This document shows, piece after piece, positions 1-64,000 of a stretch of DNA of 64,000 nucleotides. Every line of letters starts with the position of its first letter. Within the stretch, counting starts at the first letter, position 1. The DNA comes from Octopus bimaculoides. Taxonomy: Eukaryota. Below the pieces are notes generated by a model that was not told the origin of the DNA, did no database searches, and worked only from the letters and a program-made list of their open reading frames with translations. The DNA lies in contig NC_068993.1 of the NCBI RefSeq assembly GCF_001194135.2, positions 730,730-794,729 of the forward strand, given 5' to 3'. The translations under genes were made by a program, and so were the position numbers.

Positions 1-794
1 CATGGAAAGCGGACGTTAAACGATGATGATGATGATGATGATAAATATATTGAATTAATATGAAATTTTAAGGTAAGATATAGCTGCAAGATTAGCTTAG
101 TTGTGAAATATAAACAGATGTTTCCAGATGAGTCTCCAAACAGGTCTGAAACTAATTAGAAACTAATTAGGACAATCCCAATTTCTCAGCCTCTGAAGAA
201 ATAAACAAAAATTTGTCAAAGCTTGTTTACAATTCTTTGTGAAACCAAAACTGCATGTCCACCTGATTTGAAGATTTTAAAATCTTAACATTCTCAATAA
301 AGTTTAGGAAATCTCTTCTTTAAGAACTGGCATTTTCAAACTCTCTTTGACATTCAGAACTTTCTATCTTAATTATTCTAATGAAGAATTCATAGAATTT
401 TTGTTCATCAAAACTTAGAATGTTTTCCTGATTTTCAGAAATGAAATACAGGATATTTTTGGTGTTTATTGTATTATTTATTTATTTATTTGGTCATCAA
501 CCAAATGACGAAATATATTTCCCTGCTGCATTCTGATTATTTTCTGCGTATGTTCCGCTGCTGCAGATGGTGACCATTGTAAATAATGCTAGCGTTTCCA
601 CTAAACACTGCGGTGATTCTCTTCACAGGGAATGTACTATAATACAGGCAGCTGTTGAGAAGCAGATGCAAGACAAGCAGTTAGAGGAGTACTTCAGTCC
701 ATAACATAAGTGTTATTATTGTGAGGCAGAGGGGAGAATCTTGAAATCAATACCACAATTAATCATGGTGTGCACAATGAAAGTATTTCTCTCA

Positions 795-850
795 AACACA
801 CACACACATTGATATGTACATATATACATATGTATGTGTATGTGTACATA

Positions 851-931
<81 letters not shown>
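795..931. repeat. (CA)/(TG)/(TA)n compound microsatellite running into a gap
   Basis: Visible directly. It explains ORFs 716-1460. Confidence 0.95.
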
Positions 932-1283
932 NNNNNNNNNNNNNNNNNNNNNNNNNNNNNNNNNNNNNNNNNNNNNNNNNNNNNNNNNNNNNNNNNNNNN
1001 NNNNNNNNNNNNNNNNNNNNNNNNNNNNNNNNNNNNNNNNNNNNNNNNNNNNNNNNNNNNNNNNNNNNNNNNNNNNNNNNNNNNNNNNNNNNNNNNNNNN
1101 NNNNNNNNNNNNNNNNNNNNNNNNNNNNNNNNNNNNNNNNNNNNNNNNNNNNNNNNNNNNNNNNNNNNNNNNNNNNNNNNNNNNNNNNNNNNNNNNNNNN
1201 NNNNNNNNNNNNNNNNNNNNNNNNNNNNNNNNNNNNNNNNNNNNNNNNNNNNNNNNNNNNNNNNNNNNNNNNNNNNNNNNNNN
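932..1283. other. Assembly gap (N)
   Basis: N run. Other gaps at 27124-27227, 33243-33252, 50071-50540 and 51457-51940. Confidence 1.
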
Positions 1284-2074
1284 ATATATTTATACATAAT
1301 TATATATGCATATGTGTATAGCTATGTATGTAATTATATATTCTATACAACACAAATTTCATTATCATTTTTACTCTTTCTCCTGGAGAAGAGTTTTTAC
1401 CTGAACAATCCTGTGTTCTTCAATGACCCTTACTACAAAAGAAGTGTATATAAAGTTTAACATGTGTTCAATGCATTATTTATGTATGTATAATGTACCA
1501 TGATATTATATGATACTAATTATTAACTATGGAAACGTAAAATCTCATACATACATACATACATATAAATATATGTATGTGTGTGTATATGTGTGTGTTT
1601 GTGTGTGTGCGTATGTGTGTATTTGTGTGTACGTGTGTACATATGTATGTATGTATATGTATACATGCATGTATGAGCTGTGACATCTGCTTTTTTGTTG
1701 AGGTAATCACATAAGTTGATGTAAATGTCTGTTGTATTTATATCCTCAGATGAAGAATAACAAGAGAATATTTACAAGGAAAGTAATCAAGCAATTACTA
1801 ACGCTGTAGAAAATCCTGCTCATAAAAGGTCATTCTGGATTACCCTTCATTATTACCAATATAGTGCCATCTTGGAGAGATTTATTTATTTATTTATTGT
1901 TCCTTGTTGCATTGTTTTCAAAGTAATTGGCTAAAAGCCCTTCGGCCAGAAAATAGCAGATTTGGTGCGGTAACCTTCACCTTAGAGGGTATTGGGTGTA
2001 TGTGTGTGTGTGTTTCTTTTCTTTTTTTGATGATGGGAAATACATATAAAATAGAGATTATATATATCAGTAGG

Positions 2075-2121
<47 letters not shown>

Positions 2122-2255
2122 CACACACACATATACATACATTATACATATATATATACACATATATACACACATACACATATACATACATACATATATA
2201 TGTATATATACAAATATATATACATACACAATATATATGTATGCATGTATGTGTG
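2075..2255. repeat. (TA)n/(CA)n compound microsatellite
   Basis: Visible directly. Confidence 0.9.
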
Positions 2256-3131
2256 AAGAGATGGATGGGTGGATGGATGTTAATCATGCTGAGTCGACTG
2301 GGATTACAATATTTGCCTTAACTACTTGTTCAACCTGGACAACCATACTTTTACATGTGCACACACACATACACATCTGAATGGACTTTGACATGCCATC
2401 TATATGGAAGAGAAAAATATGGAAGTCACCAAGTGTTACCATAAATCCGTTAGGTTCCATAGAATTTTGGTAACATTGGGAAACTTTTGGCAGCATGGTG
2501 TATTTGTTGTTGTTGTTAGTGGTGGTAGTATTTAACCCTTGGCCGCCCCTAATTCAACAAACCTATGAACAAAGTTACACCAGCTGTGCTGTTTTCCTGG
2601 CATAGTATATCTTGGACAACACTATCAATGTGCGAAGCCAAAGTGGAGACCTCTACAGAGTTACTTTGCCATCTTAAAACAGCAACTAAATCTCTCTCCA
2701 ACCAGACCCCAATATCTTAAAAAAAGGGAACATTTATTAAAGAGGAATGTGAGGCAGGATCGCAGTTCGTCAACGTTGGTTGGTCATCTATTCTTCCATG
2801 AAACTAAAATGCCCCCCCCCCCATGATCATAGGTCTGCAGGATCAAATCTGAACAATACCATACAAGGTTGATCAATACCTTGTGAAGAGGCTTTGCAAA
2901 CTGTACAGAAACCCATCTATACATGTGTGTGTGTGTGAGTGTGTGCTTTGGTGAAAGATAAAGAAATTGGAGAGGACATTGCTCGTAAACCAGCAAAACT
3001 ATCTTGTGGTGTTTATTCCACCCATATTACACAGATAATCTCTTATCAGTCTTGTCGTTATCAATATAATGAATCAGTTATTGTTATGTGAAGAAAGTGA
3101 GAACCAATGACGCCCTTATTCACAAAACTCG

Positions 3132-3135
<4 letters not shown>

Positions 3136-3188
<53 letters not shown>

Positions 3189-3227
3189 TGATGATGATAA
3201 TGATGATGATGATGTTGATAATAATAA
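3136..3227. repeat. (AAT)n-(GAT)n trinucleotide microsatellite
   Basis: Visible directly. Confidence 0.9.
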
Positions 3228-3298
3228 CAAGCAACTAACTGATCCATGACAGTTCAGCACAATAGGATAATGGGTTAAATTGACCTTAACGAGGTTAG

Positions 3299-4144
3299 AA
3301 ATATGAATCAGGGCGTGATGGTGCAAACCATATAAAGCAGTTCTGTTCTTGCCACTCCATTTACAATACAAGACTCTCCGTGAACGATAAGCTCTTCTTA
3401 ATAGCTGGCAAAAGCGATTACTATATTGATAGCTTCACAGAAATTGGTATTCCATCATCCATTACAGCTGATCCTAAGCCATTAATTCTGAATTTCAGAA
3501 ATATTACACAGGAAATATGCAACATTGAGGGAGAGAGGATGGCACTAATTATTGAGCGGAGAGGAGAGATTGTTTGTGAAAAACTGATCAGATGGGGATA
3601 TAAAAATTCTTTATTGAATGCATAGAAAATATTGGAATAAAGGAAATACTTAGAAAATTATACTACTTGAAGTTGGCAAGAACAGATGTCTCAGAGTAGA
3701 AATGGATTTCAAGCAAAGGAAAAAGAGAATAACAGGAAAGAAGAAGCTGAAGAATGGAGCCAGAAAATTGAACAGGAAGTTGAACATTACCAAAGACTGT
3801 TTAATAGAAGAATGATGAGAGAAATGGACAGAAAAGTCAATGTATGGGATGTGGATCAGAAACTAACAACTGCAAATAGAATTCCTCTGCAACTTCAAAA
3901 ATGGATAGTATTTTTGAAGAATTTCTCAAATAATTGATGGAATTTTATTGGAATAAATCAAGACATGACTGAATTAATCCAATGGTTAGGTTTGGAATTG
4001 CTACCCTTTAAGAATGAAGTAGATACAGATTCTTTATAAATTGTTGGTATATTTTATAGAGATGCATCTCATAGAAAAATGCTAAATCATCTGGGAATCC
4101 CTTTCATTAATTACAATTTTAAAAGACATTTCTGTTGGCAACAG
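3299..4144 (+). pseudogene. Decayed coding-like exon of unknown family (weak death-fold/CARD-like pattern)
   Basis: One frame has only 5 stops in ~282 codons. Three of them cluster at 3623-3670, where another frame is open (KFFIECIENIGIKEILRKLYYLKLARTDVSE), consistent with compensating frameshifts. Purine-rich sense strand. Ends at CAG|GTAACA. Confidence 0.45.
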
Positions 4145-4177
4145 GTAACATTTGTTTTATCTCTCAGCTTCAATATG

Positions 4178-4486
4178 AAGGTACATGGCTTCGTTGTTCG
4201 GTTATTTTGCTCATAATTGTAAGGTGATGAGTTCACTCTCAAGTGGCACATTGTATCCTTGAGCAAGACACTTTATTCCATATTGTTCCAGTCCACTCAA
4301 CTAGAAACAGTGAATCATACCTGTAATTCAAAGGGTCATCTTTGTCAACAACATTCTGTGTCATGCTGAATCTCCCTGAGAACTACTTTAAGAGTGAATG
4401 TATCTGTGGAGTACTCAACCACTTGCATGTTAATCTCACAAGCAGGCTGTTCTGTTGATCAGATCAACTGGAACACTTGTTGTTGT
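4178..4486 (+). mobile_element. tRNA-derived SINE
   Basis: Decayed A/B-box head. The body is shared with a fragment at ~5930-6040. Confidence 0.65.
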
Positions 4487-4790
4487 TTGCCAGTTAATTT
4501 CTCAGTTTGTTATCATTGTTGTTGTTGTTATTTTAGCCCCAGGCCAATCCTGATGCAGCAGACAAATGATGACAGGAAAATTTACAGGGTAACTAGGATC
4601 ACATTATGCACTTTGTCATATTTTAAGGTGGCAGGTTGAAGGATATGATCAAATGCATTCCAGCCATGACCATCACACCTCTATATGTATTAATGATTAC
4701 ATTGTTGGATGAGTCCAATATTATAAAGAGAGAAAAGTGTAATTTGAAGGATACTTGACAACTGTTTTTAACAGATCAACTAAACACGTT

Positions 4791-4990
4791 ACTGTGTTAC
4801 AATGAGATGTAACTGTATGTTACTCTGTAATTTATCTGTGTTACATCACATTGAAACACACTGAATTACAGTGTGGTATAACTGTGTTACAATGAGATGT
4901 AACTGCATGTAACAGTGTGATGTTATTCTGTTACAGTGAGATGTAGCTTTGCGTTACATCACACTGCAATAAACTGCATTATAGCTACAT
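4791..4990. repeat. Degenerate minisatellite built from GTTACA/TGTAAC motifs
   Basis: actgtgttacaatgagatgtaactg recurs at 4791 and 4881 (90-bp period), with a partial copy near 4928. Confidence 0.65.
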
Positions 4991-6307
4991 GTAACTGAGT
5001 TGAAAGTTCTTTTTGTATTTAATGGGGATGATATAAATAGAGCAGCCAGTGGTGGTGGGCATGATGGATTGATGGAAGGGTAAAATATTGGAGGAGACGT
5101 TTTGTGGTATTTGTTGTGACTGCTTGCATTCCAAGCTGAAATTCCACCTCATTTCACCAACCTCCTTGTGGAGAGAAATAAGGGTTTGGGACTCAGGTAA
5201 CAGTGTTGGACTGGCCATGTTAGACAGAGTGATGGGTTAATCCAATTGACATCTCTGCTTTCTTTTCCTTCTGTGTCTGCACAATCTTGGGGCTTCTGCA
5301 ACGGTCCTGACAAAGGCCTTTGATACTCTGATAAACAAGAAAAAAAAAAAAAGAAATTATTATGTTTTTATTTTTCTGAAACCTTGTACGTTCACAGATT
5401 TGTTATGACTGATTAATGATGTAAATATTACAACATGCTTTTTCTATAATTATGATGCATGGAACAAAATGCTTGACTTTGAAATATATATCTAAATAAA
5501 AAAGCACTGGATAAGAACAGACACAATATTGGCTTTAAGAAACAAAGAAACAAACTTCAACCATTTTCATACATATGTATGAGACGTTATATGCAAACTA
5601 ACAGGTCATATTCTCAGTATGTTGTAACATTTAAGCCATATAAATCAAAATTCACACTATAAATATGATAATGGGACTACTTCCAGGACAGATATTGATC
5701 TGTCTGAAATTATTCTAGAAAACTAAGCAGCAAAGGCAGATTGTGTTTTAGTTAAGAGAAACTGCAATTCAAGTCAATTGTTTATGTTTTATAAGAACTT
5801 CAACAAATACTGGACAAATTTTCATGGTTTTTGTCAAGAAATATTCATTGGGTCAACATTTTTACTTTGACATTTGGCTGACTTAATCTTTACGAGTCAG
5901 CCTGGTTAGATGAAAATTGAGTCAAAGCTTGTCACATGGACTGTAATTGTAATCAAAAGGTCCAGCTGTGTCACACTGTGTCACTCTGACTCTACCTGAA
6001 AGTTACATTTAGTGTCCATGTGTCTCTGGAATAATCAACCAATTTTAATGCTAATTCTGTGAGTAATTCTGAAATTCTTCAAATGTACTTCATGGAATTA
6101 TTTCTTTTACTTAGAACATAAATATTTTATATTGTCAACATTTTAACAATAACATAATATTTATGTATTCTACATTAGTATGATTGTACATTCTTTGCTA
6201 AAACAAGTACCATTTAGTGTGTGTGTGTGTGTGTGTGTGTGTATAAGGGTGAGTGGACAAATGAAAGAAAGAGGCACTCAACACATTTAATAGGAGTTAC
6301 ATATGTT

Positions 6308-6472
6308 TATATAATTTAGAACAGTTTGATTCGGCTCCGTGCAACTGAAGCTTTTGTTGGCTCATCACAGGAACCGAACACATCGGGTTCAGCCTGATGT
6401 GTTTGGTTCCTGTGACGAGCATACAGAACCTCAAGTTGCATTGGGCCAAATCAAATTGTTTTAAATTATATA
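6308..6472. repeat. 165-nt inverted repeat (80-bp arms, 5-nt loop), MITE-like or hairpin RNA
   Basis: Ungapped arms are 65/80 identical. Loop TTCAG at 6388-6392. Both ends are in TA-rich sequence. Confidence 0.9.
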
Positions 6473-6477
6473 TACGT

Positions 6478-6752
6478 GCCACTGCACAGGTGCTACATAA
6501 AAGTGCCCATGTAGTGTCACATAAAAGTGCCTGTGTGGGCCCACATAAAAGCACTTGTGCCAATGGCACATAAAAGCACCCAGTCCACACTCTCGGAGTG
6601 GTTGGCATTAGGAAGGGCATCCAGCCATAGAAACCCTGCCAAATCAGACTGAAGCCTGGTGCATCTCCCCAGCTTGCCAGCCCCTGGTCAAACCGTCCAA
6701 CCCATACCAGCATGGACAATGGACGTTCAATGATGATGATGATGATGATGAT
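6478..6752 (+). mobile_element. RTE-tail family repeat (CACATAAAAG repeats, ggaagggcatccagc motif, (GAT)n tail)
   Basis: Same tail as the RTE copy at 44240-44462. Related copies at 1-42, 14690-14785, 21955-22050, 37030-37110, 59760-59850 and 62860-63045. Confidence 0.8.
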
Positions 6753-7469
6753 TGTGTATGTGTGTTTAGAGATAAAACAGGGTAGTAGGCGGGTGGGCAG
6801 GGCAGGATGCTTCCTTTCTTTTCAGCTAACGTGGGTACTTCAACTTCATGGACCTTAGAGTACGCTTATTTTTTCAAATCTATTCCTATCACTATAGACT
6901 ACACCACACACACACACACACTTTCATGTTTTCTTTAGGCTTAACTCTAATATTCAAAGCGAATAAACAGCTTCCTCGTTTTACAAAATATATAAATGAT
7001 CTAAACTCTACAGATTGTAATGTGGATATCGCGTAAAGTAGTTTCCTTGGATTCAGAACGCGATTATAAACTTGTAAACTAGTTTGGCAATATTTTTTAT
7101 TTATTTTTTACTTGTCTTTAATTAAGGCGTCACACACAAACACTCACACACACGCACGCACTGTATCTACAATTAACATCCACCTAATGTTTACACGGTT
7201 GATCTTAAATGATTTTATTCGATAGTCGTTCAGTGATATGGTGAAGAGACTCTCCCAGTGTCAGCATTACTTAATCATTCCCCTCCTCCCTCCTACAGGT
7301 CGTCATGATTTAGTTTTAAGAGGTAAAATAAGAAACACTATAGGTTTTGTGGATTAAAAACATGTAGAATTGGTAATTTAATATTTGAATTACGTTAGAA
7401 GTAGTTATTAATTCTCCTTATTTAGTTATGATAGAGAGAAAGAGAGAGACAAAAGCTGAAAACAATACA

Positions 7470-7501
7470 TGACGTCTAGTGCGCGCAATCACCATGACAA
7501 C
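7470..7501. promoter_or_regulatory. CRE-like site (TGACGTCT, 7470-7477) plus RFX X-box (ATCACCATGACAAC, 7488-7501)
   Basis: 7/8 match to TGACGTCA and a full match to the RYYNYY-AT-RRNRAC X-box consensus, separated by GCGCGCA. Confidence 0.45.
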
Positions 7502-7711
7502 GGCATCAAATAGCGCTAAGTGTAACCGGGGGAAAATATTAATCTAGTAAAAATTGTCATGTTCAATAAAATAGCCATAAATCGTTTGAAAGTGCCGCCC
7601 AATTTCGGAATGAAATGTTTAAAAAGATTTTTCTGTTAAACGAAGCTGTTTAAATTCATTGAAGAAAAATATTTTGTTGGACATTTTCGTTTTTTATTTG
7701 TTTTTCTGCAG

Positions 7712-8036
7712 TCACTGACTACGAACCGTTCGGCTATTTCCGGCAGTAACGTTATTGTTTCGAGTAGAAATGTTCGGAACTTGACAATTATTTTGTGTGT
7801 GAATGTTCTCGCCGCCCATTACAATCTCGAACGTTCGCTGTGCCAGCTTCCTGTTGTTGCAGTGTAGTGCGGTGGAGGCGGCGGCGGCTCACTTGGACAG
7901 ATGCAGGAGGCCAACACATTCTCTTCTTACTTCAGTGGCAGCCAGTAGTCGCAGTTGGTTCACTGCACAACTTTCACATATTTCGAACCGTTTTACGGAT
8001 CACTATTTCTATCGTTCTTTCGACTACAATTCTTTG
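7712..8036 (+). other. Candidate upstream (5' leader) exon, probably of the neurocalcin gene
   Basis: CpG-rich unique sequence ending in a strong donor TTG|GTGAGT (8037). A strong acceptor tttttctgcAG lies at 7710-7711, so the 5' edge could be a TSS or a splice site. I found no other + strand coding exon before 42315. The link to neurocalcin is inferred. Confidence 0.55.
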
Positions 8037-11000
8037 GTGAGTAGCAGAGTGCTTGTTTTTTTTTTTCCGTCCTTCTTTTCCACCCCCACTCTCATTAACA
8101 GATTTTGGCGACAAACACGACACAGCAGCTTCGATAGATATATATTTATACAGACACACACACGTATATTTATATGTGTGTGTGTGTGTGTGTTATATAA
8201 AGGAATGAAATTGATTTCGTGCCAAGGTGGTAGTATTCGATGTTGTTGGCATGGTGCTGGTGCCCTCCTCTGTTGCATTGATGCACTGTTGCGCATTGTT
8301 CCAACCACGAATGGCCATCACTGGCTGAAAACACGACCACAGAGACACGGACAGTAAATAAAAGAGAGAAGACAATATTTATCAATATAAAACTAATTAA
8401 AACCTCAAATATAAAATGTTAGGAAATCTAGAAAGGAAAAAAAAAAAAGGAAAGTTGTAAGAGAAATCGTTTGATTTTTTTTTTTCCTTTTATTTTCCTA
8501 ATGATTTCAGTCTTCGATAATTGATACATTCTAATTGTTTTATTTTTTTTGCTGTTTTTAATATCTATTTTTTAATTAATTAATTAGAAAGATATTGTAA
8601 GTTAACCTTTGGTGAAACTTCGAAGTCACTGCAACGTTTTTATTTGTTCTTCTGTCTTTAATATATGTTTTACCTTCCCACATAAAATGGTTTATATAAC
8701 AATTTATATAAGGTTAATATTTAATTTTATTTATCTGACATTAATTTATATTTTATATAATATTAATATTTTAGTCATATATTTAACTCCTGTAACACCG
8801 TGGAAAATATTAAAAAGAAAAAAGAAGGAAGCTTTAATTTCTTCTGACACAATTGTTTCACCATGCTGTTTGGGTGTCAATAGATTTTCTTTAAGATTCC
8901 TTTTAATAAATTTCTCTGAAATTCTTTCAAGTCTCGGGAAACTTTCAGTCTTAATCGCCACGCTACGTCGTGTGAAAAGCACAATTAAAATCTAGGTCCA
9001 TTGTTAATCACTGATATTTACATTTCATTTCCTGGCTTTTAATTAATGATTTCTTCCTCGTACACACATCCTTCCTAAATAAACTCCTACCTTTCTATGT
9101 TTCACCATTTCTACAGATGTTGGCATCGACTTTAATGTCAAAGTAAAGCCTTTCAGACACATTTTAATATTACTTCCAGTCGTTGATTCCTCAGATCTTT
9201 AATAGAAAGAAGCATTTGTCACTTTGTTATTTTCTCTCTTCTCTGGGTGAATCTTCTCTAGCAAAACAGACCAAATTCTTATACAACTGAATTGAAATGA
9301 TGTCTGTAGAGAAACTGGTTGAAATATTGATCCTGTAAAGCTGTAGATATATATTATTTCACCTAAGCAAATAATAGAAATTCGTGTTATTTTTGATAAT
9401 TTGGCGAAAATTAAACTGAACCTGAAAGGTAAGAGAAAATAACTGTTTTACACAAGAGTGAACATTTCGAGCCATAAACTGGTTTCCTATACGAAATGGT
9501 ATTTATTGATCTTACAAGAATAACAAATAAGTGAAAAAAAGGGGGGAAAAAAGAAAGACCATCACCACCACCACCACCACCACAACAACCACCACCACAA
9601 CAACAATAATAATAAAAAAATTACAAGTAAATGAACAGTGAAAGCTGTAGGAGCTGCTTTGGTTTGTGAATATTGGTTTTATTGTTGTTAGTGTCTTTAT
9701 GATGGTTTTAATTTGTACTTGGTGTTATACCTTATCCAGCAATCGATACATACATATAGGTGTGCGGATATGTAGAAGTGTGTGTATATAATAGGTGTGT
9801 GAGTGTGTAAAGTGTGTCAATAAAAACACCAGATCTGTCTGATCAAACCACTTGCCTACCATTACTAAACGTATTTAGGTTTTATCAATTAAGAAATCAC
9901 TTTTTCCTATTTACCATATTGAACATTATTTGGGAGAATTTTTTTTTTCTATTGTGCTTCTCTCTCTCTCTCTCTCTTACAACCCAAACCATAATATGTG
10001 TGTGTGTGTGTTTTTTTCTTGATTTACAGATAAAATAACTTTTCTAATCGCCATTTAATATTGTGACATAAAAAAACCCGAAAATGTTTTACTTTCAACA
10101 AATCAATTTTTATTGAAGAAAAAAAAAACACTTTTTATTTTTCTGTTTCCAACTTTTAATTTGTTTATATTTATTTTTAAATGTTTGTTTTTAAATTTTA
10201 AATTAATTGTGAATATATTTTTTAATTTGCAAGTCGTATTATTTTTTGCTATTATTTCGATGTTAATTCTATATTTGGTAAAAAGGAATCGAATGATTGC
10301 GAAGAGAAGTAATGGAAATTGATACCATTGCATGTTTAGTGATGATGCTTAGTGCTGCCTTTTGGCCAAAGTGTTAATATCTGGGTAGTGTAACCCAGAT
10401 AATCTCTATAACCACCAGCATAATAACCACTGCCTCAAATACACTGGTCACTGCCCACCACCACAACTTCATTGATTCCTTCCACAATAATATAAACAAG
10501 TTTCTTGCAGTAGAATCATTCATAATTTTCTGGAGGAGGGAAACTCGCCATAAAAACAGCTTTTCGTAATTTTTTTCTGTGTGTATTTAAAATGAATTTT
10601 TATATTCAAACGACTAATTGTTGATAAGAAAAAAAAAATTATGAATTGAACAGGTAAAAGTAATATTAAAGAAATAGTGACAACTGTTTCGTTGAGTTTA
10701 ATTAGGTTTATATTGGGTTGTCCAGAGAGTACTCTAAATTTAGTTCATCATCTCTAATTTATTCATTACACAAATACTAATTCCATTCACAACATATTTT
10801 GTTTCCAAAAATGACTTAAGCAATTTCATAGGAATTCGTTCCCCTCAAGTTTTTAACATCAAAGATTTTGTTAATAATTTGACCGCAATTGTTTTCGCAA
10901 CCACCTGCTTCATCATCGTCATCATTATCATCATCGTCTACAGCTATTTGCCAAATGAACGAACATCAAATTTGTTCAATGGCCCATGCTGTGTGTGTGT

Positions 11001-13519
11001 GTGTGTGTGTGAAATTATTGCCTCTTTATTTAATAATTCCTCGAAAGAAACCTACAAAGCGTAGCTTTTATTCCTCGTCTCTCGATTCATTGGGAAAAAT
11101 AAATATATTAATGTGTTTATTATATATTTTTAAAAGAGAATTTCCTTTGTTTTCTCCGTTCTTTCATTCAAAGAAACGATTTTAAATTCTGTAGAAAAAA
11201 AAAAGACCCTACAAATTTTGGCTGCATTCGACGAGCTTGTTGATTTTAAATATTTATTCAATGTTATTCTGCATTATGTACTTAGAAGCAGGGAAAGACG
11301 AACGGGTAGAGATTTGCTTGTATCTGGAAAATTAAAGAATGGAATTGCTATTTGTCGTATTAAAAAATACCTTTTAGTAATCCTAGAAAATAGATTTGAG
11401 AATATGGTTCAGCTATTTCGAAAGACTATTGCTGAAAATAGATTTGTTTTCTGCTCGCTGTAAATGATATTCTGGTGTCATTGCAGTCAAAAGACAACTG
11501 GCTTGATGTTTGAAGATGGAATAACTGTTCCAATTAGGCGAGCTTTTCAACTAAATAAGCTTTCTACTCGTTCTAAGACTACAGCCATGCAGCATCTCTT
11601 ATAATTTAAATAATTTCGAGGAGCTATTGTAGAATTCAAGGTTAATTTAGTTGAATCAATTTATAAATTGGTGAAGAAGTGAATTGTCAGAATGAGGTAT
11701 TGAAGTTTTATTGCTGCTGTATGTTTTCACACGTGATTGCTTTAAATGTTACCTGATTGGAAAGGAAAAATCTAGTTTGTGAACGGAAAACTAGAATTTC
11801 GGCTGACTTTAAATGGAAATACCAAAATATGTCATTTTTGCATTGAATTCTGATTTCAATTTCTTTGGCATCTTTAGAATTGAAACATATTTTTAAAAAT
11901 TATAATTCTTACCTTTCTCTAACCTTACTTCTCTCTCATGTGGAGAAAAAGGATGGTGTGTTCTAGACTGGGCTGAGAAATTCATCCTCATCAATTGAAT
12001 GGTTTAACAATTTTCAAAGGCAAAATTCTGCTAGATTGACTTTTGGTTGTTTACCTCTGGAAGAAACATAATTGGTATACAAGGATAATTGATTTAAAAT
12101 TGTTTTGTTGGTTGTCTTTGAATTTCTGAGTAAATTTAGCAATTTTAATCCTCATCTTAAAAGATTTCTGTCTGAAACCAAAGCTATTGATGCAGAATGT
12201 GAAATCTCAGAAGTTTGAAGCTTTAAAAGTGTGTGTTTATAGTGTGTGTGTGTGTGTGCGATACTTTCTAGTTTAGCAAGTTTAATCAGGTTAGATTTGA
12301 TGTAACTTTAAAATTTTGTCGATTGAATCTAATCCACCGCCCCCATGATTGTCTCTCTCTGCCTGAATGATTCTTCACCTCTCTATTACATACTTTCTCG
12401 GGGTTAACTACCATTTCCATTCCCTAAGTTTTACTAACATTATGAAGTACCATGTCTGATATTTGCTCATTTTCTCAAGACAATTCCTCAATTGTCAACA
12501 CCTGATATTTCTACAAACTTCTACAGGTTTTTGTGAACAGCAGTTATTGGTTCATCTCCTTTTCAAACTGAATCCTGGCTTTAATCCAAGCTGTTTGGTT
12601 TGAGGCTATATGTCTACAGGATCTATTGATACAACAACTGGCAATGTTTGTTCATTCTGACTCTGCATTCAGTGACATTACACATTTTTACATCAATTAC
12701 TTGCACCATTCATAAATTATTGATCTACCTTTATACCTGTTGAACTAAACATATTCTAATTACTAACGTGTTCTATGAGTTATTACTAGAATAGTTTATC
12801 AACTTGATTAACCTCATCTTCTGTACACCTGTCGTCACTGCTATTTTAATTAGTGTTAATTATTATCATTAACCAGTATATTTTAGTTGTGAGTCCCTGT
12901 TGTCAACCCTTGTACCCTGCACCCTTCCCTGTCCATTATGGCACAATGATGTAATTATATATTTGTGGGCAGGTACCTCACTTAACACAATATTTCCATA
13001 ATGGTGTTCTTATTACACTTTTCTAATGTCAACCACTTTTAGTATTTATTCCCCATTAATTCAAATATCACTTTATTTACTCTTTCCCTGCATTATAACC
13101 TTTTTTTTTGGTCTCTTCTATATACACCTTCATTCAATCCCCATTAACAGAAGTGATAAAAATGCAAAGTTTCAATGACGGATATTCATTTGTTTCATCA
13201 ACAAGTTTTTGCCATAAATTATCACATGAATGGCTGGGTATCTCTCAGGTCTACCCTTAACCGAATTCTCAGGTAGAATCAGTAGAACAAGGCTGGTCCT
13301 TTATATTACAGGTCTATCCCATCTGATGGGTTTTGCCACAATTTCCCTCTATTCACTCGTAAAACTTGGGTCAACCAGTGGCATGGATAAAAGGACCCCT
13401 AACCCCACCAGTTACCTTCTAGGATTAAACTTGGAGCCTAGTGATTGCAAAAGAAACTTCCTAACCATTTGGCTATGCTGTGTCCTCAGACCCATAGATT
13501 ATACTTACCTTTGCAATCT

Positions 13520-13895
13520 ATTATCTTTTACCTGTTTCAGTCATTGGAGTGTGGCCATGCTATGATGCCACCTTGAAGGGTCTTTGTCAAATTGACCCCA
13601 GTACTTTTCTCTTTTTAAGTCTGGTACTTATTCTATTGGTCTCTTTTACTGAGCCACTAAGTTACAGGGACATAAACAAACCAGGGTTGGTTTGTCAAGT
13701 GATGGGGTGGGGGTGGACAAAGACCAGTGGACCCATACAACAGGTTTCCTCACATTTTCTGTCAACCAAATTCATTCATGAGGAATTGGTCAGCTCAGGA
13801 CTGTAGTAGCAGGTGTCCAAGGTGCCACTCATTGAGGCTGAACCCAGAAGCTCATGGTTGCAAAGTGAGATTGTTAACCACACAACCAGGCCTGC
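13520..13895 (-). mobile_element. tRNA-derived SINE, family A, near full length
   Basis: Reverse complement of the head seen on + at 59440-59610 and 30735-30860. Other minus copies at 22400-22575 and 29095-29425. Confidence 0.7.
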
Positions 13896-16529
13896 AGATG
13901 CAAAATTATGCAAAGGCAACAACTTCATAAATACCTTAACTCGACATTGTCTTTTTAATCTAATTAATCCCCACTTAATCTAAATTCTTAATCTTTCTAC
14001 TTGCATGTAGCTGGTTAACTCCTTTATTCCAACCAAATTCTTTTTTTTTCTCCCAACAAATGGAACTAATGGTCTGGAGTCTTTCCATTTCTTTTTTTAT
14101 CATTCGATAATCTTTTTCCTTGTCCTTTCTCTAATCTTATTGGTATCCTTCTTGCTATTTTTGTTCCTCTCTAAGTATTCCTGGTTTTATTTTATTGAAA
14201 TTGAACATTGCAATTGGCGAATGACAGTGTCCTTGTAATTGGCAGATCTCAAGGCATAGGGGACTGTCTGAATCCAATGCAGAACAAATATCTCCAGCAA
14301 TTTCATTTGAAGTCCACCAGTTTTCTAGTTTTCTCACAGATTTTCAAAGAGCATGGCTGTGTGTTTAAGAAGTATGTTTCCCAACCACATGATTTCAAGT
14401 TCAGTCTCACAACATGACACTTTGGCAAAGTGTCTCCTATAATCCTTGGGCCAGCCAGTCCCTTGTGAGTGGATTTGGTAGGTGGAAATTGAAAGAAGTC
14501 TGTTGTATACATGTATATATTTGTAACGTATATGTGTGCATGGGTGGGTGTGTGTGTCTTCACATCACATGTTAGATGCAAACAAGTGTCATTGTCATTG
14601 AAATGTTGTCGTTCACTTCCAATCTTTTTTTTTGTAAAGATGACCAACCATGGGAAAATATGAGCTTACTTGGAAACGGGTGAAGTTTGTGAGAGGAATG
14701 GCATCCAGCAATAGGAAATCTGCTTTGATAAATTTTGTCTGATTCGGGCAAGCATGGAAAAGTAGGCCTAAAAATGATGATGATGTGTGTGTGCGTTCAA
14801 AAATGTCTAAGGTGCAAATTGAAATAAGGAGTGAAAAACTGCAGTAAGGAAGACAGATTAACAGCTTCCACTTGACATTATTTCAATATTTTGGAGTTAA
14901 GACTCCATTTTCAAGAGAAATGGAGGCATGTTGCTGAGTTGGTGTCTTTTACTTAGATTCTAGTTTTGCTTCTTGATTTCAATTGTATTGATCACTTTGA
15001 AGATCACACAACTCAAACTACACACGTGTGTGTGTGTGTGGGTGTGTAAGCTCACAAAGCAGGAACAGAATGAAGATGTGTGCATTAATTTTTAATGTTT
15101 TCCTGAAGCACTTGCTGCAGGATTTTGTCTCTGAGAAAAAATTCTCTAGAGACATCAACTTCAAGTGTATAAAAACAACCCCATTGAGCCAAACTGCAAA
15201 CAATGTTGGCAGACAACCAGACATGGTGTTTTAGTGTGATTTTTACCTTCTCAGTAATAGAAACTGCATTGGTCATCTGGAACTAGGCCAAAGCTTTGTT
15301 CATAACAAATATATATATATATATATATAAACACAGATGATGAGCTTCTTCCCAGTTTCCATTTACTGAATTCCACTGATACTCAAGGTTAGGGTTGAAG
15401 AATCACACCCAGCTGTTGTGCTGAGGAATTGAACCCAGAACCTTATGATTGACGAGTAAATGTGTTAACCACAGAGCCATGTAAAATATTTATGTACATT
15501 CCTTGCTGTTCTCTGCGGACAATGCTTCAATCTCAAACCAACTTCTTGTCATCTCTAATAACTTTTTAGTTTTTTTTTTGTTTTTAGCTCATTAAATATA
15601 TTTGGTGCTATTTGAACCTTTGCAGATTTGCTGCTGTAGACAACACAACTGTCTCTTTTACAGATCCCCTTTTCTATTCATACACCTTACACCCTTATAT
15701 CCTCCTCCATCCACACTCTCTGTAAAGTGCATCTCTCACCATATACCTCACCCCAATCCCACTTGTTAACTGTTTCAATAAATTCTTGTCCATTGATTTA
15801 ACCATTAACTTTCTGTCACAATCCCCTCCCCCCACCCATCGTTATCACCATAATTAGTCTTCAAGTGATTGTGGCTAATTTATTAAAGAATAATTCTTAT
15901 TTATTAAGCAAGCTTTATGTAATTCCTCCATAGAACCATCAAAACTGCCTGCCACTCCCTCGTCAGTCTTATCTTCTAATTCATTCTAATTAGGTCGACC
16001 ACTTTTCATTTACTTTTTGGAGGGAGTGGGGTGGGGTGGGGATGAACACTTTGTCCTCTCTCTTTATCTCACCTTTTACCATTTCTGTCTCTATGTTCGT
16101 TAAATTGATGAGATAAAGAGTGGACAGGCGATGTTGTTACTCATTTAGGAGAAACATCTGACCCCTAATTGCATTTAACAGGGGCTTCATCTTTGAGGAT
16201 CTCTCCTTATGTCATTTGTGGCTTTGTCAACAACTGGTGGAACCCTAAAATATTGTAAGCCATTGGAGAAAGGCAAGGCATGACATTTTTTAGGGCCTCA
16301 AAAACGGGAGAGAGGGGGAGAGGGGCAGTAGACCTGACTTGGGTGCTTGCAAGGATGTAAACCCTACTAAAGGTGCCTAGAGTGTGTTGAGGGATGATGT
16401 TAAACTGGTCCAAGGATTGTCTATCACCCAAGGAGGACACAGTGGGATTTGAACTCAAAATGCACAGGCTCAGAACAAACGTCCCTGAATAACCTGTCTG
16501 ATACTCTACACCAATTCTGCCAACCCACA

Positions 16530-17045
16530 GTCCCATTGTTGGTTTTTTTTATTTGATTGACCCTCAAAGGATGTAGGTAGGATTTGAACTTAGAATGCAA
16601 GGGGCTGGAATAAATACTGCAAAGAATTATTTCATACACCACTCTAACAATTCTGTCAATTCTTGTGGGCACAAGGCCTGAAATTTTGAAGGGAAGGGAT
16701 AAGTTGATTACATCAACTTCAGTGTTCCACTGGTAATTATTTCATTGACCCTCCCCCTCCTCAGTGGAATTTGAAGAAATGCTCCCAAGTATTTCGTCTG
16801 GTATGGCTAGGATTCTGCCAGCTCGTTACCTTAATGATAATAATAAGTTTCAAGTTTAGGGACAAGGTCAGTAATTGTTGAGGGGGAAAGGGTTAGTTGA
16901 TTATTTTGACCCAGTATTTGACTCCTACTTTTTGTCTTAGTCAAAAATGAAAAGCAAAGTTGACCTTGGTAGGATTTGAACTCAAAATGTAATGAACCGG
17001 AAGAAATGCTCTGAAGCATTTTGTCTGATGCTCGAACGATTCTCT
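16530..17045 (-). mobile_element. Cluster of ~3 tandem family-C SINEs
   Basis: Repeated acaaggccagcaa..gattacatc..cccagt..ggatttgaactcagaa. Further minus copies at 17885-18085, 39335-39420 and 54380-54500. Confidence 0.7.
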
Positions 17046-17309
17046 CTCTCTTTTTTTTTTTTCTTCCCTGAAGAAATTCACTCGTACGTCGGTTTATGTC
17101 TTCTACTTGGAAAAGAATAAAAATTGATTATCAGAAATCTGTTCCAAGTTGAAGAAATATTTTAGAAGTGTTAAATATGTCTAGCTGCATGTCAATTTAA
17201 GAGGAATTTTCTGCTTAGAGAATCAGAGAGTGGCACTGAATCACTTTTATTTATATTTTTAGAAACGCAGCAACATTAAGCTTGATTAACACTAAACTGA
17301 AAGACTATT

Positions 17310-17600
17310 TTTGAATGATTCAGTAGAGAAACCGATGCTGTAAGTATCTACTTTGAGAAGAGCTTCTGCCAATTTGTTTTGGTCTTCGACACACTTCACA
17401 AAGAAGTGCTCAAATGACCTAAAAATGAAAGGTTTAAGGGCCAAGCCAAGTGGCACTCATAATGTTTTGTACTCAGAAAATCTCTTGTATTTAAAAATTC
17501 TTCCAGAATTATTGAAGCAGTTTTGGCTTTGTTTTGCTCTGTTTCCTTGTACAAGCATTTAATGATATTGACAGAATATATTCTTACAAATTCTTTAATC
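17310..17600 (-). pseudogene. Decayed coding-like remnant with a CARD-like helix pattern
   Basis: Two overlapping frames read IKCLYKETEQNKAKTASIILEEFLNTRDF and FRSFEHFFVKCVEDQNKLAEALLKVDTY. The resemblance to CARD C-terminal helices is by eye only. Confidence 0.25.
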
Positions 17601-20600
17601 TCATACAAAAAGTGTTTTCTTCTTTATTACTAATCATTTTTTTTTTATTAACAATATCTGATTTAGTTCTGGAATATTTTAAATAGTCTTTTTGTCAAAT
17701 TTATTATGAACATAATAACATGTGGAGAGCAAATATTACAAGACATTTTCCGGACGTTCAAATGATTTTGCCAGTCTGTTGTCGTCATTATCATCATAGT
17801 GATAATAATAATAATAATGCCAGTGGTCCGACCCATGCCAGCATGGAAAACATGTTAAATGATGATGAATAATTGTAGTAACTGCTTTCAATTTAGGTAC
17901 AAGGCCAGCAATTTCTGAGGAGAGGGGATTTGCCATTTACATCAATCTCAGTACTTGATTAATATTTTATTTCATCAACCCCAGAAGATGAGACACAAAA
18001 TTGACATCAAAAGGATTTGAACTCAGAATGTAAAAAACCAGGAAAAATTACCATAAAGTATTTTTTTTTTCAATACACTAACAATTTTGTCAGTCCACAA
18101 CACTGATGATAATAATAATAATAATATAGAAGGCATTAATTTTAGATTAGCTCTGAAGGTGTTTACTGCTGGATGTCTGATTTTTCTCTGCTGTATTACA
18201 CTTGATCCAAGATCATCCGATGATAATCTATTAAAAGTATTTCCAGTTGTTGCAAGGCAGTCATTGAAAGAAGAACCTGCTTGGAAACCAGCTTGTCTTG
18301 TCTGTCAGTATTTAAATTGTACAGCTGAAGTATTTACTACAATATCCTTCTTTCCAATTAGTCATGACCATAGGGTTGTTTTATTGGTTCCATTAATCAA
18401 TGATTCGTTCTATTATAATACAATTGCTTACCGATTCAATCATCATCATCATCAAAGTCCACTTCTCCAAGGGCTGGACAAGTTTTACAAAATTACCTTT
18501 GCTTTGCTTTGTCTGTATCGTTTACTAATGTAAAATATAATGAGTTTCCAGCTGCTGACTCGGCATCTCTGGAGATGCATAGCGTGCAGAAAGCATCGGA
18601 CATAGAGAAATATCATAAAAGACACAGTCACCTTTCATTAACCACCTAGAAACAGTAACCAGAGCAAAATGGGGAAGCCATCTTCTACAGAAAGACCAAT
18701 AAAGCTGGTATCTAGGAGACAAACAACAACAGGTACGATGCTGCATTCTGGTTTCGAGGCTATGCTATCGATGTAAACTAACAGGATACAACGTGTGATA
18801 AATATATTTATTGATAGAGAGACAAACAAGAATGATTTAATAGTTGCCTAACGAATAAATGAGGCAGGATTCTGTGTGATTACACAACCTGCGAAAGTAG
18901 CAACCAAAATGTCCTCAAATCACAATCCTATTGAAGTCCAAGTGTTTGGCCACAGCTCAACTGTATTTGATACATGGATATATTAGATGCTCCTCCATTT
19001 CTGCTGTTCAGGAAAAAAGAAAAAGAAAAGATTCTTAGTGCATTAAATCAGGTAAATAGAGGCTCAGCATTGCATTTAGGACTGGGGTGATTTTTTTCCT
19101 TTTTTTTTTTCTTGAAATATATTTTTGGGGGAAAAAAGTGCATCCCACATGCCATAGAATATGGTAGCTATGATCATGGTTCTTCTCAATCACGACTGAC
19201 CTAGGGTTAAACAACAACTACTACAACACAGTTAAGTGAATGGAAATATCAAGGAAACATTTGGAACTGGAGGGTTAAATGTAGAAATGAGTAAACTGGA
19301 AACTAAAGTCCCTTTTTTTTTTTTATTGATATGCCACTCGGCCATATTAAGTTAATATGGCAATCCCTTAACTTCACATTATGGTCCATTAGTGTCTAGA
19401 ATGGCAGTCTTGTTGAGTTATTCACTACCTACAAACAAGTATGGTTTGGTAACCTGTACCATGCTTTCACTAATTGTGTTCGGTGCCTGTGGAATCATGA
19501 GCAGACATAGTCACCCTCTCAAATCTCCCACTCTTTGACCTAGCAGCACATCAATGATGTTAAAATTGAAGAGAGACAGAGCTACACCAACATTCAGCTG
19601 AGTCAACTGAAGCAATGTGAAGTGCCTTTCCTAAGGACATAACATGCCACCTGGTTCAGGAATTGAACACATGACATTATGATTTTGAACTGAACACTCT
19701 TACCATCAAGCCACACCAGAAGCTTAACCCTGAAATGAATATAATCACAAGAATCCAATGCATTTTGGGGAAATGGCTTCAAAAAGCTGCTGACCATCTT
19801 CAGTTGGTTTGGGAATGAGGTTTCACATGGAACTGAATAGCCAAGAAACTCCTTAATCTGAAATTATCTGATGCCCTTCAGAAGCCTACTTGTCTCTCTG
19901 CAGAACCATTGCCTACAACTTGGAGCAGGCATTAAGATGAATTTGAAGTGTAAGTTCAATCCCTGAACATTCTGTTTCTAGGATCAGGGCTTCTTAAGAT
20001 GAAAAGATTTTAGTCCTAAACCTTTGTTTCTGGATTTGTTCCTTGGGTGAGACCTTGTTAAGAAATGGTTCCCTCTGGTAGGATTCTTTTGTGACAGGGA
20101 ATTGTTGATTAACAATATGTAGTTTTTTATCTTTTTGTATTTGACTGATTTCCTGAGCTTATCATATCTAGAACAACATCGTCAATGCTGTCAAGGTCAG
20201 TGATCAGTGATGTAATTAAAGCCATTACTTAGGCAGGCAGCCTACTGGAAAATACATGAATAATAATAATGTTCACTTGGATGCATTCTTAATGAATACC
20301 ATTTCTGGTCTTCTTTTTTCCCCCCTCTTCCCCCCCCCCTCCAATATATGTTTAATGAATTATTGGAAACACTTTCAGTGTGAAAGTGTATAGCTTATTA
20401 ATTACTTTTGTAATTACACAGCCAACGATGACGATAGAAACATTGCAATAACTACCTTTTTTCACGGGACATTTTCAGAAAATACCTCTGAATTTTCTCT
20501 CTGCAGTCTACTTACTCCAGTACAATATAATGTCACCACCACCATCACCCTGCCATGTTTTGTACCTAAAAACCAGTAATTTATCCTCCCCCACTTTTGA

Positions 20601-22077
20601 CTTTGATGTTTTGTATTAAATTTCTTGCATTATATACACTATTTAACATTCTGTAGATCATCATCACCATCATCATCATTTTGATGTCCACTTTTCCATG
20701 TTTGTTTGGGTCGGGCAGAATTTATATAATGCGTGTTTATGAAGTTGGATAAATATTGTTGCTGTTTTAGCCCTGAGTCAGACTTTATCCAGCAGACAAA
20801 CCTATGATCAAAAGCATTCTGTAGTGACCAGCCTGCTTTTTTATAAAACATCTGTTTTTTAGACAAAGTATCTAGGACCATGTTATCCTGTGTCCTTTCT
20901 TAAAATGTTAGGGTATGATTGGAAGGTGATTTAGCTGCTATAACCAGCAATTTGAATGGTCATATAGGAACTCTGTTGTTCATAAGGTTTTGTGGATGTG
21001 ATTTTTATAAATACTGATGCTATAGAAAGATTTTTCTCCATAAACAGTTTACTGTTGCTTCAATTCTGGAATATTTTTTTTAACCCCAGGCCTGTGTTGG
21101 TCAGGCAAACCTACCAGTGACAATCCTATTTCCTATTCAGGCATAATATATCTAGGAGTGCATTATTTAATGTATCCACAATCTCTTGCCTGGTTTAACA
21201 CCTTCAGTGTCTTTTGCGGGGTCCATTCTGTTTTATATATTAGGGTCAGGTATTTGGTTTGGCAGTACCCTCCTCCATTCAGTCTTGGACATCTTGGAAA
21301 GTGAAGAAGAAAAAAGGGTGTGATTTAGGGGAGATTTAGCTTCTATTTCTAGCAGCTCTCGTGTCCACTTAGAAATGGTTCCCATGTTGGCCGTTTCCAT
21401 TGAACATTGGGAACCAGTTATGACCTTGAAAATTTTCTGTCAAAACACAATTTCACTTTGTTAAATACCTGTTATTTTCTTCAGCCTTAGATTTGTCTGC
21501 TTTACACCATCTCATCTGTTTGCAGACCCACCATCCTCACATTCATTTCTTCCCATATTCTTTGCTCTTCTTCACCCATTATATCATCAATTGATAGTAC
21601 CTGATACAGTACTTATTGACTGTCCATCCCAGAGAAGTCGTCTCTCTTCCATTCATACTTTAACCCTATCTCAGTTGGTGCTCCATACAATATTACACTT
21701 CCAAAAGATCACTCTTCTTATTTTACAAATATTTCCCATTTAATGCCTGTGTCTTCTGCAATACTTCCATGATGACCTTGTGAGTGAATTTGGTAAATGG
21801 AAACTAAAAGAAGCTTTGTGTGTGTATGTGTGTTTTTCCTTGTTTTGGCATCACGTGATAGTTGTAAACTGTCATTCAAGCAATATCATTCATTTCCTAT
21901 CTTTCATGAAAATGTCTGGTCAAAGGGAAAATCTTACCTGGAACCTAGTGAAGGTTGATGACAAGAAGGGCATCCAGCCGTACAAAAACCTGCCTGGTGG
22001 AATTTACCTGACTCATGCAAGCATATGAAAGTGGATATTGAAATAATGACTTCAAATCTTCCCTGTCATGTGATATC

Positions 22078-22095
22078 CACACACACACACACACA

Positions 22096-22187
<92 letters not shown>

Positions 22188-22188
22188 C
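22078..22188. repeat. (CA)n followed by 23 perfect CACG units
   Basis: Direct count over 22094-22185. Confidence 0.95.
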
Positions 22189-22204
22189 AGAGGCCTTAAG
22201 ATAG

Positions 22205-22395
22205 CAAAAACTGGCAGAATCTTTAGCACACTGGATAAAATGCTTAACAGCATTTCTTCCATTTTTATGTCTTGAGTTCAAATTGCACCAAGGTTGACTT
22301 TCATCTTTTTGGGGTTGGGGGAACGAGTACCTGTTGAGTATTGGTGTCGATGTAATCAACTAGTTCCCTCCCCCAAAATTTCCGGCCTTGCACCT
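22205..22395 (+). mobile_element. Family-C SINE
   Basis: ctggcagaatc..ttagca..gagttcaaat..aggttgactttcatc. Other + copies at 45620-45810 and 58915-59095. Confidence 0.7.
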
Positions 22396-23989
22396 ATAGT
22401 GGGATATACACGGTGGGCTTCTTTCAGTTTCCATCTACCAAATCCAATGAAAAGGCCTCGGTAGGCCTTTCGACACTTGTATAGTAGAAGACACTTGTGC
22501 TTAGTGGCACACAGTGAGACTGAACTGGGAGCTATGTGGTTGGGAAACAGACATCTTACCACACAGCCACACCTCTGACTGTACATCTTTAATAAAGAGT
22601 TGTATTTTTTTTTTTCATTAAAAATTATTGAAAATCTGTATTCAATGTGAACACCCAGCCCCCTACTCAAATCTATTGATTAGCTGGGTTTGGACTTGTT
22701 GAGTTCATTAAGGCTGATTATTTGTGGTTTTAAGAAGGATTTTTATCGCTAAAGCATGAACTTCAATTGAGGAGAGAACTTGAAGAAAAAGTTGAGAAAT
22801 TTTGGAGCTTTGCTAAAGTTCTGATCAAGTTTAGAGATAAATAAGGCCTTTTTGATGAAATCACCATTTGTTATACCCTGTTAATTAATATTGATTAATT
22901 ATCGATCCCAGCAGTGCCACCTTTACCGTTCAGCTTTTAGTAGAAGTGGATGTGTGAAGAAATACAGTTCTAGTCAAATATTGGGATTGATTTTAACTGA
23001 GACCCCACCCCAACAAAATTTTGTTTTTTGTTGGGGAGGATAATGTGTTTTGTGTAGATTCTCAGTTTGATTGTGATCCAGGTCAGTTTATATCTCATCT
23101 TTCCATGGGGTGATGAGTTAAATACTGCAGTTGATATATTTGACTGTTTCTTTACTCACCATCACCACTGCCGCTGCCACCACCACCACCACATACCTAT
23201 GTTAGAAATCAATATTTAATATTGGTTTGGTTTTTGTTTTAGAAAGATATGCAAGCACCATTGTTGCAGCTACTACCATTCTTCACCAAACCTATCTGTA
23301 AGTCAGTTTTGATTCCCTGTTGGAACTGTCTCTCGGACATAAACAAATCCTTGGAGGAGGCAGCAATGTTATTTCCATTGCCGTTCTCTTTGAAATGAAA
23401 TGCTTCAAGCTTCTACGCATGCATATGCACACATGGGCGTGTGTGTACATTTATATATGATTACACACACATTGCATATATAGCAATGATCATGATCTCT
23501 GTTATATTATACCTCTTCTCAGTTTTCAGTCCCCTATTCCACCCCCATCTACCCCAATGTTATATTTATACCATTTCAGCAAATCTTTTTCATTCAGTTT
23601 TCAATCTTTTTACTTTTTCTATTCCTTCTTTTATGACAATTGGTGCCACAGGCATAAAACTATCCACCACAACCATCTATATTACACTAAACTATGGTCA
23701 TCCTTCACCCTGTACTTGTGTACTTTAAAGTTCATTGAGGATTTATTTTATTGTAATCTTATTTTAATAATTCTCATTTTACTTTTCTTACGATTCCACA
23801 TTTTATTTTATAGATTCATTGGTATCTCTCCAGAATATAGGTAAGGAATCTTATTTTTACCATGAATAGGTGAAATGTTGATTTTAATAAATTCTTTAAT
23901 TAACCACTAATATCATTGTAAGATAAATATTAGCATATTAAGGAAACTTTAGAAATGTGATAAAAATGAACTATTATTGTCAATATTCG

Positions 23990-24055
23990 GTGACATCATT
24001 TCCTTTCCAGGTGTAAACTGTGACATCATTTACTTTCCAGGTGTAAACTGTGACA
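23990..24055. repeat. 30-bp tandem duplication (2.2 copies)
   Basis: gtgacatcattt(c/a)ctttccaggtgtaaact twice, then gtgaca. Confidence 0.9.
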
Positions 24056-25149
24056 GTTTTTACTGTTAAAGCTTCAAAATCCTTTCTTTGGTCTTTTCTT
24101 CTTTCTGAAGATTTTTGGTGGAGAGGAGAGAGGGAAGGAGTGTGTGTGAGTAGAAACTGGAAAACAAAAAAAGATATTTAAAGTATGAGGAGCTTCCATT
24201 TTCCCTCCTAAAATTTAATTTGGAACAAAATTGCTAATTAGAAATGAATATATTTGAATGTTGAATTTTTTTCAATTTTTTGTTTTTATCTTTTTTTTTT
24301 GTCCCCCTCCAATTCTCTTGTCTTCTGTACTTTGAAAATATGGAAAAAAGAATTAGAATTAGATATTATTTGTTGATGATGATGATACAGCTGTACCAAA
24401 TACTTTACTGTAACAAAAACAAAAAAACAGTTATGTCACTGTAGCCTGCCAGATGGAATATTGAAGCTGAGTTTCAAGGGAAAAGTTTTCGATCTTTTTA
24501 GGAGGAAAAATTTCAAAGTGTAAACGAGATGTGGGATTTAGGTAAAATATGGTAACATTTCTAGAAAGTATTGTTTATTATGAGGTGTTCAATAGAATTT
24601 ATAGTGTGAATCACACACACACATTGCAGAAGAATGTCAGACAATCACAGATGCAAGGGAGGTATTTATATGAAAAACTGCAGATATGATTTACATAATG
24701 GAAGCAGGTCTTGTCTTTACAGCTGTTTCAAATAACCAGTGAATGGTTGATAATTCAAGCAGATGCAATACTGAGGCAATATTAATCATAAACATAAAAT
24801 CTAAGATAGTATCAACTAGCATGATTCTTGATGTCTGAATACTTTCATGTGTCAAATTCAAGATATTTTCTCCAGAAGATTAAGAGGATGTGCATCTCTA
24901 TAGATATGTCTGCTGTGTTGTTTGGTTAGACTTGGTGTCATGATATCACCATTTAGCACCTATGTTCCCTGGCTTGAATGGTTTAACGAGATCTGATGGA
25001 CCCAGTCTATATATGGTTTAGTTTCTCCTGTCATTATTGCCATCATATCTAGTGTTATTGTTTGGCTACATTGTCATTGAATATATAGATTTGATGTGGT
25101 TGTCATTACATATCTGTTTTCCTAAACCTACATAAATCAGGTGGATTTC

Positions 25150-25830
25150 ACTTGTTCTGTTGCACTTGTTACTGTCTCCTGTTATTTCCTTGAAACATTA
25201 GTCTGTTGCTTCCTATGAACTCCTTGGTTTTTTTCTTCTACAGTTTCCTTCCACATGAATCACTTGACACTTCTTCACTGTCATCTTTCATCCTCTCTTG
25301 CATGTTACATCTGATTCCTCTTACAGTTTTTCTCTCTCGGCTATTTTGAATTCTGTTATTCCTGCACACTAAACATCGTTCATCCAGTGAAGCATGCTTA
25401 CCTCCCAGTTGTCACACTTCTACCACATTCAAGGCTTGTGTTTCACTACCATGTAGCACTGCACTTTGTACACCTATATCATACAATCTGACCTTCATTT
25501 TGAGAGAGGTTAACAGCTTCCCCCAATTTTTTCACCATTACTTCTTGCTCTGGTTACTATGCTCTCAGAATGCCCACTTCTTCTCTTAATTTGGTCACCC
25601 AAGGAATGTTATATCCATCAACTGCTTCCAAGCATTTAGACACCTTTATTTTGCTGGTGTTCTCTTTGTTAACAACTCTTGTGTGTCTGCTCCATCTGGT
25701 GTCTTCCTTCTCTGCCTGCTACAGATCTCACCTTCTTTTCACTCTCCACAATTCACATTGACTGCACTTGTTGGAATTCTTACTTTTCTTCTCTTGTAGT
25801 TTGACCATGACCACATTCTGACTATAAAGT
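25150..25830 (-). mobile_element. Degenerate RTE-clade LINE fragment (post-RT region)
   Basis: Minus-strand frames give LEAVD...LGDQIKRRSGHSESIVTRAR and KVRLYDIGVQSAVLHGSE, matching the RTE motifs LEVVDSFxYLGD and KGRLYxxCVRxxMLHGSETW. Confidence 0.75.
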
Positions 25831-28493
25831 CCTGTCTTCTATTTTGTTTACCAAGTTTACTTTTAAGGGCTCTTGATCTTAGAATTTGCTTTGACATTTG
25901 GAATTTCTTGAATTCTATGGCACATTTAGCTGGCAGCTAAGTTATAGGTGTACAGGAGTTTCTGCCAATATTGAATTCCTCTCTTATAATCAGAGACCTC
26001 TAATAATAAACAAGAGGGGGATTAGATGGACAAGTACCACTTGTACTGGTTTACTCTCAGTTCAGAACTCCTTTAGTTGCCTCTCACCAGGAAGAGGGTA
26101 TTGAGTGTACGTACTTTCTTTAGAATAGTTAAGGCAGTTTCATATTTCGTGAAGTATAAAGTTTTTGTGATTAAAATTGGTTGTCATTTTTCTGTTAATT
26201 ATGTTTTAATTTGTTCAAAAGCTCTGTGTTAACATTCCTAGATTTTGTAAAATTCTAATTGAGGCACTGGAGTTGGCACAGAGGCAGAGAGAGTGCCACA
26301 ATTGATTCTTGCTGGCATCTCAAGTTTTGATATTGAAGTTCAAATCACACCTAGTTCAATAATTCCTCTGTGATAAGAACCAGATGTGTGTCTTCAACAT
26401 GTGATGCTGTCAGATGACAGGATGTCTGATACAGCAGCAGAGTTTGAAGGTGAATCATACTGTCAAAGCTGTTCTGTCTCACTTGGTTAATGCTGCAGTA
26501 AGCTGCAGTTATGGGAACCAAAATTCTTGTGTGAAATTATGATGATGATGGTGGTGGTGGTGGTGATGGTGGTTTACATAGATCTGGAATTTGATATTTT
26601 TCAAGGTGAAGAGAAACAGAAAGTTATGATGTTCCTGTCTTTTACTGGGACATTAGTAAGATGAGAGAAATGGGGATCAGATTTATGTAACAAAAAGATT
26701 CTCTGCAATCAATATTATTGCTAAAGTAATTTCTTATATAGATGTAAGGCTTCATATTTTTAGAGAATAGGAAGTTGTGATGTTCATGTCTTTCTTTTTT
26801 TTTTTTTTTTCACTGGGACATCGGTGATATGTGAGAGGATTCCAATTAGAAAGTGAAATTGTATCGTTAGCCTAATTCACTGAAAACTTATTCCTGCACT
26901 ACACCACCCACTGTTTTGATAATGATGATGATGTTGTAAGATGAATTTCTTAAAAAATACTAAAGATTTCTTGTAGAATATTAAATAATTATCATCAAAG
27001 AGGAAAATAAGAGTAAGTAGAATTGTTCACTTGAAGAAAAACTGAAAAAAAATCTTCATTTATTTCTATTTGTAACGAACAATTTGAATTATGGTTTTAA
27101 TTTCTATCTCGTTTCTGATTTTANNNNNNNNNNNNNNNNNNNNNNNNNNNNNNNNNNNNNNNNNNNNNNNNNNNNNNNNNNNNNNNNNNNNNNNNNNNNN
27201 NNNNNNNNNNNNNNNNNNNNNNNNNNNCACACGTATACACTTTACCAATTCTTGTTAGTAATCACTTCTTGTAGAGAGAACACCAACTGTTAAAATGTTC
27301 TCACCAATGCCGTTCTTTAATCTCACTAACATTGGTCAAGAGGATTGTTTTCTTGAGGAGATATATCTGACAGCAAACTCTGATTTTGCTGAAGGTCATT
27401 ATTATGTTTCGTCAGATCTTCTTCACCAATTGCAATGACCGTTTAGGTTATATGATGTTGTGTCTGTGGATGACCTCACTTTAATACAAAGCGGAAACTG
27501 TGAGACTCTGTTTAATTGTGTGCAGATGTCTTAATTTTTAGAGATTCTTTTAAACTTGGATCTGCTTTAGTGGTTTCTGTGGCCTTTGGTCAGTGAAAAT
27601 GTCTGGACTTTCAGGAAATCAGAAACTGGTTTCAATAAATTTTTATATTTGTTTGTTGGTTTTTTTCAGCTGACAACTGCTCGGGTTTGGCTTTGAATGA
27701 ATTTTTGTTTAATGAGAAAGAGTTCATTCTTTTAAGATCCATAGCAAGTATCCAGATTAATAGCCATTGCTAATGCTAAAACAGATCCTTCTCCTCTTCC
27801 TCCTCCTCCTCCATAAAGATTAAATTGATATATTTAGTTTCTTGTCTTTTGACAGCACACTGACCGAAATAATTTAAACGAAGACTGCTAATTAACCCTT
27901 GCTCTGTTTTATTTGTTCTAATTGTCATCACATATAATTACATATTGTAGTGGACAGCTTTTTAATGATTCCTAATTCAGGCCATCTCACCTGTTTGTCA
28001 CACTCACACCTTGTCTGTTTACTATGGCATTAATATTAGATTGAGTGTTCTCTAAAGACTTCCTCTCCTGTCTTCCTGTTGTCTCTTGGCTTATGTAATT
28101 ATCACCACATAAGCCTTCTATCGAATTTCTTCTCATAAAAGCAATCTACTCCAGCTTCTGATTCCTCATGAATTCATTTTCAGACTTTACCTGCAGTTTG
28201 TAAACTGCAACAAGCTTTTAACTAATGTTGGAATTTTCTGACTTTTATTTAAAAGTGACTTTGAAGGATTTGGTTCTTGAAACTGTTGATTTGGATGAGA
28301 CTAGAAAATAGCTGTGAATCACTTGTAATCTTTAAAACAGGAAAATAAAAAAGTTGAATTTAATTCTTCCATGTAGAATGGTAGCATTTTTTGCTATGGC
28401 TGAATAACTGGATGGAAAATCTTTAGGTTTTTAGTGAAGAACTGAAGATGGGATGAAATGATGTTGTATTGACAGTAAAACAAGTCTAAGAAT

Positions 28494-28639
28494 GATATAC
28501 CCTCCAGCCTTCATCAGGTGTCTTGGGGAAATTTCGAACCTGGGTTGTCATTCCTAAGGTATGCCCATAGGCATATGGTGTAGTGGTTAAGAGCGTGGGC
28601 TACTAAGCTTAAGGTTCCAAATTTGATTCCAGGCAGTGA

Positions 28640-28671
<32 letters not shown>

Positions 28672-28817
28672 TTAAAAAAAATACCTTAGGAATGAGAACC
28701 CAGGTTAGAACATTTCTCCAAGACACCTGATGAAGGCTGGAGGGTATATCAGCCAAAACGTGTTAACAACAAACAAGATGAGGACAAATATCTGTCAAAT
28801 GTAAATAATTCCTCATC
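28494..28817 (+). mobile_element. Composite element: inverted arm, tRNA-derived head, (AAT)n, then arm with hammerhead-like tail
   Basis: Arms 28494-28562 and 28681-28750 are reverse complements with 4 differences. A-box TGGTGTAGTGG at 28576-28586. CTGATGA-A-GGCTG..CAGCC-AAAAC at 28727-28759. Confidence 0.75.
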
Positions 28818-29094
28818 ACTTAAATATAGAACTGTATTAACTTACATTTAATTTGAGTCAGAATTGGTATATTTTTTGCTGCCTTTGGCCTCAAGAAACC
28901 CAGTAATTCTTTTCAACTCTGACTGCACCACTTTGTTGGAGGGGGAGGGTCTAAGAGAACAAACACCAAAGGTTGAGCTGGCCAGAAGTAGTAAATGTCT
29001 GGTTCTTAAACACCAGCCAAGAAATTGGAAGCTTCCTGGAACTGGAAGTATTAGCAATTGCTTTTTTAAACCTGGCTGTATTTATCTTATCTCT

Positions 29095-29425
29095 TTTTTT
29101 ATCTTTCACTTGTTTTAGTCATTGAACTGTGGCCATGCTGGGGCACAACTTTGAAGGGTTTAGCTGAATCTGTCACCCCAGTTCTTATTTTCTAAGCCTG
29201 GTACATATCCTGCCAGCACCTTTTGCCAGGCTGATAAGTTATGGGGACGTAAACAAACAAACACCCCCCTCTCTCTCTCCCTCCCCATGAGGAGCTTCTT
29301 TTTGATTTCTGTCTAATAAATCCACTAACTAGGCTTTGGTCAGCCCAGGGGCTAAAGCCGAAGACACTTGCTGAAGGTGTCATGCCGTGTGCGACTGAAC
29401 CCAGAACCATGTGGTTGGGAAGCTG
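29095..29425 (-). mobile_element. tRNA-derived SINE, family A
   Basis: Shares the tail (tttcagtcatt..gtggccatgctgg) and head (gaacccagaaccatgtggttgggaag) with 13520-13895. Confidence 0.7.
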
Positions 29426-30871
29426 TACCTGAAGATCTCGGCTGTTTGGAGTCTGCAAGTGTCAGGAGATGCGAAAGGAATGACGTTAAGAACGAATAAA
29501 AGAAACCCCCCCCGAAAAAAGGAGGTTAAAAACTGATGGTTTGTGCAGAGGCCATTAATCAATTTGATGTGACCTTTTCAATAACATCAATGCTATATTG
29601 AGCCTTGTGATTTAATTCTTTGTGTTGTATTCTAACCACATTTAACAGCATTTTCTAATAGATGTGTGGAGAGATGGGGAGGGGGCAGTTCTTTGTGTTA
29701 TCTCAGTTGGTAAGTGTAGTGGCAGCAGCAGCGGTGGTGGTGGTAGTAACATTTGTTGTGGAGTTTAAACATGATATAAATATATAAAGAAAGGTAGACA
29801 CACAGGTACATTGATATATGTAATGCTATTTTCTTTTTGAGCTTACAGGACAGCCTCTATAGAGTCCTTTGATCTGCTAGAAATAGGAGCCAAATCTCTC
29901 TCAATCCACATCTTCCTGTTTAAAAAACAAAAGCAGGCATGTTATATAATATTGTCTTGGGCTTCCTGCACATTGGAAAAAGACAGAAGGTCATGGTTGG
30001 AAGGCTTTTGATTCTAAATTTTCTTGATCAAAGCTGACTTAGGGAGGTTATACCACCACCACTCTCCTCCTCCTCCACTGCCACTACTACCACTACTTTT
30101 TCTCTAAATTTAAAATAGCAGACATTACTAGTTAAGACATTCTCCAGGTTGCTGCTGCTGCCATTATCAACTCTTTTTCAATTCTTGCCTCCAATCAGAT
30201 TCAATCCTGTCACACAATTGCAATTATAATGTGGAAGGCTTTTCACGAAATCAACGTGGAGTAGGAGTTGAGAGGGAGTGTGTTATTGAATATTTTTATT
30301 TTGTAAGGAGTTTGTGTGAAATAAAGACCTTAACTTTGCACTGAGTAACATCAGAACCAGATCATTAATCAGACGACATGTCTTACACTTGTTGAATTAA
30401 TTAATTTTGCAGCAAGTATTTTTCTCTTGCTGCCTGTCTGTCTATACTCCTGCTTTCTTCACAATGAAAGGTATTCCATTTCGGATAGAGCTGAGTGGAG
30501 AATGGTTGGAATCTCACTGCTGTGACGTCTGGCTGTGTACTCTAGTAACCAGTATTGTATGTCTAGGTACCCTAGGTGCTGTGTGACAGGCTACTCTTGC
30601 AGTAGTCAATGTTTGAGATCTAACAGGATACTGTGTGGTTGAACTATTAGAAATAGCAGCCAAATTTTCAAAATTTCCTTTTATGTACTCCCTCCCCCAA
30701 CTTATACATTAATCCATGATAGTGGTTTTCCTTAGGTGCATACATAGCAGTTGTGTGGTTAACAAGCTCTCTTCTCAATCCCATGGTTCCAGGTTCAGTC
30801 CCACTGCATGGCACCTTGAGTGTCTTCTGCTATAGCTCCCAAGACCAGTGCAAACCTTTCAAATGTATTTG

Positions 30872-31100
30872 AAAGGTGCATGGTTTAGTGGTTAAGGTGT
30901 TGCACTCGCGGTTGTAAGATCGTGGGTTCAATTCCCAGACTGGGTGTTGTGTTGTGTTCTTGAGCAAAGCACTTCATTTCACGTTGCTCTGCAATCATTT
31001 TGGCAGCAAACATTTTGATCACTATAAACATATCGTCTGCATGGTTGTTTGGTAAGAAATTGTCGAACCCTCATACATCGTCTAACGACGGGAGACTCCG
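30872..31100 (+). mobile_element. tRNA-derived SINE, family B, internally deleted
   Basis: tggtttagtggt A-box and gggttcaattcc B-box. The 3' end matches 59135-59210 in reverse. Confidence 0.75.
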
Positions 31101-31226
31101 TCATATGTATGTGTGTGTATGTATGCATGTAACCCTCATACATCGTCTAACGACGGGAGACTCCATCATATGTATGCGTGTAACCCTCATACATCGTCTA
31201 ACGACGGGAGACTCCGTCGTATGTAT
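31066..31226 (+). repeat. Three tandem copies of a SINE 3'-end unit
   Basis: aaccctcatacatcgtctaacgacgggagactcc(g/a)tc starts at 31066, 31131 and 31182, with microsatellite spacers. Confidence 0.9.
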
Positions 31227-31399
31227 GTGTGTGTATGTATGCGTGTGTATGTACGTGTGTATGTATGTGTAAATAAGTGTAAGTACTGTGGACAAGGCTG
31301 CGTGGTGTTGAATTATAAAAAAATAAAAAAATACACATTAAGTACAGGACATCACCAACTAGTGGAAAGCATGTAAGCACACGAGAGTTAAGTATGTCA

Positions 31400-31770
31400 T
31401 CGTCGTTTAACATCCGCTTTCCATGCTGGCATGGGCTGGACAGTTTGACTGAGGGCTGCCAAGCCATAAAGCTGCACCAGGCTGCAATCTGATCTGGCAA
31501 TGTTTCTACAGCTGGATGCCCTTCCTAACGCCAACCACTCCGAGAGTGTAATGGGTGCTTTTACGTACCACCAGCATGAGGGCCAGTCAGGCAGTTCTGG
31601 CAACGATCACGTTCAAAAGGTGTTTTTTTTATGTGCTACCTGCACAGGAGCCAGTCTGGCGGCACTCGCAATGACCTCGCTCGAATGTGCTTTTAACGTT
31701 CCACTGGCACAGGTGCCAGCCGGGCAGTATTGTCATCGGCCACATGAGCGATTTTGGTTTCACTTGCCTC
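31400..31770 (-). mobile_element. RTE-tail family repeat
   Basis: Reverse complement of the 6478-6752 family (gctggatgcccttcctaacgccaaccactccgagag). Confidence 0.8.
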
Positions 31771-34700
31771 AATAGATCGTGTGTGTGTATATGCATGTAT
31801 GTATAGAAAATGAATACAGGAAATGTAGTCAGTATTATCACTTAGCATAATGCACATGTTTCATGAGATTGGCAGACATCAGTAATTTGGTTATGGGAAC
31901 ATTTTGCTGGTAGCATTACTCAACAAAAATACAACACAAAAGAAAAATCGCTTTTATGTATCAGTGTGTGTGAATAAGAACAGTTATTATAGGGGGAGAG
32001 GGGGAGAAAGTATGACAGGGGTGTGATTGGGGGGTGGGGAATCTTGCACAAAACAATATCAGCGACAATAACAACAACAATAGAAATAAAAATGTAGTAA
32101 AAATAATGGGAAATAAAGGAAAGCTTAGAAACAGTCTTCGGTCAGTGGTGGCCATTGCAGGAAGAAAGAGAAAGAATACAATGAAAAACAAAGCAAAAAA
32201 ACCTTGGCTTTGATGATTTGTGGCACTCCTATAAAGAAAGAGTTTAGCTGAGAGAAGGTGGCCAGGTTCAGGAGATCTTAAAACTGGCCATTGTGGAAAT
32301 GTGGTTTGGTGTTAGAAGTCCCCCCCCCCCTCCACACAATCCTATATCAATGAATGCACTCAAACACACAAACCCAAACAAACTCATAATGTGTGATAGT
32401 TCCTAAGCTGTGGGACACCTGTACAATCTCCAAATGAATGCACAATAACAAGAGTAATAACGGTTTCAAATTTGGTGGGGGGATGGTTTTGAACCTCTTG
32501 CCAGAAGACAAGTGTAAAGCAATGGTTATTATCAAGGAAACCTCCAACTCTGGGCCATTGCAAGCAAATTAAAACAGCTTCAGGTTTATGATGTAACTGG
32601 AAGCAATCATCTAATCTGGGTTTATTGTCTACACACACACACCTTGCATGACAGAGCTGCTCAAAAAAATGGAATGCCATGTGAAATTATTGCAGAGATA
32701 AACTAGACAGGCAAGGAAGTGCCACTGTCAATAAAGTGCATGTTTATCTTGAATGAATGGTTTATGGTATACTCTGCCATATCAACTTGGTCTACTAAAA
32801 AGCTCTAAGAATCATAAAAATTCTACGTGAATCAACCAAAACCTTGTCATCAACATTTTACATGAGATGCTTTAACAACAGGATCTTATAAAATATGTGA
32901 GTTCCAATCTGTCGGAATTAGAGATATGCTTCCACTGTACCAGTAAAGCCATTTTCTATAAATGGAATAATTCTTTCCCACCTGTACACACCCACTCACT
33001 TCCTGGTGCCAAGATCAACACATTAGATAGAACACTATGGCACTTTGCTATAAATATATGGAAACAGACTTGCAGAAGTCTTCATTTGAAACCATTTTAG
33101 TTGACTGGAAAGTGTGCAAATATCTTGTTACTCACCAAAATGTAGGAAACCAGTAATTAACTTTATGGACACCATTTTCAGTTTCTATATCCAATGATGC
33201 TGTTCTTCAAGAATGCATGTAATGAACCCCCCCCCCACCAATNNNNNNNNNNAATGAACCCCCCCCCCACCAATATGTATCTTTTGGATACATATTTGGA
33301 GTGGGGGGAGATTTATTACATATATGTCTGTGTATACACTTCAGGAATGTCTGTGTCTATTTAATACAGGTGTATCTGTTTCTCTATCCACATTTGTATG
33401 TACATATATAATGTGTGTGTGTGTGTGTGCGCACACGTCAAGAATATGCTCCATGTATCCATGCTAAAACTATAAATATTAAAAATAATTCCCACCAATT
33501 CATTATAATGATGCTAATTGAATCCATGAAATTCAATATAAAATACAGTAAACAGCTTAATATTTTGATGTTAGACAGACAGACATTTTTCTATAACCTC
33601 CGACCTGTGTGTGTGTGTGTTGTGGTATGGTTATAGCATGAGTGTGAGGGTGTGTTTGTTGGAGAACTGATATGTAGACAAACACACCTCCTTCATTGCA
33701 AAGTTGAGTACTGCACACACACACACACACACACCAAGGACTTGCACAAAGTTTCCATTTGCCATATTTCACACTGAAGCCACTGGTTAACTTGAGGTGC
33801 TGCACATTGTGATTGAACCCAAAACATTGTAGATACACATTATGATTGAACCCATGACATTTGTAGATATTTTAGCATTTATATTATCGAATGTAATCCT
33901 TATTTATTCCCATTGTTTTGAATTAATCATGGATTGTCTTGTAGCTTTAAGATTTTGATTGTTTATTTTTAGAACAACATTTTAGGGTAGGTGTGAGAGG
34001 CCAGATCTGGTTAATTTGAACATAAAACAGGTGGAATATTTGGACCAGATGTGGTTAGTTTAACTGGTAAAGGGTTAAAGATTATTCTAGAATCTAACAT
34101 GGTACATAGAACATCTCAAGTCTCCTCACCTTACTGTAACTATGGCTTTGTTGTACAGTATCTTTCCATATATCTCAGCTGCTTGGAGCACTAACGTTTT
34201 CTAATTCTTCCTCCAAATGATTTCTGTATTTCTGAGAATACTGTTTTGCTGGACATAATCCCAAATCCTTTGATAACCCTCTATTCTTAAATTACGAATC
34301 CTTTTTAAAGCAAACTTATCTTTTACAAAAATTTGAACAACTGAATTATTTTTCTGTAAATTTCTGTTCCATAATTTCCTGTATAAGACTTAAGAATTTT
34401 CATTGCACTTTGAGCAAACTGATAATTAAAAAAAAAAAAAAAAAAAGTCAGTATTATTATTTTGTATGACTTTCATGAGTGTTAATAAAGAATATAATAG
34501 ACTGTAATCTTAATTATTTTATAATACTCTCATTAATTTTAATATAGAATAGTTTACAGTCCTTTCTAATTATTTACCTGTATTTTGACACTGAAATTTG
34601 AGAATCTTTTTTTTCTTGGATGATATTTCTTTCTCTTCAGCTGTTCCTTCCCATCTATTCCATTATCTCAATTTTGTCTATTACTTCCTAATAGTAATGT

Positions 34701-36399
34701 TTCCAGGTTACCAAACACCCTCGTCTATTTTTAAAATTGAAACTATCTTCATTAAATCTTTATTGACTAAAGACTCTACAGCCGTTGACTTTGATTTCCA
34801 TGTTGAACTCTGGAAGACAGATGTTTCTGGTGAGGTTTTTTTAACCACCTCAGCTGCCTCAAGAGAACTACCAACTCCAATGTCAGCCTGTTCATTTATT
34901 TGTCATCGCATGAAATGTGAGTCAGCAGTTTCAGTTCACTCCTGACAGCACGGAAAGCATTTGAAGCTCAAGGAAATCTAGTCTATCCATAAAGGTCACA
35001 TTACAAATGTAACCCAACTTTTATTCTTTTCCCTTCACCTTACTGCTATTACTGCTGTTGCAGTCTGTGCTACACAAGAAAATAACAGGTTTCTTTTGCA
35101 ATTAACCTGTTATATTTGTTTTTGATGTTGTAATAGTTTTATTTTAATCAATGTGACCAATGGATTAAAGGATCTTGTCACTGGTGAGATCATTTGTTTG
35201 TCCTGTATGTGTGCAGATTGTAAATATTTTGTTAATCTCTTCAAGTCAGTGCAGCTGAGATGGTCATCTTATTATTACTTGTCTGGTTTGTCGGCTTGAT
35301 TAAATTGCTTCGATTAACAAAGGATCTCTCTCTCTCTCTCTGTATATATACACATATATATATCTCTGTGTGTGTGTGTTCTGCTAGCTATAGTCAATTT
35401 GTTCCTTCAGGTGATGGTCTTTCTCAATGACTTTGCTGTTCTCTCAACTGAGTTAATGCAATTTGAAGACTTGCAAAGTGAGTGCAGTGTCAGGCTGCTG
35501 CTAATGCAATTGTCCTCTCCATCCATTAGTTGCACTGCAATTGAGTCTAGTGTTTCTACTTACTCTTCCACTACATACTGAACAAGCTTACCTTCCTGTT
35601 GTTAGTGATGTGTGCAGATTAGATGACGAGAAAAAACCCCCCCAAAAAAAACATACTTTAATCTTTACAATGTCACTCTTATCGTTTTTTCATTTTAAAC
35701 CACATTACAGCATTTCTCACTTTTATTCCTTCTGATTAAAAGTACCAAATAGTTTTTTAAATGCAAAACTTCTTTAGAGCACCCGATCCAAAATAGAGTT
35801 GTACTAGCTTCATGTATCATACTTAGTAGAGTTAACGTAAGCTGTTGTTGGTCCATTGATTTTTCTAACAGATGGCTCACACACATGCACTCACAGTTAC
35901 ACACTCACACACACACCATGGCACATTGTAATCCAATCACTATAAAATAATATTCTGCAACTCTAACGTGGAGGTTAAGAAAAGATTATGAATCAATCGA
36001 CAGCTACCCGGGCATTTGTTTGCAGTTAGAAATGGAAGAATATCGATGTGAGAAATATTGAGGTTGTCTGTTGTTTTTTCCCTCTCCTCAACACCAGAAG
36101 ATTCTCCACACAGTTTTCCTCTGAAATGTTAAGAAAATCCCAGCAAAACTGCTGCTGTGTTCTTTACAAAGCTTCTTGCAATGTAAAAATAACGTTTAAA
36201 GTTAGTCGAAAACCAAGTTGAAGTCCTTATCAGTGTTAATGTAGTTCAGAGACCAACAACTAATTTTTATAATGGCCTTCTGTGGAATTTTGCTTTACAT
36301 CTGCCCATGGACCACATCTATCTGACATATAAAAATACCCCTATGTATCACTGGTATTCCTTACATAAGTAAAAATTAAGTTGCGACACAAAAGGCTAT

Positions 36400-36520
36400 C
36401 TAAAAGCCATCAGCTGCTCATTGGCTCACAAATCTATTAAATTTTAAGCATTTTTAGAAAAAGTCAGGCCCGTAGAGAACCCGAGCGTCTCATCTGGGAA
36501 TTGTAGCCCACCTGTTGCTG
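36400..36520. promoter_or_regulatory. Possible alternative promoter or enhancer with a ZNF143/Ronin-type motif
   Basis: CTGGGAATTGTAGC (36494-36507) is the reverse complement of GCTACAATTCCCAG, a 13/14 match to ACTACAATTCCCAG. Nearby are an inverted CCAAT (ATTGG, 36420-36424), E-box CAGCTG and a few local CpGs. Confidence 0.35.
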
Positions 36521-37359
36521 ACATTCTAGTCAAACTCTCTGCCAACAAATAAAAAAAACAAAAAGGAAATTAATGGAAAAGATCATTAATTAAAGTTGGT
36601 TAATTTAGATCAGTTTGTGTGGCATCTGGAGATGTACCAAATGTTTTGTGCAAATACTTCTTCTCTACGTGTCATACAAACTTCCAATAACTTGCTACCA
36701 TCTTTTGCTGCAACTAATTACTGATATCTGAATCTTCGTTACTCTCTCCTTAGCAGCTCTAGTTTAGTTTTCTTCCTCTCCGTTAATAGTTGTTTCTAAA
36801 TATTCTTTTAATAGTGACAACTCGGTCTTTCTGGTCTTGTAGACTGTTCTGGAAATGGTAATGAAAAGTTCTGTCCTATCTTCTAATAAGTCTGTCATAA
36901 TGTCTAAACATATTCTACAGATGTCAAATGGTGAGGGTAAAACATAGAACCTGTGTTATAATACAGGTCCCTCCTCTTCATTACCCTTATCTTGCACCCT
37001 GTGGTTTACAAGACTGACCCCATTAGTGCTGGTGACACCATGAAAAAGCATCCCCAATTCTCCCTGCCAAGTGATTGATGTTAGGAAGGGCATCTCTGGC
37101 TGTAGAAACTGGGCTAAAACTTATTGAAGCTGTACCCTTAGTCAGATGCCTTTCCAGTCACCAACCCTTGATTTTCAAGTAACATACATTTCTATTTCAC
37201 TGGCCTTCACACCCTGAAAACACTGAGCTAGTCTACATTATTATTTATGGCAAAGGTGCCCAGCCCTGCCATAACAAAGTGTGGCTTATTTTTTTTTGTT
37301 TTTATATCCTGTATTTTGTGAACAACACTTGTCTTGGTCATGGCTTTCTAATAGGCCAA

Positions 37360-37393
<34 letters not shown>

Positions 37394-39749
37394 CAAATGT
37401 ATATTGGTGTGAACAGTAAACTAATGCATGAAACTTGTAATCAAGCATTCTATTCATCATCATCATCATCATCACCTTTGTTTGCTTTTCCATGCTTTCA
37501 TGGGTTGGACAGTTTTTTTTTCCCAACTGTGTCTCACCTTTGTTGTGTCCCTTTTATTTTCTCCTTTGTGATTATCAACACCCTAAAATCAGCTTCCATC
37601 ACTGTCCATGTCTACCTTGATCTTACACTTCCCCAGTTTTCCTCCACCTGGATTTCCTGGCAGTCCTTTCTCCAAACTCATCCCATGTAATAGAAAATCG
37701 GAAATGATGCCAAGCAGACAGCACTGTATTTGTTGCAAATTTTGATCTCTGATTCCTTTCTTTTCAAGCAATAAAAACTATAAAACACAAAATTGTTTAC
37801 GGCTGTCATAAATAGATCCCCAACCTGTGGAGGCACTGAAAGTAAAATGACTAAAACAATATTACGGTAATCAATATATTTTCATGTAATTCCATAGAAA
37901 ATTGTAAAAAAATTGAGTGGCAAACAACAATTTAGGTCATATTATTCCCAATTTGGTGGCGATGGGTTGTAAATGGATTAAAATGTTGAGCTGTGAGGTT
38001 TTAATGTCTTTTAATGTGTGCAGCAGAGTTCTTAACCTAAATTTCAATCTGTAAACAAACTGTGAAAGAATTTAGTGGTAAAAGAAATAGCGGAAGACCT
38101 TTTTATTGATGTTCTGATCAAATATGACTTAAAAGTAACAGTTCAGATTTAATTGGAAATGGCAGATGGTTTCAAGTAACAAATTTTATTGTGTATATTT
38201 CGGACGTTTGAAGTTAAGTTCCATAAAATTCCATGTTAGATTCACATGACGACTAATAATAAGTTTAGTGGATTTTATTGAGTAAATTTTCTTCAGTGTA
38301 TAAGTACAGTGTTTTCTGTCTTTTACAATACATGTTATAGTAAAACCTTGGCTATAATAATATTGGCAATGTGGATGAGTAAAACACAATCTCTTTGACA
38401 GGATTCTTTTTATTTTAGCAGCAGATAACAACTGTTTTGTGTAAGATGTAACTTTGTAACAAGCTAAGGAAAAGGAAATATAAAGAATCTCTCTCTCTCT
38501 TTCGCTCTCCCTCTCTCTCTCTCTTTCGCTCTCCCTCTCTCTCTCTTTCTCTCTCCTTCTCTCTCTCTCTTTGGAAACATAAAAGTTGAAGCATTGTTTA
38601 TTTATAACAAGGTCTGTCTTCTTTTGTTGTTGTCATGGTGATAGTTTGTTGAAGTCAAAGGCATATATATATATATATATCTCAGGCTGTGGGTGGGTGC
38701 ATGCCAGCTGAGCATGAAATGCACAGATATTACCCCCAGGGAATTTTTCAAATTGTTTTTTCTTCTTCATGCATTGTAGGATGGTTTTGTAAGTATTCAT
38801 AAATTTTGCTAAAGATTCACTGAGGAATTGTGAAAACGTTTTAGAACAGATAGGCATTGAGGCTTTATATTTGTGTATATAAAGTATGTATGTATATATG
38901 TATACAGTGAATTTTAGAGGAAACTCTTCAGTCTTATCAGTGACATTTCAGTGAACTGTACCCATGCCATGAAATTGTCAGTGATCGGGGCGACATCTAT
39001 GGACAGCCATAAAAATAACAACACTCCCCGACACTACAGAGTTGGCCTGTTGTTTCTCTGTTGCTGGGTGGATGGGTGGTGGTGAGCAGATATTGGGAGA
39101 CCTGTTCAGTTCCTAACAGTTTATAGAGAAATGGAAAAGGAAGATAATAATTCAGTGTCCATCAGATATGCTCTATCCTGTTAATATATTAACAGAGTTG
39201 AAACTCTCTACAGTAAACACTTTTATCTTCATGGAGCTGAGTGTAATTAACCTCTCTTACTAATCATTTTTAAAGTGTAGAGAAGCTTTATCAGTAATGA
39301 GTATTTGATATTTTATTAAAAAACAAATTACTGTTTCAAATTTTGGCTCAAGGCCAGCAATTTTGGGGGAGGAAGTAAGTCGATTACATCAACCCCCAGT
39401 GTTCAACTGGTCCTTATTTTCTCTTCCATTGTTTCCTTCTACAGGGATCTCCTGATACTTCTTTATTCTACTCTCATCCATGATGATGATGATGATGATG
39501 ATGTATCACATGTTCGCACCAGTGCAGTCTTTTCTCTTGCACAAACGACGACGACATCTGATCCACTTATAAAGAATTTTTCTCTCAGCTTCCCTGTGCC
39601 CATCATTCATAGACCCTAATTAACAGGACACCAGCATGGAAAACAGATGTTAAATGATGATAATTCAATGGAGTAGGCTGTTCTTTTCTTTTTCTTTTCC
39701 TGTCCACCCTTTATACATCCCCCACTATTCAATACTCGCTTCCAGTTCC

Positions 39750-40125
39750 TTTGCAACAACACACTTCATCTACGAGTCTCGTACAACTTTGTTCATAGGA
39801 GAAGCCTTCTGTTGTTCCTTGAAGTAAGAGACTATCTCAGTGTGTCCCATCCTCTTCTTATTGTGGTTACTATGCCTTCAGTAGGTTGTCTTTTAGACAT
39901 TTCCAGTTATTGGCTTCATTATTCATCTTTGTTGCTGACTCCACATTGTAAATATAACCTGGAATCTCTGTGATCACAGAGTCATCTACATCTTTCCTTC
40001 CATGCTTGTAGGAGTTGAACAAGTCTTTATCAGTTCCTGACCTGTTGCAAGTCCTTACCTCATTTTTGAGGTTCAGCATCCTGATTCCACCTTTTACCAT
40101 TTCCCATGTCTTTTTTCTCATGTCT
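39750..40125 (-). mobile_element. Highly decayed RTE-like fragment
   Basis: NWKCLKDNLLKA resembles the endonuclease-RT linker of RTE elements, and the piece lies next to the RT fragment. Confidence 0.4.
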
Positions 40126-40198
40126 CTAGATTCCTTCCATTGGCACTTCTTTCACAAATTGCTATCATTCTTCTACATCACCTGCCTGTACCACCACC

Positions 40199-40234
<36 letters not shown>

Positions 40235-40569
40235 TCCTTACACCTGATTCCTTTTCAGTCAGTTGTTCTTTATTCTCTCTCTCTCTCAACTCATTTATGC
40301 TCTGTCGTTCAGTCACACTAACATTGCACATCCATGCTGCTCATTTCATTTCTTTCTCATCTTCATAGGCTCTCTGCACCCAATGTTCACTTTTTACTAC
40401 CCTTCAACATCACATTCCATACTCATGTCTCAAACAATTTAAGGAGAACCCTTTTATTGCCTGGAGATGTTATAATAGATCTCTCAACATTTTCTTTTCT
40501 GTGCTTTACTTTCAGAACTTTCACCTCCACCGCTGATTAGGCCATCTAAGTAACAGAAGCTGTTGACTA

Positions 40570-40900
40570 CTTTTAGGGAGCCTTTCAGGTATTTCAAGGA
40601 ATTTATTTTATGGGTGCTTCTTGCACTGCCAACAATTTAGTTTTGGCAGGGTTTACTTTATGACCTCTTAATTCCATATTTGGTATTTCTTCTCTAATCC
40701 TTAAACATATCTATGAGAACTTGGTTATTAGCAAACTGAAGTTCCTGTAGATAGCTGGTCTTAAACTCATCCATCTAGCTACAGAACAGGGTCCTCTGTT
40801 TTAGACTTTCTCCTGGTCAATGAGTGCCAAGTATAGCGGTTGGCTCTTAGCTATACTCTTCCCCTGTAATTGTCTGACTTGTATCATATTTATTCATAGC
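40570..40900 (-). mobile_element. Degenerate RTE reverse transcriptase fragment
   Basis: QVRQLQGKSIAKSQPLYLALIDQEKV (40805-40881) resembles VRQLQEKYLAKxKPLYxAFVDLEKAF. ELQFANNQVLI (40709-40747) is a decayed ELLYADDLVLI. Confidence 0.7.
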
Positions 40901-42314
40901 CTATGCTCTATTGGTTCTCTCAATTTCTTATGAAACCTTTCTTTATGAAGGTAGGGTGTGATTTGAGGGAGATTTGGTTTCTCTTTTTGTCTAGCAGATC
41001 AAATAGCCAGACAGAAGTGCCATCATCCTCAGAAGTAACCCCTTCCCTCCATTTGAGACAGTCCTCACAACTCCTCTCCAAAACTCATGATCCTACATTA
41101 TCACATCACAAGGTCTTGCATGTCACATTCTGAATCTCAAGTGGTTACATCTTGATAAGAGAGTTGGTGATTTTTCTCACCAGGTGGCTGAGGTCTCCAA
41201 AACACAAATGATAACCCCTAAAGCAGTACCCAACAAATTGTACTCTACATTGTGTCACTATTTGAGAGAGGAATGGAAAAGTTCCATGAGTTTCAGTGTT
41301 AGGTGGGTTTTCTATGAAAGGTTTTATGCCCTTCATGGAAACCAAGTCTAACAGCTACCTGATAGTCTTTTGATTTTTGGAAACCTTTTAGGAAGTGTCC
41401 ATATTTCTGAACCATACAAAGGAATTCAATTGATTTTAAAGGATTGTCTTCAATTAGATGCCTAAATAGTAAGCAATTCAAAGCAAGCTGACTATACAGT
41501 TGAGAAAATCCCTTATTGATCTCATCACATATGAACCAAAGAAAATACAGTTGGAATGTAAACTATTGATGCCATTAAAGTCCTTAACATTATCCTTAAG
41601 CTTTCAGATGTAACTTCAGGAATTCTTCAAGTGCTTTTCTTTTTATTATTCTTCAACTATCAGTGGATACAGTAAGTAGTAAAACTCTTCTTTTTACTCC
41701 AAGACAATTCTCATGCTATCCATCCATGCATGGAACTAACACGTAAATAATCTTGCACTTTAGGTTTAATTCCTTAAATGATGCATAGAGGGCACTAGTT
41801 TCCAACAGTGGGGGTGGGGTGGGGATTTGCCAAAATGATCAAAATAACAGAATCCTTTCATCTTTGGCATCAAAAGATGAAACAGATTAAATGTAATAAT
41901 AATAAATTGAGTAGATGAGACTTCCTCATTGGCCCACCACAGGTGATATTGGCTAATCCAGGGCCAACCTTCACTGCCTTTTTGGATGGGCAGCTACAAT
42001 AAGACAGTGGTCTTTTAATTTTTAAGTAAGGGGAAGTGTGATTTTCTGGAGAAATACTTGCAATTTCTTCCCAGCTTAGGGGCTGCATGGAGTTTACATT
42101 TGTTGAGTTGTATCAGTGTAGGGGAGAGTGAGATTGAGTGGTCGGACGGAGGCTGCATGGTTGTTGTGTTGGGAGGGAAACTAGACATTAGCAGCCTCGT
42201 GTTGTGTGCAAGAAAGAAGTCTCCACTGGTATGGTGGTGATATTTCTAGCTGTATATAATATTTGTTCTAGCAGATCAGGTTGATGATGAGATAATGCTT
42301 TCATCTATTTTCAG

Positions 42315-42335
42315 TTTGGTTTTTGTGAAAGCAGT
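42315..42335 (+). other. 5' portion of the first coding exon, downstream of acceptor ctattttcAG (42313-42314)
   Basis: Pyrimidine tract plus CAG 21 nt upstream of the ATG implies an upstream exon. A second possible acceptor is gcAG at 42333-42334. Confidence 0.65.
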
Positions 42336-42713
42336 ATGGGGAAACAAAACAGTAAGCTGAAGCCTGAGGTTCTTGAAGATTTGCGCAGAAATACAGAATT
42401 TTCTGAAGTGGAACTACAAGAATGGTATAAAGGCTTTTTGAAAGATTGCCCGAGTGGGAATTTATCAGTTGAAGAATTTAAAAAAATATATGGAAACTTC
42501 TTCCCTTATGGGGATGCTTCAAAATTTGCAGAACATGTATTTCGTACTTTTGATACAAATGCAGATGGTACAATAGATTTCCGTGAATTTATTTGTGCTT
42601 TGAGTGTGACATCAAGAGGGAAACTTGAGCAAAAGTTACGCTGGGCGTTCACCATGTATGATGTTGATGGAAATGGTTATATCTCTCGCCAGGAAATGCT
42701 TGAGATAGTCACT
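42336..42713 (+). CDS. NCALD: Neurocalcin homolog (NCS family, Drosophila Nca / vertebrate NCALD-HPCAL1 group), coding exon 1, codons 1-126
   Basis: Translation [16 protein letters not shown]...EMLEIVT closely matches neurocalcin as I recall it. It has the MGxxxS myristoylation motif, disabled EF1 (DCPSG), EF2 [12 protein letters not shown] and EF3 [12 protein letters not shown]. Strong Kozak context (agtATGg). Ends at phase-0 donor ACT|GTAAGT (42714). The symbol indicates subfamily, not strict one-to-one orthology. Confidence 0.96.
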
Positions 42714-43899
42714 GTAAGTATGATTTTCCCAATCGTTTTGTGTAAAACTTAATCTAACAAAATTCAGTCATTCTTGAAACACTTGTTACTAAAATGTCTA
42801 GAGATTAATCCAAGGTAGGTAACTCCATGTAGTAACTCTCCTGCTGTTACCTTCCTTAATATTCCTAACATTTGTTAAATTTGTTTCTTATTTTTGTTGC
42901 TTTAAAAGATTATTGGAATTAATGCATTTAAAATCATTTTGTACATCTGCCTAGTTTAACTATTTTTTAAAAAAATGTAAACGCTTGTGTAAAGAATTGT
43001 TCCTTACTATGTTATCGTTCAATATAATTTATACATTTGCAACCCACACGTGAGAAAATATCATTTGTCTTAACACAATCTCTATTGCAAACTACTTTTT
43101 CTGGTTTAAAATAGTCTTTTTTCTTATTAACGCCTCTATCGTTCTTTCGAATGTGCTTCTGTATATCATAATGCTGAAACTTTTTCCATTTATCTCTCTT
43201 CTCCTGTCTCCCAAACAGATTCCACCTCGACTAACCCTTCTTTAAAATTGGTTCTCTTCCGTTTAACTATGTTCTCCTTCTAAATATCATCCCAGAATTT
43301 GATTATTAATCCTAATCCTAACTCCACTCATTATCATTTCTCACCCAGCAGCACCTTTTTCCATTGAAAGCCGTTTTACAAACATCTCTTTCTCATATTT
43401 TGAAAGAAAAAATAACAGATTATTTTAATCAAACAAAAGTTTTGTGCAGTGGTTTATTGTTATTATTATTTCTTTTCTCTTTCATCCAACATATTAGATT
43501 TTTAAATATTTACATAGAATTGTGTCCTCTACGTTAAATTACAAAAGAAGGCAAGGACTTCTCTAATGAAATTCTATTGAACCTTGGTACATCATCAGCC
43601 ATGTTTCTCCTCACTCATAGCACAATGTCCTTCCTTCCTTCCTTGTAATTTAATCCCAACAGATTTTTTAGAAATAAGTTTAAAATATAAATATTGTATC
43701 TGGTTTTAAATATTTAATTTCAAAGCAAAAACAAAACCCTCTAAACAATCAGCCCCCCCCCCACATCCCCATGACATTTGCCCTGTCCCTTGTATTGTAA
43801 ATTCTACATGTGTTTGGTAAAAATGGGATTGCTTTTGTCAGTTGTAGACCCATCTCAACTTGTCCGCTGTGCATTTTACAAATACAGAGTGAATATGTG

Positions 43900-44462
43900 T
43901 GTATTCTGCTCCGTCGGCTGTGTAGTGTCAGTGTACGTGTGCAACAGAGCACTGGTGTACTTAGAGAGAAGTTAGGCATAAGAGGAACTAGATGCTCCGT
44001 GCAGGAGAGAAGACTGCACTGGTTTGGTCATGTGATGTGGATGGTTGATGACAACTGCATAAAGAAGTGATGATAACTAAAATGGAGGGAAATTGTGGAA
44101 GAGGGAGACCTAGGAAGACACGGGATGAGGTAGTGAAGGCTGATCTCAAAACACTGAGCCCTATGAAAGAGATGACAGCGGACCGAGATATGTGGCACAT
44201 TGCTGTACTCAGGAAGACCTGCCCACCACAGCAGAATTGAGATCCTAAAACCAAAGTGCCACGTAAAAAGCATTGGTGCTGGTGCTGTGTCAAAAACATC
44301 CAGTACACTCCATGGAATGGCTGGTGTTAGAAAGGGCATCCAGTTGTAGAAACCAAACCAAAACAAACTATGGAGCCTGGTACAGCCCTGGTCTTGCTAG
44401 TTCCTGTCAAACTGTCCAACTCCTGCCAGCTTGGAAAACAGACATTTGATGATGATGATGAT
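43900..44462 (+). mobile_element. 5'-truncated RTE-clade LINE 3' end, in the neurocalcin intron
   Basis: Reads LREKLGIRGTRCSVQERRLHWFGHVMWM...GRGRPRKTRDEVVKADLK, a typical RTE C-terminus. Followed by a 3' tail (ggaagggcatccag-type motif) ending in (GAT)n. Confidence 0.88.
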
Positions 44463-46258
44463 GTGTGTGTGTGTATGTGTTTATTGCATCATGGTGCTGT
44501 TTTTTTTTCTCACAGACGGTGCCCAACTGACCCTACCATACTGTGTAGTTGACAAAATCAAAAACAAACGATGCGCATGTGCAAAATTAAAAATATAAAA
44601 TGGCAGCAATTTACCTATCACACCCTGTATATTTTATTATAAATCAGCAGAAGTTACAGAGTGACCCAATGACCAAAAGTTTCATGGAATGGTACCAGTG
44701 AAACTTTGAGAGGTGCCAATGCATGAACCTTTTGGCCCTTCTGCCCCTGTATATTAAGGAATTGATTGCTTTTATGACATCCACTTTAAAAAAAGAAAAA
44801 CCAAATAAAATCTCCAGTTGACAATTTCATTTTTTTTCTTTTCAGCTAATCTCACTCTTTATCAAGTTTTATCTCCTCCTTCTTGACTGTCTCAATGCCA
44901 AGAAACTCTGTGCTTCTGCCAATTTCTTCTACCATTTTACACATCATATTTCTTGGCTCAACTTCAACTGAAATATTCTAAGAGTTGACTTCACAGATGG
45001 AACGATCTTTATTATGTTCTTATTTTTGGTGTTCAGTTTTGTCTGATTTTCAAACCATTCATCCACAAAGAGGTTTGCTATGCTCCACTGAAGATGTTCA
45101 TTTTAGTAGATTCCCAAAAGGTAATATTTATATATAGCAGAGCACAGACTATAGTCCACCCCTGGAGCCTCCACCCTGCTCCCCAACCTTGATACAAAGC
45201 CAAATAAACCTGTAATGGAATTTAGCCCTAACACCAACCAATCTATTGCTTGACACTGATATGTCTTGCACTAATCTCACACTGTCCTTTATTGTTAATA
45301 TTATCATCATTATTATTATTATTATTATTACCTTCAGTTATCAGGAGTGTGGTGTTCGTTTGGAATCCATTACCACCTTCACCACAATATAATTGTGTTA
45401 ACTGTGTTGTTAAGATGTTGGTATGAGTGACATACAAAACCTGCACCAATTTGACATTCATAAAGTAAACCCCCCTCCCCCCGCTATTTCTCTCTCTCTC
45501 ACTCCTACTTTGGTTCTTGTGTTCACTCCTCCCTTTCCTCTCTTATGTTTTCTTTGCTCTCCCCTCACTTCCACCACACAACCACACAGAAATGCTCGCT
45601 GTTGCTTATTTTCACCCCATTTCAATAATGTCTGTTTCCTTTCAGAAGTTTTGTTGGAGCATTGGGGAAAATGTCTTCTACTATTTCTTCTGACTCCTTA
45701 TGATTTGAGTTCAAATCCTACCAAAGTCAACTTTGCCTTTCATTTATTCAGGGCTCAATCACATAAGATTAATGGTAGTGCCTAAATCCCCCCTCCCCTC
45801 AAAATTGCAAACCTTAAGTCTAAATAAGAAACCCATATTTATTTCAAAGAAATTAAACCAACCTCTCTCTCTCTCTTCTTTCCTGGATTGTGCTTGACTG
45901 TCCGACTGCAATGGTTGAATATTCATTTCTAGTTAGAAAAATGGAGCAGTGGACCTCCAGAAAGGGTTAGTACTATCAGGAAGGAATTCGAATGATGTCT
46001 TTAAGTAAGAATTTAGGAAATGTAGAAGAATGACATGTGCTTGGTATATTTAAGTACCTATTGGTACTTTTAGATTTATTCCTTCTGTAATGTTTCATTA
46101 ATAAATAAAGAATTAAAGACATTTGGTTCCAGATCCAGTAAAGAATGTTTCCAAGATTAACACAGATACAAAGACAGCATAAAAATAATTTGAAAATGTC
46201 TTAGTCATGTGGATGAAACATTTATTTGTGTTTGGAATATGAGCAAACTTCGTTTGTT

Positions 46259-46294
<36 letters not shown>

Positions 46295-46308
46295 ATAATA
46301 GATAGATA
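46259..46308. repeat. (GATA)n microsatellite
   Basis: Visible directly. A related (ATCT/ACCT)n tract lies at 56100-56205. Confidence 0.9.
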
Positions 46309-47209
46309 GTCAGAATTAGATACAGTATGATGAAGTTGTCAGCACTTGAGGTAGAGAGTCAGAAGAATCTAACAGTTGACATCATTTGGAATTTGTCATT
46401 TGGGCATAAAACTTTGGAATAGCGGAATGTGGAAATTGTTCCATTTTCCAACTGTGACTATTTCTAATAATGTGTGTGCAAGGGAGTGTGAAGGTGCCTG
46501 ATGCAGTCAGAAGAGAGAGAGAAAGAAGTGTTTTTCTGACCCAGATGTTACACGTTACAAACCTTCCATTGTGTTTCGATGAGGCTTGTTATTCAGACAA
46601 CCCTGTTGTTATGTTGACTGTATAATTAAATGAATGGGGGAAGGAAGGGAGCTGTCGGTTCTGATTCCTCTGCAAGATCCAACTTCCAAAACAGAGAAAA
46701 GGTAAAGTATCTGCTCCAAGTAAATGTGGCTGGGCATGGATGGAGAGGCTTTTCGTGCCTGGAATTGTCTGGAAGAGGATCCAATCATAGAAAGTCTATC
46801 TTTCCAAGTTTCATTTTAACCCTTCCCAGTTTTGAAGAAACAAACCTTGTATATTCTTCCTTTGTCGTCCATTAATTTGTATCAAATATCTAAATTCCAT
46901 TTTAGAGCTGTCTGTCTGTCGAGGCCAACCCTCAACAATTCTAACATTTGGGCAGCTATTCCATCTTTGTGTCAGACAGTTCTTTAAATTGAGTATTGAC
47001 AAACGGTTTACTAATTCTTGACAGGATTTGATGTTCTAGAGATTTTCCTGATTTCATAATGTGTACGCACATGTATGTATATGCATCTTTCTCTCTTACT
47101 CTCTCTCTATCCACACACACACAAATCTGTGCATACATATCTCTGTTTACAAACATAATGGTTTTTCTTTATCCTCTTGTTCTTTAAAAAAAAAAATTCT
47201 TTATTGTAG

Positions 47210-47407
47210 GCCATTTACAAAATGGTGGGAACGGTCATGAAAATGCCCGAAGATGAGTCTACCCCAGAAAAACGAACAGACAAGATATTTCGTCAAATGG
47301 ATAAAAATTTGGATGGGAAATTATCTCTGGCTGAATTTATTGAAGGAGCAAAAAGTGATCCGTCAATTGTACGACTGTTGCAGTGTGATCCGAGTTCACA
47401 GAGTTAG
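47210..47407 (+). CDS. NCALD: Neurocalcin homolog, coding exon 2, codons 127-191 plus TAG
   Basis: Acceptor ttctttattgtAG|GCC (47209/47210). Reads [65 protein letters not shown], including EF4. Joins exon 1 in frame to give 191 aa. Confidence 0.96.
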
Positions 47408-50400
47408 TTATCTTCTAACATACTGTTTTGGCGCTATCGGCCTTGGGTCATTTACATCCTACTGAACAAATGCCGCAGTTCTTGATGATAATGATACAGA
47501 TGTATTTTCCATTTTGTTGGATCTGATATGTTTGTAAAGACTGAAACTCACTGCTGATTTTTTGGTGTTTGGTTGAACAGCCTACATCTAAGCTTGTGAA
47601 CATTCTTCACAACACACTGAATTTTTATGCAGCAACATTACATAAACACATTTTCATATTTATGAAGATACAGCTTCATACTTTAAATAAATCTTACAAT
47701 ATAATTTTAATTTCAAGACATTCTCTCATTATCTTGATTAATAAAAACACTTTAAGTTTAGATATATAAATAGACAGGCAAGAGTTAGCTTGTTTACACG
47801 TTGAGCTGTAAATTAAAACCTTCCTACAAACTATATCTTGAATCATTTAGATTTTAAGATTTTTTTGTATTTAATTTTATCTTTAATTATTTTCTAATTA
47901 TCCTTAGACTTTGACATATTCCTGTAGTCAGTAACAAATGAAAATGTTTTGCAATTTTAAAACTTCTAAATTATAATTTATTCATATATTCCTGAAAAAT
48001 AAAATTGGCACCTAAATTCTTTGACTAGTAGGTTTAGATTTCGAGTCTTTGACATCATGAAATATGAATTCTTCAGTTATAATAAGACAAAAAAAAATAT
48101 TGTTAAAAAAAAAATGTAGCTTAAAAGCGTAAAAGTAATAAGCTTAAGAGGCAATTTTAAAAATAAAATCCTGAATTCCTTTCACAAGACATTTAAAACA
48201 ATTTCAGTTGATGACAAAAACATTTAATGTTAAGGTAACTGAATTTAAAATATTTAAATTTATTTTAAATTATAAAAAATATATATTGCTATGTGCCCTT
48301 TGTACAGAATTAAATACTAAAATAGGATTTTGTAGATTATCAACAGAATTTAAAAAATGATAAACTGGCTGACAGCTTTCATTAATTGAAAGGAGTCGTT
48401 TGTTTAAATTATCTTTTGGTTTTAATTACGGATCATTTTTTTCTGTTTTCCATTCTTTTAGTCTTTCTACCTTTTATAATTAATTAACTCTCTGATAATG
48501 ATGATAATTATGAAGCACCTGTTTATTATAAACTGCAACAGTTCTACCTTTGTCGTAGGCTATCATCGTTTTGGTAGAGATTTAGTTTTTACATTAATTC
48601 CTGCTTTTCTCCCATTGACTCCAAGACTCTGCTGTTAGTTCCCCCCCACTTTAAAGAAAATTTTTTTTTTTAACCCTGAAACTAAATCAGCCGTGAATTT
48701 CTCAGTGCTCCCACTTACTCTGCTAATTGGATTAGCTAGAGAATATTGTTAATCATTCCAGTCACAAAATGTTGTGACCTTGACTAATCTTTATTCCTGA
48801 ATTGTTTGTTAAAAATGTTATTTTGTTCTTTAAGAAAAAAAAAAAAAAAACCCAGAAAAATTCTAGTTTATACATGGAGACATCTTCTAGTGCTTTATGT
48901 ATGATATAAATCTTTTTTTTTTTTTTTTCAGAAAGCCTATGTGATTTTGTTCATCTTTAAGATTTCATTTTAACTATTATTATTATTATTATTAACTCAA
49001 TAAAAGATTTCAATATTTTAACAATATGGAATTGTAAACTTTTAGCTTAAACTTTTTTTGCTTTATTCAAATTTCAATTTTAAAATGGAGGGGAGGAGGT
49101 ATAGTTTTATTTATTTTTTTTTTTTGCTGCGTTATTTAGGCTTAAGAGTTAATCATTTCTCATTACACAAATTTTAACGAAGCTTTACCCTTTCTCATTA
49201 TATCTCATATCAGATGTTTGCATATATTTTTCATTTCTCTTACTGTTGAACAACTGAATTCATTAATAAAAAAAAAGAAGTAAAATGAAAAAATACTTTT
49301 ATCTGTGTAAATATTAAAAAAAAAATTGCTTCTGCTAAAATTGACATTTTTTTCCCTTTCTGAACCTTGAAATTGTTAGATTTCTTTTTATTCTGTTTCT
49401 GTTTTCTGTTGACACCTAATTCCCAAGTTTAGTTGTTCCACAGTATACCTTACTCTGCCTCCACAAAAACTCCTTTCAATTCCATTCGAATTAAGTTGGC
49501 TGAAAAATAGTTACTTTTTCTGGGAGACGTTAATCTTGCTGGTTATTAACCAATTTCTAATTTCTTATTTTTTTTCTTCTGATATTTTCAAGGTGTCTTA
49601 TTAGTGATAATTACATTTACCTTTAACATATAATCATTAGACCTAAAGTAATATTTCTACTAACAATTGATAAGTAATTATTTAACTTTCTACTTTCTAA
49701 TACTTATCTCTGCTGTTGTAAATTAATGCCAAAAAAAAAAAAAAAACCTAAAAATCAAAATAGATTTAATATACTAGATTCCAAATAAAATTATTAAAGG
49801 TTTCCATACATATTATTATTTATTAATATGTGCTTTAATGCAAATCTTAAGTTTAATAAACTAAGAGGTTTGTGTTGATTTGTTCTTTTCTGTAATTAAA
49901 ATCAAGTTTTAAAAAATTTATGAAATAAATTAATTTATTATTTAGTTTATTTAAACAATTAGTTCTGATATTGAGCACTAGTATAATTAGCTGCACTTTA
50001 AAAAAAAAAAGAATTTATTTTCAAAATGTACAGAAAAACATACCTATAAAAAAATTACTTCTAAAGCTGCNNNNNNNNNNNNNNNNNNNNNNNNNNNNNN
50101 NNNNNNNNNNNNNNNNNNNNNNNNNNNNNNNNNNNNNNNNNNNNNNNNNNNNNNNNNNNNNNNNNNNNNNNNNNNNNNNNNNNNNNNNNNNNNNNNNNNN
50201 NNNNNNNNNNNNNNNNNNNNNNNNNNNNNNNNNNNNNNNNNNNNNNNNNNNNNNNNNNNNNNNNNNNNNNNNNNNNNNNNNNNNNNNNNNNNNNNNNNNN
50301 NNNNNNNNNNNNNNNNNNNNNNNNNNNNNNNNNNNNNNNNNNNNNNNNNNNNNNNNNNNNNNNNNNNNNNNNNNNNNNNNNNNNNNNNNNNNNNNNNNNN

Positions 50401-51422
50401 NNNNNNNNNNNNNNNNNNNNNNNNNNNNNNNNNNNNNNNNNNNNNNNNNNNNNNNNNNNNNNNNNNNNNNNNNNNNNNNNNNNNNNNNNNNNNNNNNNNN
50501 NNNNNNNNNNNNNNNNNNNNNNNNNNNNNNNNNNNNNNNNTTTTTTTTTTTTTTTTTTTTCTCCCCTTTATTTTTGGGGTTTCATTCAGATTAAGACATA
50601 AAAATTCTGAATTTTGATTTTAAACATTGATAAAGTGAAGAAATTGGTCTCTGATGTAATCTGTTTTGTTTCACATCTGACACAGTGTTGATGTAAAAAA
50701 ATAAAAAGATTTTATGGATCTAAGAATTAAAATTTTCAATTCAGTCTTTTAGAAATTTTCAATTCTAATACGGTTTTGATTTAAAAGTTCTTCATTTTTT
50801 GGAATTTAGTTTGTTAAATAATTGTTCTATGTTTTCAGCTGTTGTCATCTACTTTGCATTTCTTTATTCAGACAAAAAAAAAATGTCTTTTAGAACAGCT
50901 AGATCTTTGGTTCCTCAAAGACTACTGTTACCTATGCATTTTGTTTCCTTCCTTTATTTTTTGCTTAAATCTATGATATTCTAGCAAATGACTAGCAAAG
51001 TCAATCATTTAGAAATAAGTTTCATTATTATTTGAAGAGATTTTCCTTGGCAAATTATTTAAGGTATGTTATTTCTTTTCTAAAAGAGAAACAGAGACCA
51101 GGGTAGCCCTGATGGATATGTGTACAGTTGAGAAATATACTCATGTGAAACATGATATATTTTATTGCAGCTGCAGACTTAAAGTTTTGGTCATATTCTT
51201 CATTTGGTATTCTTTATTAAAATAGTTAAACCAGTTTTTTTTCTTAACTTCAATTTTGATACTTTTGTATCATTAGACTTGTTAAAATTTAACTTTTGGG
51301 ACGCACTTAAAAGAAAGTTATACCAATTGTAAAAATGGTGATGATGACTACTGTGTGTGTGTGTGTGTGTGTGTGTGAAGCAGAGAAATTTAAGGAATTG
51401 AAAGTATAAATTTTTGCATTTT

Positions 51423-51456
<34 letters not shown>

Positions 51457-54400
51457 NNNNNNNNNNNNNNNNNNNNNNNNNNNNNNNNNNNNNNNNNNNN
51501 NNNNNNNNNNNNNNNNNNNNNNNNNNNNNNNNNNNNNNNNNNNNNNNNNNNNNNNNNNNNNNNNNNNNNNNNNNNNNNNNNNNNNNNNNNNNNNNNNNNN
51601 NNNNNNNNNNNNNNNNNNNNNNNNNNNNNNNNNNNNNNNNNNNNNNNNNNNNNNNNNNNNNNNNNNNNNNNNNNNNNNNNNNNNNNNNNNNNNNNNNNNN
51701 NNNNNNNNNNNNNNNNNNNNNNNNNNNNNNNNNNNNNNNNNNNNNNNNNNNNNNNNNNNNNNNNNNNNNNNNNNNNNNNNNNNNNNNNNNNNNNNNNNNN
51801 NNNNNNNNNNNNNNNNNNNNNNNNNNNNNNNNNNNNNNNNNNNNNNNNNNNNNNNNNNNNNNNNNNNNNNNNNNNNNNNNNNNNNNNNNNNNNNNNNNNN
51901 NNNNNNNNNNNNNNNNNNNNNNNNNNNNNNNNNNNNNNNNATTTTCTCTCTCTCTCTCCTTAAACGCCAATTCCAAGATGACTCTAGCAAATAAAACTGA
52001 AGATTATATCTTAATCCCTCAGCGAGGTGTTGATTCCCTCATAGCCAAGAAGTTTTTAAAACACTATTTCATAGCGTTATTTACTTACAATTTCCAAACT
52101 ATAGAATATCCTTGTTTTGCATTTATTGACAAACTTCAACAGTTTGATTGATATCTTGTTGCTTATGGCGTCGGCGTCTTTGGTGAGACAAAAACTGATG
52201 GAAAGCAGGACAAACGGTGAAGGGAACTTTTGTTCAGATTAACAAAAAAAAAAAAAAATCGATTCAGAGTTAATCAGGGATCTCAGTCAAGTAATTCTGC
52301 TGTAAATGATAAAGTTGTGAACCTCTCGATGACAGAACTTTTCCATGTCGGTAATTTAGTTCTATTTTATAAGAATAGTTGAAAATTATTTCATTAACAT
52401 TTCCTTGTAAAATTTATCACACAATTTTTGTAACTTTTTATTTTTTATACATAGGTTTTTAACAACATAAATTTGACCTTTTTAACGAACTAATTCAATA
52501 ATTTCCTCCCAACATGTAGTCTCCCCTTAAATGTCCTATTTTAAATTTTCTCACAATGCCGCCGTATGAGTTTTCACACCAAATTAATATCGTATAATGT
52601 TAGACGAGTGTTTCCAGACACTCTCCATACAAAGCAATTAATTATTCATTTGATTAATTAGTGAAATATGCATGGTCACAACTGTAGTTAAAGAACAACT
52701 TGAAGAAATGTTTCTTTTATAGCTTATAAGACTTAGATTTAATAAACAACTTTTTTTTCCTAAATATCAAGGAAGTTTTATTTAATTACAATTTAAAGTC
52801 CGTTAGGATGCCTTCCCCCCTCCCTTCCCTAAAACAATCAAGGATGACTGTAAATATCTTTTATTTGTTTATATAAATTAAACTTATTGGAATGTCCAAG
52901 AATATAGCTTAGTTTGCAGTCAATGTAAATTCTTCTAAAATAACCTGCTTTATATTGCCAAGTTTTTCTAATTCTATGAATATCTTGAAAATAATGTCCA
53001 AGTCAAATGTAAAAAAAACACTAAGCTGAAATTTAGTAAAAATAGTTCATTCAAAACCGGTTTGAGATATTTCTCTGCAATAAAATATTTAAAACTTTCT
53101 TTTACTTTCTAAATATTTATCAAACCATTAAAAATATATTTTTAAACTATTCAATTGAATACTTTTAATTCATAAGATGGAATATCTTTGAAATTTATGA
53201 AGAAAGTCAATTGCAAGAAATATTTAAAAAGTTAATCTTAGTATCTTAAATTGATATATAAACTGCTTGCAATTCTTCTGTGTTCTTTTTTATACAACAA
53301 TTTTAGAATTTCAAACTAAATGCTGCTGTAAAATCCAGCTGTTTTCATGAGTTTCAAATGTAAGGTCTGTTTTGTTTTTGAAATATTATATTTTTGATCT
53401 TAGGAGGTGATTGTTTGTATTTCAAATGAAACTGTTTAAAGGTTAATCTTTAATACTAGTGTTTATTTTCTGTGTTAGATATCACCAAGTAAAAGAATAG
53501 ATTTATATAGAAAACTTATTATTACCTGTCTATGGATTACAACTTAACAACCATGTGTCATTAGGAATAACTTTATGCAAATTACAAAATATACTTGGTG
53601 AGGCAATATCATTTTTCAAGAGATAGGGAAAAATGAGAGTGGATTTTTTGTTTGGTTCTTTTTCATGATGTTGGTATAGAAGTGAATATTTCCATATATG
53701 TGAGATTATTCTGTGACAATAGATGACATTCTTGATGTTTTGTATAAGAGGGTGCAGCGATATGATTCTCAGATAATCTTTATTCAGAAACTGATGTGAA
53801 TTCTAAATTAAATTTATAAAGTTGCAAGTTAAACATAAGAAATTTTTTTTTTATTTCCAGGAAAGAAATATTGATGTCTGAGTGAAGAATGTTTCAGATG
53901 TTGATTAATGAATGTCAGAGAATATTTGGGGTAAATAATGTTGACTTAATCAAGCAAAGGTGGTTAGTTTAGGAAATGTATAGTTTGATGAAACTTTTCT
54001 ATATAATAGTTGCATGAGAATTAAGGCAAGTCGCAGCAGATGCATACCTTTGTTCTAACCAATATTCTTAGATTCTTCATCATTATTCCTTTGGGACTCT
54101 GGTTTTAGTTTCTCCTATTAACACACTAAAAACAAACCACCCACATAAAAATAACCAAAAAAAAATTTTTTAATGTATAATTTAATTCTTTCAAAGCATG
54201 GATTTTACATGATTTTTCTCTGTAAAAATCATTTTCTGTAATTAACTTATTTAGAAATTTAGTGTGTTTTCTATTTCTAAAATAGTTGAAAGCTAAAATT
54301 GACAAGTTAAACAATTTTGAAGTAGTCACAATCCAACATTTGGATTCAGGATTTTTCATGATTTCTTCTGACTAGGCACAACATGAATTTTGCAAGGGAG

Positions 54401-56820
54401 ACGTATAGTCTGTTGAATTATCCCCTATATATTACTGGTATTTATTGATCCCAAACTAATGATGAAAAGCAAAATTGATGTTGGCGAGAAGACCAAGATG
54501 TGAAACTAGATACTCCTAAAAGGCATTCCCTCCTTCTCATTCCTGTGCTTCATTCATCTTAACATCTGCAAATGATGGAAAGTGTTTCTTATATTGGATT
54601 GTCAGAACATTAGAATGTCTTGGAGAATATTTTCAATTTCTATAAGCACCTTCAATAACCAGGATTGACTGCTGTTTGGATTGGAATCTTATACATATTA
54701 ATGTTTGTTTTTACATTAATCTGATGGATTACTCATTACTTTTGTAGAGTACAAGTTTATTATTCTTAAATGTGAATGTTGTTGACAGTAACTTTGAAGT
54801 TTCGGCCAGTTAAGTCATCATTGGACTACCTGTCCGGTGATGGCTTAACTGGCCAAAACTTTGAAGTCGCTGTCAATAATATTCTTGTTTAAGAATGATA
54901 TAATATTTCTCTGATTGGTTATGATTAAATGACTGCTGAAGCTATGTAATGCAGTGTGCATTACATAATACACATGACTAAATTGTTGACATCCTTGTTT
55001 ATTGGATGTTTAGTCAGTCTCTTGCACAATGATGAAACAATTGTAAACCATGGAATAAATGTAATACCATATACTCCATTCTTCACACACACATATATAT
55101 AAAGCAGTATAGTAACATTTAAGTGTTGCTAAGATGCTTGGAATGATATAAATGGTGGTGGTCACAGACGGAATGCCACCTTTCAGTATTTAGTTCCCGT
55201 CCTTATACATTCCGAAATCCAATCTTGCCATAGTCAATGTTGCTTCTCATTTCTCCAGGGAGAAGCACATATATACCAGTCATATACTAGGCTCATTTCA
55301 ACTGACTATATCCCTTCTTCCCTACAAATTTGTGGGTTTTTTTGCCAATCTGAAAAATATGTCTTCTAGAAGTGGTTTAATAAACATTTAAGAAATCCTA
55401 AATGAATTTTATATCCATAAAAACCAAAAACAAAACTAAGATATAAATAAAATGATTTGGAACTGAAATTAGGGGTTTAATTAAAAATAAAATTAATGCA
55501 ATTCTGAACACTGCCTTTCACCAAAGAACTGTTTTCTTCTTGGAGTAAAGGTTAGTGTTGGAATAGATGAAACTTGTTCTTCATGATTTTTAAGTCTGAT
55601 GTTATTTCCATCTTTGTGAAACAACATGCTGGATGTTTATAATATTAAATCTACTACTGATAGATGGAACTGGCATGAACAAAGGTTTTCTATGTGACTT
55701 TGAGAATGATTGGTGATTCTATAGAGAAGGAGCAATACAGGGCTGTTTGTAGATGATTCTTTTATGGAATTATCTTTTGGGAGCAGTGACCAGGTTCAAC
55801 ATGGTGGAAGACTGAATATAGCAGTTTATGCAGATATCACTTCACACGACAATTAATGCCACTTTTTACAAATGTCTGATTATTGAAAAAACAAAACAAA
55901 AACAAGGGAAACCTATTAACCATTGTAGAGAAATCCAATTGGTTACTTGTGGTGGTGGTAGTTGTTTTTTCTGCAGAGTGAAGTCGGCACCTTACAGTGT
56001 CAAAGCATATTCACTTTCTAAATATTGTTTCTCTGACGGCTAATTCTTCAGTCTGTCGCAATGTATTCTACTAAGAAACCAAACATCTACTGTCCTGTTT
56101 ATCTACCTATCTAGCCATCCATCTATCTGTGTCTATTTATCTATTGATCTGTGTGTCTATCCATCTATCTACCTACCTACCTACCTACCTACCTACCTAT
56201 CTATGTCTTATCTCTCTATTTACCTATCTTATCCTACCCTGTGTAAGTGTATGCGCCAGCTGCACGACCCACAATCAATGCTTGATCTGCCTTTTTACAC
56301 GGGACTGCTCCCATATTTACATTTCCTTATTGCTAAGAATTTCAAGTTGCAATCACACTTCAATTCTTCTTTTCTGACCAACAAAGTTGCATAAAAAATA
56401 AAATGTTTTTTTCAGCTTTGAAAACCTCACTGCCATGCCCTTGTTTATATTTTTCAATCACCTGACATGAAACTATTTTCACGTCTCTCTTCTGTTACCT
56501 TTTTAATATTTTTTCCCCTCATAACTAATGAAAAAAACTTGCCCAACAACACAATAAGAGATGTTTATAAACAGATTTTTTTTTTTTTTCAAAACCAGCC
56601 AAAATGTTTCAGAATTCTACTGTTCTATTGATGGTATCTTTATGTTCTTTCAAATCAATCTTTTTGGAAACTGATGCAGCTTTGATGAATTTCAAAATTA
56701 AAAAAAAAAATATTTGTTTCTTGTCGAAATAATTTAAAAAATGAGTTTGGGGTTTTTATTGCTAATTTAAGAGAAATTTTTCCAATAAAGATGTGTGTTT
56801 TTGCTATTGTATTGAGCTAA
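47408..56820 (+). other. Putative long 3' UTR of neurocalcin (3' end uncertain)
   Basis: Very AT/U-rich and free of recognisable SINEs until ~54380. Many AATAAA hexamers, including 56784-56789 followed by a GT/T-rich tract. No transcript evidence is available. Confidence 0.4.
54758..54900. repeat. 143-nt inverted repeat (68-bp arms, 7-nt loop)
   Basis: Arms 54758-54825 and 54833-54900 are 54/68 identical when aligned ungapped. Confidence 0.9.
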
Positions 56821-57639
56821 AATTGATTATTTAGCTTACTTTCAATGTAAAAGAGGAAGTAAAAAAAACAAACAAACCAGCAAACAATGCTATAACATAC
56901 AAAAATAAATGTCATGTATGAGACAATAGTCCAGTGATCAAGACTCAAGTATGATGGACAAAGTACCTAACGAGTAATTAAAAAAAACAAACAAACAACA
57001 AACTAACATGTTCTATATAAAATATTTCGGGTCATTGCAAGAAAATGGAACAAGATGATTAAAAAAAAAAAAAGAGAAGCAAAGCAACTACTATGCTAGA
57101 GAAAGATTTTGTGAAGAGAACACTGCTAATAGAGTGTGTGCCAAAACAGTTGAGAGGAATTTTATTTGAACTTTTGTTAGATTTCTGATTACTGTTTGGA
57201 ATATAAGAAAATGGTTTCTGTAAGTAATGGAAATATTAAAGAAAGCCAAAAACAAAAAAAAAATTATGAAAAGAAAAAAATACGGTACCCCAAGATCAGA
57301 TATCGTTCTTGAAGGATTTTGTTGTATTTTGAACTGTTTCAATTAACAAAGGTGTCTGGAGGGAAAAGTCTGTAGCACAATGTGTTAGGAAGTCGTTAGA
57401 GGTCGGTTTAATTGAGGGAAGAGATTTGAAAGTCTTTCTTTTCTTGAAAATGGTGATTATTTCCTAAAAATTCTGATCTTGTTTCATAGAAGAAAGAAAA
57501 AAAAAAAGTCGTTTTATGCTTAAAATGTCAGGCACGATATAAGACCTCCAACAGAAGTGGAACGATTTCTCATAGGAATCAAAATTGGATTTCTGTATTT
57601 TTAGAAAGTTAACACCAAAGACAATAAAATGTAATTTTA

Positions 57640-58050
57640 AGGCTCCAATCTGATCTGGCAAAGTTTCTACAGCTGGATGCTCTTACTAACGCCAACCACT
57701 TTGAGAGTGTAGTGGGTGCTTTTTATGTGCCACCGGCATGGGAGCCAGTCAGGCGGCACTGGCAATGACCAATCTTGAATGGTGCCTTTTACATGCCACC
57801 GACACAGGCATTGACCACGCTCGAATGGTGCTTTGTGGATTTAACATTTGTTTTCCATGCTGGCATGGGTTAGATGGTTTGACCGGGCTGGTCAGCTGGA
57901 GGGCTGCACCAGGCTCCAGTTGTCTATTTTGGCTTGGCTTTTATGGCTGGATACCTTTCCTAATATCAACCAATGTTCAGAGTGGACTGGCTGTCTTTTA
58001 CATGTCATTGGCTCGAGTGCCTTTTATGTGTCACTGGCCACGGCCACGGC
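57640..58050 (-). mobile_element. Two adjacent RTE-tail family repeats
   Basis: The motif gctggatgc(c)cttcctaa(c)gccaacca occurs twice (~57671 and ~57946). Confidence 0.75.
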
Positions 58051-58289
58051 CATGATTTCTCCGAGCTTGATGTGTCTTCTCAAATCGCCAGAAGTCTTGG
58101 TCACTTGTCAATCACCTCCGTGAAACTCAACAACCAAAGATCATATTTCATCACCTTGTCCTGTGTCTACCTCTTCAACAGGTTCCTTTCGTGTTCACAC
58201 ACAATGTCTGTGTGTATATTTATGTATAAATACAAATGTATAATACTTCTATGGTTGCCTCTTGTCTCTCTGAGAAAGACTGTTCTGCA

Positions 58290-58556
58290 GTTTCTTTGTC
58301 GAACGACCTGCACCAATGATTTGTTTATTGTAGCCAAATGTTTTTGTGTTGCACATCAGCTCGCTCCCTGCATCCAACCGACATTGCCACTAGAGGGAGG
58401 CACAAGTTTGCCATGCATCAGACATTGGAATGGTCACATAGCAAAGTGGCATGAATTGTTTTGCTCAAGAACACAGCATACTGCCCGGTCTTAGAATTGA
58501 ACCACAGTCTCATGGTAATGAGTGCAACACCCTAATCACTAAGCCATGTGCCTTCA
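58290..58556 (-). mobile_element. tRNA-derived SINE, family B, older copy
   Basis: Similar to 59135-59415 along its length. Confidence 0.6.
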
Positions 58557-58600
58557 CACACACACATATAAGTATATCTATGCTTTTGTCTGTCTGTCTG

Positions 58601-58834
58601 TCTATACAATATGCATTCCAGAAGTTTTGAGACGTTTTTCAGGAGAGACATTTATTTCAAAGAAGTACAAAATTCTGATCTCCTTCAAAGTTGGACCCTC
58701 ATACTGCAATGCACTTGTTCTGGTGCACCAGCCACTTCATAAAGGGTCCCATGAATGTCCTCCGAAGAGAAGGTGTCCAGGACTCTTGCCATAGCCCCCT
58801 TCAGCTTGGGGAACAATCAAAAGTTACAAAAAGC
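58601..58834 (-). mobile_element. mariner transposase 3' remnant with decayed TIR
   Basis: Minus strand reads FCNF*LFPKLK / RVLDTFSSED / FMKWLVHQNKCIAV*GSNFEG, matching the mariner C-terminal motifs PCDFWLFPKLK and NKCIxxxGxYFEG. Confidence 0.75.
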
Positions 58835-59134
58835 AAAAGTGAAGGGCACTGTTAGGGTTCGTCACAGAGTGTCCTGGCATGAAATTCCGTGCCTCTTTGG
58901 ATCTACAAGAGTAATTAAGGCAGCAAGTTGATAAATCGTTAATGCTTAGCAGCGTTTCTTCTGACTTTACTGCCAAGGTTGACTTTGCCTTTCATCCTTC
59001 CGGGGTCAATAAAATAGGTACCAGTTGTACACTGGAGACAATGTACTTACTCTTTCCACCGAAACTGCTGGCCTTGTGTCAAAATTGGAAATTGATATTG
59101 ATGTTAATAAGTGTATGTATATGTGCATATATAC

Positions 59135-59415
59135 ATATGATGTATGAGGGTTTGACAATTTCCTACTGAACAACCACACAAATGATTTGTATATAGCGAT
59201 CAAATGTTTGTGGAGACATAAGCTCACTTCCTCCAACAAATCGATATTACCTGTTCAGGTGCAACTGGGTGCTACCACATGTCAGGTGTCGAAATGATCG
59301 CAGAGCAATGTGAAATGAAGCACTTTGCTTGAGAACACAACGCCCAGTCTGGGAATCGAACCCACGATCTCGCAATCGTGAGTGTAACATCCTGACTACT
59401 AAGCCATGCACCTTC
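59135..59415 (-). mobile_element. tRNA-derived SINE, family B, full length
   Basis: Reverse complement matches 30872-31100, which has an internal deletion, and 58290-58556. Confidence 0.75.
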
Positions 59416-59439
59416 ATACACACACACATACATATGTAT

Positions 59440-59610
59440 AGGTGCAAGTGTGGCTCTGTGGTAAGAAATTTGCTTCCCAACCCCATGGTCCCAGGTTCAA
59501 TCCCACTGCATAGCACTTTGAGCAAGTGTCTTTTACTGGAGACCCAAGCTGACTAAAGCCTTGTGAATGGGTTTAGTTGATGGAAACTGAAAGAAACCTC
59601 TTGTATATGT
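59440..59610 (+). mobile_element. tRNA-derived SINE, family A head
   Basis: gtggctctgtggtaag (A-box-like) and ggttcaatccc (B-box-like). Confidence 0.7.
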
Positions 59611-59880
59611 ATGTATATATTGTTTGTTTGTGTTACTGTCTCATTTGCTTGGCTTCAAGTGATAGTTGTATATGAATGTCACCATCATGCAAGTGGTGTC
59701 CTTCCAATGAAAATGTGTCTAGTCAAAGGAAGTTTTACTTTGCTTGGAAAGAGGTAAGGATTAGTGACAGGAAGGGCATCCCAGCTGCAGGAAATCCACC
59801 TGAACAAACTCTGTCCTTCTCATGCAAGCATGGAAAAGTGGATGTTAAACAATTGTGATGTGTGTGTGTATAAATATATG

Positions 59881-59920
<40 letters not shown>

Positions 59921-59930
59921 TTACAATTGT

Positions 59931-59983
59931 TAGAGTGCCTCTATATAGTGTGCCACTCGGGCACACTATATAGAGGCACTCTA
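59931..59983. repeat. Perfect 24-bp inverted repeat with a 5-nt loop
   Basis: tagagtgcctctatatagtgtgcc-ACTCG-ggcacactatatagaggcactcta. Confidence 0.95.
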
Positions 59984-61869
59984 TCGATGAATGATGTCAG
60001 GGAACAGAGACCTGTGCATAAAGTTCTCAGATCAGCTAATCCCAGATTAAGGACATTACACTGAAACAACAGGATTTGGTGAACTTATGAATGGTCTGAG
60101 GGAGGTTTAGCTGCTGCTTCTTATGAAGGTGGTTTGCAGTGGAGTGAAATATTTTTCTGTGAAGAAGTTTACCATTTAGAAGAGAATCCTTCGGTAAACT
60201 CTGCCCTTTGTCAACAGGAAATGGTTCTGCCAAAAATATGAAATTTACTCATGGAAAAATAATTTGGTTGAAAGTAAGACAGTCTTAGATTTCATCCTGA
60301 CATTTGATGTATTTTGGAAGCAAAATATTCTAAACATCTGTTCCTGTTGCCATAGACAATTGGTACTTCATGAAAATTGAGACAGTTTCTGAAAGAGAAT
60401 TAGAAGGAAGGGCCAAAATGTGGATAAATTTTCTGATAAGGATAACTTTTTTGAAATATATGTAACGTATAATCAGCAAACAATTCTAACTGATGGGAAT
60501 TTTAGCAATGGCATTGCAGCAATTGGGTTTCAAAGAAAATCTTCAAGATCTTCGAAATAAAGCACATGTGTGCCATTGCAAAGATTTCCTTCAAAAGAAG
60601 TACATGCTACTCATTAGATTCCAATAAAAGAATAACTACAATTAAAAAAAAAACAAGATCTTTCTGCCAAATCCATTGGTTATCAAAGAAATCCTTTATA
60701 AACTAGAATTTCTTTACATTTTGTTTTTCCTTTTCATTATCTGTCTTGTAGAAGTGAATGTATTATTGTTTCTGCCAGAGGAACATAATACCGAAACACA
60801 GTACTAAAGAATTCACAACAAGAGATGAAGGGAAACAAAGAATATGAATCTGTATTCTTTGATGCAGAAATGGCTGAAGCTAGAAACAATGAGAATAATG
60901 AAAGAAAGATATGAGAAGAATAATAAAGAATTAAATCAAGCTAAATGGTAAATCTATAATTATAGGAAAAAAAGGATATAAATATAAAGGGAAGAAGACG
61001 ACGAAGAAGAAGAAGAAGCTAGATGAGTTCAGTAGACAACATAGTGGAAGAGAAGTCAGTAAATGGATACAACAGGGAAATAAGAATAGGTTTTACATAA
61101 GAATTGAATGAAGAAGAAGAGATTCAAAGGAAGAAAGAGAGAGAGATTATGAAGAATAGAAACTAGCTTCAGCAGCAGATAATGATGTGTGTGTGTGTGT
61201 ATGTAGCATATGTAATGTATTTATGTATATATGTGTATGTAGGCATGCGTGTATGTATGTGTACATGTACTTATGCATATATGTATGTATGAATGCTTCT
61301 TTCTCTCTCTGTGTATAAATGCATGTATGAATGTGTGTCTATGTATGGTATGTGTATATGCATGTACTTATATGTATGTATGTTTCTTTGAAATGATTTT
61401 AAGTTTTACCATTGAAGAATTCAAGCTGGTCACTCACAAGAGGGACTTGTGGTTACCTGAATTGGTTGATGTGTGTGTGTATGGATAAACCTGCACTTGT
61501 GTGTGTGTGTGTTTGTATACTTGTGTGCATACGTATAATGATGATGATAATCAGCATCATCATTTTAAGTTAACTTTCCATGCTGGCATGGGTTGCACAG
61601 ACTGTCATTGTTCATACCAGTTATTATTCAGGGTTACTGCCTTCCTAGATAGGTCAATTAATCATATTTGCTTGTGTACTTCATTTTCAGTTTAGTTTCT
61701 AAAGCTGGATACATTTCCCAACACCAACCTCTTTACAGAACGGACTGGGAACATTTTATTGGGGCACCAAAACTAAAGAGGTTGTCATGTCCTCAGCAAG
61801 ACTAATGAGTCTTCTTGGTCCTGCGTTGTTTCAGCACAGATGCCAACCATTTAAAGACATCTTCTGGTC

Positions 61870-62300
61870 TATTGAACGTACATTATCATGATACCAGATC
61901 TCATGAGTTTGCCGTGTACTCCTATAAGACTAAAAACCTTCACTACTCTCTGTTCACTCAAGCAGTGAGACTAACAGGATGATTGGAAGGTAATGCAATG
62001 ACAGAAGCAAATCCAGGGTGAATGCATGAAAAGAGCAGGAATAGGATACGGAAAGGGGGTGATTGGGGGCTGAGAGGGTGGTTGAGGGATGAGTAATGGA
62101 AGGGAGGCAGTGATGGCAGTTACATGTTTGCTTTTGAGAGTCAACGAGTGATGCATAGCAGAAGAGTTGGGTGGCAGTAAGAGAGATCAATGATAGGTAG
62201 CCTGGGGAAGAGGGAGTAGCGACTAGCGGCACAGATGGAATATGGAATGGTGTTTTGGATAGAAAGAGATCCATAAACCTTGTGATGGGTGAGAGAAACT
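61870..62300 (-). mobile_element. Possible Penelope-like element remnant
   Basis: IQNTIPYS (62238-62260) resembles the PLE motif KNSIPYS, and NS*DLVS (~61889-61909) resembles NLRDLLVHS, in the expected order. Confidence 0.35.
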
Positions 62301-64000
62301 AATTGATAACGATAGTGATTGAATACAGATAGGTTGAATTTCATTCTTCTTTACATGAGAAGTGAATGTACATAAATTCACTTCTCAACCAAACAATCTG
62401 TCCATTATTTATCTTCTGAGTCTTTGCTCTAAGTGACTGAACAAATCAGTGAGCAGTGAGAGTTCTTTAGTCTTACACAGTACATGGCCACCTCTCTAGT
62501 GCTAGTGCCAAGATAAAGTACACCCTGTACATTTCCATAGTTTGATTGGTAAATGAGTGGAGAATGATTCATAGTCTTTAGTCTCATTGAGGATGTGTCT
62601 GGTTTTTACTTTCTTTCGAACCAACTCGGATTTCCAGCTCTGAACCACAATATCCCCATATGCCATAAAAGGCATGGCTAACCCATTGAGAGGCCAGAGA
62701 ACCTATGTAAATGTTTACTGGCTGCCCAGTATTTGTTGGTGTGTATCAGTCAACAGAGGGCAAACATCAAAGGAAAGTTACAGAAGTTTTTCCTGCCAAT
62801 TTGTAATTGAAAGATTCTAGAAAGTCCTTGACCCCCCACAAGGACCTGACAATCTCACTTGTGCTGGTGTTATGATAAAAAGACACTCAGTCACTCTGTA
62901 AAATGGTTGGTGATAGGAAGAGCATCCAGCTGTAGACACCAAGCAAGAAATGAAACGATTCTGACCTCTGAACCATAGCAACTCTTCTGACTCATGCTTG
63001 CATGGAAAGCAGGCATAGAATGATGATGATGATGATGATGATGAAACAATATCATGCAGGTTATAAATTTATACACAAAACTACAACTAAGAACGTTTAT
63101 AGATTGTAAAATTATTGCAGATTCTTTAGATTACTTAACTAATATCTAAAATTTAATTAAAACATATTTAAAATTATTTCTAGCTTTGAAATCTCACTTT
63201 AAAATAATTTATCTGAAGTAGTATAAACTCAAATATTTACAAAAGAATATAATTGAATTCCTTCACACTATTCCTCCGTATATACCTGGTACATATTTTA
63301 TTCGTTCTGGTGGGATTAAAACCAAATTGACTAAGGAAGGAACCCAGAAACTAGGAATTCGAAATCCTCAACAAAAAATAGTTGTTTAGCCTTAGGTCAG
63401 CCCCGTCATTTAAGACAATCCATCTGTGACCACCATCTGTTATTATATACCAAGTTCGACAAATTTTCAGTCTCCTTTCATTTGAAGATAGTAGATTGTG
63501 ATTGGAAGGGAGGTAGGATGTTGACTGCTATTTTTAGCCGGTCAAACGGCCATGTAGAGTTCGCAGTGATTCTACAAATGTTACTGTTTAACCTCAGATC
63601 AGCAGACCTATAATGAAAGGCATTCCAGTCACAACCAACCCCTCTTATTCCCATGCATAGAGAACTCAAGATTATATTATCCAGCACCTCCATTTTTTAA
63701 AAGACGATGTGATTTGGCTGCTATTTCTAGCAGACTACATTGACGCTGAATCTTTGGCTCTACAGCAGTGACTGATAGTGGTAATGTTCAACTGTCTCTA
63801 CAGAGGCTTTCTAGTCACACCATTTCTCTAGCTAATAGACAAAGCCATGAATCAACACATCATATAAGTCTGTTATTTATTTTATGAAACTGAGACGAGG
63901 AATAAATGAAGAACCACATTGATTCCAAGAAGGAAAATAATATCGAGAGAAGATATTCCGGAACTTTACGACGAAGTTCGGAAGAACGAGTCGAAGATTG

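What the first reader, a model, noticed from the sequence alone, without database searches (positions are those of the whole stretch)
7803..42338. Upstream ATG splices exactly in frame to neurocalcin: predicted 85-aa N-terminally extended, non-myristoylatable isoform
Seen: ATG 7803 opens 78 sense codons ending precisely at the phase-0 donor (8036|GTGAGT). The acceptor at 42315 adds TTT GGT TTT TGT GAA AGC AGT (FGFCESS) and then the neurocalcin ATG, with no stop, predicting a 276-aa protein. The upstream ATG has a weak Kozak context (tgaATGt) and the canonical one is strong (agtATGg), as expected for leaky scanning. Established: neurocalcin-type sensors need Gly2 myristoylation for the Ca2+-myristoyl switch, so the extension would remove it. 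The extension (MFSPPITISNVRCASFLLLQCSAVEAAAA..., Ser/Ala/Arg-rich) could act as a targeting peptide, much as KChIP N-terminal variants change function. A second acceptor 20 nt downstream (gcAG|T, 42334) would put this ORF out of frame, giving a possible splice toggle. Two short uORFs (7770-7784, 7901-7948) lie in the same exon. My rough chance estimate is a few percent, so this is suggestive rather than proven, and the exon link is itself inferred.
Basis: partly seen in the sequence, partly recalled or inferred. Interest (0 to 1): 0.72.

Follow-up and report, generated by a model that had tools for sequence, protein, structure and literature searches.

The report
In-frame upstream ATG, octopus neurocalcin leader
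The predicted 276-residue "extended neurocalcin" is in the sequence, but it is the isoform X1 that NCBI's pipeline already predicts for Octopus bimaculoides, and the extra 85 residues look like an untranslated leader that happens to be in frame, not a conserved protein segment.

Summary
ATG 7803 opens 78 codons that end at the donor 8036|GTGAGT. The acceptor at 42315 adds 21 nt (FGFCESS) before the neurocalcin ATG at 42336. The spliced ORF is 276 aa. The window is Octopus bimaculoides chromosome CM046613.1. The 276-aa protein is identical to RefSeq XP_014773385.1, "neurocalcin homolog isoform X1", whose gene range is exactly window 7803-47407. The prediction is therefore already in public annotation.

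Nothing suggests that the extension is a selected coding sequence:
- It has no homologue in searches of 5.8 billion clusters and 1.84 billion representatives.
- O. sinensis and Argonauta hians have only the 191-aa product on record.
- The 21-nt linker is 22 nt in Argonauta. In Sepia esculenta mRNAs it is 53 nt with an in-frame TAG.
- Its composition is unlike the coding sequence (no lysine, reversed GC-by-codon-position pattern).
- A second frame of the same exon is open for 89 codons, and the 7803 frame stays open for 184 codons into the intron.
- About 1-3% of shuffled leaders give a comparably long in-frame extension.

Most likely this is a non-coding leader exon with three upstream AUGs, and any extended protein is a minor, unselected by-product. 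Both assembly gaps lie inside the 34-kb intron and do not affect the frame. Interest is low.

The parts
7712..8036 (+). Upstream leader exon of the neurocalcin-homolog gene. The 3' end is fixed by the donor TTG|GTGAGT. The 5' end is uncertain: 7712 is only where an acceptor-like motif ends, and the true start could be a TSS nearby or further upstream.
   Evidence: Sequence. The RefSeq isoform X1 CDS starts at 7803 and needs the 8036->42315 junction.
7770..7784 (+). uORF 1: ATG TTC GGA ACT TGA (4 codons plus stop). It is in the same frame as 7803 but is closed by TGA.
7803..8036 (+). In-frame upstream ATG plus 78 open codons. This is the extension segment of RefSeq isoform X1. The start context is weak (T at -3, T at +4).
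7901..7948 (+). uORF 2 (15 codons plus stop), in the +1 frame and nested inside the extension ORF.
8037..42314 (+). 34.3-kb leader intron. It contains both assembly gaps named in the finding (27124-27227 and 33243-33252).
42315..42335 (+). 21-nt non-coding linker at the 5' end of the first coding exon (would read FGFCESS). It is identical in O. sinensis, 22 nt in Argonauta, and 53 nt with an in-frame TAG in Sepia esculenta.
42333..42334 (+). Second AG, a hypothetical alternative acceptor. Only 50% of the 20 nt before it are pyrimidines. Using it would make the 7803 ORF an 84-codon uORF that overlaps the main ATG.
42336..42713 (+). Coding exon 1 of the neurocalcin homolog (Met1-Thr126). It starts MGKQNSK, the N-myristoylation consensus, in a strong Kozak context.
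47210..47407 (+). Coding exon 2 (Ala127-Ser191) plus the TAG stop.
7690..7711 (+). Pyrimidine-rich tract ending in CAG (ttttttatttgtttttctgcag). It looks like a 3' splice acceptor, so the leader exon may be internal.
   Evidence: sequence only, no transcript evidence

Best explanation
Window 7712(?)-8036 is a non-coding 5' leader exon of the Octopus bimaculoides neurocalcin-homolog gene. It is probably one of several alternative leaders, since RefSeq lists three further protein accessions for the 191-aa isoform X2. It is spliced over a 34-kb intron to the first coding exon at 42315. Its second AUG (7803) happens to be in frame with the main ORF with no stop in between. NCBI's automatic annotation therefore reports a 276-aa isoform X1, because it takes the longest ORF. 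The functional product is the canonical 191-aa, Gly2-myristoylated neurocalcin that starts at 42336. My inference about translation of this leader is as follows. Ribosomes first meet the 4-codon uORF at 7770. They then meet the weak-context AUG at 7803, the out-of-frame 15-codon uORF at 7901, and finally the strong-context main AUG. The leader thus mainly lowers or tunes main-ORF translation through leaky scanning and reinitiation. Any N-terminally extended, non-myristoylated protein would be a minor, lineage-specific by-product not kept by selection. What is shown: the ORF, the splice-site consensus, the identity to the RefSeq model, the absence of homologues, the non-coding composition, and the linker's lack of frame conservation. 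What is inferred: that the junction is used in vivo, where the TSS lies, and how ribosomes behave on the leader.
For: 1. The exact 276-aa sequence is XP_014773385.1, isoform X1, found only in O. bimaculoides. The 191-aa form is isoform X2 and is identical in three Octopus taxa and Argonauta hians. The gene range on record is exactly 7803-47407, and the window matches CM046613.1 with no mismatch.
2. In O. sinensis and A. hians the longest product on record for this gene is 191 aa.
3. The extension has no homologue. No candidate was found among 5.8 billion clusters. An exhaustive phmmer search of 1.84 billion representatives returned only two tandem-repeat junk proteins, whose best single alignment scores 29.6 bits. 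There is no Pfam hit, and every PDB match starts at residue 84 or later, the closest relatives at 85-87.
4. The linker is under no frame constraint. It is 21 nt in Octopus, 22 nt in Argonauta, and 53 nt with an in-frame TAG four codons before the ATG in Sepia esculenta mRNAs. All 4-7 uATGs in the Sepia leaders open short uORFs, and none extends the protein.
5. Composition differs from the coding sequence. There are 0 Lys in 85 residues against 17 in 190. GC by codon position is 0.41/0.53/0.51 against 0.48/0.35/0.32. Purine at codon position 1 is 0.47 against 0.63.
6. Open frames here are not special. Another frame of the same exon is open for 89 codons. The 7803 frame runs on for 184 codons through the donor, a poly-T tract and a CA/GT microsatellite in the intron.
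7. Chance alone gives an in-frame extension of at least 60 codons in 2.6% of shuffled leaders and at least 85 codons in 0.9%.
They resemble each other only between close relatives, and none resembles the octopus extension.
Against: - An extension of at least 85 codons arises in only about 1% of shuffled leaders.
- The linker is identical in O. sinensis and open in a third Octopus-like species, although at 92-96% identity this is expected anyway.
- The decisive comparison, the exon-1 orthologue in O. sinensis or O. vulgaris, could not be fetched.
- AUG 7803 lies upstream of the main AUG, so if the TSS is upstream of it some initiation there is likely.
- Studies in human show that many extended proteoforms are translated without phylogenetic support (PMC9789052), so lack of conservation does not prove lack of translation.
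- No RNA-seq, Ribo-seq or proteomic data could be consulted.
Confidence: 0.75

Rival explanations
1. The extension is real and functional. O. bimaculoides, or the genus Octopus, makes a 276-aa non-myristoylatable neurocalcin isoform from this leader. Its N-terminal 85 residues would change localisation or partner choice.
For: The ORF is intact with consensus splice sites. A RefSeq model has the same CDS. The chance of so long an in-frame extension is about 1%. The linker is unchanged in O. sinensis. There is a moderately hydrophobic stretch, CASFLLLQCSAV, near the N-terminus, with a maximum Kyte-Doolittle score of 1.6 over 11 residues.
Against: There is no homologue of any kind. The extended product is absent from the O. 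sinensis and Argonauta records. The composition is non-coding. The start context is weak, with a uORF before it and another inside it. The linker frame is not conserved in Argonauta or Sepia. The hydrophobic stretch is weak for a signal peptide and makes no biological sense on a cytosolic EF-hand sensor. The one studied NCS variant that lacks the myristoylated N-terminus, human NCS-1 Var2, was expressed about 1000-fold lower at mRNA level, was not detectable as endogenous protein, and had no detectable functional effect (PMC5004852).
Confidence: 0.07
2. The leader matters as a translational control element. The three uAUGs (7770, 7803, 7901) reduce or condition neurocalcin synthesis from this transcript variant. 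What is selected is the act of upstream initiation, not the peptide.
For: There are three uAUGs in about 270 nt of leader, one with a purine at -3. Sepia esculenta neurocalcin mRNAs also carry long leaders (397-678 nt) with 4-7 uATGs and alternative first exons. uAUG-rich alternative leaders are therefore a recurring feature of this gene in cephalopods.
Against: No uORF is conserved in sequence or position between Sepia and Octopus; the leaders do not align (Smith-Waterman score 33 against a shuffle mean of 30 +/- 4). uAUGs are frequent in long leaders by chance. There are no expression or translation data.
Confidence: 0.25
3. The exon link is wrong or incomplete. The 7712-8036 exon may belong to another (non-coding) transcript. 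Alternatively, an obligatory exon lies between it and 42315, possibly in one of the assembly gaps, so the 276-aa ORF never exists in a mature mRNA.
For: No transcript reads could be examined. The intron is 34 kb and holds two gaps. None of the Logan assemblies in the collection carries the extended ORF or a fragment of it. The exon begins with an acceptor-like motif, so the transcript structure upstream is unknown.
Against: NCBI's model uses exactly this junction. Gnomon had no need for an ab initio extension, because the gene already has a complete CDS, so transcript evidence probably supports the junction (inference from how the pipeline works; my own knowledge). The donor GTGAGT and the acceptor (75% pyrimidine tract plus CAG) are good. 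The collection also holds no Logan contig with the exact 191-aa Octopus product, so the absence of the extended form is uninformative.
Confidence: 0.1

Closest known systems
RefSeq XP_014773385.1, 'PREDICTED: neurocalcin homolog isoform X1 [Octopus bimaculoides]'
   Same: Identical over all 276 residues, with the same start (window 7803), the same junction and the same stop.
   Different: Nothing differs; it is the same object. It is an automatic prediction with no experimental support that I could find (literature search: no paper on octopus neurocalcin isoforms).
Neurocalcin delta / hippocalcin / HPCAL1 (VILIP-type neuronal calcium sensors; PDB 1BJF, 5G4P, 5T7C)
   Same: Residues 86-276 align end to end with E about 1e-108 to 1e-110. 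The protein has the MGKQNSK myristoylation consensus, the degenerate EF1 (CPSG) and three canonical EF-hands.
   Different: None of the solved or canonical proteins has anything before Met1-Gly2. The 85-aa extension matches none of them.
Human NCS-1 variant 2, with an alternative N-terminus lacking the myristoylation site (PMC5004852)
   Same: It is an NCS transcript variant whose predicted product lacks the myristoylated N-terminus, and it is restricted to one lineage.
   Different: Var2 replaces the first 22 residues with 4 others through an alternative first coding exon. Here the canonical N-terminus is kept and buried behind 85 extra residues that start at an in-frame uAUG. Var2 mRNA was about 1000-fold lower, the endogenous protein was undetected, and no functional effect was seen.
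KChIP N-terminal splice variants
   Same: They belong to the same superfamily (E about 1e-50 to KChIP1), and their N-termini vary between isoforms.
   Different: KChIP variable N-termini are true alternative coding exons that are conserved among vertebrates (my own knowledge). Here the extra sequence has no homologue and no coding signature.
N-terminally extended proteoforms from in-frame upstream starts (e.g. PTEN-L; surveys in PMC9789052 and PMC4892431)
   Same: The mechanism would be the same: an upstream in-frame start, leaky scanning, and two proteoforms from one mRNA.
   Different: The accepted cases rest on Ribo-seq, proteomic or phylogenetic evidence. None is available here, and the little phylogenetic evidence there is points the other way.

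Membership tests
Neuronal calcium sensor family, neurocalcin/hippocalcin (VILIP) subgroup | About 190 aa with full-length high identity to neurocalcin or hippocalcin | tested here: met
   191 aa. E is 1e-108 to 1e-110 to HPCAL1, hippocalcin and neurocalcin delta chains over residues 1-191. Identity to human NCALD, whose sequence I recalled from memory, is 83-89% in tblastn.
Neuronal calcium sensor family, neurocalcin/hippocalcin (VILIP) subgroup | EF-hand domains | tested here: met
   Pfam EF-hand_7, EF-hand_1 and EF-hand_6 hits score well above their cut-offs, with three EF-hand_1 stretches. EF1 carries CPSG in the translated sequence; that this marks the degenerate EF1 is my own knowledge.
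Neuronal calcium sensor family, neurocalcin/hippocalcin (VILIP) subgroup | N-terminal Met-Gly-x-x-x-Ser myristoylation consensus at the true N-terminus | tested here: met
   The 191-aa product starts MGKQNSK. In the 276-aa model this motif is internal (residues 86-92) and could not be co-translationally myristoylated (established knowledge). Myristoylation itself cannot be tested here.
Selected N-terminally extended proteoform (in-frame upstream initiation) | In-frame upstream start with no intervening stop in the mature mRNA | tested here: met
   ATG 7803 plus 85 codons runs to ATG 42336 when 8036 is joined to 42315. The junction is taken from the RefSeq model and was not seen in reads.
Selected N-terminally extended proteoform (in-frame upstream initiation) | Conservation of the extension's frame or sequence in related species | tested here: not met
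   There is no homologue in either protein library. The longest product in O. sinensis and Argonauta is 191 aa. The linker is 22 nt in Argonauta, and 53 nt with a TAG in Sepia. The exon-1 orthologue in congeners could not be reached, so the test is incomplete at short evolutionary distance.
Selected N-terminally extended proteoform (in-frame upstream initiation) | Coding-like composition of the extension | tested here: not met
   There are 0 Lys in 85 residues. The GC1/2/3 pattern and the purine content at codon position 1 differ from the adjacent CDS. Another frame of the exon is open for 89 codons, and the 7803 frame stays open well into the intron.
Selected N-terminally extended proteoform (in-frame upstream initiation) | Evidence of initiation or of peptides (Ribo-seq, N-terminomics, mass spectrometry) | not testable with these tools
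N-terminal targeting peptide (signal or mitochondrial) | A hydrophobic core of adequate strength, or an amphipathic Arg-rich presequence, scored by a trained predictor | tested here: inconclusive
   Only a Kyte-Doolittle scan was possible. The maximum is 1.6 over 11 residues (CASFLLLQCSA), the net charge is +2, and there are 7 Arg and 0 Lys. SignalP and TargetP were not available.
KChIP-type alternative coding N-terminal exons | An alternative first exon that encodes a conserved N-terminal peptide replacing the canonical one | tested here: not met
   The canonical N-terminus is retained rather than replaced, and the added sequence is not conserved.

The most novel reading that the evidence does not exclude
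Octopus bimaculoides, perhaps with its closest congeners, has recently gained a true second neurocalcin proteoform. It would be a 31-kDa, non-myristoylated, N-terminally extended sensor made from an alternative leader by initiation at AUG 7803. Its output relative to the canonical protein would be set by leaky scanning, the two small uORFs and possibly the choice between acceptors 42315 and 42335. That would be a young, lineage-specific way of uncoupling a Ca2+-myristoyl-switch protein from membranes.
Probability: 0.06. Interest if true: 0.45.

Novelty: already known. Interest (0 to 1): 0.1.

Why it matters
If the extension were real, it would be a natural experiment in switching off the Ca2+-myristoyl switch of a highly conserved neuronal calcium sensor in a cephalopod brain. 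As matters stand, it mainly illustrates a familiar annotation effect. A longest-ORF rule applied to a leader with an in-frame upstream AUG produces an "isoform X1". Comparable predicted extensions are common among the NCS-family entries retrieved here (56 of 131). The practical lesson is not to count such extended isoforms as proteome diversity without evidence from conservation or translation.

Tried and rejected
I worked around this with cluster members.
2. I thought by eye that the Sepia leader and octopus exon 1 shared motifs. Smith-Waterman gave 33 against a shuffle mean of 30 +/- 4 (maximum 47), so I dropped the idea. blastn with word size 7 and nhmmer also found nothing.
3. Reaching the O. 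sinensis orthologue of exon 1 failed. The 10-kb flank of L011 reaches only to window 37584, and no called gene lies nearer. nhmmer of exon 1 against the 10 kb upstream in O. sinensis and Argonauta gave no hit.
4. The two phmmer hits, P0132 and P0133, are translated tandem repeats. Their E-values come from six summed weak matches, and the best single alignment of 29.6 bits is far below significance for a library of 2.4e11 residues. I rejected them as homologues.
5. Logan transcript contigs gave no test of the junction. The collection holds no Logan contig with the exact Octopus 191-aa or 276-aa product; the 130 contigs belong to cuttlefish (Sepia esculenta for SRR20545810; CDS 87.7% identical).
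6. The Rfam and tRNA scans of the window found nothing.
7. I did not run structure prediction on the extension. With no alignment depth it would give low confidence whatever the truth, so it could not discriminate.
Full report
**The observation**

ATG 7803-7805 follows directly on TGA 7800-7802 and opens 78 sense codons (MFSPPITISNVRCASFLLLQCSAVEAAAAH...SFDYNSL). These end at 8036, immediately before GTGAGT. At the other end a pyrimidine-rich tract and CAG (42312-42314) precede TTTGGTTTTTGTGAAAGCAGT, which is 21 nt and reads FGFCESS. The ATG at 42336 follows.

A tblastn search with human neurocalcin delta, whose sequence I recalled from memory, plus inspection of the junctions gave two coding exons. 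They are 42336-42713 (donor ACT|GTAAGT) and 47210-47407 (TAG stop). Together they encode 191 aa, or 276 aa when the upstream ORF is joined on.

The smaller details are also correct:
- The start contexts are gtgtgaATGt (weak) and agcagtATGg (strong).
- The two small uORFs are at 7770-7784 and 7901-7948.
- The second AG is at 42333-42334. Using it would turn the upstream ORF into an 84-codon uORF ending ...YGETKQ*.

**The assembly gaps**

The window has five N runs. The two named in the finding, 27124-27227 and 33243-33252, lie inside the 8037-42314 intron. They are far from any exon or splice site, so they have no bearing on the reading frame. The same gaps are in the public record, to which the window is identical base for base. 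The O. sinensis sequence I could fetch reaches back only to window 37584, so it does not span them. An unassembled exon inside a gap cannot be excluded from sequence alone.

**What the locus is**

An exact-sequence look-up gave three results:
- The 276-aa protein is XP_014773385.1, [quoted passage not shown].
- The 191-aa protein is isoform X2 (XP_014773386.1, XP_014773387.1, XP_014773388.1).
- The 191-aa protein is identical in three Octopus taxa and in Argonauta hians.

The gene on record for the 276-aa product lies on GCA_001194135.2 CM046613.1. Its range equals window 7803-47407 exactly. The window corresponds to about 730,730-794,729 of that chromosome. I found no literature on octopus neurocalcin isoforms.

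**Is the open frame more than chance?**

- In 20,000 dinucleotide-preserving shuffles of the 346-nt leader, 23% had some in-frame uATG extension. An extension of at least 60 codons occurred in 2.6%, and at least 85 codons in 0.9%.
- The exon is generally poor in stops. A second frame is open for 89 codons across it.
- In genomic sequence the 7803 frame continues open for 184 codons. It runs through the donor, a poly-T tract and a CA/GT microsatellite that are plainly intronic.

Openness as such is therefore weak evidence for coding. A per-gene chance of 1-3% predicts many such cases across a genome.

**Does the extension look coding?**

- It has no lysine in 85 residues. It has 7 Arg and is rich in Ser, Ala, Phe and Leu. 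The adjacent CDS has 17 Lys in 190 residues.
- GC by codon position is 0.41/0.53/0.51, against 0.48/0.35/0.32 in the CDS.
- Purine at codon position 1 is 0.47, against 0.63 in the CDS.
- The most hydrophobic 11-residue window scores 1.6 on the Kyte-Doolittle scale, which is weak for a signal-peptide core. No trained targeting predictor was available.

**Homology**

- A search with the full 276 aa returned thousands of NCS proteins. None covered the extension.
- A search with the extension alone found no candidate among 5.8 billion clusters.
- An exhaustive phmmer search with the 78 aa of exon 1 against 1.84 billion representatives returned two proteins. Both are translated tandem repeats. Their best single alignment is 29.6 bits, which is chance level for that library.
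- Pfam finds nothing in the extension.
- Every solved-structure match starts at residue 84 or later, the closest relatives at 85-87.
These extensions resemble each other only between close relatives, and none resembles the octopus one. This sample is not unbiased, but it shows how common such predicted extensions are.

**Comparative evidence**

- In O. sinensis (L011) and Argonauta hians (L012) the longest product on record for the gene is the 191-aa protein.
- The acceptor and the 21-nt linker are identical in O. sinensis. They differ by one base in a third Octopus-like genome (L013/L014, 92% identical). At that divergence this is expected without any constraint.
- In Argonauta the linker is 22 nt, so the phase at the acceptor shifts.
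- Ten Logan transcript contigs encode a neurocalcin that differs by one residue, with a CDS 87.7% identical. They come from cuttlefish; run SRR20545810 is Sepia esculenta.
- In these cuttlefish mRNAs two alternative first exons join a shared 53-nt leader. That leader has an in-frame TAG four codons before the ATG.
- All 4-7 uATGs in the cuttlefish leaders open short uORFs, and indels shift their frames between contigs.
- An N-terminal extension is therefore impossible in Sepia and not annotated in Argonauta or O. sinensis.
- The key comparison could not be made. The exon-1 orthologue in O. sinensis or O. vulgaris lies beyond the 10-kb flanks available, and no called gene lies nearer.

**Most likely mechanism**

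The upstream exon is a non-coding leader. It is probably one of several alternative leaders, since RefSeq lists three further protein accessions for the 191-aa product. The functional product is the canonical Gly2-myristoylated 191-aa sensor.

What follows is inference from the scanning model. On mRNAs with this leader, ribosomes first meet the 4-codon uORF at 7770, which has G at -3. Only 18 nt after its stop comes the weak AUG at 7803, which most reinitiating and many scanning ribosomes should pass. The out-of-frame 15-codon uORF at 7901 comes next. The strong main AUG lies 109 nt after that uORF's stop.

The leader probably dampens main-ORF translation. Some extended, non-myristoylated protein may be made, but nothing indicates that it is maintained by selection. 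I put this reading at 0.75. The alternatives overlap with it in part, and I scored each on its own:
- A functional extended isoform: about 0.07.
- A wrong or incomplete exon link: about 0.1.
- A selected regulatory role for the uAUGs: about 0.25.

**Comparison with what is known**

- The core protein meets every feature of the neurocalcin/hippocalcin subgroup that I could test.
- The proposed extended form would work like other in-frame upstream-start proteoforms. It lacks the conservation and coding signature that accepted cases have. Lack of conservation does not by itself exclude translation (PMC9789052).
- The nearest precedent within the family is human NCS-1 Var2, which also lacks the myristoylated N-terminus. 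Its mRNA was about 1000-fold less abundant, the endogenous protein was undetectable, and no functional effect was found (PMC5004852).
- KChIP N-terminal variants are conserved alternative coding exons (my own knowledge), so they are not a close analogy.

**Verdict**

The novelty class is already known, and interest is low.

Noticed in passing
window 7690-7711: A strong acceptor-like motif (ttttttatttgtttttctgcag, 85% pyrimidine) sits directly upstream of the leader exon. The exon may therefore be internal, with a further 5' exon upstream, possibly beyond the 1,070-N gap that ends just before window position 1.
   Followed up: partly
window 7803-8357: In genomic sequence the frame opened by ATG 7803 stays open for 184 codons, well past the donor and through a poly-T tract and a CA/GT microsatellite. 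This shows how easily long open frames arise here.
   Followed up: yes
L011 6652-9837 (O. sinensis) versus window 42172-42174: O. sinensis carries about 3.2 kb of extra sequence only about 140 nt upstream of the conserved acceptor. Its coding intron is about 8.7 kb, against 4.5 kb in O. bimaculoides and about 0.86 kb in Argonauta hians (L012). No ORF of 100 aa or more and no internal repeat was found in the insertion.
   Followed up: partly
L001-L010 (Sepia esculenta-type mRNAs), leaders 1-678: Cuttlefish neurocalcin mRNAs have long leaders (397-678 nt) with 4-7 upstream ATGs. At least two alternative first exons (L001 type and L008) join a shared 53-nt segment. Indels between contigs shift the uORF frames.
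   Followed up: yes
proteins P0001-P0120: Many database entries for neurocalcin, hippocalcin and HPCAL1 from vertebrates, insects and cnidarians are 230-360 aa 'isoform X1' or 'hypothetical protein' models with unrelated N-terminal extensions. Of the 131 proteins held, 56 have at least 15 aa before the MGK motif. This suggests a widespread annotation pattern.
   Followed up: partly
window 48000-52000: A very AT-rich stretch (GC 0.14-0.28 in 2-kb windows) downstream of the gene holds two assembly gaps of about 470-480 N (50071-50540 and 51457-51940), flanked by poly-A/T and microsatellites.
   Followed up: no
cluster of P0005: The 90%-identity cluster that holds the octopus neurocalcin also contains a sea-anemone protein (Exaiptasia diaphana XP_028513051.1, 193 aa). 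This shows how strongly the sensor is conserved across animals.
   Followed up: no
L011 14087-14524 (-), O. sinensis coding intron: A 145-aa ORF in sequence with no aligned counterpart in O. bimaculoides. It may be a remnant of a mobile element. It was not searched against any library.
   Followed up: no
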